In this document: one piece after another, positions 1-64,000 of the stretch
How positions within the stretch are numbered: position 1 is the first letter of the stretch
Layout: each line of letters starts with the position of its first letter
NCBI GenBank assembly: GCA_942490825.1
Contig: CALNYG010000005.1
Span: 70,240-134,239, forward strand
Length of the DNA: 64,000 nucleotides
Reading direction: 5' to 3'
Source: Candidatus Moraniibacteriota bacterium
Lineage (GTDB): Bacteria > Patescibacteriota > Minisyncoccia > Moranbacterales > GCA-2747515
The notes under the pieces: generated by a model
The model's database searches: none
Told to the model about the DNA's origin: nothing
Seen by the model: the letters and a program-made list of their open reading frames with translations, nothing else
Made by a program: the position numbers and the translations under genes

Positions 1-8
1 TAATAAAA

Positions 9-233
9 TTAAGAAAGGTTAAATGGGCGATGGACACACTTTGTTGAAGGGTCCCAAAATTTTATCCCTAACTCTGGGATCTTATACGCAACCAAATCAA
101 AATCATCATCTTCAATAACAATATCATCTTCCTTAAGTACATCATCAACAATATCAATCTCTTTATTTTTACAACCAGAAAAAACTGCAACAAATAACAT
201 CAGAAATACCACTTTACCAAAAATATTTTTCAT
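9..233 (-). CDS. small putative lipoprotein (hypothetical)
   Basis: 74-aa ORF. The N-terminus MKNIFGKVVFLMLFVAVFSGC is a signal peptide with a lipobox-like FSGC. The rest is acidic. No family recognised. Confidence 0.45.
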   Translation of the reverse strand: MKNIFGKVVFLMLFVAVFSGCKNKEIDIVDDVLKEDDIVIEDDDFDLVAYKIPELGIKFWDPSTKCVHRPFNLS

Positions 234-352
234 AACATAAAAAATTAATATTAACTTCTAAAAGCTTAACATTTTTTTCACAAAAAATAAAACTCCGTTT
301 TCACGGAGTCTTATTTCTACCTATTTGTTTTTGTTACCTACATTACATCACA

Positions 353-640
353 CTAAACACCTTTAACTGCATCCTTCAAAGCTTTACCAGCTTTAAACTT
401 AGGTACAGTTGTAGCAGCGATTTGAATTCGTTCACCAGTCTTAGGGTTAACTCCTTGACGAGCAGCACGGTCAGACGTTGAAAAAGTTCCAAAACCAACA
501 AAAGCTACATCATTACGAGATTGCAACTGAGCTGTAATTTCTTCAATTACTGCGTCAATAACACGCTCTGCATCTTTTTTACTCATATCAACTTTACCTG
601 CAACAGCATCAACTAACATTCCTTTATTTATTTTAGCCAT
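353..640 (-). CDS. hup: HU-family DNA-binding protein
   Basis: Product MAKINKGMLVDAV...FVGFGTFSTSDRAARQGVNPKTGERIQI...PKFKAGKALKDAV has the HU/IHF signature. A GAGGTG Shine-Dalgarno lies just upstream of the ATG at 640. The ORF-track GTG at 649 falls inside that SD. Confidence 0.92.
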   Translation of the reverse strand: MAKINKGMLVDAVAGKVDMSKKDAERVIDAVIEEITAQLQSRNDVAFVGFGTFSTSDRAARQGVNPKTGERIQIAATTVPKFKAGKALKDAVKGV

Positions 641-740
641 AATTTTCACCTCGCTTTCTATTTTAAATCTTTACTGATCAAATTAACTTATTCATTCTAC
701 TATTTTTCCCTTGTTTAAGGCAAATTAGTTATCCACAGAC

Positions 741-2273
741 TTACTTCGCATATTCTATCGATCGGGTCTCTCTTAAAACATTAACTTTAATCTCTCCAGG
801 ATATTTCAATTCCTCTTCAATCTTTTCTGCAATATCTCTTGCCAATTTATTCATTCCTAAATCATCAATTTCTTCTGGCTTAACAAAAATTCTAATTTCT
901 CTACCAGCCTGAATCGCAAAACATTTTTCTACCTGATCAAAACTACTACCAATTCCTTCTAACTCTTCTAATCGTTTAATATAATTCTCTACTGTATCTT
1001 TACGAGCTCCAGGTCGAGCAGCTGAAAGTGCATCAGCTGTAGCAACAATGAAAGATTCTGGAGTGGCAAATGGATATTCCTCATGATGAGACTTCATCGC
1101 ATCAGTTACTCTCTGATCAATCTTAAATTTCTCTAGAATTTTAATACCAATTTCTACATGAGTACCTTGAACTTCATGATCAACTGCCTTTCCAATATCG
1201 TGAAGAAGTCCAGCCATTTTAGCTACCTTAACATCTGCACCTAATTCTGCTGCTAAAGCTCCTGATAAATAAGAAACTTCTAATGAATGTAATAAAACAT
1301 TTTGTTTGAAACTTGTTCGATATCTTAAACGTCCTAACATGTAAAGTAATTTTGGATTCAATCCTGCTAGACCTACCTCATATGCTGCCGCTTCACCAGC
1401 TTCACGGATTCTATTATCAATTTCTTTCTCCGCCCAACTAACTGCTTCCTCAATTTTTGCTGGATGAATTCTACCATCTTCAATTAATTTTTCTAAAGCA
1501 GTTTTAGCAATTTCTCTCCGTACTGGATCAAAAGATGACAAAATAACTGAGTCTGGAGTTTCATCAATAATAATCTCAACTCCTGTATTTCTTTCCAAAG
1601 CTCGAATATTTCGCCCTTCTTTACCGATAATCTTTCCTTTAACTTCTTCTGAAGGAATAGTTAATGCTGAAGTCATGACGTCAGCTGCATGTGATCGAGA
1701 ATATTTTTGAATCACCTGAGTCATTATATTCCGAGCTTCTCTCTCTAAATCTTCATGAGTTAATTTTTGCAACTTATTCATTCGACTAACTAAGTCTTCT
1801 TTATTTTGTTCTTCAACAAGTTGTAAAAGAGCCTTTTTGGCTTGATCCTGAGTTAATTGACCGATTCTTTCTAATCGATCCATCTCCTCTTTTTTTAGTT
1901 TTTCTGCTTCTTTTCTAATTTCACGAATCTCCTCCGCTTTTTTCTCTAAAGTAGCTCTTCCTTTTTCAATTTCATCGAAACGATGATCAATCTTATTTTC
2001 TCTCTTTTCTAATCTTTTTTCTGACTCTCGAATTTCATCTTTTCTTTTTTTAGCCTGTTTCTCAGAATCTTCTAAAATATCAACAGCTTTATTTTTAGAC
2101 TTCAGAATAGCGTCTTGAGCTTTTGTTTTTGCATCGGTCAACATTTTTTGAACCTGACCTTCTGCGGTTCTTGCTTGGTTCTTAGCAACGATCTGTCGTA
2201 CAAAATAACCTATTATTGAGCCAATCAATAAAGTTAAAATTATAACGATCAATGATGTTAAACTATCAATCAT
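741..2273 (-). CDS. rny: ribonuclease Y
   Basis: 510 aa. N-terminal TM helix, long K/E-rich coiled coil, KH motif GKIIGKEGRNIRALE and HD motif LLHDIGK give the RNase Y architecture. Confidence 0.93.
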   Translation of the reverse strand: MIDSLTSLIVIILTLLIGSIIGYFVRQIVAKNQARTAEGQVQKMLTDAKTKAQDAILKSKNKAVDILEDSEKQAKKRKDEIRESEKRLEKRENKIDHRFDEIEKGRATLEKKAEEIREIRKEAEKLKKEEMDRLERIGQLTQDQAKKALLQLVEEQNKEDLVSRMNKLQKLTHEDLEREARNIMTQVIQKYSRSHAADVMTSALTIPSEEVKGKIIGKEGRNIRALERNTGVEIIIDETPDSVILSSFDPVRREIAKTALEKLIEDGRIHPAKIEEAVSWAEKEIDNRIREAGEAAAYEVGLAGLNPKLLYMLGRLRYRTSFKQNVLLHSLEVSYLSGALAAELGADVKVAKMAGLLHDIGKAVDHEVQGTHVEIGIKILEKFKIDQRVTDAMKSHHEEYPFATPESFIVATADALSAARPGARKDTVENYIKRLEELEGIGSSFDQVEKCFAIQAGREIRIFVKPEEIDDLGMNKLARDIAEKIEEELKYPGEIKVNVLRETRSIEYAK

Positions 2274-2565
2274 TTTTTTTAGGATCCAGAAAAAGCACCT
2301 TTTTGTTGTAAAAGATTTTTAAAGTTTGTCTATATTTTTATTCAACGAGAATAAGTGTTTCATTTTCAAAAATAAAGAAATTCAATTTAAAATCTTGCTA
2401 AACTATCGAATGTGCTCCAACGGAATTTTATTCATTAATTATACCTTATTATTTTACTTTAAATAAAGGGGTTTGTCAAAAGAAATAATTGTGCTCGCCG
2501 CACGGGCTTTTTAGGTTAGATAATAATCTGTAACCCTATCTTTAATATTATAATATTTGGTATTG

Positions 2566-2942
2566 CTACTCAAATATAGAAATAGCAATTTCTCTGTGCA
2601 TGAATAGCAAGATTGTATATTCAACCATTTCAATACTTTTAGAATAACAATGAGTTTTCCTATGAAATCTTGCTATATAATGTCTTAATTGATTATTCAT
2701 TCCTTCAACTGTAAAAGTCTCTGCTTTTGTTTGAATGTGCTTATCTTTTGGTAAAAATTTTTTATAAACATCCCAATGATCTGAACAGTATTTATCGCAA
2801 TCAATTTTTTGATTTTGTCCCATAATTTTCTTCCAGTTTTTTCACCTCTTGTCCCTATCACGAAATCAATTATTATTTTACTAGATCTATCAACTGCAAG
2901 CCAAATCCAGGCTTTTTTCTTTTTTTTAACACAAAATGCCAC
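2566..2942 (-). pseudogene. IS1 InsB-like DDE transposase ORF, frameshifted
   Basis: The intact paralog at 35679-36056 is a single 125-aa ORF. Here it is split into 81-aa and 85-aa pieces. The homopolymer at 2805-2810 is 6 nt, versus 7 nt at 35811-35817 in the other copy. Confidence 0.75.
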
Positions 2943-2971
2943 ATTTCATCTAATTCCATTTTTTCTATTTT

Positions 2972-3265
2972 CTAATATTTTACTTCTTTTTTACTTTTTA
3001 AAATATTCCTTAATTTTTTAGTTGCTTTTTTTACCCATCTTAATATACTAACGTTACTAACTTTCAGTATTCTTCCTATTGATCTAAATCCTAGTCCCTC
3101 TAAATACATTTCAATTATTTTTTTCTTAATTTCTTTAGGTTTTCCTCTTTTTGTAAATCTAGAAAAGTTATAGCTACATTCTTTACATAGATATCTTTGT
3201 TTTTTATTTACTTTACCATTTTTAACATAATTCTTATTATTGCAATGAGGGCATTTAATTTTCAT
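2972..3265 (-). CDS. IS1 InsA-like zinc-finger/HTH protein
   Basis: MKIKCPHCNNKNYVKNGKVNKKQRYLCKECSYNF is the CxxC...CxxC finger typical of IS1 InsA, followed by an HTH-like region (RSIGRILKVSNVSILRWVKK). Confidence 0.8.
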   Translation of the reverse strand: MKIKCPHCNNKNYVKNGKVNKKQRYLCKECSYNFSRFTKRGKPKEIKKKIIEMYLEGLGFRSIGRILKVSNVSILRWVKKATKKLRNILKSKKEVKY

Positions 3266-3589
3266 TTTTTTGTTTTTAGGTATTTAATTACCTATTCATT
3301 TTACATTATCTATAGTTTGGTAGCAATACCTAATATTTTAACCAGTACTTAAAATTTTTAAGCTGTAATTAGTATATCATCAGGTCATTCATTTCTAAAC
3401 ATTTCTGCACATTACGAAATTATAGATATTTTATTGATGTATCTTTATAGCCTATGTATTATAATCAATAAGAAGAATTTTTCAAGAAATTTGACTTAAG
3501 TCCAATTTTATGCTATTCTTACTATCATCAAGCGAAAGTTTATTTAAATAATCTTTTGTGATTTTTTTAACTTTTTCATTTTAATTTTC

Positions 3590-4732
3590 ATGAATTTTTC
3601 TAAAAAAAACTTATTGATAAAATTAGGATTTATTTTATTTTTAGCGCTGTTTGTTTTTGCAGGAGTAAGTGTTTACATGTTTTCAGATTTGTTTTTAATC
3701 AAACCAACTGCTAGACAAAATCACACAGAAGTATTACCAGATGAACCTTTTGTCATTGATTTTTCTAATTCTATTGATAAAAATTATTATAAGAAAAAAA
3801 TTACTTTAAAACCTAGAACTCCAATGACAGCAACAGTTAGTAAAGATGGTAGTAAAATTACATTGACTCCAAAAGATTCATGGGAGACTAACACTAATTA
3901 CAAAATTAGCATTCCTAAAGGTAGATCCTCTAGTCTAAGACCAATTAAGGAGTCTTACTTTTCTTTTAGAACTGTAAAACATCCGGAAGTTGAAAAAATA
4001 AATCCCGAAAGCGGTGTTGAAGATGTGGTTATTGATGAAGAAAATAAAATTAAAGTGGACTTTAATAAATCAACCGAAGGTTTTTTTATCGATTTTGCTT
4101 TAGAGCCTACAGTGGAAGAAGTTGAGTATTATAATAATGATGAAAAAACTTCTTTTGAAATTATACCTAAAAATGGATTGGAAGCTGGCATTGAATATAA
4201 GTTAGTAATAAGGTCAAAACCGAAAAATTCATCGGATGATAAATATAAAGAACTCTCTTCAACAACATTTACTACTCTTCCACCTCAACCAATAAGTTGG
4301 GCAGAAGAGTTGGATGAGCGTTTAGTTCAAGCAGAGAAATATACTCAACCGCAGATACGAAGTGGTAAGTATATTGATATCAATCTTTCTACACAGATCA
4401 TGACTATTTTTGAAGATGGTGATAAGTTAGGCACTTTTCTGGTTTCTTCTGGTAGAGCTGGAATGGGTACACCAAAAGGTCGTCATCAAATTTATAATAA
4501 ACATTCTCGTGCTTGGTCTAGTAAATATAGTTTATATATGCCTTATTGGATGGCAATTACTTCGGATGGTAAATATGGTATTCATGAACTTCCTGAATGG
4601 CCGAGTGGTTATAAGGAGGGTCAGAATCATTTGGGCATTGCTGTTTCGCATGGTTGTGTGCGTTTGGGAGTTGGGAATTCTCAAAGGGTTTATGACTGGG
4701 CTGAGGTTGGGACTCCGGTTATTGTTTATTAA
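3590..4732 (+). CDS. L,D-transpeptidase (YkuD domain) with N-terminal Ig-like repeats
   Basis: 380 aa. N-terminal signal anchor. The C-terminal domain has GTPKGRHQIYNK...YGIHELP...SHGCVRLG, the catalytic His/Cys motif of YkuD L,D-transpeptidases. Confidence 0.87.
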   Translation: MNFSKKNLLIKLGFILFLALFVFAGVSVYMFSDLFLIKPTARQNHTEVLPDEPFVIDFSNSIDKNYYKKKITLKPRTPMTATVSKDGSKITLTPKDSWETNTNYKISIPKGRSSSLRPIKESYFSFRTVKHPEVEKINPESGVEDVVIDEENKIKVDFNKSTEGFFIDFALEPTVEEVEYYNNDEKTSFEIIPKNGLEAGIEYKLVIRSKPKNSSDDKYKELSSTTFTTLPPQPISWAEELDERLVQAEKYTQPQIRSGKYIDINLSTQIMTIFEDGDKLGTFLVSSGRAGMGTPKGRHQIYNKHSRAWSSKYSLYMPYWMAITSDGKYGIHELPEWPSGYKEGQNHLGIAVSHGCVRLGVGNSQRVYDWAEVGTPVIVY

Positions 4733-5561
4733 GTATCCTATCTAACTTTTTAGTGAGTTGTTTAGTTTCTCTGAACAACTCCTTTGTTTTTTCCTTGGAA
4801 AGTGGAGGCGTTTTTTCTGTGTGAGAGTGAGCCACTTGATTTCTTATTTTTCTTAATTTTTGTATAAAAGCATAGTCTTCTTCTTTAATTATATTTTTTT
4901 CAAGGGCAAATCTAATCAATCTAAAAATTGGTATTTTGGATATGCCGTAGCCGTATTCCTTAACTAAAATACTTTCAATTTTTTCTAAAATCATTTTAAA
5001 TAAATGAATTGGAACATAATTATATTTTTCATTGTCAAAATCATAATTAGCCTCTGAAAAAGCTTTTTCTTTATTTTCTTTTCGTTCTTCTAAGAATGTA
5101 GACAAATTATTTTTTTGTTGTTTTGATACAAATAAAGCTGCTAGAATTCCTGAGATTGTAGAAAGAAGAGAGCTTATTAATACTTGTGAAAAATTAAAAT
5201 TATCTTTACTAAACCAAGAAAATATAAAGCCTAATATTACTAAAATAATAATTATTAATGAATAGATAAATGCTAAGAGATAAAAAATCTTTCCACCACT
5301 TTCTAAGAATTTTAACCATTTTATTTTTAATAAATAAGGAAAATCAAGTCTAATATAGTTTAATGAATAAAAATAAAGCGATACCCCAAGAGAACATAAA
5401 AATATAAACAATATTTTGTTAAAAGAATAAATCCCCAATAAAACATTTAATTCCATTGATTTTATTTTTGGATCAAAAGAATATAAAGTAAATATCACAG
5501 CTATAAAACCTACAATAAATCCTAATTTGTCACCAAAATTAATTTTATTATCTCCATTCAT
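4719..5561 (-). CDS. four-TM membrane protein with C-terminal HEPN-like (DUF4145-like) domain
   Basis: 280 aa. About four hydrophobic helices occupy aa 15-145. The soluble C-terminus contains LRKIRNQVAHSH, which matches the Rx4H HEPN motif (codons at 4827-4844). Confidence 0.5.
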   Translation of the reverse strand: MNGDNKINFGDKLGFIVGFIAVIFTLYSFDPKIKSMELNVLLGIYSFNKILFIFLCSLGVSLYFYSLNYIRLDFPYLLKIKWLKFLESGGKIFYLLAFIYSLIIIILVILGFIFSWFSKDNFNFSQVLISSLLSTISGILAALFVSKQQKNNLSTFLEERKENKEKAFSEANYDFDNEKYNYVPIHLFKMILEKIESILVKEYGYGISKIPIFRLIRFALEKNIIKEEDYAFIQKLRKIRNQVAHSHTEKTPPLSKEKTKELFRETKQLTKKLDRILNKQ

Positions 5562-5623
5562 TTTGCAAAAGCTTAACTTATAAAGTTAAAACACTCGTCA
5601 AAAGACGAGTGTTTTAAAAAAAT

Positions 5624-6658
5624 CTATTTATTTTCTTCCTCGACCTCTTCTACAGGATTTTCCACAATCTCATGGATCTTTCCCATAATCTCTTGCGTCA
5701 TTTCCTCATTATCTTTCAAAGTAGTCTTCGCCTTCTCCCGACCAACACCCAATTTCTCCTCACCATAACTATAAGAATGACCCTTTTTACCAATAACCTT
5801 AAATTGCACACCAGCATCTAAAACATCACCTACCAAAGAAATACCCTCACCGTACATAATATCAAACTCAGCAATCTTAAACGGAGGAGCAACCTTATTC
5901 TTCACAACCTTAACTTTCGTTCTATTTCCCACAATCGCATCACCTTTTTTAATCTGAGCCGCTCGACGAACATCCAAACGAACAGAACTATAAAATTTCA
6001 AAGCATTACCACCACTAGTCGTTTCAGGACTACCAAACATCACACCAATTTTCATTCTGATCTGATTAATAAATATCACCACACAGTTAGATTTAGAAAT
6101 AAGTGGAGTCAATTTTCTCATTGCCTGACTCATTAATCTCGCTTGTCGTCCAATATGATGATCTCCCATTTCACCATCAATTTCCGCCTGCGGAGTCAAG
6201 GCCGCCACAGAATCAATCACAATAACATCAACCGCATCAGAACGAACCAATGTTTCCACAATATTCAAAGCCTGTTCACCAGAATCAGGTTGAGAAACCA
6301 ACAATTCATTAATATTCACCCCAATATTCTTAGCATATTCCGGATCCAAAGCATGTTCCGCATCAACAAAAGCCACTGTTCCGCCATCTTTTTGAGCATT
6401 TGCAGAAATATGCAGAGCCAAAGTCGTTTTTCCAGAAGACTCTGGTCCATAAACTTCAATCACTCTTCCTCTGGGAACTCCGCCTATCCCCAACGCTAAA
6501 TCCAAAGAAATAGACCCAGTCGAAATAGTTGCAACATCAGTTTTTTTAATATCTCCTAATTTCATTAGCATTCCATCACCAAATTTAGAACTAATTTCAT
6601 CGAGAACAGAATCAATCTTTTTGTCATTATTCACCTCTTTTTTTGCTGTTTTTGCCAT
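5624..6658 (-). CDS. recA: recombinase RecA
   Basis: 344 aa. Walker [10 protein letters not shown] plus [29 protein letters not shown], a canonical RecA core. Confidence 0.98.
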
Positions 6659-6849
6659 ATCCTTTAAAAATAATACTTAAATAAAATTATAAAACTTTAA
6701 TTATACTAGCATACTTCTATTTTTCTTGCATTTTTAGTTTTTCAAAAGAATTTTTGTGCCAGTCTGCCATGCAACAGGCAGGATCGCCACACGAGCTTTT
6801 TGGGTCGAAAATTCTCAACCCATACAATTTTTATCTTTCAAGTTTGCTT

Positions 6850-7168
6850 GTCATTCTGAACCTGCCTTTGTCGCCTGCCTGTCGGCAGACAGGGCAGACA
6901 GACGTAATAAATTTATTGCAGATAAATTTATGAAGTGAAGCCTACCTGTCGGCAGACAGGAATCCCCCACAGAAAATCATAAAACTTCAAAATTAAAATA
7001 TCAGAAAAACTTCTTTACTACCGGAATTAGTGTGTCGAAGACCACTGATTCCGAAACGTTTCCAAACTAAAAGCTTTTAAAAATTACTGCAAAATCATCA
7101 AAAAAACTTACTGAGATTCTTCACTGCGTTAATTTTTTTTACAAAAAATTAACTTCGCTCAGAATGAC
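6850..7168. repeat. nested MITE-like element (GTCATTCTGAAC ... GCTCAGAATGAC ends)
   Basis: The terminal inverted repeats are related to those of elements at 15304-15463 and 47724-47872. The shared core reads ATGAAGTGAAG..ATCCCCCACAGAAAATCA..AAAATATCAGAAAAACTT. It contains nested CCTGTCGGCAGACAGG hairpins (6874-6893, 6941-6960) and a fragment of the 97-bp palindromic element (7021-7063). Confidence 0.7.
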
Positions 7169-7196
7169 TAGATTGTATTTACATAAAATACTAAAT

Positions 7197-8222
7197 TTAT
7201 TCATCATCAGCTTCTTCTTCAAATATAATTTTTTCTACAAGAACCTCTTCATCTTTTTTCTCAACTTCAAAAATAACATCATCAATAGCTTTATTTCTAT
7301 TACTCAAACTAGAAAACTCTTCATTATCATTAAACTTAGTCAAAGTATTTTTTCCGTCATTAGATGAAACTACAATTTTTTCTTTGGCAAAAAAATCCAT
7401 TTCTTCGTCAGCTTTTATTATATCTGAATAAACTTCAACATTATCAGCCACAACTTTTATCCAAATCGTTTTTTCGACAGCTTTAATTTTTAAAGATACT
7501 TTATCAATCTTTTCATCTCTCTCTTCTTGAGAAACTTCTTCGTATTCAGCATGAACGATTATATTTTCAACACTTTCTTTTTCAAACTTATTAATACTTT
7601 TGATTGTAATATTATTCAATCCTGGCGACAATCCAACTTGATCAGAAAAGTTTCCATCTAACCCCACGTGTATAAGTTGATCATTAATAAAAACTTTAGC
7701 ATCATTTTGAGTCGTTCCTTTTATGGTAATTTCCTGTTCTTTGGTAGTCAGTTCTCCAGCGGGTTCTTCAATTTTTAACCAAGGTGCAGAAACGAATTTT
7801 TGAAATCCAAAGAAGAGATAGGATCCTGCTAAAGTGATAATTAAAGTGGCTACAATAGCTACGATTGTTTTTGAAGTTAATATTATTCTAGGTAAGGCAG
7901 GTAATCGAGTTATATCTTCAGCTTGAGGCTCGTCTTTTTTGTGGATATTTTTATAAATTTGGTATTCACGATCAAAGATTTTTACTAATTTTTCTTCGGA
8001 TACATTAAAATATTTTGCATAAGCGTTTATAAAGCCTCTTGCATAAACTTTAGTTGGTAGTAATTGGTAGTCTCCTTTTTCTAAAGCTTTGACGTAAGCT
8101 TTTTTTATTTTTATATCTCTAGCTAATTCTTCAATGCTGAGTTTCTGGCTTTCTCTTAGTTTTACTAATCGGTCTCCTAATGTTAATGAGTCGATTCTGG
8201 ATTTGGTGAATTCTTTGTTCAT
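7197..8222 (-). CDS. RodZ-like HTH/transmembrane cytoskeleton protein
   Basis: 341 aa. N-terminal HTH (LGDRLVKLRESQKLSIEELARDIKIKKAYVKALEKGDY..LP..VYARGFINAYAKYF), one TM helix, and a beta-rich C-terminal domain give the RodZ layout. Confidence 0.75.
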   Translation of the reverse strand: MNKEFTKSRIDSLTLGDRLVKLRESQKLSIEELARDIKIKKAYVKALEKGDYQLLPTKVYARGFINAYAKYFNVSEEKLVKIFDREYQIYKNIHKKDEPQAEDITRLPALPRIILTSKTIVAIVATLIITLAGSYLFFGFQKFVSAPWLKIEEPAGELTTKEQEITIKGTTQNDAKVFINDQLIHVGLDGNFSDQVGLSPGLNNITIKSINKFEKESVENIIVHAEYEEVSQEERDEKIDKVSLKIKAVEKTIWIKVVADNVEVYSDIIKADEEMDFFAKEKIVVSSNDGKNTLTKFNDNEEFSSLSNRNKAIDDVIFEVEKKDEEVLVEKIIFEEEADDE

Positions 8223-8279
8223 ATTTTTTCGTTTGGTTTTGTTCTGTTGATCGGTTTAGTTAGTTATTGATCATATTTG

Positions 8280-8330
8280 ATTATAGCAGGAAAAGTTGGG
8301 GTTGACAAGATTTTTATTTCGTGATATTAT
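8280..8330. promoter_or_regulatory. back-to-back sigma70-type promoters with overlapping -35 boxes
   Basis: Minus strand (rodZ-like gene): TTGTCA (complement of 8303-8308), 17 bp, TATAAT (complement of 8280-8285). Plus strand: TTGACA (8302-8307), 17 bp, TATTAT (8325-8330). Confidence 0.65.
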
Positions 8331-8336
8331 TTGGTG

Positions 8337-8497
8337 TTGCGATATGAAATTAATTAATTTCAATTGTGACATAGTTCTTTAAATATTTTCATTTTTTCTT
8401 TGATTTATTGTGTTTTACTTCTTAATTTAGGAAATTAGATTTTGTTTAGTTTTTTGAATTTAAGAAGTAGAAACATTTAATAAACAAGGAGATTAAG
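8337..8497 (+). promoter_or_regulatory. conserved 5' leader, copy A (unknown cis-regulatory RNA)
   Basis: Homologous to 44603-44778. It shares the block GAAATTAA(A)TTAATTTC..AATTGT..AGTTCTTTAAAT..TTTTTCTTTG. Its distal hairpin ACTTCTTAA/TTAAGAAGT (about 8418-8470) corresponds to TTCCTTCAA/TTGAAGGAA in copy B. Confidence 0.45.
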
Positions 8498-8731
8498 ATG
8501 CAAACCACTTATGAAGCTAAGTGCGGTATAAATGATAGAAAAATTGTTTGTACTGTATATACGGAAAAAGCGGCCATTTGGTTAGAAGGGCAAATTAAAA
8601 CTTATGCCACTTGGCCAGAAAAAGTCACGAGACCTTTTCCTTCTAACGTTATATTTGAAGTTAAAGGAAATTGTGATTTTGATGAAACTTTAAGCTGGTT
8701 TCAAAAAAAGTCGAGGTGTCCAATTGATTAA
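8498..8731 (+). CDS. hypothetical 77-aa protein
   Basis: Strong SD AAGGAG upstream of the ATG. Followed by a rho-independent terminator. Four Cys residues. No family recognised. Confidence 0.55.
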   Translation: MQTTYEAKCGINDRKIVCTVYTEKAAIWLEGQIKTYATWPEKVTRPFPSNVIFEVKGNCDFDETLSWFQKKSRCPID

Positions 8732-8775
8732 CTTCAAGCTCATTGCGGAAAAGTGAGTCTAAAAAATTCTTTCAC

Positions 8776-8803
8776 GCAGTCTGACCGCAAAGACTGCTTT
8801 TTT
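8776..8803 (+). terminator. rho-independent terminator
   Basis: Stem GCAGTCT (8776-8782) pairs with AGACTGC (8791-8797), followed by T6. Confidence 0.8.
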
Positions 8804-8884
8804 ATTTGTCAAAAAAACAAAAATAAACTTAAAATTCATAGACTCAAAAGCCCGTGCGGCGAGCACTTTTTAAAAAATAAAAAA

Positions 8885-8907
8885 ACAAGAAGTTTAAAAT
8901 TTCTTGT
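8885..8907 (-). terminator. terminator downstream of ftsK (bidirectional hairpin)
   Basis: Stem ACAAGAA (8885-8891) pairs with TTCTTGT (8901-8907). A/T runs lie on both sides. Confidence 0.6.
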
Positions 8908-8935
8908 TTTTATTATCAAGGTTATCACTTCTTTT

Positions 8936-8960
8936 AGGGTTGAAAATTTTCAACCCCTAC
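8936..8960 (-). repeat. REP-like GTAG hairpin
   Basis: The minus strand reads GTAGGGGTTGAAAATTTTCAACCCT, a GTAG followed by a perfect palindrome, immediately after the ftsK stop. Confidence 0.6.
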
Positions 8961-8978
8961 ATTGCAATGACGTATAAT

Positions 8979-11522
8979 TTAAGCTTGCCACTTATCCCTT
9001 TTCATTTGATCATCTTCAGGACTATCATATTCAGTATCTTTCGTACTAATTAAAACCTTTCTCGGTTTAGAACCATCAGGAGGACCAACCACACCATTAT
9101 CTTCCAAAAGATCAATAATCCTAGCCGCTCGAGCATAACCAACTCGCAATCTCCTTTGAATATAAGAAGTCGACGCCTTTTTTGCTTGCACAACCAAATC
9201 CTTAGCCTCTTCATACAAAGGCTCATCATTTTCCGCACCACCACTTTCATTACCACCAGTCACATTATCAAAATTAACAGCAAAAATTCCCGCAGGATTA
9301 GTAACTTTTACACCATCACCACTTTCAAATTCCAATTCATCTTCGCCAGTATCAAAATTCTGATTTTTAATAAAGTCAACCACTTTTTTAACCTCATGCT
9401 CTTCAATAAAAACACCTTGTAACCTCTGAGCACTCACACTATTCGGAGCAACAAAAAGCATATCACCATGACCAACTAATTTTTCCGCACCCAAGCTATC
9501 AATAATAGTTCGCGAATCAATTCCTGTCGCCACTCGCAAAGCAATTCTCGTCGGTAAGTTAGCCTTAATCAAACCAGTAATAACCTCAACACTCGGTCGT
9601 TGAGTAGAAACAATCAAATGAATTCCAATCGCCCGAGACATCTGTGCCAAACGAACAATCGCACCTTCCACTTCTTTTCCATGAGAAGCCATTAAGTCAG
9701 CCAACTCATCCATAACAATCACAATCATCGGTAAATTTTCCATCTCTTCAGTAATTTTTTTACCAGTTTCAGGGTCAGGATAAACTCGCATTTCACCAGA
9801 CTTCCTTTTTTCATTATATGATCCAATGTCTCGAGAGCCAGTTTCTTGCAACAATTTATAACGTCGTTCCATTTCAGAAATTGCCCATTTTAACGCATTC
9901 AACACTTTATCATTATCAACAATAACATCAGCCAGTAAATGAGGTATTCCATTGTACAAAGAAAGCTCAACTCGTTTTGGATCAACCAGAATCATTTTTA
10001 AATCTTCCGGAGAATTTTTGTAAAGTAGAGAAATTAAAATACTATTAATGGTTACCGATTTTCCTGCTCCAGTCGCTCCCGCCACCAAAAGGTGAGGCAT
10101 CTTTGCTAAATCAGCAATTATAAATTCCCCGTTAACATCTTTTCCTAAAGCTAAAGTAAGGGCACTACTCTGATTTTTAAACTGATTACTTTTAACTAAC
10201 TCCTGCATTCTTACAGCAGCAACTGATTTATTCGGAACTTCGATTCCAACTAAAGATTTTCCAGGGATTGGAGCTTCAATTCTAATCGGATGAGCCGCCA
10301 AAGCCAAAGCTAAATCTGCATTTAAAGAAAGTATTTTAGTTAACTTAACTCCACTCGGTGGTCGGAAACTATATCGGGTTACAGTCGGCCCAGTTACAAT
10401 ATCGTGCAATTCCACATTAATTCCAAAATTTTCAAGAGTTTCTTTAATGACATTTGCATTGGCGTTAACATCGCCACCTTTAGACTTTCCCTGACTTTTT
10501 TCTAAAAGATTCATTGGTGGAAATTTCCAGACAGAACTTTTTCGAGCTTTAGATTTTTGAGGAACCTCTTCAAAAACTTCTTCTTCCTCATATTCGTACT
10601 CATCTTCCTCAACCTCTTCTTTAATAACATTTTCTTTTACAACTTTAGGTTTTTCGTAAAAATCTTCATCACCAACAACTTTTTTTTCAATTTCAATATT
10701 ATTAAATTCTGCATCATCAAAATCTTCATCTCCACCAAATGGGTCTTGAGGAATTTCTTCGCTTTTTTTAATATTCTTTTTCGTCTTCGGAGCAGTTTTT
10801 TCATCTTCAATAATTTCGCCAGTTTCTTCATCATAATATTCATACTCATCTTCCTCACTTTCTTCAACAGGCTCTTCAACAGACTCTTCTTCATATTCGT
10901 ACTCTTCGTCTTCAAGTTCCTCTTCAACTTTTTTACTTTTCTTTTTCTTTCTTTTGAACAATCCTAAAAATTTATTACTTTGTTCTTTCGGCATTTTTTT
11001 CTGCATATCTGAAAAAGAAACGTTGTAAGTAATTATTACTCCGATTAAAATTGTAGCAAATAAAACTAAGATTCCTACTATTTTTCCTACAGCGACTGTA
11101 ATTAAATGAGCGATTAAATATCCGATGTATCCTCCGCCATTTCCTTCTTTGGCTACTTCAACAAAATTTTCAGGTTCAAAAGGTATTAAATGGAACAAAG
11201 CTAAAATGCTGAGAAAGGTTACAATTACGCCAATTATTTTAGTTACGTAAACAACAGTTGAATTTTTTTTAATTAAGACAATTCCGGCAATTGCAAAAAC
11301 CAGTGGTGATAAATATTTACCCCAACCAAAAACGTAGCCAACCAAATGAGTCAGCTTTTTTCCAACGATACCTGCCAGATCGAAAAATCCCAAAGCGAAT
11401 ATTAAAGCTAAAATAAATAAAAAAATCGCAAAGATGCTTCTTTTTGCATCTGTGCTTAAATTTAAGGAAATAAATCCCTCACCATCTCCTTCGTAATCTT
11501 TATTTTTGTTTTTTCTTGCCAT
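8979..11522 (-). CDS. ftsK: DNA translocase FtsK/SpoIIIE
   Basis: 847 aa. N-terminal TM helices, a very acidic low-complexity linker (EDEYEYEEE repeats), a motor domain with Walker A GATGAGKS, and a C-terminal gamma winged helix (TSYIQRRLRVGYARAARIIDLLE). Confidence 0.94.
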   Translation of the reverse strand: MARKNKNKDYEGDGEGFISLNLSTDAKRSIFAIFLFILALIFALGFFDLAGIVGKKLTHLVGYVFGWGKYLSPLVFAIAGIVLIKKNSTVVYVTKIIGVIVTFLSILALFHLIPFEPENFVEVAKEGNGGGYIGYLIAHLITVAVGKIVGILVLFATILIGVIITYNVSFSDMQKKMPKEQSNKFLGLFKRKKKKSKKVEEELEDEEYEYEEESVEEPVEESEEDEYEYYDEETGEIIEDEKTAPKTKKNIKKSEEIPQDPFGGDEDFDDAEFNNIEIEKKVVGDEDFYEKPKVVKENVIKEEVEEDEYEYEEEEVFEEVPQKSKARKSSVWKFPPMNLLEKSQGKSKGGDVNANANVIKETLENFGINVELHDIVTGPTVTRYSFRPPSGVKLTKILSLNADLALALAAHPIRIEAPIPGKSLVGIEVPNKSVAAVRMQELVKSNQFKNQSSALTLALGKDVNGEFIIADLAKMPHLLVAGATGAGKSVTINSILISLLYKNSPEDLKMILVDPKRVELSLYNGIPHLLADVIVDNDKVLNALKWAISEMERRYKLLQETGSRDIGSYNEKRKSGEMRVYPDPETGKKITEEMENLPMIVIVMDELADLMASHGKEVEGAIVRLAQMSRAIGIHLIVSTQRPSVEVITGLIKANLPTRIALRVATGIDSRTIIDSLGAEKLVGHGDMLFVAPNSVSAQRLQGVFIEEHEVKKVVDFIKNQNFDTGEDELEFESGDGVKVTNPAGIFAVNFDNVTGGNESGGAENDEPLYEEAKDLVVQAKKASTSYIQRRLRVGYARAARIIDLLEDNGVVGPPDGSKPRKVLISTKDTEYDSPEDDQMKRDKWQA

Positions 11523-11587
11523 ATAAATTCAATTTTAGCACAAAAGTCCTTTCTTGAAAATCATATAAACTTTTCAAAAGAAATAAA

Positions 11588-11800
11588 GTGCTCGCCGCAC
11601 GGGCTCTGATACACATATGTAGAAATGAATTGCAATTCATCGCTACTACTTAGCTGGTTCAATCTTGTAGATTGAACCAAATGTTTATTTCAATTAAAAG
11701 ATGATTACATGAACTTTTAAGGTAAATAGAAAATTAGAGCTTGGAATAAAAAATGGTTCAATCGAGGACGATTGAACCAACTGAGACTCGCCGCACGGGC
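11588..11800. repeat. mosaic repeat cluster
   Basis: Contains the 17-mer GTGCTCGCCGCACGGGC (11588-11604), a GTAG hairpin GTAGAAATGAATTGCAATTCATCGCTAC (11619-11646), a two-hairpin element (hairpins at 11656-11678 and 11755-11778) and a second 17-mer core (11787-11800). Confidence 0.75.
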
Positions 11801-11882
11801 TATGATGCATTCTTGTAAAATTAATAATAGCCCAAATCCTGTATGAAGAACTTGAGCTATATAGCCTGAATAAATTGATATT

Positions 11883-12242
11883 TTATAAGGCAATCGAACG
11901 AAAAAAGTTATAAAAAAGATTATAGGTCTCCTCATTACACCTCAATTCTTTAAGGTTAAACTTCGTTTTCTGCCCTTCTTGAGGTGAGTGAGTACACTTT
12001 TCATCTGATATTTTAACTATTTCCATGCCAAACTGAGTTGAAACACCGAGCTTAAATACTTGTGTAGACTTAACTAAGTCAACACTCAAAAAAAATACAC
12101 TTCGTCGCCCATGTACAGCATGTTTAAATGTCACTGTTCCTATTTTTTCTCCGTAGAATTCGGGATTGACTTCTACAGTAAGAATTACATTATTTATAAT
12201 ACCTCTCTCTAAATATCCATAAAGAAAAAATATTGTTTCCAT
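11883..12242 (-). CDS. hypothetical 119-aa protein
   Basis: AGGAG SD 5 nt upstream of the ATG. No family recognised. The 3' end runs into the repeat cluster, so the true C-terminus is uncertain. Confidence 0.4.
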   Translation of the reverse strand: METIFFLYGYLERGIINNVILTVEVNPEFYGEKIGTVTFKHAVHGRRSVFFLSVDLVKSTQVFKLGVSTQFGMEIVKISDEKCTHSPQEGQKTKFNLKELRCNEETYNLFYNFFRSIAL

Positions 12243-12335
12243 AGTGTCTCCTATTAGGAAAGTTTTAAAATAAAACCTTTTAAACGAATATTATTTTAAT
12301 AAAATAACTTTAAAATATATCACAGAAACAAAACC

Positions 12336-12364
12336 TTGTCAACCCCACCTTTTCCTGCTATAAT
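12336..12364 (+). promoter_or_regulatory. sigma70-type promoter of smpB (probable leaderless mRNA)
   Basis: TTGTCA (12336-12341), 17 bp, TATAAT (12359-12364). The ATG at 12372 lies 7 nt after the -10 box. The 31-bp cassette is identical at 30 of 31 positions to the rodZ-like promoter (complement of 8279-8309). Confidence 0.65.
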
Positions 12365-12371
12365 CAACACC

Positions 12372-12821
12372 ATGAGCAATCTAGCAATAAACAGAAGAGC
12401 CAAGTACGATTACGAACTCCTCAATAGATACGAGGCAGGTTTAGTATTGCTCGGACACGAAGTCAAATCCACCAAAGCAGGACACATGAGTCTAAAAGGA
12501 TCCTTTGTAGCCATCAAAGACGGAGAAGCCTATTTAACCAACGCCTTAATTACCCTTTACAAATTCACATCATCAAAAATCGAATACGACCCAACCAGAT
12601 CCAGAAAACTATTACTCAAAAAAAGTGAGCTTAAATCTATAATAGGAAAAAAGTCAGTTGAAGGCTTGACATTGGTGCCGATTCGTGTTTATATAAAGGG
12701 TAGGCTGATTAAGTTAGAATTCGCATTGGCAAAAGGGAAAAAGAAATACGACAAAAGAAAATCAATTGCCGATCGAGAAAGCAAAGTAAAAATCGGTCGA
12801 GCGTTAAGAAGTAGAGTGTAA
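12372..12821 (+). CDS. smpB: SsrA-binding protein SmpB
   Basis: MSNLAINRRAKYDYELLNRYEAGLVLLGHEVKS...KGSFV... is the SmpB signature. The start is placed at ATG 12372 because the upstream TTG ORF start coincides with the -35 box. Confidence 0.93.
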   Translation: MSNLAINRRAKYDYELLNRYEAGLVLLGHEVKSTKAGHMSLKGSFVAIKDGEAYLTNALITLYKFTSSKIEYDPTRSRKLLLKKSELKSIIGKKSVEGLTLVPIRVYIKGRLIKLEFALAKGKKKYDKRKSIADRESKVKIGRALRSRV

Positions 12822-12832
12822 ATTTATTTCTC

Positions 12833-12860
12833 GTAGAAACGTTGCACTGCAACGTTTTAG
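12833..12860 (+). repeat. REP-like GTAG hairpin
   Basis: GTAGAAACGTTGCACTGCAACGTTTTAG, 12 nt after the smpB stop. Confidence 0.55.
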
Positions 12861-13042
12861 CAACGTTTTAGAAACAATCCACTTAAACACTAAAGTTTAA
12901 GATTCCAGATAAATTTTTGATTTTTTTAAAAATAAAAAATTTTCCGGAATAACACAGTTTGTTATTTTGTGAGATTCTTAAAGTCTCAAAAAGAATATTT
13001 AATAGATGCGATACAATTAATCGCATCCGCACATTGAAAAAT

Positions 13043-13464
13043 GGGGGTGTCAAGCTTCGACAGTTTGTCATTCGTCAATAAGCACGTCGGGCCATGATCA
13101 AGTATCCCGTAAAACTATTGATCAACTTTTTATAAGTGCAAACTTAGTAAAATCAGCAAAAGCAGTACTAGCGCAAGCTTTTACTCCAGCTTTTGCACCG
13201 TCTTTTGCTTAAATTTTAAGACAAAAGCCATCAACTAGCTAATATCTCATAGGCTAAATTGGTGTCATATCATGAGGATCGTCTAATTTTTTTGTTCCAA
13301 AATTTTAGACTAAACTTAGGAACTAGATATATAATGTTTTGTGAGTTTAGTAATTATATGTTGAAACTAGTTGATTTGCATCAACTTAAAAACTTTACTA
13401 AGCGTGTAGAAATTTGCCGGAGCGTACAAATTTGGACGTGGGTGCAATTCCCACCATCTCCACA
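13043..13464 (+). ncRNA. ssrA: tmRNA (SsrA)
   Basis: The 5' GGGGGTGTCAAGCTTCGACAG pairs with 3' CATCTCC (13455-13461). A T-arm-like GGACGTGGGTGCAATTCCCACC is present. The tag frame resumes at GCA (13138) after AUAAGU and encodes ANLVKSAKAVLAQAFTPAFAPSFA, then TAA (13210-13212). The 3' CCA is not fully encoded (ACAA). Confidence 0.87.
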
Positions 13465-13508
13465 AATTAGACTGAGTAGATTTTTAGATAATTAGATTTG
13501 TAGACATT

Positions 13509-13862
13509 ATGGCACATCAATATCAGAAATTAATTTTTTGGCAAAAATCTATGGATTTAGTTGAAATGGTTTATAAAATTACTGCTGATTTTCCAAAAAG
13601 TGAACAATTTGGATTAACATCTCAAATGAGACGATGCTCAGTTTCAATTCCTTCAAATATTGCTGAGGGTAGCAAACGTAATTCAAATAAAGATTTTTAT
13701 CATTTTTTAACTATATCATTTGGCTCTGGTGCTGAACTAGAGACTCAATTGCAAATTGCCAAAAGATTAAATTTTATATGCGAAGAAGAATATGAAAAAA
13801 TCAATTTATTTTTAACAGAAATCATGAAAATGATAAATAAGTTTAGATCCACTTTAAAATAA
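13509..13862 (+). CDS. four-helix-bundle protein (23S rRNA IVS / Avd-like family)
   Basis: 117 aa. ...LIFWQKSMDLVEMVYKITADFPKSEQFGLTSQMRRCSVSIPSNIAEGSKR....F..FL.IS.GS..ELETQL is the typical signature of the S23/IVS four-helix-bundle family. Confidence 0.85.
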   Translation: MAHQYQKLIFWQKSMDLVEMVYKITADFPKSEQFGLTSQMRRCSVSIPSNIAEGSKRNSNKDFYHFLTISFGSGAELETQLQIAKRLNFICEEEYEKINLFLTEIMKMINKFRSTLK

Positions 13863-13928
13863 TTTTATCAGTCTAATGATCTGATAATCTACCCCTCTAA
13901 TAATCTAATTAATCTAATTACTAATATA

Positions 13929-14477
13929 ATGCGAAGAAGATTTAGAAGAAAACCTAAGAAAACTGCTAAAATACCTCAGATGAGATCAAATGAGCGTATT
14001 TTTACTGATCCAATTTCTTTGATTGATCATAACGATGAACACAAAGGAGAAACTCCACTTGCAGAAGCTAGAGCTTTAGCGGAAAGTGTTGGCTTAGATT
14101 TAGTTGAGGTCTCTCCTAAAGCTAATCCTCCTGTTTGTAAGATTATCGATTATGGTAAGTTTCAGTACAGCCAAGCAAAACAGTATAAACAAAATAAAAG
14201 TCAGCAGAAAAAAGTTGATACTAAAGGTGTTCGAATCGGTCTTCGAACTGGAGAACACGATTTAGACTTTAAAAAAAGACAGGTTGAGAAATTTATCAAG
14301 AAAGGAAACAAAGTTAAAATTGATGTTGTTTTACGAGGACGAGAAAAAGCTCATATGGACTTGGGCAGAAAAAATCTTGAAAATTTCCTTAAAATTATTA
14401 AAGAAGCTCAATTTAAAATTGAAGATGAGATTAAAAGATCACCAGAAGGATTTAGTATATTAATCGCGCCGGAATAG
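13929..14477 (+). CDS. infC: translation initiation factor IF-3
   Basis: 182 aa. LDLVEVSPKANPPVCKIIDYGKFQY and VRIGLRTGEHDLDFK...GNKVKIDVVLRGRE match the IF-3 N and C domains. infC often uses a non-ATG start, so the exact start is uncertain. Confidence 0.9.
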   Translation: MRRRFRRKPKKTAKIPQMRSNERIFTDPISLIDHNDEHKGETPLAEARALAESVGLDLVEVSPKANPPVCKIIDYGKFQYSQAKQYKQNKSQQKKVDTKGVRIGLRTGEHDLDFKKRQVEKFIKKGNKVKIDVVLRGREKAHMDLGRKNLENFLKIIKEAQFKIEDEIKRSPEGFSILIAPE

Positions 14478-14565
14478 TTCATTTTTCTTGACAATTCTTT
14501 GATTAAAAGCTATTATTCTTTAATAGTAGTACAATTTTATATTTATACATTTATAGGATAAATTT

Positions 14566-14760
14566 ATGCCAAAGATCAAAACACGAAAATCTCTTGTTAA
14601 AAAAGTTAAAGTTTCTAAAAATGGAAAAGTGACTCGTCGAGCATCTGGTCAAAATCACTTTAATTCTAAAGATACTGGAAGTGAAACTAGAGCGAAGAGA
14701 AAAGATAAGAGACTTTCTAAAAAAGACGAGCAAAATGTTTTAAAAGCATTGGTTAACTAA
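14566..14760 (+). CDS. rpmI: 50S ribosomal protein L35
   Basis: MPKIKTRKSLVKKVKVSKNGKVTRRASGQNH is the L35 signature. It follows infC, the conserved operon order. Confidence 0.94.
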   Translation: MPKIKTRKSLVKKVKVSKNGKVTRRASGQNHFNSKDTGSETRAKRKDKRLSKKDEQNVLKALVN

Positions 14761-14809
14761 TAATTAATTTCCAGTTACTAGTTTACTAGTTTACTGTTTT
14801 ACTAAAAAT

Positions 14810-15154
14810 ATGCCTAGAGTTAAGCGCGGGGTTACCGCATCTAAAAGAAGAAGAAATCTATTGAAGCTAGCAAAAGGTTTTAAATGGCGACGAAGTACTC
14901 ATTATCGAGCAGCTAAAGAAGCTATTATCAAAGCTGGTAAGTATAAATATCGTGATCGTCGAACAAAGAAACGAACTATGAGAGGTTTATGGATAATTCG
15001 TTTGAATAATGCTTTGAGACTTCATGGTTTGAAATATAGCACTTTCATCAATGATATGTCTAAGAAAGATATTCAACTTGATAGAAAAGTTTTGTCTTTC
15101 ATGGCAATGGAAAATCCTGAGATTTTTGCAAAGTTTATTGAAAAGATTAAATAA
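14810..15154 (+). CDS. rplT: 50S ribosomal protein L20
   Basis: MPRVKRGVTASKRRRNLLKLAKGF...YRDRRTKKRTMRGLWIIRLNNA is the L20 signature. Confidence 0.96.
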   Translation: MPRVKRGVTASKRRRNLLKLAKGFKWRRSTHYRAAKEAIIKAGKYKYRDRRTKKRTMRGLWIIRLNNALRLHGLKYSTFINDMSKKDIQLDRKVLSFMAMENPEIFAKFIEKIK

Positions 15155-15170
15155 GACTTTCTTTAAAAAA

Positions 15171-15192
15171 TCACCCGAAAGGGTGGTTTTTT
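15171..15192 (+). terminator. rho-independent terminator after rplT
   Basis: Stem TCACCC, loop GAAA, stem GGGTGG, followed by a T run. Confidence 0.85.
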
Positions 15193-15303
15193 GTTTGCAT
15201 AATTTTAATTTAAATTGTGCTCGCCGCACGGGCTTTTCACTATTGAACATTTTCCGAAATTCTAAAAAATTCTCTGTAATTTTTACCGCCCTTTAAGTCT
15301 ACT

Positions 15304-15463
15304 GTCATTCTGAACGTAGTAAATTTATCGCAGATAAATTTATGAAGTGAAGGATCCCCCACAGAAAATCACAAGGTTTTAAAATTAAAATATCAGAAAA
15401 ACTTACTGGGATTCTTCACTGCGTAATTTTGTTTAACAACAAAATTACTTCGTTCAGAATGAC
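15304..15463. repeat. 160-bp MITE (GTCATTCTGAACG / CGTTCAGAATGAC inverted ends)
   Basis: 13-bp perfect terminal inverted repeats at 15304-15316 and 15451-15463. The internal sequence is shared with 6850-7168 and 47724-47872. It contains a GTAG-hairpin (15316-15342). Confidence 0.8.
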
Positions 15464-15494
15464 ATGTTGAATTATTAAAAAATCTCTCAAACAT

Positions 15495-15686
15495 GTCATT
15501 CCGGAAAATAATTTTGTAACGTAGTGGAAAAATTATTTATCCGGAATCTAGGTGGAGTTAATCTTGAAGTTTATAAATTGACTTTAGTTTTTTGTAAAAT
15601 TTAAAGTTTCATTCTCCTGGATCACGGATAAATTATTTTCTATTTCATCGCTTCGCTCTGAAAGAAAATATATTTTCCGAGATGAC
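15495..15686. repeat. MITE of the GTCATTCCGG subfamily
   Basis: Ends are GTCATTCCGGAAAATAATTTT and AAATATATTTTCCGAGATGAC. Homologous to 38813-39020 and 42857-43004, with shared CTAGATTCCGGATAAAT(T/A)ATTTT blocks. Confidence 0.75.
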
Positions 15687-15744
15687 ATACTGGGATATTT
15701 TTTATGTTATAATAAAGAAGGTTAATTTTTGAAAAAAAGATAAT

Positions 15745-15954
15745 ATGGATTTATTTATAAGTATAATGGGATTTGCAGGTTTTGGTATAATTGTTTTAGC
15801 TTCTCCTATACTGATAGTAACTACAATAATTGGTTTTGTCGAAAAAGATTTTAAATATTTTAAAACGACTTTAAAAATTTGGGGAGCAGGTCTATTGATG
15901 TTAGTAATAGCTATGATTGTATTTGTTATTTTACAAACATTAACAAATATTTAA
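15745..15954 (+). CDS. hypothetical small membrane protein
   Basis: 69 aa with two hydrophobic helices. The ribosome-binding site is weak. Confidence 0.35.
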   Translation: MDLFISIMGFAGFGIIVLASPILIVTTIIGFVEKDFKYFKTTLKIWGAGLLMLVIAMIVFVILQTLTNI

Positions 15955-15959
15955 ATTTG

Positions 15960-16355
15960 ATGAATAGATCAAAGAAAAAATTTTCTATTAAAAATGGTTT
16001 TAAGCCTTTTTATATAAAAAGCTGGCGATTTAGGCTGTTTATTTTTTTGATTTTGATTTTTTCAATCTATGCTCCAGATTATCTAAAATCAATAAATTAT
16101 GATGAAAATTTTATAAAATTGAGCATGATAACATTCTCCATATCCTTAATTTTAAGCCCTTTCACTCAAATAATAAAATACATTTTCTATACAATTAGAA
16201 AGATTGGGATAATTAGGCTTAATAGGTGGGATGATGACATTGAAGAATCCGCTAAATCTTTTTTACTTGATACAGGAATTTTTGGTGTTGAATTATTAAT
16301 TTTTTTGTTTGGGATAACTATTTTTGTAGGTCAAATAATTTTTTATTTTTTCTAA
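15960..16355 (+). CDS. hypothetical membrane protein
   Basis: The start is trimmed to ATG 15960 (MNRSKKKF...). The product has multiple hydrophobic helices. No family recognised. Confidence 0.4.
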   Translation: MNRSKKKFSIKNGFKPFYIKSWRFRLFIFLILIFSIYAPDYLKSINYDENFIKLSMITFSISLILSPFTQIIKYIFYTIRKIGIIRLNRWDDDIEESAKSFLLDTGIFGVELLIFLFGITIFVGQIIFYFF

Positions 16356-16468
16356 ATATTCACTATTAGTTTTTTTAAGAAAGCATTTTGCAACCCATTC
16401 CAAAATATTTTTAAAAACAAAAAGAACCAGTTGTAAAACTGGTTCTTGCTTTTTTATGCAGACAAAAA

Positions 16469-17605
16469 CTAAACACTCTTCCCCAATTCTTCCATCAACT
16501 CCATATAAAACCTCAAGTTATGAATCGTCGCCAACTGCGGACCCAATGGCTCCTTTGTCCGAAAAAGATGATTAATATAAGCACTCGTATGATTCGCACA
16601 AGCATAACAATCACAATTCCCATCAATCGGCGTAAAATCCTCTTTAAATCGACTATTTGAAATATTTATCGTTTCATAAAAATCCTTCGAATCATTTTCA
16701 AAAATAACATCTTTATCTTTCCATTTAAAAATTCTACTGTGTCGCCCTTCCCGTGTCGGAATCACACAATCAAACATATCCCAGCCAGCCGCAAAACACC
16801 TGGCAATATCTTGCGGAGTACCAATTCCCAAAGCAAACTTCAACGCATCATCAGGAATATAACTAGCCGTGTCTTTAATTATCTGCTCAAGAAAAACATC
16901 ATTCTCATCAAGATGTCGCCCACCAAAACCATAACCATCAAAACCAATTTCTTTCAAACCATCAGCACACTTTTCTCGTAAGTCAGAATGAAGTCCGCCT
17001 TGTACTACACCAAAAAGCAAAGGTCTTTTATCTTCGGAAATTTCTCTTTTTTCAATTTGTTTTTCAAATTCAATCTTACATCTTTTCGCCCAACGGACAG
17101 TTCGCTCAACTGATTCATCCATTATCTCTTTCTCAATATTATTCGGACGAGGATCATCTAAAACCACAATCATGTCTACACCTAAATCAAACTGAACTTC
17201 AATTGCCAATTCAGGAGTCAATAAATGTTTTGATCCATCAATTACACTTTTAAATACTGCACCATCTTCAGTGATTTTTCCTAATTTTGGATTTTTGTGA
17301 ATGAGTGAATAAACTTGATAACCACCACTATCAGAAAGCAAAGGTTTTTTCCAATTCATAAATTTGTGAACTCCGCCTGCCTTTCTGATTAAACCCATTT
17401 TTGGTTGTAAAAAAAGATGGTAGGTGTTTACTACCATTGCTCGAATCCCTGTTTCATCCAATCGATTGTTTGTCAGCCCACGAACACTGGCTCGAGTGGC
17501 GTCTGGCATGAAAAAAGGCGTGGTTATTTTTCCTGATTTTAATTCAACTTCAAGAGTTCGACTTAGATTTTTTTCGCTTTCAGATATTTTTTTAATGTGA
17601 TTCAT
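16469..17605 (-). CDS. tgt: queuine tRNA-ribosyltransferase (tRNA-guanine transglycosylase)
   Basis: 378 aa. LLSDSGGYQV, GFGGRHL and the Zn motif CDCYAC....H are TGT signatures. Confidence 0.9.
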   Translation of the reverse strand: MNHIKKISESEKNLSRTLEVELKSGKITTPFFMPDATRASVRGLTNNRLDETGIRAMVVNTYHLFLQPKMGLIRKAGGVHKFMNWKKPLLSDSGGYQVYSLIHKNPKLGKITEDGAVFKSVIDGSKHLLTPELAIEVQFDLGVDMIVVLDDPRPNNIEKEIMDESVERTVRWAKRCKIEFEKQIEKREISEDKRPLLFGVVQGGLHSDLREKCADGLKEIGFDGYGFGGRHLDENDVFLEQIIKDTASYIPDDALKFALGIGTPQDIARCFAAGWDMFDCVIPTREGRHSRIFKWKDKDVIFENDSKDFYETINISNSRFKEDFTPIDGNCDCYACANHTSAYINHLFRTKEPLGPQLATIHNLRFYMELMEELGKSV

Positions 17606-17687
17606 ATAGTAGGTTTATTAAATAATTAGATTTGCATATTTTTTACGACACACTATCTTCGGAAAAGATTTGTAAAAATTTACTTAC

Positions 17688-17783
17688 GCCGGAATGGGTG
17701 TGTCAGAGATCACCCATTCCGACCTGTCCGCCAAATGGGCGGGAACGTTACAGAAGCAGTGGTCACGACACACTACTTCTGGC
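17688..17783. repeat. 97-bp palindromic element
   Basis: GCCGGAATGGGTGTGTCAGAGATCACC...GTGGTCACGACACACTACTTCTGGC has long inverted arms. Copies lie at 43135-43231 and 49631-49727 (inverted), with a fragment at 7021-7063. Confidence 0.75.
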
Positions 17784-17871
17784 AAAAAACACATTACTTC
17801 CAGTAAGGATTTGTAAAAACGCTGAATTATCACATTTTTTAATTATTAAAAAATGTAGCCAAACGATCGCT

Positions 17872-18012
17872 GGTTCAGTCTTGTAGACTGAATTTCCTGT
17901 TTATCCCAATTTTTAAAATGTTCAACTAATTTAAACATTTAGTTCAATCTACAAGATTGAACTAACCCAAAAAAAGCCCGTGCGGCGAGCCTGCCCATCA
18001 GCAAGACAGGCG
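17872..18012. repeat. two-hairpin element fused to the 17-mer and a CCTG..CAGG hairpin module
   Basis: Contains hairpins TTCAGTCTTGTAGACTGAA (17872-17893) and GTTCAATCTACAAGATTGAAC (17941-17963), then AAAAAGCCCGTGCGGCGAGC (17976-17990), then CCTGCCCATCAGCAAGACAGG. Confidence 0.7.
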
Positions 18013-18022
18013 TTTTTTTATT

Positions 18023-19903
18023 CTACTCTAATACAAAACTATTATTACCTTTCTGTGTTTCATCATCTTCTTTCAAATTAATTGTTTTTGTAAGATAATC
18101 TTTATAAAAATTTTCACCCGTAAACACATCCATAAAGTCAAGATTAATGTCTTTGATTAAAATAGGACTTTTTCCTGCTTGATCTACGCTAGGAATAATG
18201 CTTACATCAAAACTTATTTTTTGTGTCGGTGAAAGAAAACCTTCGCCATGAGTGACTCCGCCAACTTTCCAAACCATTGCATTAGCTCGCTCATTAAACG
18301 ACAATTTATCTTTTTTATCTCCCGTAACATTTTTTTTCCATGAAACACCTGTTGGTAATACGGCTGAAATTTCAACTTCTTTCAAATCATTATTATAGCT
18401 TCCGACCTCCATTGTCAAAGTGTAAATTGTTTCTTTGCCGACTCTCGGTGGCAATTCACCTTCTTTATATTTTCCTGTTACTTCAAACGGAACATATGAA
18501 CCTAACTTTATTAATAAAACATTAGTTAAAATAGTTTTATTGTCACGAATTGGAGATGGAATATCCTCACTGTCAATAGATGCTCTTGTTTCAATTGTAA
18601 AATTTGCATCAGTCGTGTCTTGAATTGGTAATTCTTTTTTAACAGGAATAGTAAAATTCACCTCCCCTGACTCGTTTGGTTCAAGTAACTTCAACGCTGG
18701 AACATCCGATGCCTTCCAAATAATAGTTTTATTTTTTTTATCATAAAAACCTTTTCTGTCTAACTTTAATTCGCTGAAATCGAGCACTTCATCTTCAAAC
18801 TGAAGTTTTAAAATCGCATCTCGAATCGGTATATTGGCATCATTTGAAAATTCAACTGTATAATTTAGCTCATTTCCTGCATAAACAACTTCTTGATTAG
18901 TGTATTGACTTAAAGCTATGGGAGCATTAATAATCTTTGCTGCATATTCATGAATGGCATAGACAACGCTTCTTTCAGTGGCCTGAGTCTCAACCTGTGC
19001 TTTGAACTTTTGGAAAGTCCCAATTTTTCCACTTAAAACCCCTTTTAATCTAAATTCTTTTTCTTCCTGTGGCAACAATTCACCTATAAACCAAACTTTA
19101 TCTTGGGCAAAATCTGGCTTTTCTGACTTAAAAGAAAAATTGTCAGGATATTCCATTATTAACTTAATATTTTTAATAGACTCTCTGCTTGTGTTACGAC
19201 AAGAAATTATCAAATCTAAAGAGCTTCCGCTAACAATTTCTTGCGGGGAATCGAAATCTATTACGATTGGAGAGCTATTTATTGTTGTTGAGGATTTTCC
19301 TTGAGTCGAATAAATCGCGGAAGTTTTAGCTGGTTGATAACTTAAGGTTCCTTGAACGTTTTCTATAAAATTTTCTGGACCAACAAAGTAACCAGCGATA
19401 GTAATTTTTCCTTTTCCATAAGATCTAATATTACCAACTTCTATAACTCCGCTATTTAAACTAGCTACTTTAAAACTTGACTGATCTTCGATTGGTATAA
19501 AATATTTACCAAATTCAACTTTTATTTCTGCATTTGATAATGAAGCACGATTTTTATTTGTGTATTCAAAAGCAATTTCTACTAAATCATTGCTTTTTGC
19601 TGAATCAGGAGCTGTTAAAATTAAGCTGACATTTTCTTGTTTGAAAAAAGATCTTTGATAATAAACAAAACCAACAACTGATAATGAAATAATGATTACT
19701 ATTAGTAAAATTATTACTCCAGAAATTATAGCTCTTATTTTTGTTGCAAAGAGACGATCATATAATCTTTCCCAAACGGTTTTTTGTTTTTTTTGAACAT
19801 CTTCTTCAAATTTTTCCTCATGATAAGAAGTTTTTTCTGGTCGACGTCGAGCGTATTTTGAATATTTTTTTGGTAAGTCTTCTTGTATTTTTTTTAATGG
19901 CAT
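18023..19903 (-). CDS. membrane-anchored protein with repeated beta-sandwich (DUF11/CARDB-like) modules
   Basis: 626 aa. A basic N-terminus is followed by one TM helix (IRAIISGVIILLIVIIISLSVVGFVYY), then several segments of about 100 aa with alternating beta-strand patterns. It lies directly downstream of the giant fibre-like gene on the same strand. Confidence 0.6.
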   Translation of the reverse strand: MPLKKIQEDLPKKYSKYARRRPEKTSYHEEKFEEDVQKKQKTVWERLYDRLFATKIRAIISGVIILLIVIIISLSVVGFVYYQRSFFKQENVSLILTAPDSAKSNDLVEIAFEYTNKNRASLSNAEIKVEFGKYFIPIEDQSSFKVASLNSGVIEVGNIRSYGKGKITIAGYFVGPENFIENVQGTLSYQPAKTSAIYSTQGKSSTTINSSPIVIDFDSPQEIVSGSSLDLIISCRNTSRESIKNIKLIMEYPDNFSFKSEKPDFAQDKVWFIGELLPQEEKEFRLKGVLSGKIGTFQKFKAQVETQATERSVVYAIHEYAAKIINAPIALSQYTNQEVVYAGNELNYTVEFSNDANIPIRDAILKLQFEDEVLDFSELKLDRKGFYDKKNKTIIWKASDVPALKLLEPNESGEVNFTIPVKKELPIQDTTDANFTIETRASIDSEDIPSPIRDNKTILTNVLLIKLGSYVPFEVTGKYKEGELPPRVGKETIYTLTMEVGSYNNDLKEVEISAVLPTGVSWKKNVTGDKKDKLSFNERANAMVWKVGGVTHGEGFLSPTQKISFDVSIIPSVDQAGKSPILIKDINLDFMDVFTGENFYKDYLTKTINLKEDDETQKGNNSFVLE

Positions 19904-20076
19904 ATTTATTTTTTTCTGATAGTTATGTTTATAGTGTAGCAGATTTTACAAAAAATAAATATTTTTTTCATAAATTTTATATTTACTACATAATCTATTA
20001 TAAATATAAATTAAATAACGTGAAAGAGATGTGAGTTTTTAAAAAAGTTTGTTAGATTGCAACAGATTATATTTAT

Positions 20077-23000
20077 TTATAATTCACTTACATAGTACAA
20101 ATTAAAAACACTATCCCTAACAATTAGATCATCACTATTTGTAGTATTCATAACTTCAAGTTTAAAATTATCTCCAGCATTCGCATGTATTGTCATTGGT
20201 AAAGTAAAAGTCTGGAAGTTACTTACTCCTGATGTTGTAGCTCCAATTCTATATCCAACTGGAACTCCCTGAGTAATGTTATAAAGTCTAAGATAAAAAT
20301 CTTCTCCATTTCCACCTGATATTGTGATGGAAACATTTCCTACGTAATGACCAGCATTAATAAATGTCATTACATCATTTGATAAGCCAAATCCATTTGC
20401 TTCTCCTGAAAATAAATCATTTGTTGAATTAGTTAATTGTTCCCAAGTATCAACTGTACAATTAATAGTTTCCAATTTATTTTGAAATCCTCCATAAATA
20501 TAATAAATATTACTTTGTTTAAGTATTCCTCCAGTAATAATTACATCTCCATTTTCATCAATAACCATCCTTTCAACTCCAGCTGTATCAAACCTAATCT
20601 TATCTTCATCTGCACTTTCTTCAACTTGAATTTTAGTATCACCATCTGTATCACTTAAAGATAAGGCTGTGCTTCCAGAAATATCATCCTGCCAAGTCAA
20701 AGCACCAGATCCATCAGTTTTCAAAACCTGATTAGCTGAACCATCAGCTGTTGGAAGAGTATAATTTTTAAAAGAAATTAATCCATCATTTTTTACACTA
20801 AATAAATTAGCATTAGCACTATCATCAACTTTTAACGCATGAGCTGTGTCATCAGCGGTTGCACCTTTAATGTGAGTTTTAGCAGTGATAGAATTTGTTC
20901 CAATTCCTAAACTATCCGTTACATCATCCCAAAAGAAATTTGTATTATCTTCTGTTACTACTGAGCCTGAAGTAAATAAGATTGAACCCGCAGTAAATGA
21001 ACCTAGAGTATCAGTTAATCCTAAGAAAGTAGAAGTACCACCAGCATTATCATCCACATATTTTTTAGTAGCAGGTTCGTAATCTGCGTCAGGAGTAAAG
21101 GCATCAGTATTATCTAATTCAAGCACATTAGTTAAATCAGCTTTCAAATTCAAAGCAGTCTGAACAGCAGAGCTCACAGGTTTATCAGCGTCACTGGTAT
21201 TATCTACGTTTCCTAATCCTACATCAGATGAATCAACAGAATGAGGGTTTGTTGTTGTATCAGCCACATGACTATCCAATTGAGTATGTGTATTACTTCC
21301 AATATCAGTTAAAGAAGTATGTGATTTTGTAGTAAGATCAGCAATATCTGAAGTTGTTTTATCAACCTGTGCCCAAGTATAATCATTTGTTTGAGCAGTT
21401 ATATCTCCAGTTCTAGTAAATACGCTGGTCACTGCACCACTACTAATATTATCATCAACGTATTTTTTATTTGCCACTTGATAATCAGTTGTCGGAGCTG
21501 AACTTGGAGTTATAGAAAAACTTGAAAATGTCTTAACTCCAGCAACTGTCTGGGGATTTGTTAAATCAACAAAGTTTTGAGTTATTGAACCAGTCCCACC
21601 ATTTGCAATGGGTAATATACCAGTAACATCATCGGTTAAATCAATTTGGTTAGCAGTTATTTCTTGTCCTGATAAAGTTAAATAATCTTTTCCCGCTAAA
21701 GTTACAGCGTCATGTAATTGTGTAATATCAGCTTTCAAATTCAAAGCAGTCTGAACAGCAGTGCTCACAGGTTTATCAGCATCACTGGTATTATCAACAT
21801 TTCCCAATCCAACATCAGATGAGTCTACTGAATGAGGGTTTGTTGTAATATTTGCAATATGAGTATCAATAGTAGCATGATCGTTTGTTCCAATATTTTG
21901 AATATTAGCATGATCAATGCTTCCCTCAGTAAAATGAATACTCGAATCTCCAGTGTGAGAAGTTAAATCACCAGAACTCGCACTATTATCACTTATTGTA
22001 AAATCTGGATAAGTTCCTCCTAAAGTTACATTTGTGCCACCAGTAAAAGCTACTGTTTTATCGTAAAGATTAGTTGAGCCTTCCGTTAAGTCATCAGTTG
22101 TTTTAGAAGAAAAATTACTATCAAAGTTAGTAGAAAAATCTGTAATATTCAATTTCAAATTCAAAGCAGTTTGAACAGCTGAACTCACAGGTTTATCAGC
22201 ATCGCTAGTATTATCCACATTTCCTAATCCTACGTCAGATGAATCTACTGAATGTGGATTAGTTGTTGTATCAGCCACATGACTGTCCAATTGAGTATGT
22301 GTATTACTTCCAATATCAGTTAAAGAAGTGTGTGATTTTGTAGTAAGATCAGCAATATCTGAAGTTGTTTTATCAATTTGTGCCCAAGTGTAATCATTTG
22401 TTTGAGCAGTAACTACTCCAGTTCTTCCAAAAACACTAGTTATTGCACCACCAGAACCCACTAATTCATCCAGTGTCTCTAAAGCTTTTTGAACTGTATC
22501 ATCTAAAACACTAAGATTAGTATCAAAATTTGTAGTATCAAGATCTATTGTAGTTCCAGCTTGATTATGACTAGCTGGAGTAAACTCAGTCGGAACATCA
22601 TTTAAATCATTGTAAGATCCAGAAAAAGTTGAATAACCTGCAGTAGAATGATCTCCCCAACCAAAAGCAGTATCCCAATTACTAGCATTAGCTATTGCAG
22701 TTAAATCAGCTTTCAAATTCAAAGCAGTTTGAACAGCTGAACTCACAGGTTTATCAGCGTCACTGGTATTATCTACGTTTCCTAATCCTACGTCAGATGA
22801 ATCTACTGAATGTGGATTAGTTGTTGTATCAGCAACATGACTGTCCAATTGAGTATGTGTATTACTTCCAATATCAGTTAAAGAAGTGTGTGATTTTGTA
22901 GTAAGATCAGCAATATCTGAAGTTGTTTTATCAATTTGTGCCCAAGTGTAATCATTTGTTTGAGCAGTAACTACTCCAGTTCTTCCAAAAACACTAGTTA

Positions 23001-24528
23001 TTGCACCACCAGAACCCACTAATTCATCCAGTGTCTCTAAAGCTTTTTGAACTGTATCATCTAAAACACTAAGATTAGTATCAAAATTTGTAGTATCAAG
23101 ATCTATTGTAGTTCCAGCTTGATTATGACTAGCTGGAGTAAACTCAGTCGGAACATCATTTAAATCATTGTAAGATCCAGAAAAAGTTGAATAACCTGCA
23201 GTAGAATGATCTCCCCAACCAAAAGCAGTATCCCAATTACTAGCATTAGCTATTGCAGTTAGATCAGCTTTCAAATCCAAAGCAGTCTGAACAGCAGAGC
23301 TCACAGGTTTATCAGCGTCACTGGTATTATCTACGTTTCCTAATCCTACATCAGATGAATCAACTGAATGAGGGTTTGTTGTTGTGTCAGCAATATGAGT
23401 ATCAATAGTAGCATGATCATTTGTTCCAATATTTGATAATGCAGTATGATCTGTTACGCCTGCAGAATTATTAGTCCAACTTAAATCTCCTGATCCATCT
23501 GTAGTCAAAATCTGTCCAGAAGCTCCATCAGCACTTGGTAAACTTAGCACATCTAAAAATCCCGTTAAATCACCATGCTGAGAATTTGTTAAGTGATAAT
23601 ATTCGTCTGTTGCTCCGCCTTGAATATTATTTAAATCATTATGATCTGCAGTTCCAGCAGTCAAAGCTGATATATCAACAGTATTTCCAGTGGAAATAGT
23701 AATCTCGCCTGTACTGGAATTAAATGAAAGTGTTTGTGAATCTGTGTTTGTATCAGTATCAACATCAGCAGAACAAACAAAAGCACTTCCATTCCACTGA
23801 AGTTTATCAGTCCCGCTACAAGTCGGAGCATTTATAGAAACTTCTCCACTAGCTTCATTAAGTCCATCGCCTGCTGTAATACTGCTCATTCCACTAATAT
23901 CACCACAAGCCCATTGATCATCACCACCATCCCAATATAAAAAATCCCCATCATTCTCACATTCTAATTCACCTGAGCTATTTACATTTACACTATTATT
24001 ATCTAAGTCTCCAAAAACTGCATGTGTCGGTTTACGGCAATCCCATTCTTTTTCTCCTTCATGCCATTGTAAAATTCTATCATCATCAACACATCGTATT
24101 TGACCATCTTTAACTTTCACTGTTGTAGAATCATAATTAAAAGAAACATCATCAGCATCTTCAATATAAATCGTTTCAGTTATAGTTTTAGTTTCGACTA
24201 CATTTTGATTTTGTTGAGCTGAAGAAGAATTATTAGATGTATTTGATTCAGAAGTCGAATCATTTTTCTCAGTAGCTATTTCTTTATCATTTGAATTTAA
24301 AGAATCACTACCTTCTTCATTCAAAGAATTAGAAACAGAACTAAGAGTATCAGCCTCATCAGATTCATTATAATCGTTATCTTCTTTTCGAAGATTAAAT
24401 ATTATAATACCTCCAATTAACAATACAATGATAATTGCTGAAATCCATTTGGTGCTTGGACTAATTATATTCTCTTGATAGCTTTCTGGAATTTGTTTAG
24501 AAATAGAAGCTTTGTGTTTTGTGGGCAT
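20077..24528 (-). CDS. giant membrane-anchored surface protein with phage-tail-fibre-type repeats
   Basis: 1483 aa. N-terminal TM helix (WISAIIIVLLIGGIIIF) and a Ser/Asn-rich linker. Three copies of C..(D/G)..L.W.G....W.C. Five copies of TNPHSVDSSDVGLGNVDNTSDADKPVS.AVQTAL.LK, a GLGNVDNTSD.DKP motif known from phage tail fibre repeats. The C-terminal segment of about 150 aa is beta-rich. Confidence 0.85.
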   Translation of the reverse strand: MPTKHKASISKQIPESYQENIISPSTKWISAIIIVLLIGGIIIFNLRKEDNDYNESDEADTLSSVSNSLNEEGSDSLNSNDKEIATEKNDSTSESNTSNNSSSAQQNQNVVETKTITETIYIEDADDVSFNYDSTTVKVKDGQIRCVDDDRILQWHEGEKEWDCRKPTHAVFGDLDNNSVNVNSSGELECENDGDFLYWDGGDDQWACGDISGMSSITAGDGLNEASGEVSINAPTCSGTDKLQWNGSAFVCSADVDTDTNTDSQTLSFNSSTGEITISTGNTVDISALTAGTADHNDLNNIQGGATDEYYHLTNSQHGDLTGFLDVLSLPSADGASGQILTTDGSGDLSWTNNSAGVTDHTALSNIGTNDHATIDTHIADTTTNPHSVDSSDVGLGNVDNTSDADKPVSSAVQTALDLKADLTAIANASNWDTAFGWGDHSTAGYSTFSGSYNDLNDVPTEFTPASHNQAGTTIDLDTTNFDTNLSVLDDTVQKALETLDELVGSGGAITSVFGRTGVVTAQTNDYTWAQIDKTTSDIADLTTKSHTSLTDIGSNTHTQLDSHVADTTTNPHSVDSSDVGLGNVDNTSDADKPVSSAVQTALNLKADLTAIANASNWDTAFGWGDHSTAGYSTFSGSYNDLNDVPTEFTPASHNQAGTTIDLDTTNFDTNLSVLDDTVQKALETLDELVGSGGAITSVFGRTGVVTAQTNDYTWAQIDKTTSDIADLTTKSHTSLTDIGSNTHTQLDSHVADTTTNPHSVDSSDVGLGNVDNTSDADKPVSSAVQTALNLKLNITDFSTNFDSNFSSKTTDDLTEGSTNLYDKTVAFTGGTNVTLGGTYPDFTISDNSASSGDLTSHTGDSSIHFTEGSIDHANIQNIGTNDHATIDTHIANITTNPHSVDSSDVGLGNVDNTSDADKPVSTAVQTALNLKADITQLHDAVTLAGKDYLTLSGQEITANQIDLTDDVTGILPIANGGTGSITQNFVDLTNPQTVAGVKTFSSFSITPSSAPTTDYQVANKKYVDDNISSGAVTSVFTRTGDITAQTNDYTWAQVDKTTSDIADLTTKSHTSLTDIGSNTHTQLDSHVADTTTNPHSVDSSDVGLGNVDNTSDADKPVSSAVQTALNLKADLTNVLELDNTDAFTPDADYEPATKKYVDDNAGGTSTFLGLTDTLGSFTAGSILFTSGSVVTEDNTNFFWDDVTDSLGIGTNSITAKTHIKGATADDTAHALKVDDSANANLFSVKNDGLISFKNYTLPTADGSANQVLKTDGSGALTWQDDISGSTALSLSDTDGDTKIQVEESADEDKIRFDTAGVERMVIDENGDVIITGGILKQSNIYYIYGGFQNKLETINCTVDTWEQLTNSTNDLFSGEANGFGLSNDVMTFINAGHYVGNVSITISGGNGEDFYLRLYNITQGVPVGYRIGATTSGVSNFQTFTLPMTIHANAGDNFKLEVMNTTNSDDLIVRDSVFNLYYVSEL
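22155..23270. repeat. 2 x 558-bp near-identical tandem duplication inside the giant gene
   Basis: 22155-22712 and 22713-23270 differ at only a handful of positions, and more than 400 bp are identical by eye. Each unit encodes 186 aa in frame. More diverged partial copies lie at about 21130-21420, 21715-21850 and 23271-23400. Confidence 0.9.
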
Positions 24529-24604
24529 AGTCTTTGATTTTTATTTTTGAAACAAAAAAAGGCGATACCTAAATACAGGCACACCCTTTTTATCTCTTAA
24601 ATTC

Positions 24605-24633
24605 ATTATAACATGGCTTGACACAAAAGTCAA
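24605..24633 (-). promoter_or_regulatory. consensus sigma70-type promoter of the giant gene
   Basis: The minus strand reads TTGACT (complement of 24628-24633), 17 bp, TATAAT (complement of 24605-24610), about 75 nt upstream of the ATG at 24528. Confidence 0.65.
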
Positions 24634-24644
24634 ATTGATGAAAT

Positions 24645-25370
24645 TTACCGCAAAATCCACTCTAAAACATCCTTTGTTATTATAGACATTTGATAATTAA
24701 CTTTATTGTCTACGGACACTTTTATTAAATTTTTTAAGTTATTTTTTGTAATTAATCGTAAAGCTTTGATTGTGTTAATGTCAATTAAATTTTTAAATTT
24801 AGTTTTTCTTCCGCAATTCTGACAAACTACGCCACTAACATGTGTGCTGAAAAAATTTAGTTCTTGATCGGAGATTTTTTTCCCACATTCCCTGCAATTT
24901 ACAAAGGAAAAGTTGTAGCCTTGTGATTGATAAAGTTTAAAAAGAAAAGAATTAGTTATCCAAACTATTTTCCCTTCAATATTTTCAGATTTTGTAAGTT
25001 CATTGGCTACTTTTAAATATTCCAAAAATAAGTTGAAAACTGCTGGATCGGTTTCAACTCCGTACATAAGTCGCAAAAAAATGTCTTTTGCTCGATATGT
25101 GTCTTTTAAAACTTCATAATTATTTTTTAAATCTGTGAATGAATGTTCGGCAATTGCTCCGGCTAATGTTCCGCGTCCTCGGTTTTTGGCGACGGCGATA
25201 TTGGCGAAAGTGAATATTTCTACCTGAGGTGCCAGTTTGGCTTGGGATTTTCGGATTCCTTTTGCGGGAACGTGTAAAAGACCGACTTCTCTTGTGTAAA
25301 AGGTGTAAAGTCGATCGGTTTCGGCGATGTCTTTTTTATTTAGGGAAATGGCTTGATAGTTGATTTTCAT
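24645..25370 (-). CDS. recO: DNA repair protein RecO
   Basis: 241 aa. An N-terminal OB-like region is followed by a Zn finger CRECGKK....CQNCG. Size and layout fit RecO. Confidence 0.82.
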   Translation of the reverse strand: MKINYQAISLNKKDIAETDRLYTFYTREVGLLHVPAKGIRKSQAKLAPQVEIFTFANIAVAKNRGRGTLAGAIAEHSFTDLKNNYEVLKDTYRAKDIFLRLMYGVETDPAVFNLFLEYLKVANELTKSENIEGKIVWITNSFLFKLYQSQGYNFSFVNCRECGKKISDQELNFFSTHVSGVVCQNCGRKTKFKNLIDINTIKALRLITKNNLKNLIKVSVDNKVNYQMSIITKDVLEWILR

Positions 25371-25474
25371 TTGTTAGCTTTACAAAATTTAAATAGTGTG
25401 TTACGATATGCAGTTGAGTAAATACTCAATATGTCTACTAACCATTTTAACGGTATAACAAAGGAGATTTAGTC

Positions 25475-25873
25475 ATGTTGGAAAAAGTTATTCGTAATAT
25501 AAAAAAATTTTTTTTGCCTGTAAAAGATGATTTGAGTTCTACTGAAATAAACGCGTATCAGGAACTAAGAGATACTGGAGACCCTACTCTAATTATAGAA
25601 ATTCTCATGAAATATTATGAGGAAAAGCTTTCTTCAAGTAAGAAAATTTTAGAGTCAGGCTCATATGCAGAACGGGGTCTTAAGAAACAGGCTTTGGAGA
25701 TAGCTGCTGAATATGCGTATAATTCAGGTTTTTACGCAGAAAGTGCAAACAGACGCACTAGAGCGAACAAGTATGATGCTACATCATACTACAAAAAAGC
25801 TTTAGAACTTTTTCCCGATGATAAAACATACCAAGAGGCTGTTAAAAGAAGTATTCTTGCAACAGAACAGTAA
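25475..25873 (+). CDS. hypothetical 132-aa helical protein
   Basis: AAGGAG SD and a downstream hairpin terminator. No family recognised. The final repeat (YYKKALELFPDD) is possibly TPR-like. Confidence 0.5.
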   Translation: MLEKVIRNIKKFFLPVKDDLSSTEINAYQELRDTGDPTLIIEILMKYYEEKLSSSKKILESGSYAERGLKKQALEIAAEYAYNSGFYAESANRRTRANKYDATSYYKKALELFPDDKTYQEAVKRSILATEQ

Positions 25874-25898
25874 AAAGTGTAAGTATTGAGAAGTAGAC

Positions 25899-25938
25899 AA
25901 TCGGCGATTTTCTTTGAAAGAATATCGCCGATTTTTTT
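25899..25938. terminator. bidirectional terminator between convergent genes
   Basis: Stem AATCGGCGAT (25899-25908) pairs with ATCGCCGATT (25924-25933), followed by a T run. It abuts the ileS stop. Confidence 0.8.
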
Positions 25939-28900
25939 ATTTCTTAATCCGCACAACAATCTTCTCCCCATCAACATCCAATTCCTTTTCCAAATCAAAT
26001 TCCTCCAAAGTTCCCTTCTCAAATTTCTCTGCCAAAACCTCTTTTACAATCATTTCACCAAACTTCTCAAAAACTTCCTCACCACCTTGATAACTCACAT
26101 TAATTCTGTCATCAACTTGATAATCTGCATTTTTTCGCATCTGTTGAATATGACGAATAATTTCACGAGCCTGTCCTTCAAGTTTTAATTCAGGAGTAAT
26201 TTCTGTGTCCAAAACAATATCAGTTTCAAGATTCTCATTAAAAATAACTTCTTTAACATTTAATTCTTCCTTGATAATTTCTTGCATCTCTTCGTTAAAA
26301 TCTTTTTTCACAGTAACTTTACTCAATGGCTGACGAACTTTCAATTTATTTTGAGAACGTAATTGTAAACCTTCACTAATCACATCTCGTAAATTTTCAA
26401 CCTGTTCATTCAACTTTTCATCAATTAATTCTTCATTAGTCTCAGGAAACTCAGCTAAGTGTACAGACGAAAAATCTTTCGTCTCTACGCTATTCATCAA
26501 ATTTTTATAAACCTCTTCCGCCATAAAAGGAGTAAACGGTGCCATCACCTTTGAAAGCTCAACCAAAACATAGTGCAAAGTCGCATAGGCATCATTTTTA
26601 TCACCATCATCTTCACTCTTCCAAAAACGCTTTCTTGAACGACGAATGTACCAGTTTGAAAGATTATCAGTAAACTTCGGCAACAATCGAGCTGCTTTGT
26701 GCAGTTCGTAAGCTTCCATATGATTATTAAACTCTCGGATCAAAACTTGTAATTCAGACACAATCCACTTGTCCAATAAATTAGTCTTACCTTCAGCTGA
26801 AAAATTTTTCTCCGCTTCCCACTTATCAATATTCGCATAAAGCACAAAGAAAGAGTAAGAATTCCACAACATTCGCATCATTCCCCGAACCACTTCACTC
26901 ACATCTTTTTCAGAGAAATTCAAATTTTGAGCTGCCACCACCGGAGACGCCATCAAATAATATCGTATTGAATCCGCTCCATATTTTTCAAACATTTCCA
27001 TTGGATTAGGATAGTTTTGCAATTTCTTCGACATTTTCTTTCCATCCTCCGCTAAAACAATTCCGTTAGCAATTACATTTTTAAAAGCAGGCTTTCCTTT
27101 GATCGCTCCGGCAATTGTGTGTAAATAATAAAACCAAGCTCGAGTTTGATCGATTCCTTCGGCAATAAAATCTGCTGGAAAAGTATTTTCAAATTTTTCT
27201 TTATTTTCGAACGGATAATGTTTTTGTGCGTAGGGCATTGAACCAGAATCAAACCAAGTGTCTAAAACATCAGGAATTCGATGCATTTCCCCGCTACATT
27301 TTTCACATGGAAAAACAATTTTATCCACAACATGTTTATGCAAATCATCAATTTTTTCTCCACTGATTTTTTCTAAATCTGCAACATTTCCAAAAACTTT
27401 CATTTCTCCACATTCACATTTCCAAATCGGTATTGCTGACGCCCAAAAACGCTGACGAGAAATTGACCAATCTCGTGCTCCCTCCAACCAATTTCCAAAA
27501 CGCCCTTCTTTCAAATGGGCTGGTGACCAATTTACTTCTTTGGCAGTTTCTAAAAGTTTATCTTTTATTTTTGTTACGGCGATAAACCAAGAAGATGTTG
27601 CGTAATTTATCAACGGAGTGTCACAACGCCAACAATGTGGATAACTATGATCATAACTTTCAGAATTAAAAATTTTCTTTTCTTCTTCTAAATAATTTAC
27701 AATCATCTTATCGGCTTTTCTGATTTGCACAACCCCCTTTTTTTCAGGAAATCGTTCACTGAGATTTAATTTTGCAAACTCTTCAAATTCTTTTTCATTT
27801 TTTAATTCTTCTTTAAAATTTCCATCCATTCCTACATGTTGTACAAAAGGTAAGTTATTTTCTTTTCCTAAATTCATATCGTCTTCACCAAATGCTGGTG
27901 CGATGTGAACTACTCCTGTTCCATCTTCTGTAGTTACAAAATCTGCTCCGTAAACTTTCCAACCGTTTTCTCGATTTTCTAAACTTTCATTTTCTGAATA
28001 AGTATTGAAAAGAGGTTTGTATTTTTTCCCGATTAATTTTTCCCCTTTTAGCTCTTCAATGATTTTATATTCCGCTTCACCAAAAATTTCTTCTAATTTT
28101 GCTTTTGCTAAAATAAATCTTTCGCTAAAATCAATTTTAAAATTTGGCTCATTAGTAACACCTTTTTCAAAGAAATGTCCTTTATTTTCTTCCTTATGTA
28201 AATTTGCATTCAATTTCCCTCCTAGTAAAAGAAAGTGTTCTTCTTTTATAATATTTTCATCTGAATAAATAACATCAACCTTATTGCTTATTTTATTCTT
28301 TATTTTTTCAAAATCCAATTCAAAATCAGTATATCCAGAATTTTTAACCCAATCAGGATTTGTTGATGAAAAAGATTTGCCTGGGTAGGTTGGAGCAATC
28401 ATTGTTAAACTTTCAATTTTAACTTCTTTATTTTCAAGAAATTTTAAAAATGTACTTGATCCTAGGGAATGAACGATAACATGAGAATTATTAAAGTCAT
28501 ATTTTTCCAATAATTCTAAGTTTTCTTTTAAGTTTGGATTACTGTTATTCTTATGATCTATAATTGTGACATTATAACCATTTTTTTCTAATTTTTCTTT
28601 TAATTTTTGAAAATAAGAATCAGAAGCAAAAGCGTGCTTACCGGAAATCAAAAACACATTTTTATACCAGCTCTCTTTCTCAATTTTCACATAATCAATA
28701 TCCTCACCCACAGCCAATGCAACATTTCCCGGAAGAGTCCAAGGAGTAGTCGTCCACGCAAGAATAAAAGTATTCGGTTCATCAACCAATTCAAACTTCG
28801 CCGTTACCGATAAATCCTTAATATCCTGATAACCCTCCGCAACCTCAGACTGCGAAAGAGTCGTCTCACATCGAGGACAAATGTGCATTGAACGGTAACT

Positions 28901-29422
28901 TTCATAAACCAAGCCCTTATCAAAAAGTTCCTTAAAAACCCACCAAACAGATTCCATAAAATCCTTATCCATCGTTCGATAGGCATTTTCCATATCTGCC
29001 CAACGTCCCAAACGCTCGATCGCCTTTTCCCAATCATCAACATATCCCAAAACCTTACTTCTACACAACTCATTAAACTTATCCACACCCAATGCCTCAA
29101 TATCTTTCTTTTTCTGCGATCCCATTTCCTTTTCCACAATATTCTCAATCGGCAAACCGTGACAATCCCAACCCCACTTTCGCTCCACGTAAAAACCACG
29201 CATCGTCCAATATCGTGGCACAACGTCTTTCATAATACTTCCCACAAGATGCCCATAATGTGGCAACCCAGTCGCAAAAGGAGGTCCATCATAAAATGTA
29301 TATTCCTTCGCATCTTTTCGATTATCCAAAGATTTCTGAAAAGTTTTGTTTTCCTTCCAAAATTCAATTATTTCTTTTTCCATTTCAGGAAACTTTTGTC
29401 GTGATTCTACTTTTTTAAACAT
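25937..29422 (-). CDS. ileS: isoleucine--tRNA ligase (type 2) carrying an inserted serine-hydrolase-like domain
   Basis: 1161 aa. HIGH-type PHYGHLVG, KMSKKL, editing-domain motifs TTPWTLPGN and GTGVVHIAPAFGEDD, and HSYPHCWRCDTPLI are all present. In addition, an extra segment of about 180 aa (aa about 250-430) lies between DYVKIE and KYKPLF. Confidence 0.96.
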   Translation of the reverse strand: MFKKVESRQKFPEMEKEIIEFWKENKTFQKSLDNRKDAKEYTFYDGPPFATGLPHYGHLVGSIMKDVVPRYWTMRGFYVERKWGWDCHGLPIENIVEKEMGSQKKKDIEALGVDKFNELCRSKVLGYVDDWEKAIERLGRWADMENAYRTMDKDFMESVWWVFKELFDKGLVYESYRSMHICPRCETTLSQSEVAEGYQDIKDLSVTAKFELVDEPNTFILAWTTTPWTLPGNVALAVGEDIDYVKIEKESWYKNVFLISGKHAFASDSYFQKLKEKLEKNGYNVTIIDHKNNSNPNLKENLELLEKYDFNNSHVIVHSLGSSTFLKFLENKEVKIESLTMIAPTYPGKSFSSTNPDWVKNSGYTDFELDFEKIKNKISNKVDVIYSDENIIKEEHFLLLGGKLNANLHKEENKGHFFEKGVTNEPNFKIDFSERFILAKAKLEEIFGEAEYKIIEELKGEKLIGKKYKPLFNTYSENESLENRENGWKVYGADFVTTEDGTGVVHIAPAFGEDDMNLGKENNLPFVQHVGMDGNFKEELKNEKEFEEFAKLNLSERFPEKKGVVQIRKADKMIVNYLEEEKKIFNSESYDHSYPHCWRCDTPLINYATSSWFIAVTKIKDKLLETAKEVNWSPAHLKEGRFGNWLEGARDWSISRQRFWASAIPIWKCECGEMKVFGNVADLEKISGEKIDDLHKHVVDKIVFPCEKCSGEMHRIPDVLDTWFDSGSMPYAQKHYPFENKEKFENTFPADFIAEGIDQTRAWFYYLHTIAGAIKGKPAFKNVIANGIVLAEDGKKMSKKLQNYPNPMEMFEKYGADSIRYYLMASPVVAAQNLNFSEKDVSEVVRGMMRMLWNSYSFFVLYANIDKWEAEKNFSAEGKTNLLDKWIVSELQVLIREFNNHMEAYELHKAARLLPKFTDNLSNWYIRRSRKRFWKSEDDGDKNDAYATLHYVLVELSKVMAPFTPFMAEEVYKNLMNSVETKDFSSVHLAEFPETNEELIDEKLNEQVENLRDVISEGLQLRSQNKLKVRQPLSKVTVKKDFNEEMQEIIKEELNVKEVIFNENLETDIVLDTEITPELKLEGQAREIIRHIQQMRKNADYQVDDRINVSYQGGEEVFEKFGEMIVKEVLAEKFEKGTLEEFDLEKELDVDGEKIVVRIKK

Positions 29423-29452
29423 AGGTTTATTTAGTTAATTATGATTATTTTA

Positions 29453-29866
29453 TTAAATTGTTTCTAAAAAATCTTCTATTGTTTTATACCTTTCTTCAAA
29501 AATCAAATATAATGTGTCTGGTTTTTCTGGTTCTCCGATAAGAATAAGTTTTTTACCCAATCCATATGCAATTCCAGCTTCAATATGTACTGAATTTCCA
29601 GCTGGCAATAATACAATAATTTTTTCAGCATTTTTCAATCCATCTAAATCTTCTTTAAAAAGTTTCTGAAAATGTTCATTGTTGTAAAAATCTTTTACAC
29701 TCTCAAGTACTTTCATTTGATCTTCTGGATTACCCTCAGGATTAGAAGAGTCTGCAGGATTATCAAAAAAATTGTAACAACTTTTACCTTTTTCTTCTAG
29801 TTTTTCAATAAGTTGATCTACATTTTCTTTATTTCTAAATTTCGCTAAAACTGTATATTCTGTCAT
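29453..29866 (-). CDS. nucleoside 2-deoxyribosyltransferase-like (Rossmann-like) protein
   Basis: 137 aa. KIIVLLPAGNSVHIEAGIAYGLGKKLILIG resembles the D/E-x-G-T-x-x-E-x-G-Y-A-x-G-K motif region of the NDT-like superfamily. The assignment is tentative. Confidence 0.4.
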   Translation of the reverse strand: MTEYTVLAKFRNKENVDQLIEKLEEKGKSCYNFFDNPADSSNPEGNPEDQMKVLESVKDFYNNEHFQKLFKEDLDGLKNAEKIIVLLPAGNSVHIEAGIAYGLGKKLILIGEPEKPDTLYLIFEERYKTIEDFLETI

Positions 29867-29870
29867 ACTT

Positions 29871-30494
29871 TTAAATTATTTTATTATTATTTTTAAATTC
29901 TAAATTTTCTTCATCAAATGACCATTTTAATGGATTCTCATAAATATATTGTTGTATCTTATTTAAAGATTTTTCATTTCTGATTATATGATCATAATAT
30001 CTGGGTTGCCATTTAAAATTGATTTGTTTTTGTGATTTGTTGATTTCAAATGAACATCTACCTTTAAACCAACGAATCATTGTTGCTAAATTTTCATGCA
30101 ACATTGGATTATGTTGTTTTGTAACACCGCCCATTTTTGTTGTACAAACGCGATTTATCGCGTTTCTTGTATTATCATCAACGGTATCATTGAAACGCGA
30201 TAAATCGGCGTTTCTACAATTTTTAATTCCAATAATTCCATGAATATGATTTGGCATAATTATAAATTCATCTAATTCTACATTATCAAAATGTTGTGGT
30301 ATTTCCAACCAAAATTTTTTTGCCTTTTTTCCAGTTTCATTTAAAGCTGTTTTTTCATTTTCGACTTTACCAAAAAAATATTGTTTGTCTTTTGTGCAGA
30401 CGGTTACGAAATAAAATCCATCATTGGAATAATCCCAATTTTGCAAACGATGTGATCCGATGCGGTATTTATTTTTGAATTTGGGTTGTTGCAT
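29871..30494 (-). CDS. REP-associated tyrosine transposase-like Y1 (HUH) transposase
   Basis: 207 aa. YRIGSHRLQNWDYSNDGFYFVTVCT is followed by the HUH motif MPNHIHGII and the C-terminal Tyr motif WQPRYYDHIIRN, matching the IS200-like/RAYT family. The ORF contains two copies of the REP palindrome AAACGCGAT..ATCGCGTTTC (30142-30169, 30192-30217). Confidence 0.82.
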   Translation of the reverse strand: MQQPKFKNKYRIGSHRLQNWDYSNDGFYFVTVCTKDKQYFFGKVENEKTALNETGKKAKKFWLEIPQHFDNVELDEFIIMPNHIHGIIGIKNCRNADLSRFNDTVDDNTRNAINRVCTTKMGGVTKQHNPMLHENLATMIRWFKGRCSFEINKSQKQINFKWQPRYYDHIIRNEKSLNKIQQYIYENPLKWSFDEENLEFKNNNKII

Positions 30495-30507
30495 AAATTA
30501 TTTATTT

Positions 30508-30532
30508 GAAACGCGATGAATCGCGTTTCTAC
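30508..30532 (-). repeat. REP hairpin flanking the RAYT gene
   Basis: The minus strand reads GTAGAAACGCGATTCATCGCGTTTC, 13 nt upstream of the RAYT ATG. The same palindrome occurs at 38967-38992 and twice inside the RAYT ORF. Confidence 0.75.
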
Positions 30533-30548
30533 GCATTGATTATTTTTT

Positions 30549-30745
30549 AAAAACAAAAAATCCCCAAACAAATAAATGTTTAAGGACGATTAAACGCGGT
30601 GCCACCTTAATTCGTTAAAAAATAACGCTCTCAATTTTAGTGATTTACGGACACTTACCGACAAGGTCTACTTAGCTAATGCTTTTCTGCTTGTATCCCC
30701 TGTTTTTCAACAGATCCAATGGTGATAGCCACTGTCAAAGGATTT
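30549..30745 (-). promoter_or_regulatory. T-box riboswitch leader (candidate Ile specifier)
   Basis: The minus strand at 30595-30612 reads AATTAAGGTGGCACCGCG, the T-box sequence. The antiterminator AAGG[UGGCACC]GCG...CGUCCUU is mutually exclusive with a terminator stem (30561-30570 pairing with 30577-30586) followed by U6. Upstream lie AGAAA and AGUAG Stem-I-like motifs, GCGUUA (F-box-like) and a candidate specifier AUC followed by A (30641-30644). Confidence 0.8.
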
Positions 30746-30873
30746 TATAATTGTACTCTATTTATACTATTTTTTTGGGTTAAACGCAAATTTTTGTAAC
30801 TTACAAACAAAATTAATAAACTCAAAATTTTATGAAATATGTTAAATAAACTTAAAAATGCCTAAATTTATAA

Positions 30874-31371
30874 TTAAGTAAATATTTTATTAAAAAATAC
30901 AAAAAGTGACATAAATATGGGGAGCAATAAAAATGTAATGAAAACTACTATTTTCGAAAGAATGTACATTATTACTATTGGTGACCTACCTAAAAAAATA
31001 GCTGTTTTTTCTTCAAATATTTTTTTACTTTTTGTTTTTGTATACAATCCCCAAGCAATCAATATACTAATTAGAATTAGATAGCCAAAAATAAATTCAA
31101 ATAACATAAATGAACAATCCCTACCAGATGCTTCACATATATTTATCAATGACATAGGAAACGACAAAAAAGTAAAGATAGCTCCAAAAATATAATGAGC
31201 ATATCTAGACATATTGCTTTTATCAAAAGTAATTCTCAATAAAAATATAATATAAAACCAACCTAAAATAATAACTAAAAAGGAGTTACTTTTCGCAATA
31301 AAAAATACTGTAAGAAACCATAGTATGAAATAGAGTATATACCTTATCCACTTCTTGAAATCACTAGACAT
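30874..31371 (-). CDS. hypothetical polytopic membrane protein
   Basis: 165 aa with about five hydrophobic helices. No family recognised. Confidence 0.5.
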   Translation of the reverse strand: MSSDFKKWIRYILYFILWFLTVFFIAKSNSFLVIILGWFYIIFLLRITFDKSNMSRYAHYIFGAIFTFLSFPMSLINICEASGRDCSFMLFEFIFGYLILISILIAWGLYTKTKSKKIFEEKTAIFLGRSPIVIMYILSKIVVFITFLLLPIFMSLFVFFNKIFT

Positions 31372-31475
31372 CTTATTTATTATTATTTGAACTTTATTTA
31401 AAAATAAAACTATTCTATATTATTTATATAATTTTTTGAGAACATGACAATACCTTCAATCTGATAAAGACATTT

Positions 31476-32435
31476 TTACTCCTTAATCTCCTGCACCTTA
31501 ACATCAATAACCCCCGCACCAATACTAGCAATCTTTTTAAAAGCCACTTTATCCAAATCAATAATATGACCAGTATAATCAGCTGGACCATAATCATTTA
31601 CAATAACAATAACACTTTTTCCACTCCCTTGATTAGTAACTTTCAAATAAGTTCCTTTCGGATAATCCCTCGAAGCACAAGCTAAAGTTCCCGTGTAAGC
31701 ATACCAAGTAGCACTCCCCTTATCCGCCTTACCCAATTTCATTCTAGTCCCCTGAACAATCACCTTATCAACAGGCTCTTTTATTACATTTTCACTAACC
31801 TTTTCCCTACCAACTTCCTCGCCATTATGATAAGAAATTTCATAAACAATCTCTTTTTCACCATATTCACCCTCAGTTTTAGTAAATTTCTTTAAATAAC
31901 TCGTTTCTGGATCGTCTTTCTTAACAGTTTCAAAATCAATTTTTTTAGTTTCCTTTTCTTCTTTAATTTCTACTTTTACTATTTCCACTTCCAAATCTTT
32001 TTTAACAATAGTTTCTTTATTAGGAGTAATTAAATCATCACTGTCTAATTCAATATTTGCTTCAGTAATAACGTTTTCCAAAGAATCGCCATAAGTTTTC
32101 ACTTCTTGTTCGTCATCAGCTATTTTTATTTTTACGGTTTTTTCTCGATTTATCCTGATTACATCATTAGAAAAAATTTGATCTTCTCGTTTAGGGAAAA
32201 TTCGATCTTGTTCAGAAATATCTTCATCATAAAATTTTACCGCCTCAGAAATTGTTTTAGCTGGCACATTCTCTAATTCTATAATATTCCCATCATCTAC
32301 AACTGTTATATTAACAGGCTGATCAATAGGCTCAAAATCGTGATCATTTCCTGACAAGGCTAAAGTTGGAACGGCTACTAAAGCCATTCCCCAAGCGATC
32401 TTTTTATTTCTTTTTTGACGTATTTTTTTGTGCAT
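31476..32435 (-). CDS. secreted DUF348/G5/RlpA-like (DPBB) cell-wall protein
   Basis: 319 aa. Signal anchor, a G5-like segment (ETVKKDDPE...GEKEIVYEISYHNGEEVGREKVSENVIKEPVDKVIVQGT), and a C-terminal GSATWYAY...VIVIVNDYGP....IDLDKVAFKKI double-psi beta-barrel motif. Confidence 0.8.
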   Translation of the reverse strand: MHKKIRQKRNKKIAWGMALVAVPTLALSGNDHDFEPIDQPVNITVVDDGNIIELENVPAKTISEAVKFYDEDISEQDRIFPKREDQIFSNDVIRINREKTVKIKIADDEQEVKTYGDSLENVITEANIELDSDDLITPNKETIVKKDLEVEIVKVEIKEEKETKKIDFETVKKDDPETSYLKKFTKTEGEYGEKEIVYEISYHNGEEVGREKVSENVIKEPVDKVIVQGTRMKLGKADKGSATWYAYTGTLACASRDYPKGTYLKVTNQGSGKSVIVIVNDYGPADYTGHIIDLDKVAFKKIASIGAGVIDVKVQEIKE

Positions 32436-32527
32436 GAAATTGATAACTTTTTAGTATCCTAAGTGTACAATGGACTGAGTATATTTTCAACTAGTGAAGG
32501 GATATTTAAAAAAAATTTTAAATTTTT

Positions 32528-32668
32528 GTAGGAGCAATGCCTTGTGCCTGACCTGTGGTGAACGAAAAGCTTTATTAAAAGGGCGACCACCAGTAGAAAC
32601 GAATTGCAATTCATTTCTACAAATATGTATCATAGCCCGTGCGGCGAGCCTACCTATCGGCAGACAGG
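32528..32668. repeat. mosaic repeat cluster
   Basis: Contains GTAGGAGCAATGCCTTGTGCCTGACC (32528-32558), GTAGAAACGAATTGCAATTCATTTCTAC (32593-32620), the 17-mer core GCCCGTGCGGCGAGC (32635-32649) and the hairpin CCTACCTATCGGCAGACAGG (32649-32668). Confidence 0.8.
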
Positions 32669-32728
32669 CACTTTTTAAAGTTGTTTTTATGTTATTATTA
32701 AATTATTAAAAAAATAAAAATAGAATTT

Positions 32729-33490
32729 ATGTCAAAAATAATAAAAGTAGTTATTTTGGTTTTCGTTTTAATATTAATCTCTTTTTTGTTCGTGAGTTGT
32801 ACGATGTCTTCTGAAAAAGATTTGGATGAGCAACAAGAAGTAAAAGAACTTAATGAGATTGATAAGAATGTGACATTGCAAGACTCTTCAGAAAGTGAAG
32901 TAGAAGTTATTAAAAGTGTTAACAAAACAGCCAAATATAAAATAGAATTTATTGCGGAGTGGAGTGAAAAAACTCACCCTGACAATTATCCAAAAAACGC
33001 ACATTTTTCTCCTTTTGTGGCGTATTCACATAATGGATCTGTTGAAGCAAAGATTTTTTCGGAAGGTAAATTGGCGACGGCTGGTGTTGAGGACATGGCG
33101 GAAACTGGTGCGACTGGAACTTTAGTTAAAGAAATTAAAAGTTTAATAAATTCTAAATTAGTTTATCAACAAACAAAAGGTAAGGTTTTTGATTCACCTG
33201 GAGGTGATATTTCTGAATTGAGTTTTTCTCAGGAGTATAGTAATTTTTTGTTTGTGAGTATGTTGGCACCGAGTCCTGATTGGTTTGTGAGTGGTTCAAC
33301 TGATTTGTTTGAAGATGGTGACTGGGTGGAAAGGGCTGAAATTGATTTGGTTACTTTTGATGCGGGGACGGATGATGGAGTTGAACTTACTTCACGTGAT
33401 AAAGATTCTAAACCAAAGCAACCTATTGTTGTTTTTGGGGATGAGTTGCAGGGTTTGGGGAGAGTTGTTTTGAGTAGGATTGATAAATAA
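32729..33490 (+). CDS. Spondin_N-domain lipoprotein
   Basis: 253 aa. Lipobox LFVSC. YKIEFIAEWSEKTHP..YP.NAHFSPFV...H and MLAPSPDWFVSG...L..DG.W match the spondin N-terminal domain pattern. Confidence 0.75.
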   Translation: MSKIIKVVILVFVLILISFLFVSCTMSSEKDLDEQQEVKELNEIDKNVTLQDSSESEVEVIKSVNKTAKYKIEFIAEWSEKTHPDNYPKNAHFSPFVAYSHNGSVEAKIFSEGKLATAGVEDMAETGATGTLVKEIKSLINSKLVYQQTKGKVFDSPGGDISELSFSQEYSNFLFVSMLAPSPDWFVSGSTDLFEDGDWVERAEIDLVTFDAGTDDGVELTSRDKDSKPKQPIVVFGDELQGLGRVVLSRIDK

Positions 33491-33608
33491 ACTTTACAAA
33501 TCTTTATATATCTACCCTTTTATCTACCTTTTAACTTTTTTAATAAAATGGCTAAGATAAAGGTTTTTTGATAAATTTTTATCTTAAGTCTACCTTGAGT
33601 CTACCCTT

Positions 33609-35279
33609 TTAACTATTTATTCTCCAATAAGCGGATGGTGATCTTTGTTTACCATCAAAATAAATTTTTTCTTCATCTCTTAACAAATTTAATAAGTTTT
33701 GAATTTTTTTGCTACTCAATTTTCCTTCAAATAAACCATCTCTGAAATCACCCATCCTGCCTTTTTTATGTTGTTCAAAAAAGTTCCAAAGAACTTTTTT
33801 TTGTTGATCTTTAGCAAGCCACTTCTTTCTTGTATACTCACTATTTTCTCCAGTAAAATTGTAAAATTTACTACTAAGTAAATATTTTGTTCCACGTCCT
33901 ATTCCAATCTTTTCTAATATTCCTAATTTTAAAAATTTATCTTTTCTTTTAGTGTCTGCAGAAAATTGTTTTTCTCTTATTTCGTCTAAAAAAATAAGAT
34001 CTTTAACAAAGTCAAATTCGACTTGTTTTTCTTTTGAAATTCTTTCTAAAAAAATAACAAAATTTTCATCTTTGATTTGAGTAGGGATTGTAAGTTTTAC
34101 AAAATTTGTTGTAGTTTCTTCAATGAGAGGTCTTCCTTTTCCTTCTAAAATAGCTTTATTAAAAATTCTATCTAATCCATGTCCATATCTCTCAACAAGT
34201 CCAATTTTTCCAAGTGTTTCCATAAGCAAGCGATTTCTCCATTTTCCTACAGCATCAAGTATATTTTTAGAAGATACTCCTGACAAAAATTTTCCTGGAC
34301 TTTTTATAATAAATTTTTGAAGTGTTGCTTCAATAAATATAGAGCCTCTTTCTTCATAGTCTCTATGCGCAAACGCATTTAATATTGCTTCACGAATACT
34401 TTCTTTATCAAATGCCCAAACATCCCCCTCAAAAAAACCTTCTTTAAAAGGAGTTCTTGTATTTCGTACATTAATAGTTTCCCAAATCTCATCAATCATT
34501 AATAAAAAAGCAGTTCTCCAATCTTTTGAAAAATCAAAATCAAGTTTATTAAAATCATTTTTCCAACCAAATCGAATTTCTGCTTCAGGAATAAACTCAG
34601 CTATTTTTTCACTTTTTCCACAAAGTAAAATTGCTGCAAAAGTAATTTCATTTGATTTTTTAAGAAGTAATTTATCAAGCATTTCTTCATAAGAAAAACT
34701 TAAATATTTCTCATCATTTTCCTTTTCTGCCCATTTTTCTTTTAAAATACTTAATGCATTTTTATCCAAATCTTGGAAAGTGGCATTTTCACAAATTTGT
34801 GAAGAAAAGTCATAATTTTCCTTTTTCAATAAAATATTTCTTTGTCTTTCAGGATAGGCAGAAAGGAGTTGATTATGAGAATCTTTTCTAATATAAGGTA
34901 CTTTTTCAAAAAGGATAGGACTATTTCCACAATTTTTTATTTGCACAACAAAAATTCTTTTATCTTCTACAATAAATTCATATTCATTCCAATGACATTG
35001 TTTATTAAGTTTTTCATTTAACCAAATATTTCCCGTTCCGCCTTTTGGCTTTAATTTTTGTAAAGAAAATTCTGTTCCAATGATTCTCCATGTTTTATCT
35101 TCAATACCCCAGATAAAATATGCGAACTCTTCATTTTCATAACTTGCGGAATTAGCAAGAGCAGAAAATGTTTTTCCAATCTTGTCTGGATCCGCTAAAG
35201 AATTTTTTATTTCAATCCAAGAAATTTCATTTTCAGCACGAACTTTTTTTATTAAACTTTCTAATAATTCTTTAGTCAT
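33609..35279 (-). CDS. AlbA_2 (Schlafen-like) + HATPase_c_4 + winged-helix protein
   Basis: 556 aa. The N-terminus has EISWIEIKNSL..PDKIGKTFSALANS....FAYFIWGIED (AlbA_2-like). The middle has IREAILNAFAHRDYEERGSIFIEA....IIKSPG (HATPase_c_4-like). Proteins of this type are often annotated as RecG-like or as transcriptional regulators. Confidence 0.72.
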   Translation of the reverse strand: MTKELLESLIKKVRAENEISWIEIKNSLADPDKIGKTFSALANSASYENEEFAYFIWGIEDKTWRIIGTEFSLQKLKPKGGTGNIWLNEKLNKQCHWNEYEFIVEDKRIFVVQIKNCGNSPILFEKVPYIRKDSHNQLLSAYPERQRNILLKKENYDFSSQICENATFQDLDKNALSILKEKWAEKENDEKYLSFSYEEMLDKLLLKKSNEITFAAILLCGKSEKIAEFIPEAEIRFGWKNDFNKLDFDFSKDWRTAFLLMIDEIWETINVRNTRTPFKEGFFEGDVWAFDKESIREAILNAFAHRDYEERGSIFIEATLQKFIIKSPGKFLSGVSSKNILDAVGKWRNRLLMETLGKIGLVERYGHGLDRIFNKAILEGKGRPLIEETTTNFVKLTIPTQIKDENFVIFLERISKEKQVEFDFVKDLIFLDEIREKQFSADTKRKDKFLKLGILEKIGIGRGTKYLLSSKFYNFTGENSEYTRKKWLAKDQQKKVLWNFFEQHKKGRMGDFRDGLFEGKLSSKKIQNLLNLLRDEEKIYFDGKQRSPSAYWRINS

Positions 35280-35355
35280 AAAAATTTTTTGGTATTGCTA
35301 CCAAACTATAGATAATGTAAAATGAATAGGTAATTAAATACCTAAAAACAAAAAA

Positions 35356-35748
35356 ATGAAAATTAAATGCCCTCATTGCAATAATAAGAATTATGTTAAA
35401 AATGGTAAAGTAAATAAAAAACAAAGATATCTATGTAAAGAATGTAGCTATAACTTTTCTAGATTTACAAAAAGAGGAAAACCTAAAGAAATTAAGAAAA
35501 AAGCAATTGAAATGTATTTAGAGGGACTAGGATTTAGATCAATAGGAAGAATACTGAAAGTTAGTAACGTTAGTATATTAAGATGGGTAAAAAAAGCAAC
35601 TAAAAAATTAAGGAATATATTAAAAAGTAAAAAAGAAGTAAAATATTGGAAAATAGAAAAAATGGAATTAGATGAAATGTGGCATTTTGTGTTAAAAAAA
35701 AGAAAAAAGCCTGGATTTGGCTTGCAGTTGATAGATCTAGTAAAATAA
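35356..35748 (+). CDS. IS1 InsA-like protein (upstream frame)
   Basis: Same Zn-finger/HTH sequence as 2972-3265, with I/A and other single substitutions. The frame continues past the A8 run. Confidence 0.8.
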   Translation: MKIKCPHCNNKNYVKNGKVNKKQRYLCKECSYNFSRFTKRGKPKEIKKKAIEMYLEGLGFRSIGRILKVSNVSILRWVKKATKKLRNILKSKKEVKYWKIEKMELDEMWHFVLKKRKKPGFGLQLIDLVK

Positions 35749-36056
35749 TAATTGATTTCGTGATAGGGACAAGAGGTGAAAAAACTGGAAGAAAATTATG
35801 GGACAAAATCAAAAAAATTGATTGCGATAAATACTGTTCAGATCATTGGGATGTTTATAAAAAATTTTTACCAAAAGATAAGCACATTCAAACAAAAGCA
35901 GAGACTTTTACAGTTGAAGGAATGAATAATCAATTAAGACATTATATAGCAAGATTTCATAGGAAAACTCATTGTTATTCTAAAAGTATTGAAATGGTTG
36001 AAAATACAATCTTGCTATTCATGCACAGAGAAATTGCTATTTCTATATTTGAGTAG
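35679..36056 (+). CDS. IS1 InsB-like DDE transposase frame (expressed as an InsAB' fusion by -1 frameshift)
   Basis: Uninterrupted 125-aa frame ...KAWIWLAVDRSSKIIIDFVIG.R...CSDHW..Y........H.Q.KAET..VEG.NN.LRHY..RF.RKT.CYSKS, which is IS1 InsB-like. Confidence 0.8.
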   Translation: MAFCVKKKKKAWIWLAVDRSSKIIIDFVIGTRGEKTGRKLWDKIKKIDCDKYCSDHWDVYKKFLPKDKHIQTKAETFTVEGMNNQLRHYIARFHRKTHCYSKSIEMVENTILLFMHREIAISIFE

Positions 36057-36088
36057 CAATACCAATTTTTTATTATTTTATAAAAATT

Positions 36089-37615
36089 TTATTCCCCCTT
36101 CGCCCGATACTGAATCCCCTCCGCAATATGATTCTTCAAAATCTTTTCACTCCCATCCAAATCCGCAATCGTCCTTGCCAATTTAATAATCCGATGATAA
36201 GCCCGCGCACTCAAATTCAACCTCTCCGTAGCCGATCGCAACAAAGCCCGAGACTCATCATCCAACTCACAAAACTGCCGAACCTGTTTACTACTCAATT
36301 CCGCATTAGTAATTTCCTTAACATCTTTCAAACGATCTTTCTGAATATTTCTCGCTTTTTCCACTCGATTTCGAATATCCACACTTTTCTCACCCAATTC
36401 ATTACTTTCCAATTTATCAATATTAATCCTCGAAACCTCAACGTGCATATCAATCCGATCAAGAATTGGTCCAGAAATCTTTTGTGTGTAACGAATTCTT
36501 TGCACTGGCGAACAAGTACATTCCTTATCAGGATCAGTCGCAAAACCACATGGACACGGATTCATCGCTGCCACCATAATAAAATGAGCAGGAAAAGTTA
36601 AAGTTCCCTGTGCTCGAGCAATCGTCACCAAACCATCTTCAAGCGGTTGTCGCAAGTTTTCCAAAACCAATCTTGGAAATTCCGCAAACTCATCTAAAAA
36701 TAAAACCCCTCGATGTGCCAAACTAATTTCTCCGGGACTCGGATTAGTTCCACCTCCAATTAAAGAAACCGCACTGGCACTATGATGTGGAGAGCGAAAA
36801 GGTCGAATCGTAATCAATTTTTGATTATCATCTAACATTCCAGAAACGCTGTAAATTTTAGTAACTTCCAAAGATTCCTCTAAATTCAAACGTGGCAAAA
36901 TAGAAATAAAAGTTTTCGCCAATAAAGTTTTTCCAGATCCCGGAGGACCATGAAAAAGAACATTATGTCCACCTGATGCTGCGATTTCCAAAGCACGTTT
37001 TGCATGTTCGTGCCCTTTCACATATTTCATATCCAATTCTGTCTCGGCGTACTGACATAACTTTTCCGCTGAGATTTTTTCCGCTGGCTCAATTATTTGT
37101 TCATTATTTAAATGACTAACTAGAGAAGCTAAAGTTTTGACAGGAATAATTTTAATATCTTCAACAACAGAAACCTCTTCAATATTTTCCGCTGGTAAAT
37201 AAAGTTCTTTAATCCCAATCTCTTTAGCAAAAAGTGCGATCGGCAAAGCACCTCGTACTGGACGTACTCGACCGTCTAAAGCTAATTCACCAACAAACAT
37301 TTTATTTTCAGTTTCAAATTCAATTTGATGAGTAGCTATTAAAAAACCAATTGCGATCGGTAAATCATAAATTGGACTGGCTTTTGGTAAATTGGCAGGT
37401 GCTAAATTTACGGTAATTCGTCCGCACTGATATGGCGGTTTGAAACGACTATTTTTTATAGCACTGGAAACTCGGTCTCTTGATTCTTTTACGGAAGTAT
37501 CTGGTAGTCCAACTAAAGTGAAAGTGTGCAATCCTTTTCCAAGTACGTCCACTTCAACTTCGACTAATGCTCCTGAAAGTCCGATTGTAGCTGCTGAGTA
37601 TATTTTTGATGGCAT
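36089..37615 (-). CDS. comM: Mg-chelatase-like AAA+ protein ComM/YifB
   Basis: 508 aa. N-terminal Lon-protease-like domain, Walker A GPPGSGKT, VLFLDEFAEF, and the C-terminal ChlI-like SARAYHRIIKLARTIADL. Confidence 0.93.
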   Translation of the reverse strand: MPSKIYSAATIGLSGALVEVEVDVLGKGLHTFTLVGLPDTSVKESRDRVSSAIKNSRFKPPYQCGRITVNLAPANLPKASPIYDLPIAIGFLIATHQIEFETENKMFVGELALDGRVRPVRGALPIALFAKEIGIKELYLPAENIEEVSVVEDIKIIPVKTLASLVSHLNNEQIIEPAEKISAEKLCQYAETELDMKYVKGHEHAKRALEIAASGGHNVLFHGPPGSGKTLLAKTFISILPRLNLEESLEVTKIYSVSGMLDDNQKLITIRPFRSPHHSASAVSLIGGGTNPSPGEISLAHRGVLFLDEFAEFPRLVLENLRQPLEDGLVTIARAQGTLTFPAHFIMVAAMNPCPCGFATDPDKECTCSPVQRIRYTQKISGPILDRIDMHVEVSRINIDKLESNELGEKSVDIRNRVEKARNIQKDRLKDVKEITNAELSSKQVRQFCELDDESRALLRSATERLNLSARAYHRIIKLARTIADLDGSEKILKNHIAEGIQYRAKGE

Positions 37616-37659
37616 AGAGAAGTTAGTAATGAGTAAATTAATATTTTATTATTAAAACA

Positions 37660-37887
37660 CTACTTAATTAAATACAGATAAAACTTAATTAATATATAAA
37701 TTAAAAATCCAAACTTCATTAACATTGCAGACCAATATAGATAAGGGTGTCTCTTTTTATTAGTCCTATTTGGAGTGAACATCTTACCGCTTAAAGTCCA
37801 TCCTCGTTTTAAACTTTTATATAAATCTACAGAAATTGCAGAAATTATAAAAATAACAAAAACTACTGCTATAACTTGTGTTAACAT
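37660..37887 (-). CDS. hypothetical small membrane protein
   Basis: 75 aa with two hydrophobic helices. It abuts lspA on the same strand. Confidence 0.35.
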   Translation of the reverse strand: MLTQVIAVVFVIFIISAISVDLYKSLKRGWTLSGKMFTPNRTNKKRHPYLYWSAMLMKFGFLIYILIKFYLYLIK

Positions 37888-37893
37888 AATAAC

Positions 37894-38331
37894 TTATTTA
37901 TCATCAATTAATATTATTAAAACAACCCCAACCGAAATAAAAGCATCTGCCAAATTAAAAGTAGAAATATTCAAAAACGGAATATAATCAATTACACAAC
38001 CATGAACTGCTCTATCTATAACATTACCTAATCCTCCAGAAATAATCAATAGAAAAGGAACTTGTACTAAAAATTTATTATTTAATTTATTGTGCCATAA
38101 ATATAAAATATAAGCCATTATCGGCAACCAAATTATTGCAAGTAAAATTATTGGCAATTTAATCCCAAAAGCAATTCCATAATTACAAGTATGAGCAATA
38201 TTTTTTTCTAAAATAAAATATTTAACAATCTGATCAATTCCAATTAAAACTACAATCATAAAAATCCCATGGACAAGACCACGGGATTTTATTTTTTTAA
38301 ATAAATTTTGAAATATATTATTCAGAAACAT
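37894..38331 (-). CDS. lspA: lipoprotein signal peptidase (signal peptidase II)
   Basis: 145 aa. GGLGNVIDRAVHGCVIDYI and FNLADAFISVGVVLII are LspA signature blocks. Confidence 0.88.
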   Translation of the reverse strand: MFLNNIFQNLFKKIKSRGLVHGIFMIVVLIGIDQIVKYFILEKNIAHTCNYGIAFGIKLPIILLAIIWLPIMAYILYLWHNKLNNKFLVQVPFLLIISGGLGNVIDRAVHGCVIDYIPFLNISTFNLADAFISVGVVLIILIDDK

Positions 38332-38665
38332 TTGTACGAGCTGCTGGATAAACTCTTAAACGATCAATGTTAATTTCTTCGCCAGTATTTTCATCTACAC
38401 CATAAGTTCCTTCCTCCATTTTTTTCAAGGCATCAATAGCATCATTCAATTGAACTTCCAAACTTTTTTCGACTCCTAAATTTCCAACATATTCTTCTAC
38501 TTCATTGGCATTGTCTTCCATGTCATCTGATATTTCTTTAAACTCTGTCTTAAAATCACCTTCAGTATCAGTTGGTTTTGCGAAACGACCTAATTCTTCT
38601 TCTAAGCCCTTTTTTTCTTCTAATAATTTTACTTTCAATTCTTCTAATGTTTTTTGATCAATCAT
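38318..38665 (-). CDS. DksA/TraR-family protein lacking the four zinc cysteines
   Basis: 115 aa. A coiled coil is followed by ALKKMEEGTYGVDENTGEEINIDRLRVYPAARTN, which aligns to the DksA/TraR C4 finger region but has no Cys. It overlaps lspA by 14 nt. Confidence 0.6.
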   Translation of the reverse strand: MIDQKTLEELKVKLLEEKKGLEEELGRFAKPTDTEGDFKTEFKEISDDMEDNANEVEEYVGNLGVEKSLEVQLNDAIDALKKMEEGTYGVDENTGEEINIDRLRVYPAARTNVSE

Positions 38666-38739
38666 ATTTTTAATTAATTCTGTTTATTTATAACTTAATT
38701 TTAACAAATAAAAATTTTTGTGTCTAGAAAAAAAATCTT

Positions 38740-39020
38740 GTGCTCGCCGCACGGGCTTTTGGAGTTCAAAGTTTTTAACCTCCATAAAAATTTATGATAG
38801 CCTTCCAGACATGTCATGCCGGAAGACAGAATTTATTCAAGAGCGTAGCGATTGATTTAAATTCGTCTATCCGGTATCTAGGAAACTATCAGAAAATAAC
38901 TAAATTTTAAAGTTTATAACTAATCTTAAAGCTTCCTAGATTCCGGATAAATTATTTTCTATCTATAAAACGCGATAAATCGACGTTTCTACAAAAGAAA
39001 ATATATTTTCCGGAGTGACA
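38740..39020. repeat. 17-mer plus GTCATGCCGG-type MITE carrying the REP palindrome
   Basis: GTGCTCGCCGCACGGGC lies at 38740-38756. The MITE spans 38813-39020 (ends GTCATGCCGGAAG and CCGGAGTGAC) and has AAAACGCGATAAATCGACGTTTCTAC inserted at 38967-38992. Confidence 0.75.
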
Positions 39021-39055
39021 AGCCTGGGAATATTCAGAAAAATGAATTTACTATC

Positions 39056-39469
39056 TCAAAAAAATATATTCTCTAAATGCTCAACCTTAGGTTTTTCACT
39101 GTCTGAATAAAAAATAACAGAAATAGCATCAAATTGCCAATCGCTTTCCCACAAGTCATTATCCGCAATATAAGTCTCTGCAATTTTTTGCAATTTATCG
39201 ATTTTACGAAAATCAATCTGCTCTTCAGGATTTATTTCCTCAACTAATTTTAAAGATCTAACTTTTCTAGTTTTAACTTCTACAAAAATAATATCATTAT
39301 CTTTATTTTTTGCAATAATATCAATTTCACCTAGTCTTTGTCCTTTTCTATTAAACCAATTGCGATCTAAAATTTTATAATCATTTTTTTTCAAATATTC
39401 TGTAGCTTCCAGCTCACCTTGTTCTCCAGTTTTTAAATGACTATTATCTTTTAATCCTTTTTCAATCAT
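39056..39469 (-). CDS. YraN-family (UPF0102) endonuclease-like protein
   Basis: 137 aa. GEQGELEATEYLKKNDYKILDRNW....GEIDIIAK..DNDIIFVEVKTRK is the YraN pattern. Confidence 0.8.
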   Translation of the reverse strand: MIEKGLKDNSHLKTGEQGELEATEYLKKNDYKILDRNWFNRKGQRLGEIDIIAKNKDNDIIFVEVKTRKVRSLKLVEEINPEEQIDFRKIDKLQKIAETYIADNDLWESDWQFDAISVIFYSDSEKPKVEHLENIFF

Positions 39470-39539
39470 AGTTAAACTTTTTTAAAAACCTTATGAAAAA
39501 CAAAAAACGCCTTTAAAAAGCGTCTTTCATTCAAACATT

Positions 39540-40160
39540 TTCCGGTGAAATTAAACTTTCATCAAGAAATGTTTAAGGTTTTTCACCGGGGCCAAAGCCC
39601 CTAAATAATATTTTGGGTTTGGCACCCGGATCAGTTCGTATGCACGAACATGCTATTAGTTTACATCAAATCGTTTTAGTTTCGGGTGAAAAACTTTACT
39701 TTTTTAATGTCCAGCATGTATTTTCTTTGCATACTATTTTGTTCGCAGTTTCGCGCTGCATTTTCTTCCCATCCATCGGCTATTCGCCTGTTTTAAAAGA
39801 ACTGTTATTTTTTCTATTTATTTTTGTTTTGAAAAAATGTTTTTTGTTTTTGTTTTTTTTGTTGTAAGAATTGAAGTTGCGAAAATTTGTTAATTCTTAC
39901 GATAGAAAGACATTGCTTTCTATATAATTTTGGACAGGTAGATTTCCAATTACAAATAGGGGGATATTGTAATTGGAAATCTACCTACCGAATTATTATT
40001 CGATTATTTTTAGTTGTTAAAGAAGTTTGTTTTTGAAGTAATCTCTTCTCTACTTCAGTACCCTTATTATATCAACAAAAAATGTCAGGGTCAATTACAT
40101 GCACCCAAAACCTCGCAAACAAAGGACTTTCAACTATATTGCTTTTACCTTAATAAAAAC
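39540..40160 (-). ncRNA. rnpB: candidate RNase P RNA (bacterial type A-like, atypically expanded)
   Basis: The minus strand carries, in the correct order: GAAAGTCC (complement of 40124-40131), GGGTGCATGTAATTGACCC (40088-40106; compare GGGUGCCAGGUAAC), ACAGGCGAATAGCCGATGG (ending at 39773), CACCCGAAAC (39679-39688), AATAG...GTTC...ACTGATCCGGGTGCC (39621-39635; compare ACUGAACCCGGGUAGGC), and GGGGCTT (complement of 39596-39602), which can pair with AAG(U)CCUU as P4. A terminator lies at 39501-39528. Ends are uncertain, no clear P3 was found, and about 300 nt of extra hairpins sit in the P12 position. Confidence 0.45.
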
Positions 40161-40203
40161 AGCTTATAAATATAAAAAATTAAACAGATTTTCTTTTTAA
40201 ATA

Positions 40204-40461
40204 CTTATCAACTTATTAACAAGTTATCCACATTATACATAGTTTATCCACATATTTTATAGACACCTCCTGTTAATACAACTACGCACTTCCAATTTAA
40301 CCAAAAACAATCTCCATTGTCTTTGACAAAATAATTAAAAAAGCTATACTATATATACTTTAAGCAATAGAAATTTTTATAGATGAACTAGGAAAAATCC
40401 TTTTTCTTACATAAAAATTTTAGAAAGGCATTAAATATATCAAATTTTTATCTGTGGATAA
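40204..40461. other. DnaA-box cluster / candidate replication origin
   Basis: Perfect TTATCCACA boxes lie at 40224-40232 and 40244-40252, and in reverse (TGTGGATAA) at 40453-40461. Degenerate boxes include TTATCAACT (40205) and TTATAGACA (40256). AT-rich tracts lie at 40141-40200. The cluster sits at the coding-strand switch: mostly minus-strand genes to the left and mostly plus-strand genes to the right. Confidence 0.5.
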
Positions 40462-41608
40462 AATTAAAAAACTTTTAAAAACACTACGTTCACTATTTTA
40501 CATAGTGGAAAGTTTTTTTATTAATCTTTTTAAAAAATATCACTTTTTTGGATTAGGCCGATTCATTCGTAGTAATGGTAGTTTTGCAGTTATTCTATTT
40601 ATTGCTGCTTTTGTTTCATTTAGCAACATTTCTGCTAAAAGTGAGAATGATACTTTTCTCGTAGGTTATTGGCAAGATGAAAGAAATAAAGTTGTTCATA
40701 ATGTAAGTGAAGAAGATGAACTATTTTTAGAAGAAGCTTCTTTAACGGAAAGATCTTCTATAATCTTAACTGAAGGTGGTGAAAAAGTAGACGAAGATAT
40801 TTATCAGACTAATGTTCAAATTTTAGCTGGAGACAATGAGGAGTTATTAGGAGAATCAACTGGTGTAAAGCGTCGTGTGGGATCTGGGGATTCAGATAAT
40901 GAAGATGATGTTAAAACTTATATTGTTAAAGATGGGGATACAGTTAGCCATATTGCTAAAAAATTCGACGTCAGTGTGAATACTATTCTTTGGGCTAATG
41001 AAGTTGATGATGTTACAGAAATTAAACCAGGTCTTACATTGTTTATCTTGCCAACTTCAGGCGTTAAACACAAAGTTAAGAAAAATGAAACTATAGACAA
41101 AATTGCTAAAAAATACGAAGTGGACGATATAAAGCAAATTATTGAATTTAATGATTTACCTGCTAATGGAGAGCTTGAGGAAGGACAAGAGTTAGTTATT
41201 CCTGGTGGTGAAAAAGAAACGCCAACAGCTTTATTTGCTAGACGTGATTATATTCCTGGTAATGTTAATATAATCAGTTCAACTGTTAAGAAACATGGAA
41301 AAGGTCATAGTTTTCCTTATGGTTATTGTACTTGGTATGTAGCACAAAAGAGATTTGTTCCCTGGGGAGGAAATGCTGGGGCATGGTTATATAATGCTAA
41401 AGCTCAGGGTTTTAATACTGGAAAGAAGCCCAAAGCTGGTTCTATTGTGGTTACGACTGAGGATGCTTATTATGGTCATGTGGCTTATGTTGAGTCTGTT
41501 GGTAAAGGAACTATTACTATTTCAGAGATGAATTATAAGGGTTTTGGAGTTAAGAGTAGTAGGACTTTGTCACAAAATTCTAGAGTTATTCGAGGGTATA
41601 TTTATTAG
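40454..41608 (+). CDS. secreted LysM-LysM-CHAP peptidoglycan hydrolase
   Basis: 384 aa. Signal anchor. Two LysM repeats (YIVKDGDTVSHIAKKFDVSVNTILWAN; HKVKKNETIDKIAKKYEV....). C-terminal CHAP (YGYCTWYVAQKR....GNAGAWL......GSIVV....YGHVAYVESV). The GTG start overlaps a DnaA box. Confidence 0.85.
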   Translation: MDKIKKLLKTLRSLFYIVESFFINLFKKYHFFGLGRFIRSNGSFAVILFIAAFVSFSNISAKSENDTFLVGYWQDERNKVVHNVSEEDELFLEEASLTERSSIILTEGGEKVDEDIYQTNVQILAGDNEELLGESTGVKRRVGSGDSDNEDDVKTYIVKDGDTVSHIAKKFDVSVNTILWANEVDDVTEIKPGLTLFILPTSGVKHKVKKNETIDKIAKKYEVDDIKQIIEFNDLPANGELEEGQELVIPGGEKETPTALFARRDYIPGNVNIISSTVKKHGKGHSFPYGYCTWYVAQKRFVPWGGNAGAWLYNAKAQGFNTGKKPKAGSIVVTTEDAYYGHVAYVESVGKGTITISEMNYKGFGVKSSRTLSQNSRVIRGYIY

Positions 41609-41679
41609 ATTTTAGAAAAAAATAAAAGGATGGCTATTTGTTAAAATAACACATCCTTCCCTAATACCTTCATTTGATT

Positions 41680-41952
41680 TCAATTAACACAACTAATAGC
41701 TGTAATTAAATGTTGGAAAAAGCAAAAAGGTAGAGATTTTGTAAGATACATCATAGATACTACTATAATATATTCCAGAGTAACTATTTGAACTCCATAC
41801 CATTTTTTATTATTTGAAGTCCAGACCTTTTTTCCAAATAAAGGCATGAGGTCAAATTTTGGTCGCAAAGTATTTACTAACGCTAAAAAGAAAAAGATTA
41901 TTGTTGAATTGATAATATTAACAATAAGATCTACATTAATATAAGAGTACAT
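41680..41952 (-). CDS. hypothetical small membrane protein
   Basis: 90 aa. GGGAGAG SD upstream. A hairpin plus T run follows on the minus strand (about 41623-41660). Confidence 0.4.
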   Translation of the reverse strand: MYSYINVDLIVNIINSTIIFFFLALVNTLRPKFDLMPLFGKKVWTSNNKKWYGVQIVTLEYIIVVSMMYLTKSLPFCFFQHLITAISCVN

Positions 41953-42030
41953 AAACTCTCCCTTTTAATAAAGTTTATAAAATAAATAAAAGAACAACAT
42001 AACACATAAGTATCTGATAAATAAACTATC

Positions 42031-42744
42031 TTGTCAATTATGCTAATAAGCGGAATACAAAAATTTACTGCTATTGATTATCCAGAAAAAATAGCTGCAA
42101 TCATATTTACACCAGGGTGCAACTTTAGGTGTGGGTTTTGCTATAATCAAGAATTTGTTTTACCAGAAGAGATTGCAAAAATAAAAGATAACTTTATTCC
42201 TGAAAAAGCCGTATTAAACTTTCTAAAAACTCGTGTTGGTAAAATAGATGGCGTAGTACTTTCAGGTGGTGAACCAACTTTACAAAAAGATTTAGAAAAT
42301 TTTATTGATAAAGTCAAAGAATTAGGATTTTTAGTTAAGCTAGACACAAACGGAACTGATCCAAAAATATTAAAAAAACTAGTTGAAAGTAAAAAGATTG
42401 ATTTCATAGCGATGGATATTAAAACTAGTTTTGATAATTACAAAAGTTTAGTTGGTGAAAATATCAATTTAGATGACATTAAAGAAAGTATGGAATTTTT
42501 AAAAACAAACGTAATTCCCTACGAATTTAGAACTACTGTAGTTGGGGGAATGCACACACCAGAAATTTTCGAAGAAATGGGAAAAATGTTGAAAGGTTCT
42601 GAAAAAATATATTTACAAAATTTTCGTGCACAAACTACGCTAGATCCAGAATTTGCTACGAGAAAATCTTTGACTAAAAGTGAGATGAATGAGGCAATTA
42701 AAATTCTTTCTAAATATATTGGTGAAGTTTCAGTTCGGGGATAA
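42031..42744 (+). CDS. nrdG: anaerobic ribonucleotide reductase-activating protein-like radical SAM enzyme
   Basis: 237 aa. FTAIDYPEKIAAIIFTPGCNFRCGFCYN carries the CxxxCxxC cluster in the NrdG/PflA-type context, and LSGGEPT is present. No nrdD is visible in the window. Confidence 0.78.
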   Translation: MSIMLISGIQKFTAIDYPEKIAAIIFTPGCNFRCGFCYNQEFVLPEEIAKIKDNFIPEKAVLNFLKTRVGKIDGVVLSGGEPTLQKDLENFIDKVKELGFLVKLDTNGTDPKILKKLVESKKIDFIAMDIKTSFDNYKSLVGENINLDDIKESMEFLKTNVIPYEFRTTVVGGMHTPEIFEEMGKMLKGSEKIYLQNFRAQTTLDPEFATRKSLTKSEMNEAIKILSKYIGEVSVRG

Positions 42745-42756
42745 ATAGACGATTAG

Positions 42757-43611
42757 AACGGTAGATTTTTAGATTGGTAGAGACATTACATTGCGATGTC
42801 TTTTTTAATAATTATGACAAGCGACCTTTTTTGTTTTTTGCGAGTCTCTAGAGTATGTCATTCCCGCGGAGGCGGGAATCCAGGATCTCAAAACTTTTAT
42901 TTATGTGAAAAACTAGAATTCATCTATAAACTTTTAATTTTATTATCCTAGATTCCGGATAAATAATTTTTTCACTACGTTACAAAATTATTTTCCGGAA
43001 TGACATGTCTGGGGGATTTGTTAATTTTGTAGGGGCAGTGTCTTGTGCCTGCCCTCCGATGAATAAAAAGTTTTGTGATGAGTGCGACCACGAGTAGAAA
43101 TTAATTGCAATTCATTTTTACAAATATACTTTCTGCCGGAATGGGTGTGTCGTAGACCACCCGTTTCGACCTGTCCGCCAAATCGGCGGGAACGTTTCGG
43201 AAGCAGTGGTCTACGACACACTACTTCCGGCATTTGAGAATTTATGAATTTTGTAGGGACAGTGCCTTGTGCCTATCCTGCTATGAACGAAAAGTTTTGT
43301 GATATTCTACGGGGGATTCTTCACTCCGCTATGCTACGTTCAGAATGACAGAAAAATTTAAAGTTATGTATCATAGCCCGTGCGGCGAGCACTTTATTTC
43401 TTTTTCTTAATGTTTCAAGTTATAATGATTACATTAAATATTTTTCTATGTCATTTCGACTGGAGCGTAGCAGAACAGAGAAATCTCAAAGCTCTAGGAT
43501 AATCCTAAACTTTTGAGATCCTCCAGGGGATATTCTCTACCTACGGCATTCATCTTATCTCTCCACTCCATATTTTAAAACTTCGTTTAAAAATATTCTG
43601 GTCGAGATGAC
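42757..43611. repeat. about 860-bp intergenic mosaic made almost entirely of repeat modules
   Basis: Modules in order: the GTAGATTTTTAGAT module and GTAG hairpin/terminator (42757-42802); a MITE (42857-43004); a GTAG class-D hairpin (43029-43057); GTAGAAATTAATTGCAATTCATTTTTAC (43094-43121); the 97-bp palindromic element (43135-43231); a GTAG class-D hairpin (43253-43281); an orphan MITE end CGTTCAGAATGAC (43337-43349); the 17-mer (43376-43392); and a MITE with GTCATTTCGAC/GTCGAGATGAC ends (43450-43611). Confidence 0.85.
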
Positions 43612-43647
43612 ATATTTAATATTTTTTTAAAAAAATAAAACAAAATT

Positions 43648-44571
43648 ATGAAATTAGACGATCTTTTCTTGGATTACTTGGAATATTTGGAAATTGAAAA
43701 AAATAATAGTCAGAAAACTGTTGAAAATTATAATCATTATTTGCGACGTTTTTTAGCGTTTGCGGAAGATAAATTTAAAGTTGAAAAACCGCAGGATATT
43801 ACTTTAGATGTGGTGCGGAAGTATCGGATTTATTTGAATCGGTTGAAAGTTGATAAAGATAAAACGTTGAAAGTTTCGACGCAGAATTATCATGTGATTG
43901 CTTTGCGGAACTTTTTGAAATATATGACCAGACGGGATATTGAAACTTTATCGGCGGAAAAAATTGAGGTTGGTAAAAATCCTACTCGGCAAATTGATTT
44001 TTTGACAGCGGATGAAGTTGAACGTTTATTGAACGCGGCGAAAGGTGAAGATTTAGCGGGATTGCGTGATCGTGCGTTGTTGGAATTGTTATTTTCGACG
44101 GGTTTGCGGGTTTCAGAATTAGTGAATCTTGATCGGGAAATTTTGAATTTAAAGCGTCAGGAATTTAGTGTTCGGGGTAAAGGTGATAAAATTAGAATTG
44201 TTTTTGTTTCAAATACAGCTAAAAATTCTTTGGAAAAATATTTAAATAAACGGATGGATATTGATCAGGCGGTTTTTGTGCGGATGACTAAGGGTTTGAA
44301 TGTTGATGCTGATGAAGAATCTTTGCGTTTGACGACACGGAGCGTTCAGCGGATTGTGAAGAAATATGCTTTGAAAGCAGGGATAGTGAAGGATGTGCAT
44401 CCGCATACTTTGCGTCATAGTTTTGCGACTGATTTATTGCAGAATGGTGCGGATATTCGTTCGGTGCAGGAGTTGTTGGGGCATTCGGATATTACGACTA
44501 CACAGATTTATACGCATGTTACGGATGGTGGTTTGAGGGATGTTCATCAGAAGTTTCATGGAAGGGATTGA
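43648..44571 (+). CDS. XerC/XerD-family tyrosine recombinase
   Basis: 307 aa. An N-terminal SAM-like core-binding domain is followed by a catalytic region with R...HPHTLRHSFATDLLQNGADIRSVQELLGHSDITTTQIYTHV. Confidence 0.9.
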   Translation: MKLDDLFLDYLEYLEIEKNNSQKTVENYNHYLRRFLAFAEDKFKVEKPQDITLDVVRKYRIYLNRLKVDKDKTLKVSTQNYHVIALRNFLKYMTRRDIETLSAEKIEVGKNPTRQIDFLTADEVERLLNAAKGEDLAGLRDRALLELLFSTGLRVSELVNLDREILNLKRQEFSVRGKGDKIRIVFVSNTAKNSLEKYLNKRMDIDQAVFVRMTKGLNVDADEESLRLTTRSVQRIVKKYALKAGIVKDVHPHTLRHSFATDLLQNGADIRSVQELLGHSDITTTQIYTHVTDGGLRDVHQKFHGRD

Positions 44572-44778
44572 CAGGTATTTTAATTCGTGCTATTATTATC
44601 TGTTACGATCTGAAATTAAATTAATTTCTAATTGTAAAAAAGTTCTTTAAATTAAAATTTTTTCTTTGTATTTTATTTGTAAAAGTTAAGTTTCCTTCAA
44701 GAAACTAATATCAATTTTAAAATTGGTTTTTTGAAGGAAGCTTAATTTATTTTTTATTAATTACAAAGGGAGATCGCT
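44568..44778 (+). promoter_or_regulatory. promoter plus conserved 5' leader, copy B
   Basis: TTGACA (44568-44573, overlapping the xer stop codon), 17 bp, TATTAT (44591-44596). The leader is homologous to 8337-8497, with palindrome GAAATTAAATTAATTTC and distal hairpin TTCCTTCAA/TTGAAGGAA. Confidence 0.5.
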
Positions 44779-45306
44779 ATGTTTATACCTCGAAAAATAA
44801 TGGGCGACACTGTAGCAAAAACAGGTTACGAAGCTGGTAGAAAGTCAGATTTAAGTTTTGAAACTGAACCAGATTGTAACAGTCCAGAGTATTGGTTTTG
44901 GCGATTTGGTTTTGGCTTAGGTCTGATTCACAGAAAACGTTCTAATTTATTTCTTGCTGTACTTTCAAGTGGAATACGTAACTTTCGATCGTTTTCAATT
45001 AGTAAAAAGATCGGCATGGGGATAATTTTAATAGGAATTATTAGTTCCATTTTTTTTGGAGGTCACGCATATCTTCAATTCGCCCCAATCACTGTAGTAG
45101 GAAAGATTTTAGCTGTGATCCCTACTACCATTATAACTATGTTGGTAAATGGAATGTTGTTTTTACCAGCAGGTATTTTTGATAGTATTTACGAAGAAAA
45201 AGAGGATACTGAAAAATCCTATTGGAATGGAATAATTCTCACCATCATAATTTGGTGGTTTATAATAGGAGTATTTCTATCCTCAACTGGAAAGCCTTTA
45301 TTTTAG
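44779..45306 (+). CDS. hypothetical membrane protein
   Basis: 175 aa. GGGAG SD. Three to four hydrophobic helices in the C-terminal half. No family recognised. Confidence 0.5.
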   Translation: MFIPRKIMGDTVAKTGYEAGRKSDLSFETEPDCNSPEYWFWRFGFGLGLIHRKRSNLFLAVLSSGIRNFRSFSISKKIGMGIILIGIISSIFFGGHAYLQFAPITVVGKILAVIPTTIITMLVNGMLFLPAGIFDSIYEEKEDTEKSYWNGIILTIIIWWFIIGVFLSSTGKPLF

Positions 45307-45405
45307 TTCTAAGATAAAGGTGGATAGTTCGCAAGAAACTATAAATCTTGTATCAAGGGCAGAAACAAAACAATGTTTCCGCCCTTTTTAAATTTCTCAA
45401 AAAAA

Positions 45406-47673
45406 TTATTTCAACCCTGCAAACCCCTTCGCCAATCTCTTCAAACCAAAATCCTTAAAAACAACAGTAATCACCTTATCATCCTGCGAAACAACAACAC
45501 CCTCACCAAACTTATCATGACTAACTTTCCCACCATCCTTAAACTCCTTAACATTCACAGATTCCTGAATACCACTATATTTTTTAACATTTCTTTGAAA
45601 AGAATCATTTTCTCCTCGATTTGTCCCAGATGAAAATGGCACAGTCGGAGAATTTTTTTTATTATCAAAATATTCCAAAAGATCATTTGGAATATCACCC
45701 AAGAATCTCGATGGCGGACTAGACTTCAAAGACCCAAACAAAATTCTTTGTCTTGCCGACACCAAATAAACCCGCTCTTTTGCCCTCGTAATCCCAACAT
45801 ACATCAATCTCCTCTCCTCCTCCATTTCCTCCTCATTCTGCAAAGCCCTCGAGTGTGGCATCAATCCCTCTTCCAAACCAATCACAAAAACCACCGGAAA
45901 CTCCAAACCTTTCGCACTGTGCAAAGTCATTAAATGCACCATGTCCACATCCTGATTAATGGTGTCCGTATCACTGATCAACGCCACCTCCTCCAAAAAA
46001 ATATGTAAAGAATTCTCAATACCATCATACTTCCCCGCCACAGAAAGAAGTTCCTGCACATTCTCATCTCGCGTTTCCCCTTCGATACTTCCATCCAATA
46101 AAGATTTTTTATAACCACTTTTTTCATAAACCTCTTTAATCAATTCAGTCAGTTTAATTTTTGTAGTTTCTGTATTTTTTTCAGTTTTTTCAATTCTCTG
46201 TAAATCTGGTGTAAATAAATTACCATCAATTTCAATATTTTCTAAATTGTAAGTTTGAACTTTTTTGTTTAAATTTTCAATAAACTTACAAAAGTCAGCG
46301 ATTGATTTTTGACGAGCCTTTGATTTTATAACTTTTTTAAGATGTTCACTCGCTCCGAAAACAATTGGATTCATTTCTAAACTTTTTGCACCAACAAGCC
46401 ACTGTTCTAAAGTTTTACCACCAATTCCCCGTTTCGGCTCACCTAACGCACGCTCCAAAGAAACAACATCTTTTAAATTATTAATCAATCTTAAATAGGC
46501 AATAATATCTTTAACTTCTTTTCGAGCATAAAATTTAATTCCACCAACAATTCGATAACTGATACTTTCTTTCAATAAACATTCCTCCACCGCACGGGAC
46601 TGAGCATTGGTTCTATAAAGAACAACAAAATCATTTAAACTATAATTTTTCTCTTCCACCAACCTTTTAATATTCTGAGCAATAAAACCAGCTTCCTCCT
46701 GTTCACTATTCGCTTGAAATAGAACAAGGTTTTTTCCGTCAGTTTTTTCCGTCCAAATTTTCTTTTCGCTACGACTAACATTATCTTTAATCACATGATG
46801 AGCCGCATCTAAAATTTTCTGTGTTGATCGATAATTTTGTTCTAATTTAATAATTTGAGCTTTTGGATAATCTTTTTTAAAATTTAAAATATTACTAACA
46901 TCTGCCCCACGCCAACGGTAAATCGATTGCCAGTCATCACCCACCACAAAAATATTCTGATGTTCGCTTGCTAAAAGTTTAATCAATTTATACTGAGCGT
47001 AATTAGTATCTTGATACTCATCAACTAAAATATATTGAAAACGTGCTCGATATTTTTCTAAAATTTTCGCATCTTTTTGAAATAAAATGATTGTCAATCT
47101 AATTAAATCATCAAAATCTAAACTGTTATTTTCTCGTAAATATTTTTGATAACGGTCGTAAACTTGAGAAACTTGCTCTTCATAATAACTTCCCGCTTGA
47201 CTATACAAATCTTTCGGAGATAATAAATTATTTTTTGCCCGCGAAAGACTACCGCTAACTACTTTCGGTGCAAACTGCTCAGGCGGTAATTCCATTTCTC
47301 GCAAAACTTTTTTCACCACCACTAAATGATCCTGCTGATCTAGAATTGAAAAGTCAGCACTGTAGCCTAAACCATGAATTTCTCCTCGCAAAATCCGTAC
47401 ACAAATACTATGAAAAGTTCCAATTAACGGCATAGCAAATTCACTGCCTAAATATTCAGCAACTCGCTCTTTCATTTCGCCTGCAGCCTTATTCGTAAAA
47501 GTTACAGCGAGAATGTTAAAAGGTGAAACATTTCTTTCCCTAATTAAAAAAGCCACTCGTCGAGTTAAAGCGGTTGTTTTCCCCGATCCTGCCCCAGCAA
47601 TTACCAGAAATGGTCCCTTGTCTGCCGTCACTGCTTCTTTCTGTGGATTGTTAAGATTTTGTAATAAAGTCAT
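45406..47673 (-). CDS. pcrA: ATP-dependent DNA helicase PcrA/UvrD
   Basis: 755 aa. AGAGSGKTTALTRRVA (motif I), ILVDEYQDTN (motif II), VGDDWQSIYRWRGA, TLHSAKGLEF and YVGITRAK are present. Confidence 0.94.
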   Translation of the reverse strand: MTLLQNLNNPQKEAVTADKGPFLVIAGAGSGKTTALTRRVAFLIRERNVSPFNILAVTFTNKAAGEMKERVAEYLGSEFAMPLIGTFHSICVRILRGEIHGLGYSADFSILDQQDHLVVVKKVLREMELPPEQFAPKVVSGSLSRAKNNLLSPKDLYSQAGSYYEEQVSQVYDRYQKYLRENNSLDFDDLIRLTIILFQKDAKILEKYRARFQYILVDEYQDTNYAQYKLIKLLASEHQNIFVVGDDWQSIYRWRGADVSNILNFKKDYPKAQIIKLEQNYRSTQKILDAAHHVIKDNVSRSEKKIWTEKTDGKNLVLFQANSEQEEAGFIAQNIKRLVEEKNYSLNDFVVLYRTNAQSRAVEECLLKESISYRIVGGIKFYARKEVKDIIAYLRLINNLKDVVSLERALGEPKRGIGGKTLEQWLVGAKSLEMNPIVFGASEHLKKVIKSKARQKSIADFCKFIENLNKKVQTYNLENIEIDGNLFTPDLQRIEKTEKNTETTKIKLTELIKEVYEKSGYKKSLLDGSIEGETRDENVQELLSVAGKYDGIENSLHIFLEEVALISDTDTINQDVDMVHLMTLHSAKGLEFPVVFVIGLEEGLMPHSRALQNEEEMEEERRLMYVGITRAKERVYLVSARQRILFGSLKSSPPSRFLGDIPNDLLEYFDNKKNSPTVPFSSGTNRGENDSFQRNVKKYSGIQESVNVKEFKDGGKVSHDKFGEGVVVSQDDKVITVVFKDFGLKRLAKGFAGLK

Positions 47674-47723
47674 GTTATAATTGAAGAATTATGATTTAAG
47701 AATTACGAATTTTAAAATTTTAT

Positions 47724-47872
47724 GTCATTCTGAACGGATTTGTTTTTTCGTTAGAAAAAATAAAGAAGTGAAGAATCCCCTACAGAAATTCACAAAACCT
47801 TAAAATAAAATATCAGAAAAACTTACTGAGATTGCCACGTCGTCGCTTCGCGTCTCCTCGCAATGACGTGAT
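47724..47872. repeat. hybrid MITE (GTCATTCTGAACG left end, CTCGCAATGACGTG right end)
   Basis: Shares the core GAAGTGAAGAATCCCCTACAGAAATTCACAAAACCTTAAAATAAAATATCAGAAAAACTTACTGAGATT with 15304-15463. Its right arm is the inverted counterpart of 49545-49600. Confidence 0.7.
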
Positions 47873-47884
47873 GTACTTAACGCA

Positions 47885-49537
47885 ATGTATTTAATTATAA
47901 CATCAATTCAAAAAATGACTCGATTACAAAAAATAAAGCAAAAGATTGAAAAAATAGAAAACCAGCCAATTAAATTCGAAGTTTGGTTAATTTTATTTAC
48001 GGCTATAATTTTAGTCAGGCTTTGCGAAGAAATTTTTTTAAATATCAAGGATGTGCAAACAAATGCTTTTATTTGGCACGACTTTGTTCATATTTTTTTA
48101 GTTTTTGCTTTTGTAAATCTAACCGCTTATTATCTTTTTAAAAAAACTTTAAAAATTAGTTCACGAGCTTTTTTGAATCTAAGCTTAATTGGAACATTTC
48201 TTTTATCAATCGTGCCACCTTTTTTAGATTTCTTTTTTTCTAAAAAATATTCAATGATAAATTTCTATGAATTTTATAGTTTAAAAGAATGTTTCATTAA
48301 TTTTTTCACTTTTCTCCATCAAGATCCGTTAATTGGCACAACACCAGGACAAAGAATTGGAATTCTAATTTCTATGATTGTAGTCGGTCTTTACACTTTT
48401 TTAAAAAGCTCTAAAATTTCGATCTCTGTAATTAATTCTATAATTTTTTACGCCATCTTTTATTTTGTTTCTACGCTTCCCTCTTGGATAACATTTTTAG
48501 TGAAAGGTTTTGATTCATCTCGAACTGACGTGGCAACTTTATTTTTTGCACCAAAAGATTTTTTAAATCAAGCACCTTTTTCAATAAATATAGTTTTACA
48601 TAAAAAAATTATTTTTACGTACATCATTTTATTAACAATCACTTCTTGTATTATTTTCGCAAAAAATAAACTCTTTCAAGAGTTATTAAAAAATATTCGT
48701 CCAATTCAAGCTATCTATCATTTAGGATTGTTTTCTATTGGTTCGGGAATGGCAATCATTTTTGGTGAAATAATTAATATTTTTAGCTTTTTTAACATAA
48801 TTGCTTTGATCACAATGTTTTTAATTATCGTGGCAATGTGGTTTAGTTCGGTTATTGTTAATGATTATTTTGATGAAAAAATTGACGAAATTAGTAATCC
48901 GGAACGACCTTTGTTTTTAAACATTATTGAGAAAAGTGATTATTTAAAAATTGGAATATTTGTTTTTGCTTTTGCTATTATAATGTCTTTACTAATTAAT
49001 CCAAAAATTACTCTTTTATTGTGTTTCTACTATGCTTTAACTTTAATTTATAATGTTCCACCGTTAAGACTGAAAAAAGTCCCTCTTGTGGCAACTTTCA
49101 CTTCAGCACTGGCATCAATGTTGGTTATTTTTTCGGGATATTTAATGATCACTTCGGAAAATAATCTGAGTAACTTTCCGATAAATATTATTTATTTAAT
49201 TTTAATTACTTTTACAATTTCCTTGCCGTTGAAAGATTTTAAGGATATTAAGGGCGATAAAAAAAATGGTGTTTTAACAATCCCAGTAATTTTTGGCGAA
49301 AAGTTAGCACGATTGATAGTTGGGATTAGCGTTTTCATTTCTTTTGTGTTGAGTGTTTATTTTTTAAATGAAGGTAGATTGATTTTTCCTGCTTTAGTTT
49401 CTGGTTGCTTGAGCTTTTTAGTGATTAATTTTAATAAAAAGTTAGGATTTCTTATTAGTACTAGAAAAATTACACCAATTATTTTTGGTCTAGTCCTTAT
49501 TTATGGAATAATTTTAGTTTCGATTATTTTTCTTTAA
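47885..49537 (+). CDS. UbiA-family prenyltransferase with a long N-terminal polytopic extension
   Basis: 550 aa. The C-terminal half has NDYFDEKIDEISNPERPL (NDxxDxxxD) and a second Asp-rich region (DFKDIKGDKKNG). About 15 predicted TM helices overall. Confidence 0.78.
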   Translation: MYLIITSIQKMTRLQKIKQKIEKIENQPIKFEVWLILFTAIILVRLCEEIFLNIKDVQTNAFIWHDFVHIFLVFAFVNLTAYYLFKKTLKISSRAFLNLSLIGTFLLSIVPPFLDFFFSKKYSMINFYEFYSLKECFINFFTFLHQDPLIGTTPGQRIGILISMIVVGLYTFLKSSKISISVINSIIFYAIFYFVSTLPSWITFLVKGFDSSRTDVATLFFAPKDFLNQAPFSINIVLHKKIIFTYIILLTITSCIIFAKNKLFQELLKNIRPIQAIYHLGLFSIGSGMAIIFGEIINIFSFFNIIALITMFLIIVAMWFSSVIVNDYFDEKIDEISNPERPLFLNIIEKSDYLKIGIFVFAFAIIMSLLINPKITLLLCFYYALTLIYNVPPLRLKKVPLVATFTSALASMLVIFSGYLMITSENNLSNFPINIIYLILITFTISLPLKDFKDIKGDKKNGVLTIPVIFGEKLARLIVGISVFISFVLSVYFLNEGRLIFPALVSGCLSFLVINFNKKLGFLISTRKITPIIFGLVLIYGIILVSIIFL

Positions 49538-49544
49538 ATAATTC

Positions 49545-49814
49545 ACGTCATTGCGAGGAGCGACCATAGGGAGAGACGTGGCAATCTCGATAAGACTTGA
49601 AATAAATTTAAATATCGAAAAAAAACTTGTGCCGGAAGTAGTGTGTCGAAGACCACTGCTTTCGTAACATTCTTGCCGATTTGGCGGACAGGTCGAAACG
49701 GGTGGTCTAGCGACACACCTATTCCGGAAAAATATAACTTTTCGTTCATCATAGGGCAGGTACAAGACACTACCCCTACAATTCTGTAGTGAACGGTTTC
49801 AAACCGTTCACTAC
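49545..49814. repeat. mosaic repeat cluster
   Basis: Contains the MITE end CACGTCATTGCGAGGAG (49545-49560), the 97-bp palindromic element (49631-49727, inverted), a class-D hairpin ending CCCCTAC (49752-49778), and GTAGTGAACGGTTTCAAACCGTTCACTAC (49786-49814). Confidence 0.8.
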
Positions 49815-49880
49815 GAACCGATAACGTTTTACAAAAACAAAAAAGCTCTGCAATAAAGCAGAACTTTTTTGTTTATCTTG

Positions 49881-49952
49881 TCGGGGTACAGAGACTCGAA
49901 CTCTGACTAAATCGTCCCAAACGACTCGTGCTAGCCATTACACTATACCCCG
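49881..49952 (-). tRNA. tRNA-Pro (anticodon TGG)
   Basis: The minus strand reads CGGGGTA TA GTGT AATGGCTA GCAC G AGTCG TTTGGGA CGATT .. CAGAG TTCGAGT CTCTG TACCCCG A. The cloverleaf is canonical, with U33, G37 and anticodon UGG. Confidence 0.9.
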
Positions 49953-50099
49953 TTGATTCACTAATTCACTATCATATTGTATAACTTTTTTGAAAAAAAA
50001 TCAAGGTTATTGACTAAGAATACCTTTAAAGTTATAATAAATTTCTTATGTAAGATTGATTTCTTATATAATTTAATTAGTGAAAGTAATAATATTTTT

Positions 50100-50708
50100 A
50101 TGAAAAATGGAGTTATAGAGAAAATAGCTATTACAGTTGGTATAATTTTTGTGATTGCTATTGGTGTATTTATTTTTGTTCTTAAGAAAGAAAATGATAT
50201 TAATAAGATAGTAAATGTTGAGAAAAAAGTGAAAGAAGTTAAGAAAGAAGAAATTGTAAAAAAAGATGATAAAGTTGATGTAGCAATTGATGATGAATTT
50301 AGTGATTGGAAAACCTATGAGGATGAAGAATATGGATTTGAATTTAAATATCCTTCAGATTTTTCTATTAAAAAAGAGAAGTTTATGTCGGGTGATTTTG
50401 TAGCTATAGAAAAAATATCAGATAATGGTAAAATTAGTTTTCATGTTGATGTTAATACTGATGGATTTGGTCCAATATTTTATGATAAAACTTTTATTTT
50501 AGAAAATAAATCAGGAAATCTTGTTGTAAAGTCAGAAAAAATTATTGACAAAGATGAGTGGAGTGATGATGGCAGATTTATTGCAGGCACACCTGAAAAA
50601 ATAAATTTTAAGGAAGACATGTATAATTTTGGATATTCTTATAGTGAAAAAGATGATTTGGATATCTTACTTAAGAAAATACTTTCTACTTTTAAATTTT
50701 CAGAATAA
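50100..50708 (+). CDS. signal-anchored secreted protein, paralog 1
   Basis: The start is trimmed to ATG 50100 (MKNGVIEKIAITVGIIFVIAIGVFIFVLKKENDIN). It has one TM helix, a K/E-rich linker and a motif SDWKTYEDEEYGFEFKYP. Confidence 0.6.
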   Translation: MKNGVIEKIAITVGIIFVIAIGVFIFVLKKENDINKIVNVEKKVKEVKKEEIVKKDDKVDVAIDDEFSDWKTYEDEEYGFEFKYPSDFSIKKEKFMSGDFVAIEKISDNGKISFHVDVNTDGFGPIFYDKTFILENKSGNLVVKSEKIIDKDEWSDDGRFIAGTPEKINFKEDMYNFGYSYSEKDDLDILLKKILSTFKFSE

Positions 50709-50730
50709 ATTAATTAATAATAAAATTTTT

Positions 50731-51345
50731 ATGAAAAATAAGTTAATGGAGAAAATAGCTATTACAGTTGGTATAATTTTTGTGATTGCTATTGGTGTAT
50801 TTATTTTTGTTCTTAAGAAAGAAAATGATATTAATCAAGGAGAAATAATTCTTGATAAAATTGTAAAAACTGAAAAAGTAACTAAAAAGGATATTGAGAA
50901 AATTGAAGAAAAAACTATTGAAAGTGAGGAAATTGAAAAGGAAAAAATTGTTGATGAAATAGCTGATTGGAATACTTATAAAAATGAAAAGTATGGTTTT
51001 GAAATGAAATACCCTGATTCAATGCCTATCATTTCTACTAAAGAAGAAGTTTTTGATGGAGAGGATAGAGTTTCTTTAATGGTTCATGTAAATGACTGGG
51101 GTAAGGAAGAGAAATTCCCATTATTTTCCGTTTTTATATGGAATAAAAATACTTATCAAGAGTTGATAAATTCTGATAGTTATTCAGGTGTGAGATATCA
51201 GGATGGTACAGCTATAACTTTTGAAAAAGAAGATAAGGTTTATGAATTATCATTTGGTGGACAAGATGCTCCCAAAATTATAATGGATTTTATTAAATCT
51301 GATGATTATCGCAAAATGGAGAATTCTTTTAAATCTTCTAACTAG
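50731..51345 (+). CDS. signal-anchored secreted protein, paralog 2
   Basis: The start is trimmed to ATG 50731 (MKNKLMEKIAITVGIIFVIAIGVFIFVLKKENDIN). Its motif is ADWNTYKNEKYGFEMKYP. It is a tandem paralog of the preceding gene. Confidence 0.6.
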   Translation: MKNKLMEKIAITVGIIFVIAIGVFIFVLKKENDINQGEIILDKIVKTEKVTKKDIEKIEEKTIESEEIEKEKIVDEIADWNTYKNEKYGFEMKYPDSMPIISTKEEVFDGEDRVSLMVHVNDWGKEEKFPLFSVFIWNKNTYQELINSDSYSGVRYQDGTAITFEKEDKVYELSFGGQDAPKIIMDFIKSDDYRKMENSFKSSN

Positions 51346-51420
51346 TATTTATAAAGATTAAATTTAAAACCACTTTAGAAATAAAGTGGTTTTTTATTTT
51401 TACAAAAAACTTTAATTGCT

Positions 51421-51598
51421 AGTTCAATTGTCCTCGATTGAACTATTTTTTTATCCCAAATTTTAAATTTTATAAAAAACTTAAAATGTAAAATGAATTT
51501 TTGAAGTGATATAAACAAGAAAGTTCAATCTACAAGATTGAACCAACACTAGAAGTTTAAAAATCCCGTGCGACAAGCCTACCTGTTCGGCAGACAGG
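51421..51598. repeat. two-hairpin element plus degenerate 17-mer plus CCTGTTCGGCAGACAGG hairpin
   Basis: Hairpin A AGTTCAATTGTCCTCGATTGAACT lies at 51421-51444 and hairpin B GTTCAATCTACAAGATTGAAC at 51523-51544. The element is roughly 90% identical by eye to 54329-54452. It is followed by TCCCGTGCGACAAGC (51565-51579). Confidence 0.8.
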
Positions 51599-51841
51599 CA
51601 CAAAAAATATAAATAACAAAACTTTCAATTTTTCGTAAATCTTCAATAAAACACTAGCAAACCACTTGCAAAATATCCATTTTAATGATAGATTAAATAA
51701 AGATAACCATCGGCTAGATCGATGGATTTTTTAAGGTTACGCTATTTAATTATTAAAGCATTTGTCAGCGTCAAATGCACAATCCATATTTCAATCAACA
51801 AAGTTAAAAAACTAAGTGGTTGAAATTGTGGAAAAAACTTT

Positions 51842-53137
51842 ATGTCAAAAGCAAAAGATCTTTTAGATAAGATTGTGAGCGAAGTGAAAGGAGAAGACGA
51901 AAAGAAAAAAGCTTCAGAAAAAAAAGTTGAAGTAAAAGAAATTGTAATAAATGAAAATGCGTCAATGGAAGAATTGATGCAAACAGCAGTTAGTGATTCA
52001 GACTTTATTAAAGTAGGAGATATTATCGAAGGTTCAGTTATAGATATTAGCGCTAATGTAACTCTTTTAGACATTGGTCCGATTGGAACAGGTATGGTAG
52101 TAGGACGAGAAGCTAAAAGTGGTTTGGCTGAGGATGACAAAGTAACAGTTGGCTCAATGGTTACTGCAATGGTAACTGATCTAGATAATGATGAAGGAAG
52201 CATTGAACTTTCTATTCGAGAAGCTGCTTATGGACGAGCTTGGGATGATTTAGAAGCGAAAAAAGAAAGTAAGGAAACAGTTCCTACTAAGATTTTGGAT
52301 GCTAACCGAGGTGGTTTGATGATCGAAATTAACGGAATTACTGGATTTTTACCAGTTTCTCAACTTGCTAGTGAAAACTATCCTCGTGTAGAAGATGGTG
52401 ATAAAAATAAGATTTTAGAAATCTTGAAAGCTTTAATTGGACGAGAACTAGGTGTTCGAATTTTAGATATTGATCAAGAAGAAGAGAAGTTGATTGTTTC
52501 AGAGAAAGCTGCACACAGTGAGAAAGAACGTCAGGTTATTGCTGATCTTTCTGTTGGTGATGAAATTGAAGGTTATGTTAGTGGCGTAGTTGACTTTGGT
52601 GCATTTATTAAATTTTCTCCAAAAGGTACAGATGAATCTAAAAACTTGGAAGGATTGGTACATATTAGTGAGTTGGCATGGCAATTGATCGATAATCCTC
52701 GTGAGATTATTAAAGTTAATGATAAAGTTAAGGCGAAAATTATCGGCATTGATGACACTCGAATTTCACTTTCAATTAAGGCTTTAACTAAAGATCCTTG
52801 GAGTATTATTGAAGAGAAATATCAAGTTGGCGAGCTTTATAATGGAAAGGTTGATAAAATTAATCATTTCGGAGCTTTTGTTTACTTAGATAGTGATATT
52901 CACGGACTTGCTCATATTAGCGAATTTCAAGAGTCTTTCCCTGGAAAGAAATTGGAAGATAAACTTGAAAGCGGAAAGGAATACATGTGGAAAGTTATTT
53001 CAATTGAATCTAAGTCTCATAGAATGGGTCTGGTTTTAGTTGATGAAAAGGCGGAGAAAAAGAAGAAAGAAAAAGAAGCTAAAGAGGTTAAAAAAGAAGT
53101 CACACCTAAAGACAAAGAAAAGTCTGAAGATAAATAA
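51842..53137 (+). CDS. rpsA: 30S ribosomal protein S1
   Basis: 431 aa with four recognisable S1 OB-fold repeats (e.g. GDIIEGSVIDIS, GLMIEINGITGFLPVSQL, GDEIEGYVSGVVDFGAFIKF, GELYNGKVDKINHFGAFVYL) and a Lys-rich tail. Confidence 0.9.
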   Translation: MSKAKDLLDKIVSEVKGEDEKKKASEKKVEVKEIVINENASMEELMQTAVSDSDFIKVGDIIEGSVIDISANVTLLDIGPIGTGMVVGREAKSGLAEDDKVTVGSMVTAMVTDLDNDEGSIELSIREAAYGRAWDDLEAKKESKETVPTKILDANRGGLMIEINGITGFLPVSQLASENYPRVEDGDKNKILEILKALIGRELGVRILDIDQEEEKLIVSEKAAHSEKERQVIADLSVGDEIEGYVSGVVDFGAFIKFSPKGTDESKNLEGLVHISELAWQLIDNPREIIKVNDKVKAKIIGIDDTRISLSIKALTKDPWSIIEEKYQVGELYNGKVDKINHFGAFVYLDSDIHGLAHISEFQESFPGKKLEDKLESGKEYMWKVISIESKSHRMGLVLVDEKAEKKKKEKEAKEVKKEVTPKDKEKSEDK

Positions 53138-53141
53138 TAAA

Positions 53142-53165
53142 AGCGCGCCTTCGGGCGCGTTTTTG
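53142..53165 (+). terminator. rho-independent terminator after rpsA
   Basis: Stem AGCGCGCC, loop TTCG, stem GGCGCGT, followed by T5. Confidence 0.85.
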
Positions 53166-53191
53166 CTTTTAAGTAACTTTATTTTAATTTT

Positions 53192-53746
53192 ATGATAATT
53201 ACAATAACAGGAGATGCTGGTGCTGGTAAAAGCACTCTTGGTGAAACGTTAGCTGAAAAATTGAACTTTGATAGATATTACATGGGACAAATTCTTCGTG
53301 ACCTAGCGAAGAAAAAAGGGATGACGTTGGTTGAATTATTGAAATATGGAGAAAGTCATTCTGAAATTGATAATGAAATTGATGATTATCAGAAACACTT
53401 AGGAGAAGAAAAAGACAATTTTATTATTGAGGGTAGGACAAGTTGGTTTTTAATTCCTCATTCTATTAAGCTTTACATTAAGGTTGATCCTAAAGTTGGA
53501 GCGGAAAGAATATTTAAAGATTTACAGCACGAAAATAAAAGAAACGAAGGGTCTAATTTAAATACTGTTGATGATGTTTTGAAAAATAGTCAAAAAAGGA
53601 GAAAAAGTGATGATATGAGATATAAGAAGTATTATGATAAAGATTGTTTCAATGAGGATAACTTTGATTTAGTAGTTAATACTACGAAAATGACTCCTGA
53701 AGAAGTACTTGATAAGATTTTAGAGTTTGTTGAAACAAAAAAATAA
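53192..53746 (+). CDS. cmk: (d)CMP kinase (short/archaeal-like type)
   Basis: 184 aa. The P-loop MIITITGDAGAGKST fits the short-type CMP kinase family, and the gene follows rpsA on the same strand. Confidence 0.8.
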   Translation: MIITITGDAGAGKSTLGETLAEKLNFDRYYMGQILRDLAKKKGMTLVELLKYGESHSEIDNEIDDYQKHLGEEKDNFIIEGRTSWFLIPHSIKLYIKVDPKVGAERIFKDLQHENKRNEGSNLNTVDDVLKNSQKRRKSDDMRYKKYYDKDCFNEDNFDLVVNTTKMTPEEVLDKILEFVETKK

Positions 53747-53835
53747 CTTTTAAATTACTATTTTTAAAAAGCTTCAGTTGTAAAAACTGAGGCTTTTTGT
53801 TATTATTAATATACAATTAATTTAAAATAAAAAAT

Positions 53836-54261
53836 ATGGAAGAAAATAGTTTACAAGAAATTAAAAGGCCTTGGCAAGGAACAACTTGGGCGTGGATAAC
53901 AACTATTTATTTAGCAATAGGCATAATAGGAGCAGTATTTCTTTCTTTAAGTTTTTTACTCATAGGATCAAAAAGAATATTTGAAAATGACAATAATCTT
54001 ACCCTGATAATATTAGGGATAATCATTTTTATATTATTAATTGTAATTCCGCTTCTTTTATTATTATACTTTGTCATAAAAGGATTTTTTAGAGGTTGGA
54101 AATGGGCTGTAATCGTAGCTATTATTTTAGAAATTTTAAGTTTAATTGGTAGCTTAATTAATTTAGAAAAGACTAGTTTTTTTGGTTTTTTATTTTCTGG
54201 ATTTATGTTATATCTAGCAATTGCTTGTGTGCAACATCCATTTTACAATAAGAAAAAATAA
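53836..54261 (+). CDS. hypothetical membrane protein
   Basis: 141 aa with four hydrophobic helices. A terminator hairpin (CTGTGATTTTCACAG plus T run) follows. Confidence 0.45.
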   Translation: MEENSLQEIKRPWQGTTWAWITTIYLAIGIIGAVFLSLSFLLIGSKRIFENDNNLTLIILGIIIFILLIVIPLLLLLYFVIKGFFRGWKWAVIVAIILEILSLIGSLINLEKTSFFGFLFSGFMLYLAIACVQHPFYNKKK

Positions 54262-54328
54262 CTCATTCAAAAACAAGACTTCATAAAACTCTGTGATTTT
54301 CACAGGGTTTTATTTTTAAAAAATTGCT

Positions 54329-54488
54329 AGTTCAATCGTCCTCGATTGAACTATTTTTTTATCCCAAATTTTAAATTTTATAAAAACCTTGAAATGTAAA
54401 ATGAATTTTTGAATTGATATAAACAGGAAGGTTCAATCTACAAGATTGAACCAAGGCTATAAGTTTAAAAAGCCCGTGCGGCGAGCAC
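54329..54488. repeat. two-hairpin element plus 17-mer
   Basis: Hairpin A AGTTCAATCGTCCTCGATTGAACT lies at 54329-54352, hairpin B GGTTCAATCTACAAGATTGAACC at 54430-54452, and GCCCGTGCGGCGAGCAC at 54472-54488. Confidence 0.8.
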
Positions 54489-54542
54489 TTTTTAATGCTA
54501 TAATTAGATTGAAGTAAGTTTAAACTTTATAAAAATACTGAA

Positions 54543-55505
54543 ATGAAAAACCTCGTAAAATACGTACAAAACACCAATTCTCGTCATAATCTATGGAAAA
54601 AAGGCGAAACAATAATTTTAGGTGTGTCGGGTGGTCCAGACAGCATGGTTTTATTTCATGTTTTTTCAATTTTAGCTAAAAAAGAAAATTTTAAATTAGT
54701 CGTGGCACATGTAAATTACGGATTTCGGGAAGATTCTTACAAAGATGAACAAATTGTTAGAGATTTTGCAGAAAAGATTAAAATTCCTTGTGAAGTTTTA
54801 TCAAATTTTAAACTAGATGAAAAAGATTGTAATGAAAATAAGTGGCGACAAGTCCGCTTTGACTTTTTTTCACAAATCAAAGAAAAGTATAATGCCAATA
54901 AAATTGCTTTAGCACATACAAAAAATGATCAGGCAGAAACTTTACTTTTACATCTTCTGCGTGGAAGTGGATTAAAGGGATTAAGTGCTATGCGATATAA
55001 GAGAGACGATATTATTCGACCACTTTTAAACGTTAAACGTCAGGAAATTTTAAAATATATTGAAGATAATTCCATTGATTTTGCGACAGATAGCAGTAAT
55101 AAAGACACAGGATTTTTACGTAATAAAGTCAGATTAGAATTACTTCCCTATTTGCAGGAAAATTACAATAAAAATATAGTGGACACTCTTTCGCAAGCCA
55201 CTAAAAATATTGCAGATGATTATGATTATTTAGCTAGCCAACAAGAAATTTTCTGGAAACTTGATTTTCAAAAGAGTAAAATTACTTTTTCAGCTGAAAA
55301 ATTTAGTAAAAAACACGTTTCAGAACAAAGATTTTCTTTACGAACGATTATTTTTGATCTTTTGGGTCATTTACAAAATATTGAAACAGGCACAATTGAG
55401 GAAATAAGATTCTTAATTTTGAGTGATAAAAATAAATCTCAAAAAATGGAGTTCAAAAGCTTGAAAATAGTCCGAAAAGGTGATATTATTACAGTGTTTA
55501 AGTAG
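54543..55505 (+). CDS. tilS: tRNA(Ile)-lysidine synthase
   Basis: 320 aa. The PP-loop ILGVSGGPDSMVLFH and LAHTKNDQAETLLLHLLRGSG are TilS signatures. Confidence 0.9.
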   Translation: MKNLVKYVQNTNSRHNLWKKGETIILGVSGGPDSMVLFHVFSILAKKENFKLVVAHVNYGFREDSYKDEQIVRDFAEKIKIPCEVLSNFKLDEKDCNENKWRQVRFDFFSQIKEKYNANKIALAHTKNDQAETLLLHLLRGSGLKGLSAMRYKRDDIIRPLLNVKRQEILKYIEDNSIDFATDSSNKDTGFLRNKVRLELLPYLQENYNKNIVDTLSQATKNIADDYDYLASQQEIFWKLDFQKSKITFSAEKFSKKHVSEQRFSLRTIIFDLLGHLQNIETGTIEEIRFLILSDKNKSQKMEFKSLKIVRKGDIITVFK

Positions 55506-55628
55506 ATTTTTTTGAAAAATATATAAAATCAATTTTAGTTTTTCTGCCAGCTTAGAAAGAACTATTTTTTAGGTAATTTCAAAGAGGTCTATTGTACTTA
55601 AATTTTATTTTTAACCTTATAAAGACAA

Positions 55629-57512
55629 ATGAAAAAATTGCAAAAAAATGCTTATTTAATCGTGATTTTAGTGCTTTTAATTGGATCATTTATAATCTTA
55701 TCCCAAAGCAATAAAGAAAAAATTGAAGATGTTAATCTTACTCAGTTAGTTACAGAAATTAACGAAGAGCAAGTAAAAAAGATAGAAATTGAAGGTACAA
55801 AAGTTTCAATAGAATTGAATGACGAGACTAAACAAAAAGTTAACAAAGAACTAGACTCTTCTCTTTCAGATACTTTAGTTAATTTAGGTGCAAATAAAGA
55901 AACATTAAATAAAGTAGCAATTGAAAGTAAGACACCATCAAAAGGGGCGCTTTTTGCAGGGACTGTTTTGCCAATTCTTCTTCCACTACTTCTTATCGTT
56001 GGAGTTATTTGGTTTATGATGAAACAAGCGATGCGAGGCAATAAACAAGCACTTTCTTTCGGGAGTAGCAAAGCTCGAATGATTGATCCAAAAGATAAAA
56101 AGAAAAGGACTACTTTTAAAGATGTGGCTGGAAATAAAGAAGGAAAAGAAGAATTAGGTGAAGTGGTTGATTTCTTAAAAGAGCCAAAAAAATTCCAAAA
56201 GTTAGGTGCTAAAATTCCAAAAGGTGTATTATTGTTAGGAAAGCCTGGAACTGGTAAAACTTTGATGGCGAAAGCAGTGGCTGGTGAAGCTGGCGTTCCT
56301 TTCTTTTCAATTAGTGGTTCTGAATTTGTGGAAATGTTCGTTGGAGTAGGAGCAAGTCGAGTGCGTGATCTTTTCAAACAAGCAAAGAAAAAAGCTCCGG
56401 CAATTGTATTTATTGATGAGATTGATGCAGTGGGACGACATCGTGGAGCAGGTATGGGTGGCGGAAATGACGAAAGAGAACAAACTTTAAATCAGATTTT
56501 GGTAGAAATGGATGGTTTTGAGGATAATGCAAATGTAATTGTAGTGGCAGCAACTAACCGTCCGGATGTTTTAGATCCCGCTTTACTTCGACCAGGACGT
56601 TTCGATCGTCGAGTTACTATTGATCTTCCAGACATTAAAGATCGTATTGAAATTTTGAAAATCCACGCTCGCGGAAAAAAAATGGAAAAAGATGTTGATT
56701 TAGAACAAATCGCTCAAAGAACCCCTGGTTTTTCTGGAGCAGACTTGGCTAATTTAATGAATGAAGGTGCTTTGTTGGCAGGTAGAGAAAATCTTGAAGA
56801 AGTTAAAATGGACAATTTGATTGAAGCAATCGAAAAAGTTCTTCTTGGACCAGCTCGAAAGAGTCGTCATTTAGATGAAAAAGAGAAAAAAATCACAGCT
56901 TATCATGAAGCAGGACATGCTTTAGTTGGTGCAAGCTTAAAAAATGCTGATCCTGTTCATAAAGTTTCTATCATTTCTCGAGGTTCTGCAGGTGGTTATA
57001 CCCTGTCAGTTCCTGAAAAAGATCAGACTTTGCATTCAAAAGCGTACTTTTTAGATAGATTAGCAGTATTATTGGGTGGTTATGTAGTTGAAAAGATGGT
57101 TTTCGGTGATACTACAACTGGACCTTCTAGTGATTTAGAGAGAGCTACTCATACTGCTCGAAGTATTGTTACCCGATACGGAATGAGTGAATTGGGAGCG
57201 AGGACTTTTGGTAAAAATAATGATTTGGTTTTCTTAGGTAAAGATAGCACGGAAGAACGTGATTATTCTGATAAGACTGCTGAGCAAATTGATCGAGTGG
57301 TTTCTGAATTTATTGAAAATGCTCGAAAGGTTGCCGAAGGGGTTGTTACTGAAAAACGTGATCTGTTAGATAAAATTTCTAACGTTTTATTGGAAAAAGA
57401 GACTATTGAGAAAGATGAGTTTAATGCGATTATGGAGGGAAAAGAATATATTCCTGAAGTAAAAGTTGAAAAGGTTGAGAAAAGTGAAGAGGCTGAAGAA
57501 GATGTAAAATAG
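55629..57512 (+). CDS. ftsH: ATP-dependent zinc metalloprotease FtsH
   Basis: 627 aa. Two TM helices, the AAA+ motifs [18 protein letters not shown] and [12 protein letters not shown], the SRH, and the HEAGHALV zinc site. Confidence 0.97.
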
Positions 57513-57524
57513 GTTTGTTTATAT

Positions 57525-57552
57525 GTAGAGACAAGGTATGCCTTGTCTCTAC
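57525..57552 (+). repeat. REP-like GTAG...CTAC hairpin
   Basis: GTAGAGACAAGGTATGCCTTGTCTCTAC is a perfect 11-bp stem bracketed by GTAG/CTAC. It lies between ftsH and tRNA-Val. Confidence 0.7.
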
Positions 57553-57557
57553 GAAAT

Positions 57558-57631
57558 GCGCGTGTAGCTCAGTTGGTTAGAGCGCTTGCTCGACATGCAA
57601 GAGGTCTCAGGTTCGAATCCCGACACGCGCA
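57558..57631 (+). tRNA. tRNA-Val (anticodon GAC), atypical
   Basis: GCGCGTG TA GCTC AGTTGGTTA GAGC G CTTGC TCGACAT GCAAG AGGTC TCAGG TTCGAAT CCCGA CACGCGC A. The cloverleaf is good, but position 33 is C rather than the near-universal U, and the T stem has an A-C mismatch (51:63). Confidence 0.75.
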
Positions 57632-57640
57632 CAAAGAAAA

Positions 57641-57670
57641 ACACAAGATTTTAAAATCTTGTGTTTTTTA
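57641..57670. terminator. bidirectional rho-independent terminator
   Basis: Stem ACACAAGATT (57641-57650), loop TTAA, stem AATCTTGTGT (57655-57664). The hairpin is flanked by A5 upstream and T6 downstream. It serves tRNA-Val on the plus strand and the DUF262-HNH gene on the minus strand. Confidence 0.85.
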
Positions 57671-57687
57671 TTTTTCTGAACAAAATA

Positions 57688-58851
57688 TTACCGATTTCCT
57701 TTTGATCTATTATGTGTTTTACATAACATCTCGCAATTTTCAGAATTTGTTGAACCACCCTTACTCCAAGCAGTAACATGATCAGCATCCATTTCGTTAA
57801 ATTTCCAAATTTTTTCTTTATTTGCATCATGACCAATTGCACAATGTGAACAATTTGATTTACCTTCATTTTTAGCTTTTTCTGTTTGAATTGCATAAGT
57901 TGATTTTTTGGTTGCTTCGTCGAAAATTCTAACATTTAGTAATTTTGTATCAATAGAACCGCCGAGAATATATTCAAAAATACCTTTACGATTTTTAACA
58001 TAAGGATCAGCGTAAAGTTTATGAACTTCCGCAGAAACTTTAGCTGGATCGTAAGATTTTTTGTGATATTCTTCATACAGTCGTCCCCATTCTAATCCTC
58101 GCATTTCGCTTTCTACATCATTGAATACTCCTGACACCCAATCAATTACGCTGTTAAAATAGTTTTTTAATTCTGTGATATTTTCATCATTGCGATGACT
58201 GCTCATGTATTCTCCAATGTCATTTTCACTAACCCATTCTAAAGCTCGCTCTAAAAATTCCTGTCGATTGGCACTTCCTGAAATGTAGGCACTCCATTTT
58301 TGAATATTAGCATTTTGGCTGTTGCTAAATTCTTCTTTACCGAGAGTTACAAATGTTCCAGAATAAACTGCATTTAACAATTCTTGATTATTTAACGGTA
58401 CTCCTGCAATGTTGATGGTTTTAAACCATTCTTTGATTTCGCTTTCTTCTCCTTCACATTCATAAATAAGAAATTGTGTTTCTAAAATTTTGTTTTGTTT
58501 ATCTTCGGCAATTCCGCTAAAATATTGTTCCATTCCGTTTTCATCTTTGATGGCAAATTTACCTGTTACATATCGTCCGACACTGGTAATTCGTTGTTGT
58601 CCGTCTAAAACTTCTAAATTATTTTCGCTAACTTTGTTGAAATAGATTAATCCTAATGGATAGCCTTTGAGAATTGATTCAATCACGGCGACGTCTTTTT
58701 TGCCGTCAGCGTAAATATAGTTTCGTTGGTATTCTGGTTGGATGGTTAGTTTTCCTGATAATCCGAATAATCCTTTGTCCTCGAGTTCGTTATAAATAAA
58801 TCCTTCACAAATGTCTTTGATGGTGATGTTGGTTTTTAAGGTTGTTTTCAT
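57688..58851 (-). CDS. DUF262 (ParB-like NTPase) - HNH endonuclease fusion, GmrSD/type IV restriction-like
   Basis: 387 aa. The N-terminus has IQPEYQRNY.....[12 protein letters not shown], the DUF262 DGQQR motif. The C-terminus has CSHCAIGHD....[33 protein letters not shown], an HNH motif. Confidence 0.85.
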
Positions 58852-58906
58852 GGTGTTGTTAAATTATTATTTTTTAACAAGGGGGTCATGACTCCTTGTT
58901 TAGTTA

Positions 58907-59004
58907 TGCACTAATTTTAATCTTTTTTGTGCATAGTTGCAAACCTTTGCACTGTTTTTTGATTTTTAGTGCATGGTTTTAGGTGCTTGCACTGTTGTAG
59001 TGCA
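58907..59004. promoter_or_regulatory. operator-like array of three TGCAC...GTGCA inverted repeats
   Basis: TGCAC lies at 58907, 58948 and 58988, a spacing of 40-41 bp. Each pairs with a GTGCA at 58929, 58969 and 59000 (spacers of 17, 16 and 7 nt). On the minus strand the array lies just downstream of a TATAAA -10-like box (complement of 59015-59020) and upstream of the DUF262-HNH ATG. Confidence 0.5.
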
Positions 59005-59049
59005 GACTTGTAATTTTATAACCTCAATTTTGCAAGTATAAAATATACT

Positions 59050-59874
59050 TTACTTTTCCAACTTCTTTTTAGGTTTTTTCTGTAAAAAATTATTTTTAGA
59101 AACTACTTTTTTGCCAGTTTCTTCTTCTAATTCTAATTTGGCATTTTTGGCAATTGTTCCGCCTTTTTTAGCAGAAGCTTTGTTTTCTTTGAAGCCAACT
59201 GATTTTGTGTTTTCGGCAATTTTACGAGTGGAAAGTTCAGCAAGAGCGGTAAAAAGTAATTCTGATTCATTCATATGATCTCTTAGGTTTTGGGATTTCA
59301 AACCTTTTAACTTTTTGTGTTGACTAATTCCCAAACCAGACCATTCTTGATGAATAATATTAGTCAAAATCGCAAATTCTTGCCCTTCTTTCACTTCATT
59401 TTTACTCCAATAATCGGTCAATTTGTTTCTGGTTTCTTGTCCCATCATTCTTTGTTGAATCCATTTTTGACTTCTGCCGTGTTTTTGCCAATTTTCTCTA
59501 GCTCTGTTTAAAGATTTTTCAGGGTTTTGAATTTCTTCAATTCTTTCTTGTCCTACTTTTGCTAGCCATAATTTGATTGGTTCAGCTTTTTTACTTGGTA
59601 TGGATTGAATGATTCTAAAAATATTCTCTAGATTTCCAGCGAGTGTTTTTCTTTCTTTTCCGCTTTCTGTGATCATTTCTACCTGGGGACAATTTGTCCC
59701 TATGTACAATCCTAATTCTTCATCTCTTTTTCTTATTTTTTTAAGATAATCGGTTGGATTTACTGAATCTGTTAAAATGCCGACTATGTCAACTACGGAA
59801 AAATGCCATTGTTCTTTATGCCAATTTCTTCTCACCTTTTTATCTTCGAAAATTGCAATTTTTTCTTCTTTCAT
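59050..59874 (-). CDS. Bro-N / DinD-like DNA-binding protein
   Basis: The start is trimmed to ATG 59874 (MKEEKIAIFEDKKVRRNWHKEQWHFSVVDIVGILTDS.NPTDY), which is Bro-N-like. The C-terminus KKGGTIAKNAKLELEEETGKKVVSKNNF resembles the tail of DinD/antirepressor-family proteins. Confidence 0.6.
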   Translation of the reverse strand: MKEEKIAIFEDKKVRRNWHKEQWHFSVVDIVGILTDSVNPTDYLKKIRKRDEELGLYIGTNCPQVEMITESGKERKTLAGNLENIFRIIQSIPSKKAEPIKLWLAKVGQERIEEIQNPEKSLNRARENWQKHGRSQKWIQQRMMGQETRNKLTDYWSKNEVKEGQEFAILTNIIHQEWSGLGISQHKKLKGLKSQNLRDHMNESELLFTALAELSTRKIAENTKSVGFKENKASAKKGGTIAKNAKLELEEETGKKVVSKNNFLQKKPKKKLEK

Positions 59875-59884
59875 GATGTTGTTT

Positions 59885-61402
59885 TTATTTATTAACTTCT
59901 TCAAATGCCTTTGCAACACTAGGACTATTTTTTGTAAGTTTTTTTATGGATAAATCTGTGGCTTTATTATTAGCCAATCGTAAATTATTATCAGATTTTA
60001 AAAGATTATCTTTCACCTTATTTAGATTATCAATTGTCTTGTCGATTCCTTTTATTGCTTCATTAAATTGTTTTGAGGCTGAATTATAATTTTTAGAAAA
60101 AGCTTCTTTAAAATTATTCATGTTAACTTCAAAATTTGAGACATCAATATTTTCATTTTTGAGCATATGAATTTCACGTCGGAGGTGTTGTGATTTCGTA
60201 TTTGCTTGACGCAAAAATCCAATCACCGTAATAAAATGTTGAGGTCTAATTGTATACATAAGTTTATATTCATGCACTGTTACAATATCATCATAGTATT
60301 CATTATCCTTTTCAAGTAAACTTACTAAAACAGCATATTCGCATTTTTTTTCTTCTCTATCATTATCAAGTTTTTTGAAAAAATCTTTGTTCTTTTTCTT
60401 AGTGGCAGTGCCATCATCCTCATTTTTCATTTCAAACATAATGGATAATATTTCATTTCCATCATTATCCATTTCTCTATAAATATAATCTCCTTTTGAG
60501 CCAGATTTTGACACAGCATTATCTTTACCAAATTGTGAGTTAGGGAATGCAATGGAGCGAATTTTATTAAATTCATTTTCACAATGTATTTCAAGTGATT
60601 CACCAATCATCTTAGTGCTCATTTTTGCACGCATTTCCTTAAGTGACACAAGGGCAGTCTCACTGGATTTGAGTTGTTCTTTGAGTTTTTCTTCACCTAA
60701 TTCTTTTTCATGCTTAATATCGCTAATTTCACTTTCTTTTTTGCTTAATTTCTCTTGGTATTCTTTTTCAACTTCCTGTTTTTCTTGAATATATTTTAAC
60801 TTTACATCTGATTCTGTTTTTTCAGCAATATTCTCAAGTTTTGAGCTAATTTCAATAATCTCTTTATCTTTTTCACTTTTGAGAGTACTAATTTCGGTAT
60901 TCTTTTCATTTAATTTCTCACGGTACTTTTCCTCAAGCTCTTGTTTTTCCTGATGAGTTTTCAGTTTTACATCCGATTCTGTTTTTTCAGCAATGTTTTC
61001 AAGTTTTGAATTAAGTGCAATAATTTCCTTTTCTTTTTCACTCAAGCTTTCTTTTGCACGATCTGCATATTCTTTTTCTTTGAGTTCTAATTTTAATTTA
61101 TTTTCATGTTCGATACGATCCGTTTCTTTTTTTAATTCATCATTGAATTTATTGATTTTTATAGAATTAACCACGCTCGCAATAGTCGTTTTATCAATAT
61201 CAGTTTCATGGATAGATTTAAGATCTATTATATCGCCTTTTGATCCGTCTTCTGACAGAATTAAGGTATTTTCATCCTTTATTGATACTTTGATTTTTTT
61301 CATATTATTTTTTAATTCTTCAAATTTACTTATAATATTTTCAATATCTCTGCTTATCCTCTTTGCATTCCAACCTCTTTTTCCATCTTTGTTGATTTTC
61401 AA
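59885..61402 (-). CDS. DUF2130-like coiled-coil protein with PD-(D/E)XK-like C-terminal core
   Basis: 505 aa. Long K/E coiled coil with a 55-aa internal tandem duplication (DNA about 60704-61033). It continues with GESLEIHCENEFNKIR...FPNSQFGKDN....KGDYIYRE(15)FEMKNE......K.FFKKLD.DREEKKCEYAVLVS, the DUF2130 pattern. D305 and E324-x-K326 fit a restriction-endonuclease-like motif. Confidence 0.7.
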   Translation of the reverse strand: MKINKDGKRGWNAKRISRDIENIISKFEELKNNMKKIKVSIKDENTLILSEDGSKGDIIDLKSIHETDIDKTTIASVVNSIKINKFNDELKKETDRIEHENKLKLELKEKEYADRAKESLSEKEKEIIALNSKLENIAEKTESDVKLKTHQEKQELEEKYREKLNEKNTEISTLKSEKDKEIIEISSKLENIAEKTESDVKLKYIQEKQEVEKEYQEKLSKKESEISDIKHEKELGEEKLKEQLKSSETALVSLKEMRAKMSTKMIGESLEIHCENEFNKIRSIAFPNSQFGKDNAVSKSGSKGDYIYREMDNDGNEILSIMFEMKNEDDGTATKKKNKDFFKKLDNDREEKKCEYAVLVSLLEKDNEYYDDIVTVHEYKLMYTIRPQHFITVIGFLRQANTKSQHLRREIHMLKNENIDVSNFEVNMNNFKEAFSKNYNSASKQFNEAIKGIDKTIDNLNKVKDNLLKSDNNLRLANNKATDLSIKKLTKNSPSVAKAFEEVNK

Positions 61403-61445
61403 TCGCCAAAAACCTAAATGAACTAGTTATTTATCAGATGTGTAT

Positions 61446-61658
61446 TTATCTTATTTTAATAAAATTAAAACTATCCTTTATATTTTGATGAAAATATTTG
61501 CCATGTGATAATGCATTCATAATATCATTATAAATATTAATTGGAACATTGGAATATTGATATATTCCGCCACTCAAAAATTCTATCTCTAACACACTAT
61601 TTTCATTATCATAGCCTATCGAATTAATATCTGATGATTGTACTTGTTGTCTATTCAT
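61446..61658 (-). CDS. KTSC-domain protein
   Basis: 70 aa. VQSSDINSIGYDNENSVLEIEFLSGGIYQYSNVPINIYNDIMNALSHGKYFHQNIK matches the KTSC domain pattern (S..I...GYD.....L.V.F..G..Y.Y..VP..VY..L..A.S.G.YF...I). Confidence 0.8.
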   Translation of the reverse strand: MNRQQVQSSDINSIGYDNENSVLEIEFLSGGIYQYSNVPINIYNDIMNALSHGKYFHQNIKDSFNFIKIR

Positions 61659-61674
61659 ATTTTTAAAAATTAAA

Positions 61675-62754
61675 TTATTCCCCCTTATGCCTAATTAAAA
61701 TCCGTGCATAAATTTCTTTATTATCAATCGTGAATCTTCTGCCATAATTTGGATTGTCCTCTACATATCTATCTATTCCAATAATCTCAAACTGTTCAGG
61801 ACAATACTTATCCAAAAAACTAATCGGCACACCCATTATTCCCTCAAAATCACTCGGAATCCCATTCGTAAACGGAATCTCAATCGCATCATAATTATCA
61901 TACTTTCGATAACTATTTTTATTAGCCTGCATTCTAGTATTAAACTTCTCATTTTCCTCCATAGACATTAACGGCAAAGGTTGATGACGCTTGCCATGAT
62001 CAATACTTGTAAACCAACATGAATTACCCATTCTTGTATAATCCCCAACATATCCAAGTCGTTCCGCTTTCTGTTTATCTTTTTCAGCAACTTCTGAACC
62101 TTCTGGAACAGCAAAAACCATATCATTACTATTTCCAGTCGCACCCAACCACATCTCATTCCCCTTAATCAAAGGAAAAACCTCCTTGTAAGTAATCGCA
62201 TTCATATTCCCAATAATCACAAACCGCTTCCCAGCCTCAACAATCCACCCCAAAAAATCCCTAAACAAACTAAACGGCGGATTCGTAATCACAATATCAG
62301 CCTCATCCCGCAAACCCATAATCTCCTCACTCCGAAAATCACCATCCCCTTTCAAATATTCCCATTCCAAATCATCAACATCCACCTTACCATCCCCCGT
62401 CTTATCATGCGTTAAAGTAAAAATCTTCCCCTGCTTTTCAGTTTTACTCTCATCAAACTGCGGATCGTCCGTTTCAAAAAGAGTCGGTTGATAATTCCCC
62501 TTATTATTCTTACTTTCCGCCGCATAACTCGTACTAATCAATTTCTTCAAACCAAACTTCTCAAAGTTTTGAGCAAAAAATTTCGTAAAATTACTCCACT
62601 CCGGATCATCACAGGGCAATAAAACCGTTTTACCTTGAAAAATTTTAGGATTATATTCAATATAAGCATTGATCTCCTTTTCAATATCATGATATTGAGT
62701 ATAAAATTCATCATTCTTCGCTTTTTTCGCATTAGTCAGATTGCTATTTGCCAT
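61675..62754 (-). CDS. N6-adenine DNA methyltransferase (EcoRI-methylase-like family)
   Basis: 359 aa. The N-terminus NAKKAKNDEFYTQYHDIEKEINAY...GKTVLLPCDDPEWSNFTKFF..NFEKFGLKKLI, together with the catalytic VITNPPFS (NPPF) motif, is typical of the EcoRI-like/phage orphan adenine MTase family. Confidence 0.85.
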   Translation of the reverse strand: MANSNLTNAKKAKNDEFYTQYHDIEKEINAYIEYNPKIFQGKTVLLPCDDPEWSNFTKFFAQNFEKFGLKKLISTSYAAESKNNKGNYQPTLFETDDPQFDESKTEKQGKIFTLTHDKTGDGKVDVDDLEWEYLKGDGDFRSEEIMGLRDEADIVITNPPFSLFRDFLGWIVEAGKRFVIIGNMNAITYKEVFPLIKGNEMWLGATGNSNDMVFAVPEGSEVAEKDKQKAERLGYVGDYTRMGNSCWFTSIDHGKRHQPLPLMSMEENEKFNTRMQANKNSYRKYDNYDAIEIPFTNGIPSDFEGIMGVPISFLDKYCPEQFEIIGIDRYVEDNPNYGRRFTIDNKEIYARILIRHKGE

Positions 62755-62946
62755 AATATTTAAAAAAATTATTTACTGTTTGCCTTGTCATCCTGAAAAA
62801 TTATTTCATTTTTTGTAAAAAAATTAAAAAATTTGTTCAGGATCTCAGATTAAAATTAAAAGTTTTGTTTTTATACAGATCTAAATTTACACTAACCTAC
62901 TCTAAATATAGCATGTAATATCTCTTTAAAGCAACGAGATTTCAGC

Positions 62947-63657
62947 TTATTCACTCACCAAACCCTCATAATCAATCCAATTATCCAACTCTTGAGGATT
63001 TTGAACATAGCCCACAAAATTAACAACTTCCCCACGATGAATCCCCAGATGCAAATGTTTCCTTTCATTATCAGTTTCCGAACTAAAACCCTCACCCAAA
63101 ATACCAATCTTCTGACCCTGATCAATATTTTCATTTAACTTTTTTGAAACACTCGCTAATTTCAGATGACCATAAATTACAGTAACAGCCTCATCATTAA
63201 TTTCACATTGTTGAACTATCACGCCACCATAACCAGCCATCCATCTTTTTACAATTAATCTCCCTGTGCAAATCGCCAAAACATCCACTTCCAGATTTTC
63301 CTCCTCTGCAAAAACTTCAAAGTCAACACTTGTATGATATCCATAGAATATTTCTGGTTGAACGGGTGAATTATTAGGAGAAACTTTAATACCAAAAGGC
63401 TTTTTAGTAACACGCTTTAAAGCGTTATCAATAGGTTTAGGAAACTCATTTTTTTCATCAGCATAAGAAATTGTTTCTTTTGACGTGAAATCTTTATTAT
63501 TATCATTTTGAACATCACTTTCAGTTATTATAGCTGTATTATCATTAATGTTTGCGTTATTTTTTCTTGATTTATTTAAGAAAATTAAGAATATTAAAAA
63601 AACAATAAAAATTATTAAAGTAATTCCTAAGATTGTAAATAAATTTTTTTTATTCAT
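62947..63657 (-). CDS. M23-family (LytM-like) metallopeptidase
   Basis: 236 aa. Signal anchor. GYHTSVDF, GYGGVIVQQCE.....TVIYGHL and HLHLGIH give the HxxxD / HxH zinc-site pattern of M23 peptidases. Confidence 0.85.
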   Translation of the reverse strand: MNKKNLFTILGITLIIFIVFLIFLIFLNKSRKNNANINDNTAIITESDVQNDNNKDFTSKETISYADEKNEFPKPIDNALKRVTKKPFGIKVSPNNSPVQPEIFYGYHTSVDFEVFAEEENLEVDVLAICTGRLIVKRWMAGYGGVIVQQCEINDEAVTVIYGHLKLASVSKKLNENIDQGQKIGILGEGFSSETDNERKHLHLGIHRGEVVNFVGYVQNPQELDNWIDYEGLVSE

Positions 63658-64000
63658 AATTTTTTATTAAAAGATAATTATACCGTTTTCAATTAACATC
63701 TCCTCATTCTTAAATATTTATTTGTGACAAAACATCACAAATGTTAATTATTAAAAATAATCACTGAGGAACAATTATTTAGAAATCGTATCAGAAGTAT
63801 CAGAGATGAATTGAAAAACTTAGCAAACAGGGCTTCTAACCCTGTTTGTACAGGGGTCGAATCCCTGTCTGCGAAAAAACAATTAGTTATATCAGAACTA
63901 GTAAATTCCTCTATAATTTTTATTTTATTTTTCAAAATAATAAAAAAACAAATCGTCCCCTATTTAAGTTACGGAGTAGTTTATTAGGGATGGTATTAAT

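Follow-up and report, generated by a model that had tools for sequence, protein, structure and literature searches.

REP sequences are defined as imperfect palindromes of 20-40 bp that form a stable stem-loop and bear at one end an unpaired tag, GTAG or CGTC (PMC3733652). REP/RAYT systems persist vertically over long times (10.1101/2021.07.10.451892). For the uptake signals DUS and USS, another kind of short repeated word, about half of the known copies adjoin terminators (10.1101/2025.10.24.684340). There are hardly any descriptions of interspersed repeats from the small genomes of the Candidate Phyla Radiation; among the ten matches listed by a search of the repeat and MITE literature, none mentions that group. 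The window considered here is a 64-kb stretch of DNA from an AT-rich genome of the Moranbacteria (Patescibacteria), analysed as a whole, in which the GC-rich 15-mer GCCCGTGCGGCGAGC is extragenic and present in many copies, as REPs are. Its restriction to intergenic DNA, a 23-base insertion and near letter-perfect sites shared with relatives together give it the appearance of a protein-recognised REP-like mini-element; it looks like such an element and not like a terminator or repeat debris. By the structural definition it is not a REP, having neither a 20-40 bp palindrome nor a GTAG/CGTC tag.

A search of the window with up to two mismatches finds nine exact copies and one single-mismatch copy, compared with 0.02 on average and never more than 1 in dinucleotide shuffles of the same window. 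With two decayed copies (51564-51578 and 6782-6796) the total is 12, and a 12-mer census places the word first by abundance among those that are not of low complexity. The initial annotation had listed 11 copies, always intergenic, with correct coordinates and strands. All 12 copies indeed lie in intergenic DNA, which makes up ~18% of the window (81.6% is genic; p about 1.5e-9), and none of the 22 copies in the window lineage (W) and two related lineages (A and B) is in coding DNA. On average the window has about one copy per 5-6 kb, and lineages A and B about one per 6-9 kb; of the larger intergenic regions, roughly one in four contains the word. All copies are singlets; the only two that lie close together (11786 and 11590) point the same way, and no intergenic region holds an inverted pair. 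A conserved target tetranucleotide adjoining the copies was not found.

The full unit, ANA-GCCCGTGCGGCGAGC-AC, is sharply bounded: information content drops abruptly outside it. Flank positions -3 and -1 are invariably A, and 16 of 21 copies have AC at +1/+2. Near-invariance extends over all 15-17 positions, the non-palindromic GCC and the spacer among them, and the sub-word GTGC-N5-GCAC, a small palindrome, tends to be kept in variant copies. The framing by A/T runs described earlier is borne out only in part: a 5' A-run is found in about two thirds of copies, and the 3' T-run is rarer.

Most copies have a terminator on their upstream side and the -35 box of the following gene on the other; a few lie just behind terminators. 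The copy upstream of rny (2493-2507, minus strand) sits within a 23-nt insertion specific to the window lineage, TAAAAAGCCCGTGCGGCGAGCAC (2491-2513). Upstream of recA, a decayed copy, GCTCGTGTGGCGATC (6782-6796, minus), is followed by a 24-nt module B (6758-6781, minus), a mini-hairpin of the form CCT(A/G)CC...GGCAGACAGG; its orthologue in lineage A is at L127:7788. Two exact copies accompany ftsK. One (11590-11604, minus) lies upstream of the promoter, with orthologues in lineage A (L127:3116, one mismatch) and lineage B (L135:14, exact); the other (8850-8864, plus) lies downstream, between two terminator hairpins and reversed relative to ftsK, and is exact in lineage B (L135:2643-2657). The one-mismatch copy, whose last base is T (11786-11800, minus), has the same orientation as the 11590 copy, 182 nt away, with hairpin modules between them. 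Another exact copy (15219-15233, minus) follows the rplT terminator and is reversed relative to rplT.

Further exact copies, two of them fused to module B, occupy the rest of the window. That at 17976-17990 (plus) comes after the 3' end of a 626-aa gene and is fused to module B at 17991-18011. The copy at 32635-32649 (plus), which lies in a divergent intergenic region and upstream of a Spondin_N gene, has REP-C and GTATCATA ahead of it and is fused to module B at 32650-32669. The copy at 38742-38756 (minus) is 76 nt upstream of a dksA-like/lspA operon, with TAGACA-17-TAAAAT downstream of it, and that at 43376-43390 (plus) is upstream of the promoter of a xerC-like recombinase, with an orthologue in lineage B (L133:9255). 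Near the end of the series, an exact copy (54472-54486, plus) lies 56 nt upstream of tilS, followed by the box TGCTATAAT, and is exact in lineage B (L133:6-20). A 165-nt duplicate of this tilS upstream region (repeat family D3) contains the second decayed copy, TCCCGTGCGACAAGC, which has three mismatches (51564-51578, plus) and is fused to module B at 51579-51599.

Conservation in related genomes, proposed as a check in the initial annotation, was found in lineages A and B. Lineages W, A and B together have 22 copies of the 15-mer in 136 kb, against none in 34.7 kb from more distant relatives (P about 0.004). Protein identity among the three lineages is only 76-89%. It is the sole repeat word common to all three in multiple copies. 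Scans of JGI metagenome and IMG/VR data gave no AT-rich matches to it. At least six sites are orthologous: upstream of ftsK (W, A, B), downstream of ftsK (W, B), upstream of xerC (W, B), upstream of tilS (W, B), upstream of recA (W, decayed, and A) and upstream of infB (A, B). The orthologous 15-mers differ at 9 of 120 compared positions, while their flanks are unalignable. The core is thus far better conserved than its surroundings, as had been stated, and this contrast, together with retention at orthologous sites, bears out the earlier view that the copies are not neutral repeat debris.

Upstream of rny, alignment of the window lineage with A, B and a further relative (L126) gives a clean 23-nt indel without target duplication, 11-13 nt upstream of a TTGACA -35 box; the promoter itself is the older of the two and is conserved in four lineages. 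It is the one clean insertion documented. The alignment suggests a gain, but if the lineages branched in an order other than that of protein identity, a deletion could account for the indel. A MITE, characterised by terminal inverted repeats, a target duplication and a length of 50-500 bp, was rejected as a description of this unit, which is 23 nt long and has neither feature.

Other short modules join the 15-mer. The three module B fusions reported earlier were all found, and the one upstream of recA is a fourth; the junction is identical in the four, exactly GAGC^AC. Two of the four module B carriers are decayed, against 16 of 17 other copies that have at most one mismatch. Upstream of xerC, lineage A has a module-B-like piece in place of the 15-mer. 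The GAATTGCAATTC hairpin and the TTCAATC...GATTGAA hairpins also adjoin copies, as the initial annotation described. The intergenic regions of the window are crowded with other, lineage-specific repeat families.

The reading preferred here, held tentatively, is that the 15-mer is a REP-like, putatively protein-recognised mini-cassette of mobile origin, kept by selection at operon boundaries. The clean insertion and the use of the word as an insertion target for module B are the behavior of a mobile cassette; exactness at orthologous positions across lineages so far apart in protein identity is the behavior of a constrained site. The cassette, of about 20-23 bp, would consist of (T)A(4-5) or GTATCAKA, then the 15-mer, then AC, and would be recognised through its primary sequence by a dedicated DNA-binding or DNA-processing protein. 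Copying may proceed by a duplication-free, single-strand "peel and paste" of the kind used by HUH/Y1 enzymes of the IS200/RAYT type, for which the strand-asymmetric mini-hairpin GCTCG-CCGCA-CGGGC (with G.T on one strand and C.A on the other) would provide the handle. Established copies would then be kept by selection, presumably because the protein-bound 15-mer serves a use at operon boundaries or can at least be tolerated there. Terminator activity, if any, would be secondary. Selfish mobility alone does not explain letter-perfect single orthologous copies; some host-level constraint or biased conversion, either of them hypothetical, would have to be added.

A candidate class of mobilising enzyme is encoded in the window itself. 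A RAYT-like Y1 (HUH) transposase gene (29871-30494, minus) matches Pfam Y1_Tnp (E 2e-7) and NCBIfam REP_Tyr_transpos (E 5e-19, 68.5 bits, under the cutoff of 80); its sole PDB match is E. coli TnpA-REP (4ER8, E 5e-4). The gene is flanked by GTAGAAACGCGAT...ATCGCGTTTC, its own GTAG-tagged REP being GTAGAAACGCGATTCATCGCGTTTC (30505-30532), and not by the 15-mer, the nearest copy of which is 2.1 kb away. GTAG is also carried by the REP-C module. The clean 23-nt insertion and the presence of this gene make the link to transposition suggested in the initial annotation plausible, but the 15-mer does not form the transposition end of any element seen here, because inverted pairs around a transposase gene are absent. 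Within the 64-kb window a REPIN-RAYT system was likewise rejected as an identity for the 15-mer: the RAYT-like gene has a different repeat beside it, and there are no inverted doublets.

The 15-mer could instead be an operator on the upstream border of promoters (roughly -40 to -60), bound by a global DNA-binding protein specific to the clade that activates, represses or insulates the downstream operon, with copies arising from small duplications; this is judged unlikely. Its geometry speaks in favor. At 12 of 15 independent sites the 15-mer points to where the next co-oriented gene begins (binomial p = 0.035), and at promoters conserved between lineages the 15-mer ends 4-13 nt upstream of the -35 box, namely at ftsK (A, B), xerC (W, B), ykuD (A), rny (W) and the dksA-like gene (W). 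In 7 of 11 forward copies a -10 box, often TGn-extended, follows at a distance of 28-39 nt; word and promoter are conserved jointly at ftsK, xerC and recA, and survival of the small palindrome in variant copies also suits an operator. Yet conserved copies exist without a promoter, between the two terminators downstream of ftsK (W, B) and also after rplT and the 626-aa gene, and the spacing to the -10 box varies from 13 to 56 nt. Operators are degenerate, usually dyad-symmetric sites that keep a fixed place in the promoter and serve a regulon with a coherent function. The near-invariant, asymmetric sites are unlike known operators, about a quarter of larger intergenic regions hold one, and no theme unites the downstream genes (rny, ftsK, recA, xerC, tilS, infB, ykuD, the lspA operon and the Spondin_N gene).

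Patescibacteria are thought to rely on DNA uptake, living on scavenged DNA. The 15-mer might accordingly be a DUS/USS-like uptake or self-recognition word preferred by a competence receptor, with molecular drive through biased uptake and recombination keeping orthologous copies exact and no function needed at each locus, but this is distinctly improbable. With the DUS of Neisseriaceae and the USS of Pasteurellaceae it shares the nature of an exact, extremely over-represented and clade-specific word, resembling a DUS "dialect", whose orthologous positions are kept; it is found in any type of intergenic region, often beside terminators, and several neighbors are genome-maintenance genes (recA, ftsK, xerC and the pcrA region). 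Known DUS and USS have a large share of copies inside coding sequences, and their intergenic copies are often inverted pairs acting as terminators. The 15-mer, by contrast, has 0 of 22 copies in coding DNA and no inverted pairs, is 6-9 times sparser (1 per 6-9 kb versus about 1 per kb in known systems), is longer (15-20 nt versus 9-12 nt) and displays a modest orientation bias. Cassette-like insertion of 23 nt is not the supposed origin of DUS, and a full-text search found no literature linking Patescibacteria with uptake sequences. A less exotic alternative, still new, is that operon boundaries may be marked by a domesticated transposase-derived or architectural protein whose binding word is the 15-mer.

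A terminator origin of the conservation is very unlikely. The proposal would be a short, possibly bidirectional, intrinsic terminator, GUGCUCGCCGCACGGGC plus a U run, and it draws on a GC-rich core that in many copies stands between an A run and a T run, as in Rho-independent terminators. In reverse orientation a 5-bp stem precedes 4-7 T in about two thirds of copies, a consensus scan calls four copies terminator-like, and three copies lie behind gene 3' ends in the U-run orientation. Rho-independent terminators conserve pairing, whereas the 15-mer conserves sequence. Only stems of 4-5 bp are possible, folding energies of -4.8 to -6.2 kcal/mol (z -0.3 to -0.7) are no better than those of shuffles, and the 5-bp stem is broken in variant copies. 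No covariation or compensatory change in the stem was found across copies, and the loop varies as little as the stem. The weak hairpin, the lack of covariation and the equal conservation of the loop indicate that terminator function is not what is conserved. Position and orientation agree: the U-run orientation is antisense to flanking genes at 12 of 15 sites, the T run is missing in about a third of copies (including the ftsK-downstream copy of lineage B and all GTATCATA-type copies), and genuine, longer hairpins precede the 15-mer downstream of ftsK and rplT, upstream of tilS and S1, and upstream of ftsK in lineage A. The initial annotation had already doubted a pure terminator role from the placement of copies and stressed primary sequence, and both points hold.

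That the copies are unconstrained, neutral debris of a recently expanded selfish repeat is scarcely credible: intergenic DNA is full of other lineage-specific families, some copies are lineage-specific and two are decayed, but those shared by descent are still exact where flanks can no longer be aligned, and no other repeat word has multiple copies in all of W, A and B.

One Moranbacteria clade combines a RAYT-like gene with GTAG-tagged REPs, a mini-hairpin mosaic and a 20-bp non-palindromic word. Being both cassette-like and constrained, this word is simple and can be counted, which makes it a system in which to study the copying of very short repeats and the reasons for which hosts retain them. 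Were it an uptake signal, it would be the first outside Proteobacteria; as either an uptake or a boundary signal, it would reveal a sequence-specific DNA-recognition system in uncultured episymbionts.

Among described repeats, the mobile GC clusters of yeast mitochondria are likewise small GC-rich units in AT-rich intergenic spacers with clean presence or absence between relatives, but they are 30-60 bp palindromes of an organelle genome with short target duplications, and are not related to the 15-mer by descent. The dRS3 repeats and NIME of Neisseria are also short, have small inverted arms, punctuate intergenic repeat mosaics and serve as a fixed insertion target; dRS3 is symmetric (6-N8-6) and used by phage and IS110-type recombinases, whereas the 15-mer is asymmetric and linked to no such recombinase. 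Compared with REP/BIME and REPIN-RAYT systems of Enterobacteria and Pseudomonas, the 15-mer has only a 4-5 bp potential stem, no tag and no inverted doublets, and its copies are far more uniform. It shares with them a short, GC-rich and strictly extragenic unit present in many copies at operon boundaries, mosaics with other short modules, long vertical persistence, gain without target duplication and a RAYT-type Y1 transposase encoded in the genome.

The GC-rich intergenic repeat word is strongly over-represented in the window. Its 15-mer, GCCCGTGCGGCGAGC, has nine exact matches and one with a single mismatch in the 64 kb, against 0.02 expected from dinucleotide shuffles of the window, and a 12-mer census ranks it as the most abundant word that is not of low complexity. 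Allowing three mismatches adds two copies, 51564–51578 and 6782–6796(-), for a total of 12; four to five mismatches recover only scattered background in the window. The first addition is the copy that the initial annotation had called degenerate, and the second, a decayed one, is new. All 12 copies are intergenic in a window that is 81.6% genic (p about 1.5e-9) and has a G+C of 26–37% in 2-kb steps, which upholds the earlier description of a word always intergenic in AT-rich DNA. Alignment of 21 copies, taken from the window and from relatives, gives a 20-nt consensus unit, ANA-GCCCGTGCGGCGAGC-AC, with sharp edges beyond which information collapses. Positions -3 and -1 are A in every copy, and AC follows directly 3′ in 16 of 21. 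The 5′ flank is of two kinds, an A run or GTATCAKA; a 3′ T run is present inconsistently.

Intergenic regions here reach lengths unusual in a Patescibacteria genome (median 211 nt, maximum 903 nt; e.g. 6659–7196, 15155–15878, 17606–18022, and 42745–43647). They are crowded with several lineage-specific repeat families (D7, D9/D16, D10, D11/D17, D18, and D20), and intergenic repeats include GGTTCAATCTACAAGATTGAACC hairpins and GTCATTCTGAACG-type units. After tRNA-Val, 57688–62754 is likely a defence or foreign-DNA island (GmrSD/HNH-type endonuclease, Bro-N protein, DUF2130 protein, and EcoRI-type adenine methylase) and contains no 15-mer.

Housekeeping functions encoded in the window include RNase Y, FtsK, RecA, IleS, PcrA, FtsH, and tmRNA, and the best source-named protein matches are MAGs called Candidatus Moranbacteria/Moraniibacteriota (Patescibacteria). 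The word is present in two related lineages, which answers a check on relatives proposed earlier. Lineage A (GCA_030630955.1 and GCA_023133275.1; loci L121, L127, and L130) carries five copies in 42.6 kb, with protein identities to the window of 89% for RNase Y, 80% for FtsK, and 81% for PcrA. Lineage B (SRR31654895; loci L125, L133, and L135) carries five in 29.6 kb, with identities of 89% for RNase Y and 76% for PcrA. More distant, lower-identity relatives from various sources (L126, L134, L136, and L152) yield none in 34.7 kb, an outcome with a Poisson probability of 0.004 at the ingroup density. Wider scans returned GC-rich chance matches only: the bare 15-mer against the genome contigs collection, AAAGCCCGTGCGGCGAGCAC against metagenomes, and the 17-mer against IMG/VR, where the viral matches are coding sequence reading CPCGEH. 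Given the empty outgroup and these scans, the word is specific to a narrow clade, and it is the sole repeat word common in multiple copies to all three lineages.

Other genes of the window deserve mention. The tmRNA gene (13043–13463(+)) has an unusual tag peptide, ANLVKSAKAVLAQAFTPAFAPSFA, and is followed next by a 23S-rRNA-IVP/bAvd-like gene (13509–13862). A 1483-aa ORF at 20077–24528(-) matches no NCBIfam family; it has four to five internal repeats at 558-nt spacing, some 98% identical, and is probably a repetitive surface protein.

The word shows a modest orientation bias relative to genes. Counting orthologous sites once, it faces the beginning of the following co-oriented gene in 12 of 15 cases (p = 0.035), typically lying between the preceding gene's terminator and the promoter. 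In lineage-conserved promoters its end falls 4–13 nt before the -35 box (ftsK in A and B, xerC, ykuD in A, rny, and a dksA-like gene), a spacing that speaks for a promoter-upstream operator. Three sites are reversed and lie 3′ of genes, one of them downstream of ftsK, between two terminators, and kept in the window lineage and B; one further site falls between divergent genes. The genes downstream share no functional theme. Overall, the positional pattern fits an element tolerated or useful at operon boundaries and is a poor fit to a classical operator or terminator; the operator reading is unlikely, if the strongest of the alternatives. Judged from sequence alone, a sigma-54 promoter, an alternative -35 box, parS/matS-type palindromes, a LexA or CIRCE box, and a leader peptide were each set aside for poor spacing, symmetry, copy number, or reading frame. 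A putative 77-aa ORF (8498–8731(+)), convergent with ftsK, comes with a good ribosome-binding site and a terminator hairpin of its own (8776–8797); the 106-aa ORF that occupies this place in lineage A is not homologous to it.

Within the window, local GC skew goes with gene orientation, so replication and transcription orientation of the word are inseparable at 64 kb. The skew sign tracks the predominant gene strand (negative at 1–40 kb, positive at 40–58 kb, and negative thereafter), changing at about 39–41 kb and again near 58 kb. Lineage A has dnaA ~10 kb from ftsK, so this part of the genome may lie close to the origin in relatives; window synteny differs. A DUS-like uptake word, for which distribution rules are available for comparison (10.1101/2025.10.24.684340), is an improbable explanation, and no literature linking Patescibacteria with DNA uptake sequences was found.

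The word could form two hairpins, GCUCG-CCGCA-CGGGC and, on the other strand, GUGC-N5-GCAC, and a consensus scan lists four copies as terminator-like. Folding energies of -4.8 to -6.2 kcal/mol are not better than those of shuffles (z -0.3 to -0.7). The 21-copy alignment has no compensatory change in either helix, and loop and stem are equally invariant; the 5-bp helix is disrupted by the single-base variants of A and B. The word is thus under no structural constraint. Rfam finds no RNA family at any copy. The initial annotation had judged the orientation inconsistent with a pure terminator role, and it is borne out: at 12 of 15 sites the orientation bearing the T run is antisense to the genes on either side. 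The T run is also absent from GTATCAKA-type copies and from the lineage B copy downstream of ftsK, and at several sites longer, proper terminators come before the word. Selection therefore maintains something other than termination, and an intrinsic terminator is very doubtful.

At six places more than one lineage carries the word at the same intergenic site: upstream of ftsK (window lineage, A, and B); downstream of ftsK, upstream of the xerC-like gene, and upstream of tilS (window lineage and B); upstream of recA (present in A, decayed in the window lineage); and upstream of infB (A, and B in the form TTCGTGCGGCGAGCAC). Upstream of ykuD, no usable alignment of the window with A was obtained. 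Across eight pairwise orthologous comparisons the 15-mer mismatches at 9 of 120 positions, seven of them in two copies, while the upstream flanks are unalignable past a few bases; near the word, only adjoining promoters and terminators are comparably conserved. Because neutral sequence would be unrecognisable at this divergence, neutral debris is scarcely credible, and the recently expanded selfish repeat posed earlier as a counter-scenario is contradicted by this conservation and by presence in relatives.

Gain of the word is visible upstream of rny, where a TTGACA-17-TAAAAT promoter and long leader are kept in the window lineage, A, B, and the more distant L126. The window lineage alone has TAAAAAGCCCGTGCGGCGAGCAC (2491–2513) inserted 11–13 nt upstream of the -35 box, and alignment with the other three reveals a clean indel without target duplication. 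The word is itself used as an insertion target. Module B, a second GC-rich mini-hairpin with the core CCTGTC-GGCA-GACAGG, is seated exactly at GAGC^AC in four copies (17991–18011, 32650–32669, 51579–51599, and 6758–6781(-)). Upstream of recA, lineage A has the uninterrupted word, the window lineage the word plus module B; upstream of xerC, lineage A has a module-B-like piece (L130, about 10040–10065) exactly where the window lineage and B have the word. Two of the four module-B-carrying copies are decayed, and 16 of the 17 others have at most one mismatch, a hint, from few copies, of a role for the GAGCAC junction. Free-standing module B copies lie near 6877–6961.

Hairpin modules specific to the window lineage (hp1, hp2, repeat families D7, D9/D16, and others) are inserted around older copies. 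REP-C, a GTAG-tagged perfect hairpin (GTAGAAACGAATTGCAATTCATTTCTAC) with GAATTG/CAATTC, is common to the window lineage (11619–11646, 32593–32620, and 43094–43121) and B (L133, 9286–9313), and at three sites that are not orthologous it precedes the word by 14–16 nt (window 11590 and 32635, and upstream of xerC in B). A 165-nt segment of hairpin 1, spacer, hairpin 2, and 15-mer occurs twice, with 93% identity, once ahead of the S1 gene (51414–51578) and once ahead of tilS (54322–54486); the S1 copy has a decayed word plus module B. The transposition end considered in the initial annotation does not hold up as a transposon terminal repeat: the inverted pair 8850/11590 brackets ftsK and the pair 15219/17976 brackets tgt, neither of them a transposase gene. 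Two IS1-family remnants with InsA-like and InsB-like fragments (2566–3265 and 35356–36056) likewise end elsewhere than at the 15-mer.

A candidate for the copying enzyme family is encoded at 29871–30494(-), a RAYT-like ORF matching Pfam Y1_Tnp (E 2e-7) and the NCBIfam REP-associated tyrosine transposase (E 5e-19; 68.5 bits, under the curated cutoff of 80). Its sole PDB match, E. coli TnpA-REP (4ER8, E 5e-4), aligns across the HUH motif and the WQPRYYDHIIRN tyrosine motif. A GTAG-tagged REP, GTAGAAACGCGATTCATCGCGTTTC, flanks the gene, and REP-C is related to it. The genome thus possesses an enzymology by which short repeats can be transposed as single strands, free of duplication. The enzyme showed no direct link to the 15-mer, and tblastn found no second RAYT-like copy in the window or any fetched locus, and the word falls outside the REP definition of PMC3733652. 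A REPIN-like doublet (two inverted GTAG-tagged REP copies) lies in frame within the ORF (30142–30201), between the two motifs, adding about 27 residues; the family models therefore match in two stretches. A T-box leader (30579–30775(-); Rfam RF00230, E 1.6e-9; 49.8 bits, under the gathering score of 93) lies ahead of three genes: the RAYT-like one, a 137-aa ORF, and ileS (25937–29422, -). The RAYT-like gene and REP thus appear inserted between the leader and its usual tRNA-synthetase gene target.

We tentatively favour a mini-cassette of mobile origin that resembles a REP, is recognised by a protein, and is kept at operon boundaries by selection; mechanisms beyond those considered take up the remaining probability. 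Copying of the cassette would be of the HUH/Y1 type, and selection would, for some presumed reason, retain established copies. The finding is real and non-trivial, and brings a short-interspersed-repeat theme to a phylum with essentially no descriptions of such elements; among the matches listed from the repeat/MITE literature, none names the Candidate Phyla Radiation. Long vertical persistence is documented for REP/RAYT systems (10.1101/2021.07.10.451892). Those repeats are palindromic doublets of greater length, accompanied by a visible cloud of mutated variants, whereas the word is a 20-nt singlet that stays exact.

Follow-up and report, generated by a model that had tools for sequence, protein, structure and literature searches.

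A probable REPtron of TnpA_REP subclass 2.4 with in-frame REP copies inside its RAYT gene on a Patescibacteria chromosome

TnpA_REP subclass 2.4 (PMC6006769) corresponds to RAYT group 4 (Bertels et al. 2017, PMC5581495). The searched passages of its description (PMC6006769, Quentin, Siguier, Chandler & Fichant 2018) describe proteins that average about 194 aa and have the motifs NH[IFV]H, WQ and YIxNNP and an insert of variable length separating beta3 from alphaC. The accompanying REPs are canonical-long or 'double-foot' (GGG-stem units are typical, as are double-foot ones), and REPs also sit in frame within the coding sequence, in the stretch from HuH to Tyr. As far as these passages go, the RAYT analysed here shares the NH[IFV]H, WQ and Y-I-x-x-N-P motifs, a length of about 200 aa, the hypervariable beta3-alphaC insert, in-frame REPs between HuH and Tyr and canonical-long/double-foot GTAG REPs near the gene, and we therefore place it in subclass 2.4 as a Patescibacteria member. 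The locus as a whole is very probably a REPtron of this subclass (RAYT group 4) on a Patescibacteria (CPR) chromosome.

The window, that is the whole 64-kb stretch of DNA analysed, contains one intact RAYT gene (Table 1) and no second one. Its product matches Pfam Y1_Tnp PF01797 (31.5 bits, cut-off 23) and hence has the Y1 HUH core; 1916 homologues were found, and 4ER8 is both its sole PDB sequence homologue and the best PDB fold match of its AF2 model (pLDDT 80.6). The Pfam and structural matches agree with the RAYT call of a preliminary description made from the sequence alone, and the ORF is a Y1/HUH RAYT. It is a relative, and not a member, of the NCBIfam equivalog NF047646 REP_Tyr_transpos (68.5 bits, below the curated cut-off of 80, covering only residues 134-191). 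The HUH motif is H83-I84-H85 (nt 30240-30248), which with N82 gives the NH[IFV]H form; the WQ motif is W162-Q163, before beta4; and the catalytic Tyr motif, Y183-I-Y-E-N-P, departs from YIxNNP at one position, with E for N. Alignment A1 showed W162, Y183 and N187 to be invariant and P188 nearly so. The insertion between beta3 (HuH) and alphaC contains a loop at residues 93-123 (or 95-123) with pLDDT <50 (AF2), and this internal loop is hypervariable among 120 homologues. The T-box leader contains the motif AAGGUGGCACCGCG, and its terminator lies directly before the string REP-RAYT-ORF137-ileS. A REP-like palindrome within ileS (26461-26488), missed by the preliminary description, forms a +7-aa in-frame insert relative to homologues; at the same site, other Patescibacteria homologues hold inserts that read like translated repeats.

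Table 1. Positions of the RAYT gene, GTAG-footed hairpins and neighbouring features in the window (strand "." where none is assigned).
Feature	Position	Strand	Remarks
Canonical long REP, GTAG + GGGTTGAAAATTTTCAACCC	8936..8960	-	ftsK stop codon 19 nt before
Double-foot REP, GAATTGCAATTC class	11619..11646	.	strict palindrome
ACGTTGCA-class REP	12833..12860	+	stop codon 12 nt before; upstream of tmRNA gene
REP-like palindrome inside ileS	26461..26488	-	coding strand GTAGAGACGAAAGATTTTTCGTCTGTAC, read as VETKDFSSV
RAYT / TnpA_REP gene	29871..30494	-	207 aa, subclass 2.4 (group 4); ORF, Pfam, AF2, homologues
Helix alphaC codons	30033..30089	-	residues 136-154, LATMIRWFKGRCSFEINKS; AF2 secondary structure
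Internal REP copy 2	30142..30169	-	coding strand CAAGAAACGCGATAAATCGCGTTTGTAC, read as TRNAINRVCT; both feet degenerate
Internal REP copy 1	30192..30217	-	coding strand GTAGAAACGCCGATTTATCGCGTTTC, read as (C)RNADLSRF; palindrome with 1-nt indel
Cognate REP upstream of RAYT	30508..30532	-	14 nt before start codon; GTAGAAACGCGATTCATCGCGTTTC on minus strand
T-box leader	30579..30775	-	Rfam RF00230, 49.8 bits, below gathering score 93; E = 3.8e-10
Decayed GGGCAG-class copy	32528..32558	+	
Double-foot REP, GAATTGCAATTC class	32593..32620	.	z = -6.1; within 112-nt composite repeat 32515-32626
Remote AAACGCGAT-class REP	38967..38992	-	1 indel
Long hairpin	39936..39986	.	20-bp perfect stem, GTAG/CTAC inside stem base; -20.2 kcal/mol; class uncertain
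Weak GTAGAGAC... hairpin	42778..42802	+	T-run after
Canonical long REP, GTAG-GGGGCAG...CTGCCC	43029..43057	+	GGG/CCC at stem base
Decayed GAATTGCAATTC-class copy	43094..43121	+	z = -0.5; within composite repeat 43016-43127
Decayed GGGCAG-class copy	43253..43281	+	
Decayed GTAG-GGGCAG 'canonical long' REP	49752..49778	-	foot to foot with 49786
Double-foot REP GTAGTGAACGGTTTCAAACCGTTCACTAC	49786..49814	.	-14.7 kcal/mol
Double-foot REP GTAGAGACAAGGTATGCCTTGTCTCTAC	57525..57552	.	between ftsH and tRNA-Val; -12.7 kcal/mol, z = -10

The cognate REP of this RAYT is GTAG-AAACGCGAT-NN-ATCGCGTTT-CTAC. The copy at 30508-30532 (DNA fold -10.2 kcal/mol) has a GT[AG]G foot and lies less than 1 kb from the gene, as in subclass 2.4, and recurs at the orthologous locus L085 in near-identical form, with one terminal mismatch. 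The two internal copies share a reading frame, are spaced 16 codons apart and occupy the disordered loop between the HUH motif/strand and helix alphaC, where the extra residues would be tolerated; their DNA folds reach -7.3 kcal/mol (z = -3.8) at 30192-30217 and -8.5 kcal/mol (z = -4.65) at 30142-30169. The CR[ND]ADLSR[FL] unit of the first recurs in P0002, P0012, P0021 and P0055, with variants in P0005, P0013 and P0052. We thus confirm the earlier observation that the AAACGCGAT class flanks the RAYT and has two in-frame copies on the stretch from the HUH to the Tyr motif, with the peptides C-R-N-A-D-L-S-R-F and T-R-N-A-I-N-R-V-C-T-T in one frame. REP insertion without loss of frame, which had been put forward to account for it, is the explanation published for the subfamily in the searched passages of PMC6006769. 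This core finding is real but already known, because in-gene repeat copies are a published subfamily hallmark.

About 18 GTAG/CTAC-footed hairpins were counted in the window. All 17 sequences listed in the preliminary description were found where it had placed them and its estimate of about eight classes is fair, but roughly a third of its units are degenerate copies. Each class has 1 to 4 copies in the window; all 15 listed units outside the RAYT are extragenic, in the ~22% of the DNA that is non-coding, and of the three intragenic units the RAYT contains two and ileS the third. Five are strict double-foot palindromes, defined as GTAG...CTAC with at least 78% paired (11619-11646, 32593-32620, 39938-39984, 49786-49814 and 57525-57552), the GGG-base (canonical long) type is represented by 8936 and 43029, and good one-sided or near-foot hairpins start at 8936, 12833, 30508, 30192, 30142, 38967 and 43029. 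About five copies are weak or decayed, with a folding z-score > -2 or a short stem only (43094, 32528, 43253, 49752, 42778). The foot-to-foot pair 49752/49786 may be an inverted doublet (REPIN/BIME arrangement), and each of the two-REP composite repeats 32515-32626 and 43016-43127 combines two different classes.

Internal palindromes are common across the family. They were present in 127 of 148 distinct genes (86%) of the combined set and, in the genome set, lay 24-249 nt past the HUH codons in 61 of 75 genes. In the family survey, internal palindrome and flanking REP usually agreed: the core of a gene's internal REP recurred in the flanks of 35 of the 61 loci, and a cross-locus control was 10 times lower. 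Lineage variants are common to internal and external copies (AAAC in the window, L081 and L085; AGAC in L082 and L084). The homologue alignment proposed in the preliminary description thus shows a hypervariable internal loop whose sequence follows the REP of the respective gene.

The internal REP and the adjoining alphaC may form a functional unit, an exchangeable specificity cassette in which the in-gene REP could be a barcode, a landing pad or a cis-regulatory hairpin; we give this reading an even chance. The internal copies may have the self-recognition or regulatory role raised in the preliminary description. The palindrome is kept at the same place in most genes, and alphaC identity predicts REP class with an AUC of 0.93 and 0.94 in two independent sets, compared with 0.57-0.81 for the N- and C-terminal parts. 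A 15-residue sliding-window AUC profile of the protein outside the REP-encoded loop identified alphaC as the segment whose sequence tracks REP class: the signal was highest at residues 129-153, with smaller peaks at alphaB and the N-terminal arm, and equally variable segments gave about 0.5. The flanking REP, too, was best predicted by alphaC (0.77). Near-identical gene backbones bear different REP+alphaC cassettes, including that of the orthologous locus L085, where the DNA is ~87% identical on both sides and <40% over ~240 nt spanning REP and alphaC, and phylogenetic incongruence points the same way. In 4ER8, the E. coli TnpA_REP, alphaC sits in the REP minor groove (PMC3479197). Against such a unit, tight physical linkage of REP and alphaC alone would yield part of the association, and L087 shows that a neighbour's REP can simply enter the loop even where the gene has another alphaC. 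The tracking of REP class by alphaC (AUC about 0.9), in contrast to other parts of the protein, and the different cassettes on near-identical backbones may be new; the searched passages of PMC6006769 make no mention of REP class-alphaC coupling or cassette mosaicism.

Several window classes resemble internal REPs of other RAYT loci: 49786-49814 is close to that of L020, 57525-57552 to those of L022, L052 and L080, 43029-43057 is similar to that of L071, and the ACGTTGCA core of 12833-12860 is the most frequent internal REP among other RAYT genes. From these sequence matches to the cassettes of other subclass-2.4 lineages, the owners of the other classes are probably RAYT paralogues outside the window, and the hairpins would be substrates or relics of these presumed paralogues with other REP+alphaC cassettes. 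Searches retrieved no RAYT paralogue from this genome. Alternatively, the single RAYT of the window could be promiscuous and mobilise all hairpin classes via the GTAG foot and hairpin shape only. Only one RAYT occurs in the 64 kb, the GTAGARAC foot is common to several classes, and most hairpin contacts in E. coli are to the backbone (PMC3479197), but stem randomisation abolishes binding there (PMC3479197), REP class and alphaC co-vary tightly across the family, and related genomes have RAYT variants with other cassettes; we consider promiscuity unlikely. Since only 64 kb of the genome were seen, it does not follow that a single RAYT serves eight classes. The many classes noted in the preliminary description stand, but the contrast it drew with 'classical' REP families was overstated, as genomes with several REP families are on record (PMC3733652); other Patescibacteria loci likewise have 3 classes in 14-20 kb.

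RDAINRVST-like peptides recur among many homologues, but the notion that protein-level selection for a conserved peptide motif produced the internal palindromes as a by-product is essentially refuted, because both reading frames are used: one DNA palindrome gives VETRLIASL in one frame and the unrelated RDAINRVST in another. Among even-length palindromes, 40 are in the 'VET' frame, 16 in the 'RDA' frame and 0 in the TAG-in-phase frame. The notion is further opposed by a copy number of 0 to 5, the predicted disorder of the region (AF2) and the change of the palindrome along with the extragenic REP.

Equally improbable is a reading of the hairpins as plain intrinsic terminators, such as an AT-rich genome has, with GTAG feet by coincidence. 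Several units do lie 12-34 nt past stop codons, and 42778-42802, the one unit with a clear T-run behind it, may be no more than a terminator; 12833 is followed by just a short TTTT. The hairpins are nevertheless GTAG-footed REPs, as the preliminary description held, and their number is far beyond chance: 5 strict double-foot units were observed against 0.03 expected (200 first-order Markov simulations), and 17 units of GTAG plus a 9-bp stem with at most 1 mismatch, on both strands, against 1.0 (simulation maximum 5). When all 4-mers at hairpin feet were ranked (176 hairpins), GTAG came second, behind AAAA (24 observed, 6.6 expected, Poisson p = 1.5e-7), and the eleven other permutations of its composition reached 10 or fewer each. 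This enrichment and the same palindromes inside RAYT genes of other phyla essentially refute the terminator reading.

By analogy with the E. coli TnpA_REP (RAYT group 2 / subclass 2.2, REP/BIME, PDB 4ER8, PMC3479197), which is only about 17% identical, the 207-aa HUH/Y1 enzyme would be active and would bind the folded single-stranded REP hairpin, reading its 5' GTAG foot; cutting and rejoining of ssDNA would then spread REPs through intergenic DNA. REP mobility would follow from this scheme, in a genome presumed to hold further RAYT paralogues. Both systems have the HUH/Y1 fold and a GTAG foot by an imperfect palindrome, with alphaB and alphaC as the hairpin-binding surface (PMC3479197). In E. 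coli, by contrast, the beta3-alphaC loop is short, the gene contains no REP, the REPs are bulged and single-footed, and the enzyme carries a C-terminal inhibitory tail, which the window RAYT lacks. Compared with subclass 2.4 as covered by the searched passages, patchy distribution across phyla is a further likeness; the window differs in its Patescibacteria host, in an AT-shifted REP foot (GTAGAAAC, not GTAGAGAC) and in the position of the RAYT between a T-box leader and ileS. Rickettsia palindromic elements (RPEs), treated with intragenic REPs in PMC3733652, are likewise small in-frame palindromic repeats at permissive gene sites, to which the RAYT loop and the ileS site are comparable; RPEs, however, measure about 100-150 bp and have no RAYT link, whereas in the window it is REPs of about 28 nt that are inserted, and the transposase gene is itself the host. 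IS200/IS605 TnpA (IS608, ISDra2) has the same fold as RAYT and uses subterminal hairpins with a 4-nt guide, but belongs to true insertion sequences, which have a left and a right end and usually also tnpB, while the window RAYT is apparently single-copy in the 64 kb and associated with dispersed REPs.

The window has a G+C content of ~31% and carries the housekeeping genes ftsK, ftsH and ileS, a tmRNA gene, and two tRNA genes. All 17 GTAG-footed hairpin units listed in a preliminary description were recovered in place, and the fifteen outside the REP-associated tyrosine transposase (RAYT) gene all lie in the ~22% of non-coding DNA, in line with the mostly intergenic location claimed for them. 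The excess over chance that this description had left to be checked was evident in Markov simulations of the window, both for strict GTAG...CTAC palindromes (5 observed vs 0.03 expected) and for GTAG next to a 9-bp stem (17 vs 1.0). At the feet of 176 hairpins, GTAG was the most enriched of the non-A/T 4-mers (24 vs 6.6 expected, p = 1.5e-7), and permutations with the same composition occurred at most ten times each. Because of this strong enrichment of GTAG feet and the excess of strict palindromes, we rejected the reading of the hairpins as intrinsic terminators. DNA folding distinguished strong from decayed hairpins (see table).

The window RAYT contains the motifs NHIH, WQ (residues 162-163), and Y183-IYENP. 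Structure 4ER8 (E. coli TnpA_REP bound to REP) is its sole solved homologue detectable by sequence and the best fold match of its AlphaFold model (pLDDT 80.6). As previously described, the two palindromes inside the gene share one frame and encode CRNADLSRF and TRNAINRVCTT; they map to residues 95-123, which follow the HUH strand, precede helix alphaC (residues 136-154), and are the one part of the model with low confidence. A tblastn search with 196 family members yielded neither another RAYT nor a pseudogene of one in the 64 kb, only noise and a REP-encoded ileS peptide. We therefore dropped the idea that two 112-nt composite repeats, each with two REP units of different classes, are RAYT gene remnants. 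In a metagenome scan, no relative exceeded 54%.

Peptides such as VETRLIASLQ and CRDAINRVST occur in zero to five copies per loop in 120 protein homologues. A conserved protein motif was rejected as their source, since both are one DNA palindrome, GTAGAGACGCGATTAATCGCGTCTCTAC, in two reading frames. We surveyed the DNA of 80 genome loci from many phyla among the matches listed and scored 75 genes, 61 of which have a palindrome 24-249 nt past the HUH codons. Both stop-free frames are in use (40 and 16) and the frame with TAG in phase is not (0). Among the same listed matches, the own REP core was found again in the flanks of 35 of the 61 loci (31 within 300 nt), ten times the cross-locus control. 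The suggestion that the loop is hypervariable and tracks the REP of its own genome was thus upheld by copy number and flank recurrence among the matches listed. In the combined set, 127 of 148 distinct genes (86%) have an internal palindrome. Lineage-specific variants are common to internal and external copies, e.g., foot variant GTAGAAAC in the window and at loci L081 and L085, and GTAGAGAC at loci L082 and L084, which indicates that the palindrome is a DNA-level feature evolving in concert with extragenic REPs. In-gene REPs account for the recurrent peptides 'VETRLIASL' and 'RDAINRVST', also where such peptides are inserted in frame into housekeeping genes, as in ileS. Upstream of the related RAYT at L084 (positions 1-174 of that locus), a 15-nt half-REP unit (ATAAATCGAGACGCG) is repeated in tandem about nine times, and this array has at its end a REP copy whose foot is CTAC.

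We give an even chance to the proposal that, in RAYTs of subclass 2.4, alphaC and the REP next to it in the gene make up a specificity cassette, to which alphaB and the N-terminal arm contribute a little and which is moved as a unit by recombination. In this model, the choice of REP stem would lie with alphaC, the gene would keep a copy of the recognised REP beside the alphaC codons, and recombination would shift both together among near-identical backbones, within and across phyla. Shared REP class was predicted by alphaC identity with an AUC of 0.93 in the genome set, among the matches listed, vs 0.64 for the N-terminal and 0.57 for the C-terminal part; the corresponding values in an independent metagenome set were 0.94, 0.81, and 0.69. 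A profile with a 15-residue sliding window, leaving out the REP-encoded loop, peaked at residues 129-153, with lesser peaks in alphaB (residues 55-69) and the N-terminal arm (residues 5-19) and an AUC of ~0.5 in segments of equal variability. Also for the flanking REP, alphaC was the best predictor (0.77 vs 0.64 and 0.55), although the termini are physically nearer to the flanks. The same comparison in genes without an internal REP comprised ten genes with only two same-class pairs. In E. coli TnpA_REP, alphaB and alphaC make up the hairpin-binding surface, and alphaC makes base-specific contacts in the minor groove (PMC3479197).

Mosaic genes were found at several loci. L085 is the orthologous locus of a related organism, with the same 3' part of the T-box, ileS downstream, and an upstream REP (GTAGAAACGCGATTCATCGCGTTT) near-identical to that of the window. 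Over ~240 nt that span loop REP and alphaC, its RAYT DNA is <40% identical to the window gene and the loop REP is GTAGAAACGCAGCAATGCTGCGTTTCTAC; to either side of this segment, identity is ~87%. The cassette of the encoded protein (P0003) is closest to those of homologue P0022 and locus L019, both with its REP, and its flanks are closest to homologues P0001 and P0002. Three different cassettes occur on one Flavobacteriia backbone with flanks 80-86% identical. Locus L087 encodes two RAYT paralogues 2.5 kb apart (2399-2896 and 4992-5618 of that locus) with a similar C-terminal tail and different alphaC. In the 5'-truncated one, a perfect copy of the REP of the neighbouring paralogue stands next to one half of a GTTGC-type REP, which indicates that plain REP insertion into the loop occurs too.

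The window classes each resemble in-gene REPs of other subclass-2.4 lineages: the AGACAAGG class those of L022, L052, and L080, the GAACGGTTT class that of L020, and the GGGGCAG class that of L071; ACGTTGCA is the commonest class. The window has 1.56 REP classes per 10 kb vs 0.76 at other loci, about twice as many, but there are also Patescibacteria loci where 14-20 kb hold three classes. The simplest reading would be that more RAYT paralogues with other cassettes reside outside the window. If the cassette model is true, several REP classes in this genome would mean several cassette variants, and the substrate of a RAYT could be read from its gene alone. Confirmation would provide a natural, sequence-readable pairing of a hairpin-recognition helix with a ssDNA hairpin in >100 variants, make REP-RAYT pairs predictable from gene sequence, open the REP specificity of HUH/Y1 enzymes to direct test via alphaC swaps, and show that domesticated transposases can diversify through cassette exchange.

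A T-box and terminator directly precede, in this order, REP, RAYT, ORF137 (137 aa, no Pfam match), and ileS. This places the RAYT within the leader-gene junction of ileS, between the T-box and the gene presumably regulated by it. The same junction is present at L085. Stem I of the T-box has low posterior probabilities in the cmscan alignment, and its specifier codon is not confidently readable. For ileS, the nearest homologues belong to Patescibacteria (best identity 65%), most of which read KNLT-GEE-SVHL where the window ileS has a REP-like insert. Other Patescibacteria IleRS have different inserts at this site that read like translated repeats, e.g., VGVETRLIASLQVPE (homologue P0157), PPLRGTSP..RGGG, ..GEGWGEV, HSGLDPES..MLKQVQHDK, and LRHSREIGNP. 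The site has the look of a hot spot for insertions, similar to Rickettsia RPEs. The window IleRS (1161 aa) also has an extra ~150 aa (..HVIVHSLGSSTFLKFLE..) at residues ~250-400 (window ~28220-28670), which look like an inserted alpha/beta-hydrolase-type domain.

The intergenic DNA of the window is a patchwork of small palindromic modules. The hairpin pairs of a second, unrelated family lie within a 165-nt repeat (93% identity between the copies at 51414 and 54322). The short motif GCCCGTGCGGCGAGC occurs in either orientation in at least nine intergenic regions, often beside REPs. The CCGGAATGGGTGTGTC..GACCACCC.TTCCG repeat (90% identity between 17688 and 43135) is interleaved with REPs in a 900-nt intergenic region (42745-43647). 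Elements similar to the small palindromes gtcattcccgcggaggcgggaatcc, gtcatttcgactggagcgtagc, and gtcattgcgaggagcgacc are found in many phyla.

Features of the window, in window coordinates
Feature	Position	Strand	Remarks
RAYT ORF	29871-30494	minus	207 aa, Pfam Y1_Tnp match
T-box leader	30579-30775	minus	RF00230, 49.8 bits (below gathering score), E = 3.8e-10
ileS	25937-29422	minus	
REP-like double-foot palindrome inside ileS	26461-26488		encodes VETKDFSSV, +7-aa in-frame insert
Strong hairpins	49786, 57525, 39936, 30508, 26461, 12833, 30142, 30192, 8936		DNA folding
Decayed hairpins	43094, 32528, 43253, 49752, 42778		DNA folding
Composite repeats	32515-32626, 43016-43127		
Second repeat family	11655-11779, 17939-17965, 51414-51578, 54322-54486		paired GGTTCAATC-N3-4-GATTGAACC hairpins ~100 nt apart
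GCCCGTGCGGCGAGC copies	2491-2511, 8849-8873, 11588-11608, 15217-15237, 17975-17999, 32634-32662, 38740-38760, 43375-43399, 54471-54495		
CCGGAATGGGTGTGTC..GACCACCC.TTCCG repeat	7021-7060, 17688-17764, 43135-43211, 49632-49671		40-77 nt
Small palindromic elements	42857-42885, 43450-43487, 49547-49589		gtcattcccgcggaggcgggaatcc; gtcatttcgactggagcgtagc..gagaaatctc; gtcattgcgaggagcgacc..gtggcaatctcg
Large ORF	20077-24528	minus	1483 aa, internal 558-nt tandem repeats, up to 98% identical (families D1, D2)

Overall, the observations of the preliminary description stood, and its interpretation was supported in part only. The many hairpin classes are real; the contrast drawn with classical REP families is overstated, as several REP families per genome, and likewise REPs inside other genes, are documented (PMC3733652). 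REP-alphaC mosaicism is not mentioned in PMC5581495 or in the searched passages of PMC6006769, a limited coverage of the literature by which novelty is not proven, and PMC8266576 contains nothing on subclass 2.4. According to PMC6006769, TnpA_REP subclass 2.4 (Quentin et al. 2018) equals Bertels' RAYT group 4 and has the motifs NH[IFV]H / WQ / YIxNNP, a mean length of ~194 aa, and a beta3-alphaC insertion highly variable in both length and sequence. Two types of REP go with it, canonical long, whose stem base consists of three G-C pairs, and 'double foot' (GT[AG]G...C[TC]AC), and in-frame REPs within tnpA_REP genes, between HuH and Y, are termed 'a unique feature' in the same text. The proposed insertion of a REP into the transposase gene with the frame kept matches this feature, and our core finding is thus a re-discovery of it. 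The direct value lies in annotation, which extends subclass 2.4 to a Patescibacteria genome: the window RAYT agrees with the subclass, as described in PMC6006769, in every testable character.

Follow-up and report, generated by a model that had tools for sequence, protein, structure and literature searches.

Results

An isoleucyl-tRNA synthetase with a segment inserted into its editing domain

The DNA analyzed here (hereafter, the window) is a 64,000-nucleotide stretch of a contig from a Candidatus Moraniibacteriota bacterium, a tiny member of the candidate phyla radiation (CPR). It carries on its reverse strand the gene ileS, which encodes a type-2 (eukaryote-like) isoleucyl-tRNA synthetase (IleRS) with a segment inserted into its CP1 editing domain. 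The features of the locus are collected in Table 1. A domain profile scan of the ileS product matched PF00133, Anticodon_1, and DUF5915, and the score against TIGR00392 (939.2 bits; curated cut-off, 621.4) assigns the protein to the IleRS family. The TIGR00392 match is split into two stretches, with a break from approximately aa 247 to approximately aa 433. The nearest relative in the PDB is the type-2 IleRS 8C8U (E = 1.7e-234), and the top PDB matches are type-2 and eukaryotic IleRS.

Table 1. Features of ileS and of its insert, with positions in the window
Feature	Position	Residues	Strand	Basis or remark
ileS, type-2 (eukaryote-like) IleRS, host of the insert	25937..29422	1161 aa	-	continuous ORF
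HIGH-type signature HYGH	29249..29260	aa 55-58	-	sequence; H55, G57, and H58 invariant in alignment of 69 IleRS
CP1 Thr-rich editing motif WTTTPWT	28736..28756	aa 223-229	-	intact; W223-T229 invariant in 69 IleRS
Inserted segment	28118..28675	aa 250-435	-	break in 8C8U alignment; spacing of CP1 anchors; relatives without the insert
Folded hydrolase core	28127..28669	aa 252-432	-	profile against YdeN (1UXO); AF2; Foldseek
Putative nucleophile Ser319, in V-H-S-L-G elbow	28466..28468	aa 319	-	codon TCC; aligns to RBBP9 Ser75 and to HSLG of YdeN
Glu389, inferred catalytic acid	28256..28258	aa 389	-	aligns to RBBP9 Asp138 and to second Asp of YdeN KDDQIVP
Putative catalytic base His416, in N-K-G-H-F-F	28175..28177	aa 416	-	aligns to RBBP9 His165
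Host element SERFILAKAKLEEIFG (strand and helix)	28079..28126		-	two-site alignment; after the insert here (site A), before the insert in site-B relatives
CP1 editing motif GTGxVHxAPxxGxDD	27878..27922	aa 501-515	-	intact
KMSKS-type signature KMSKK	27023..27037	aa 796-800	-	sequence

To judge by its motifs, the host enzyme is otherwise complete, with the synthetic and editing signatures all intact. In an alignment of 69 IleRS, both with and without the insert, residues G501, G503, V505, H506, A508-G512, D514, and D515 of the second CP1 motif are invariant, in addition to the residues listed in Table 1. A preliminary description of this DNA, made from the sequence alone, had claimed that the reading frame is continuous and that the editing motifs flanking the insert are intact; both claims hold, as the ORF is single and unbroken and the WTTTPWT and GTGxVHxAPxxGxDD columns are invariant.

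The boundaries of the insert were drawn from the alignment with 8C8U, in which residues 3-249 of the window IleRS pair with residues 2-248 and residues 436-1134 pair with residues 253-927. As the alignment resumes at residue 253 after residue 248, approximately 186 residues stand in place of the 4-residue hairpin turn of type-2 IleRS (8C8U; Thermus thermophilus 1ILE), and the insert is positioned at a beta-hairpin turn within the CP1 editing domain. The distance from TTPWTLP to GTGVVHIAP is 90-172 residues in 109 of 120 related IleRS, 243-288 residues in ten others, and 276 residues in the window IleRS. The location given in the preliminary description (28133-28675, aa 250-430) was essentially correct and is refined here to the limits in Table 1. 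In the full-length model, the host element that follows the insert is predicted to form a strand at residues 434-439 and a helix at residues 440-447.

The insert is a compact serine hydrolase of the YdeN/RBBP9 family

Pfam searches with the insert returned several mutually consistent alpha/beta-hydrolase matches, all of them sub-threshold. For PF06821, the excised insert scored 18.6 bits and the full protein 14.2 bits, under the cut-off of 22, while the homologues P0016 and P0125 scored 20.4 bits and 22.4 bits, the latter above the cut-off. A profile of 12 inserts matched YdeN from Bacillus subtilis (1UXO) with an E value of 1.8e-16, its positions 2-170 of 179 covering residues 4-171 of 192, and also recovered hundreds of PF06821 proteins of approximately 190 aa. 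The AF2 prediction of the insert (pLDDT 92.1; pTM 0.91) is a compact alpha/beta hydrolase without a lid domain; the pTM of the full-length IleRS model is only 0.68. The top seven Foldseek matches are all YdeN or RBBP9 (TM 0.73-0.79), with YdeN (1uxo, TM 0.79) and RBBP9 (TM 0.74) as the best matches of each kind.

The single-sequence Pfam scores are sub-threshold, but the assignment is settled by the profile search, by the fold comparison, and by how well the triad is conserved. We conclude that the segment is an autonomous serine hydrolase belonging to the YdeN/RBBP9 family, with a compact alpha/beta fold of approximately 180 aa. The preliminary description had proposed a discrete domain of just this type, and structure prediction agrees with it; the hydrolase motifs that it quoted are all present in the insert.

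The fold resembles that of YdeN closely (rmsd 2.4 Å over 171 columns; 25% identity), and the two proteins align at the H-S-L-G elbow, at the acid after strand 7, and at the G-H-F histidine. Whereas YdeN is free-standing and has no known substrate, the insert is nested in an IleRS; it lacks the C-terminal helix of YdeN, in place of which a conserved N-x-P-[ND]-F connector returns the chain to the host. Also unlike YdeN, it carries a Lys after the first strand, a His in a D-H-x-N loop, and a G-Y pair. These residues (Lys262, His290, and Gly363-Tyr364; K11, H39, G112, and Y113 in domain numbering) are invariant in the subfamily only. Human RBBP9 (2QS9, 7OEX, and 9FCR) belongs to the same family and has the S-G-Y motif of the insert in its pocket-lining loop, but it is a free-standing eukaryotic protein with only 16-17% identity to the insert.

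Alignment with Ser75, Asp138, and His165 of RBBP9 places the predicted triad at Ser319, Glu389, and His416. The preliminary description had located the nucleophile at about aa 319, the very codon found here, and had read a complete Ser-Asp-His triad. Completeness, the Ser, and the His stand; the acid does not, as the RBBP9 Asp138 column holds Glu389 and not Asp388. Most family members, including RBBP9, have Asp in this column. Asp388 adjoins Glu389 (28259-28261), and the column before the catalytic acid is variable (D, N, T, or E) among 46 family members.

In the same 46 members, the nucleophile column is Ser in all, the acid column is Asp or Glu in all, and the base column is His in 45. The predicted triad and the subfamily-specific residues are kept across Patescibacteria. 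Because this conservation holds across lineages with only 43-60% identity between inserts, and because the Gly of the oxyanion loop and the Gly of the elbow are invariant, we consider it highly improbable that the insert is a structural, tRNA-binding, or regulatory appendage with a vestigial triad, even though many of the domains added to synthetases are non-catalytic and one Nanosynbacter homologue (L026) has a Tyr instead of the triad His.

The nested hydrolase recurs across Patescibacteria

The insert is not confined to the window IleRS but is widespread among Patescibacteria, where it occupies three sites in IleRS. IleRS bearing the insert were found in Moranbacteria, Parcubacteria, Pacebacteria, Dojkabacteria, and approximately 25 Saccharibacteria, and all 31 GTDB loci retrieved by the domain profile lie within IleRS ORFs. 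Overall, more than 45 independent assemblies, drawn from several phylum-level lineages, share the in-frame nested architecture. This recurrence and the E value of 1.8e-16 between the profile and YdeN are far beyond chance. Depending on the lineage, the domain sits in one of three different CP1 loops (sites A, B, and C), which fall within a single part of IleRS CP1 of approximately 60 residues.

Of the 30 multidomain PF06821 matches scanned, approximately 21 are LeuRS, ValRS, or IleRS; in these, the domain lies within CP1 or next to it and retains the Ser and His. Other contexts of PF06821 are a nested position in UvrB (P0263) and fusions to adenylate kinase, GNAT, NUDIX, and Ham1. The same synthetases harbor other, unrelated hydrolase guests, namely NUDIX, His_Phos_1, HAD, and Ham1. 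A free-standing member of the insert subfamily (P0126) lies between gyrB and the next gene. Within the window, an hmmsearch of six-frame ORFs found neither a second copy nor a free-standing paralogue. When the excised domain was used in word-indexed searches, all matches were proteins of 137-196 aa and the long IleRS hosts did not appear, so these searches do not bear on the ratio of nested to free-standing forms.

Gain or loss of the insert and exclusion of artefacts

The closest IleRS relatives, which are syntenic and approximately 90% identical in nucleotide sequence, lack the insert, and we therefore regard it as a dispensable module that is gained or lost. Its absence from close IleRS, its placement in three CP1 loops by lineage, and the existence of one free-standing subfamily member show that the module is accessory. 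The closest relative (P0004) has a 54-aa segment at the same site; we considered it as a decayed hydrolase and rejected the idea, as the local alignment score was 23 and the mean of shuffled sequences was 24.8. At the insert junctions, a search for the footprint of a mobile element revealed short AT-rich repeats only. A 17-nt tandem repeat at the C-terminal junction (28102-28135; 15 of 17 identical) is out of frame, and we judged it a chance occurrence because the junction is conserved at the protein level in relatives that are only 50% identical.

We also considered whether the segment could be an artefact or a selfish element, namely a chimera of the assembly, an intein, or an intron-like element excised before the protein acts. 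Its distribution is patchy and its GC content is 0.252, compared to 0.359 in the rest of the gene, but the low GC is like that of neighboring genes of this genome. The occurrence of an identical in-frame architecture in more than 45 independent assemblies rules out an assembly chimera. An intein was likewise rejected: the junctions (between EKES and WYKNVF and between NFKIDF and SERF) lack the His-Asn signature, and the fold is that of an alpha/beta hydrolase, not Hint. Moreover, the segment is conserved at the amino-acid level with its catalytic residues kept, which indicates that it is translated. We take this explanation to be effectively refuted already.

A possible role in clearing aminoacyl esters

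Our preferred reading, which we hold tentatively, is that the insert, tethered to the synthetase, hydrolyzes alpha-aminoacyl esters in connection with the chemistry of its host. Valacyclovir is a nucleoside analogue esterified with valine. RBBP9 was reported as an enzyme that activates it (Shenoy et al. 2020, as cited in PMC7730578), and RBBP9 requires a free alpha-amine and forms acyl-enzymes with Leu, Ile, Met, Phe, Tyr, and Trp (PMC8866121). By analogy with RBBP9, the only characterized relative, the insert is probably catalytically active; its target would be the carbonyl group in alpha-aminoacyl esters or amides with a free amine, and the resulting aminoacyl-serine intermediate would be released by water activated by the His and Glu. 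Since the domain is tethered to the CP1 of Ile, Leu, and Val synthetases, its substrates would probably be the aminoacyl species made by these hosts; candidates are the misacylated 3′ end of tRNA and released aminoacyl-adenylate or aminoacyl esters. The domain would then provide a clearance site tethered in cis, in addition to the canonical CP1 pocket and not as its replacement. The speculative suggestion in the preliminary description of a proofreading-like activity gains indirect support from the chemistry of RBBP9 and from the fact that the domain recurs in IleRS, LeuRS, and ValRS.

Several observations speak against this preferred reading. The Glu108 with which RBBP9 anchors the amine is lacking in the insert, where it aligns to Val359 in a column that is not conserved. 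Near-identical IleRS work without the insert. PF06821 also occurs in UvrB and in the fusions listed above, and the NUDIX, His_Phos_1, HAD, and Ham1 guests fit permissiveness of the host as well as they fit functional coupling.

These points feed the main rival, in which the insert is a passenger enzyme, i.e., an active general esterase or house-cleaning hydrolase whose job is unrelated to isoleucylation. The class Ia synthetases of CPR bacteria are large, essential, and steadily expressed, and on this account their permissive loops would take up small co-expressed enzymes. The free-standing P0126, the nearest syntenic IleRS without the insert, and the contexts and guests just mentioned all suit such a passenger, and we regard it as a real possibility. 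It sits less well with the strong skew of multidomain contexts toward the three editing class Ia synthetases, with the constant position of the domain in or beside CP1, and with the use of three loops in the same small part of IleRS CP1 by one tight subfamily. In addition, the only known chemistry of the family, that of RBBP9, is on alpha-aminoacyl substrates.

The preliminary description had also raised self-protection, in which the insert would hydrolyze mupirocin-like ester inhibitors at their target IleRS. The presence of an esterase-type fold on an antibiotic target is circumstantial evidence for this idea. The host scores high against the NCBIfam models of MupA and MupB (769 and 774 bits), yet far under their curated cut-offs of 1900, and it is not a member of either family. 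LeuRS, ValRS, and UvrB, none of which is a mupirocin target, also have nested members of this hydrolase family. The insert lies in CP1, away from the synthetic site to which mupirocin binds (IleRS-mupirocin complexes 1FFY/1QU2), and the closest relatives lack it. Neither RBBP9 chemistry nor recurrence in synthetases lends the mupirocin idea any support, and we consider it very unlikely.

Comparison with known editing and nested enzymes

Editing by aminoacyl-tRNA synthetases is thought to depend on a small and well-catalogued set of hydrolytic domains. If the preferred reading of a tethered aminoacyl-ester hydrolase is right, the insert would share with the free-standing trans-editing factors AlaX, YbaK/ProXp, and DTD, and with the CP1 editing domain of class Ia synthetases, the role of hydrolyzing aminoacyl esters outside the synthetic site. 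Those enzymes use substrate- or water-assisted hydrolysis, whereas the insert, by analogy, would use a serine nucleophile and a covalent intermediate in a different fold; none of them is known to be an alpha/beta hydrolase. Activity on aminoacyl species would extend translational quality control by a new fold and by covalent catalysis, and the uncharacterized bacterial YdeN family would gain its first strong functional lead. It is doubtful, in our estimate, that the insert is a new kind of proofreading or clearance site on class Ia synthetases. Such a site would be an aminoacyl-ester hydrolase with a serine nucleophile, which the IleRS, LeuRS, and ValRS of Patescibacteria would have repeatedly taken up in cis, and it would deacylate a class of mischarged tRNA, or break down released non-cognate aminoacyl-adenylates or esters, left untouched by the canonical CP1 pocket. 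Were this so, the insert would be a trans-editing factor of unprecedented fold built into the editing domain.

Whatever its substrate, an apparently intact serine hydrolase lies inside CP1 here, and across a major bacterial radiation it turns up repeatedly in IleRS, LeuRS, and ValRS. In the searchable literature, we came across no account of CPR synthetases that harbor nested hydrolase domains. In a general survey of domain insertions, the LeuRS editing domain appears solely as an inserted module, with 213 insertion events and none in which it is the host (PMC13114784). The NF040702 family (ileS_w_GNAT) is a precedent for an IleRS with an additional catalytic domain, although its guest has a different fold (GNAT); the window IleRS, at 341 bits against a cut-off of 1999, is not a member. 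If the insert does not act on aminoacyl species, it would still be a striking example, from ultra-small genomes, of one enzyme nested within another, where a single module occupies three loops of one domain, and would be of use for studying the evolution of domain insertion and for engineering permissive sites in synthetases. The insert is also present in human-associated Saccharibacteria, some of which can be co-cultured, and this makes it experimentally approachable.

The inserted domain and its host synthetase

The ileS product is an isoleucyl-tRNA synthetase (IleRS) that matches TIGR00392 with 939 bits (cut-off 621) and contains the Pfam domains tRNA-synt_1, Anticodon_1, and DUF5915. The ileS model aligns to it in two pieces, leaving a gap from ~aa 247 to ~aa 433. 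In an alignment to the solved type-2 IleRS 8C8U, aa 3-249 correspond to residues 2-248 and aa 436-1134 to residues 253-927. Because this alignment breaks at aa 249/436, ~186 residues (aa 250-435) replace a four-residue β-hairpin turn of 8C8U, in agreement with the insert coordinates of the preliminary description, whose quoted motifs are all present. TTPWTLP and GTGVVHIAP lie 90-172 residues apart in 109 of 120 related IleRS, 243-288 apart in ten others, and 276 apart in the window protein. The HYGH, KMSKK, WTTTPWT, and GTGxVHxAPxxGxDD (aa 501-515) motifs are all kept, and the signature and editing-motif columns are invariant across 69 aligned IleRS, insert-bearing or not, so that the flanking editing motifs are indeed intact, as first proposed. 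Judged from these alignments, the insert is predicted to supplement the canonical editing site of the CP1 domain, not to replace it. AlphaFold2 modeling of the full-length protein retained both the hydrolase and the synthetase folds, with moderate overall confidence (pLDDT 76, pTM 0.68).

A Pfam scan of the single insert returned mutually consistent, sub-threshold matches to Abhydrolase_5 (2e-4), Abhydrolase_1 (3.7e-4), and PF06821 Ser_hydrolase (1.8e-3; 18.6 bits, cut-off 22). Membership of PF06821 was thus not recovered from one sequence, but the proposed YdeN/RBBP9-type serine hydrolase was recognized once the window insert had been aligned with eleven homologous inserts of related IleRS. 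The resulting profile matched Bacillus subtilis YdeN (1UXO) over essentially the whole domain (E 1.8e-16) and RBBP9 weakly. An AlphaFold2 model from the same alignment (pLDDT 92.1, pTM 0.91) displayed the strand-helix alternation of α/β-hydrolases, and a Foldseek search of the PDB ranked YdeN first (TM 0.79), followed by RBBP9 chains (TM 0.73-0.76), with larger lidded α/β hydrolases far lower.

HMM alignment to RBBP9 equates Ser319, Glu389, and His416 with its catalytic Ser75, Asp138, and His165. In a comparison of 46 full domains covering all lineages, every sequence has the nucleophilic serine, which had been placed correctly, and either Asp or Glu in the acid column, and 45 have the histidine. 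Since the acid column holds Asp or Glu throughout and the one just before it varies (D/N/T/E), the catalytic acid is Glu389 and not, as originally supposed, Asp388. These results show that CP1 of this intact IleRS houses a conserved, autonomous hydrolase whose triad is intact; that the hydrolase is a non-catalytic appendage appears very unlikely. A Lys after strand 1, the His of a D-H-x-N loop, and a G-Y pair are invariant in the subfamily and absent from generic YdeN-like proteins, and the last YdeN helix gives way to a C-terminal connector, N-x-P-[ND]-F. Two IleRS deviate near the active site: one from Candidatus Nanosynbacter sp. (L026) has Tyr for the triad His (GKGYFF), and one from Saccharibacteria (L023) has Tyr for the His preceding the nucleophile (TYSLG), reflecting either sequencing errors or occasional inactivation.

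Distribution and insertion sites

The nearest named IleRS relatives of the window protein are from Candidatus Moranbacteria, and the source organism is a Moranbacteria-type member of Patescibacteria. The same domain occurs in ten other full-length IleRS among the best 120 matches. A scan with the domain profile, applied to a single genome of each GTDB species, yielded 31 loci, all 31 within IleRS ORFs, from Pacebacteria, Parcubacteria, Dojkabacteria, Saccharimonas, Microsaccharimonas, Nanosynbacter, and about two dozen other Saccharibacteria; an artifact or intein can practically be dismissed. The domain occupies three sites: the hairpin turn ahead of the FILAKxxLExxFG element (site A; window, Pacebacteria, Saccharibacteria), the loop following this element (site B; a Parcubacteria/Moranbacteria clade), and the hairpin ahead of LAWTTTPWT (site C; a Dojkabacteria IleRS, L021, with a NUDIX domain also present near site A).

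When 1.84 billion representatives were searched exhaustively with the profile, 710 matches emerged, among them P0126 (E 4e-53), a 196-aa protein that belongs to the IleRS-nested subfamily but is free-standing. Because P0126 retains the P-P-E-F-D-I connector that characterizes nested copies, its sequence hints at excision from a synthetase rather than an ancestral form.

Neither component family is new, and the sequences can be found in public databases; where annotated at all, the insert-bearing proteins are labeled simply isoleucine--tRNA ligase. The nested subfamily has probably been overlooked because it falls below Pfam's threshold. A full-text literature search found no description of hydrolase domains nested in CPR synthetases. 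NCBIfam includes a model of GNAT-bearing IleRS, so extra enzyme domains on IleRS have precedent. The nested hydrolase is widespread and directly testable, and would surprise specialists.

Gain, loss, and genomic context

Host-core and domain trees were crude neighbor-joining trees without support values. In the former, insert-bearing IleRS fell in three separate places, and the window IleRS was nested among the insert-less P0004, P0005, and P0006 (core identity 89, 86, and 82%). The P0004 contig (L034) shows synteny with the window (G5/DPBB protein, ileS, RecO, DUF11 protein, TGT), and the two ileS genes share ~90% nucleotide identity outside the insert region and one further patch. The window insert shares only 51-60% identity with inserts of Moranbacteria-type hosts (flanks, 78-82%), yet still 49-54% with those of Saccharibacteria (flanks, only about 50%). 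In the domain tree, all nested domains and P0126 formed one clade well apart from generic YdeN-like proteins, and the window site-A domain clustered with site-B domains. Crude as the trees are, this pattern shows a dispensable module that has been gained, lost, or relocated repeatedly; we infer that recent gain would be the most parsimonious history in the lineage of the window.

Features of the window and of the P0126 contig
Feature	Position	Strand	Remarks
ileS, isoleucyl-tRNA synthetase, 1161 aa	25937-29422	-	single unbroken ORF
Ser319 codon	28466-28468
Second CP1 patch, FKEELKNEKEFEEFAKLNLSERFPEKKGVVQIRKADKM...	27656-27817	-	aa 536-589; unique to window IleRS
Tandem 17-nt direct repeat, CTTTTGCTAAAATAAAT / CTTTCGCTAAAATCAAT	28102-28135		exactly at C-terminal junction of insert
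Three genes extra relative to L034	29453-31371	-	directly upstream of ileS; comparison with syntenic P0004 contig
1483-aa ORF extra relative to L034	20077-24528	-	between recO and DUF11 gene
253-aa protein	32729-33490	+	strong Spondin_N domain, E 5e-34; unrelated to insert
556-aa protein	33609-35279	-	Schlafen AlbA_2 and HATPase_c_4; unrelated to insert
P0126	L001 272-862		separate ORF beginning one base past gyrB-like stop codon; 966-bp metagenome contig

The second CP1 patch stands in for an AGLNVKP...TD.EIIK segment that every relative conserves, other insert-bearing IleRS among them. Because nucleotide identity to P0004/P0005 falls to ~0.5 within it, against ~0.9 on either side, the sequence points to an editing domain that is mosaic or has recombined. 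The three extra genes encode a 137-aa ORF without a Pfam match, a 207-aa relative of IS200-like Y1 transposase, and a hydrophobic, membrane-protein-like 165-aa ORF, also without a Pfam match. By this comparison, the ileS neighborhood appears prone to insertions. The 17-nt repeat could be an insertion footprint; the copy coding IDFSER would read LILAK in another frame, resembling the host FILAK motif. We judged it a chance occurrence in AT-rich DNA.

Proposed function

Valacyclovir, the valyl ester of a nucleoside analogue, chemically resembles the Val-A76 ester, which IleRS has to destroy by editing. RBBP9 has been reported to activate valacyclovir, according to a reference cited in PMC7730578. 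RBBP9 cleaves hydrophobic or aromatic residues from N termini, depends on a free α-amine, and has been captured as acyl-enzymes with Leu/Ile, Met, Phe, Tyr, and Trp (PMC8866121). If the nested hydrolase is catalytically active and works like RBBP9, its only characterized relative, it may be a tethered α-aminoacyl-ester hydrolase acting on products of synthetase chemistry. We tentatively favor this reading, short of calling it probable, because of RBBP9 chemistry and the skew to Ile/Leu/Val synthetases and CP1. The position of the RBBP9 amine anchor, Glu108, is not conserved in the IleRS-nested domain, which weakens a simple RBBP9 analogy. An esterase directed against inhibitors seems very unlikely.

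Many LeuRS (P0137-P0139, P0190, P0209, P0210, P0219, P0224, P0230, P0237, P0248, P0255) contain a more distantly related PF06821 domain within CP1 or next to it, as do ValRS (P0220, P0268) and further class Ia synthetases; class Ia synthetases as a whole account for about 21 of the 30 multidomain PF06821 matches scanned. The G-H-S-x-G serine and the histidine are kept in nearly all such multidomain proteins, and a NUDIX, Ham1, HAD, or second Ser_hydrolase domain often shares the synthetase. The main rival to a tethered aminoacyl-ester hydrolase, a passenger enzyme with no link to translation, seems somewhat less likely. It is favored by the dispensability of the insert and by contexts outside synthetases: in the UvrB protein P0263, a PF06821 domain lies between the helicase lobes, and elsewhere it is fused to adenylate kinase, GNAT, NUDIX, or Ham1 (P0261, P0193, P0188, P0212). 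It is also favored by the other hydrolase guests in IleRS and related synthetases. In related Patescibacteria IleRS, a histidine phosphatase (His_Phos_1) follows CP1 at tRNA-synt_1 profile position ~267 and a NUDIX domain lies inside CP1; such guests occur in IleRS P0016, P0072, P0061, P0120, P0123, and P0125, in P0083, and in L021 at ORF residues ~270-370. Some of these proteins carry two guests, as do P0016 (the hydrolase and His_Phos_1) and L021 (the site-C hydrolase and NUDIX).
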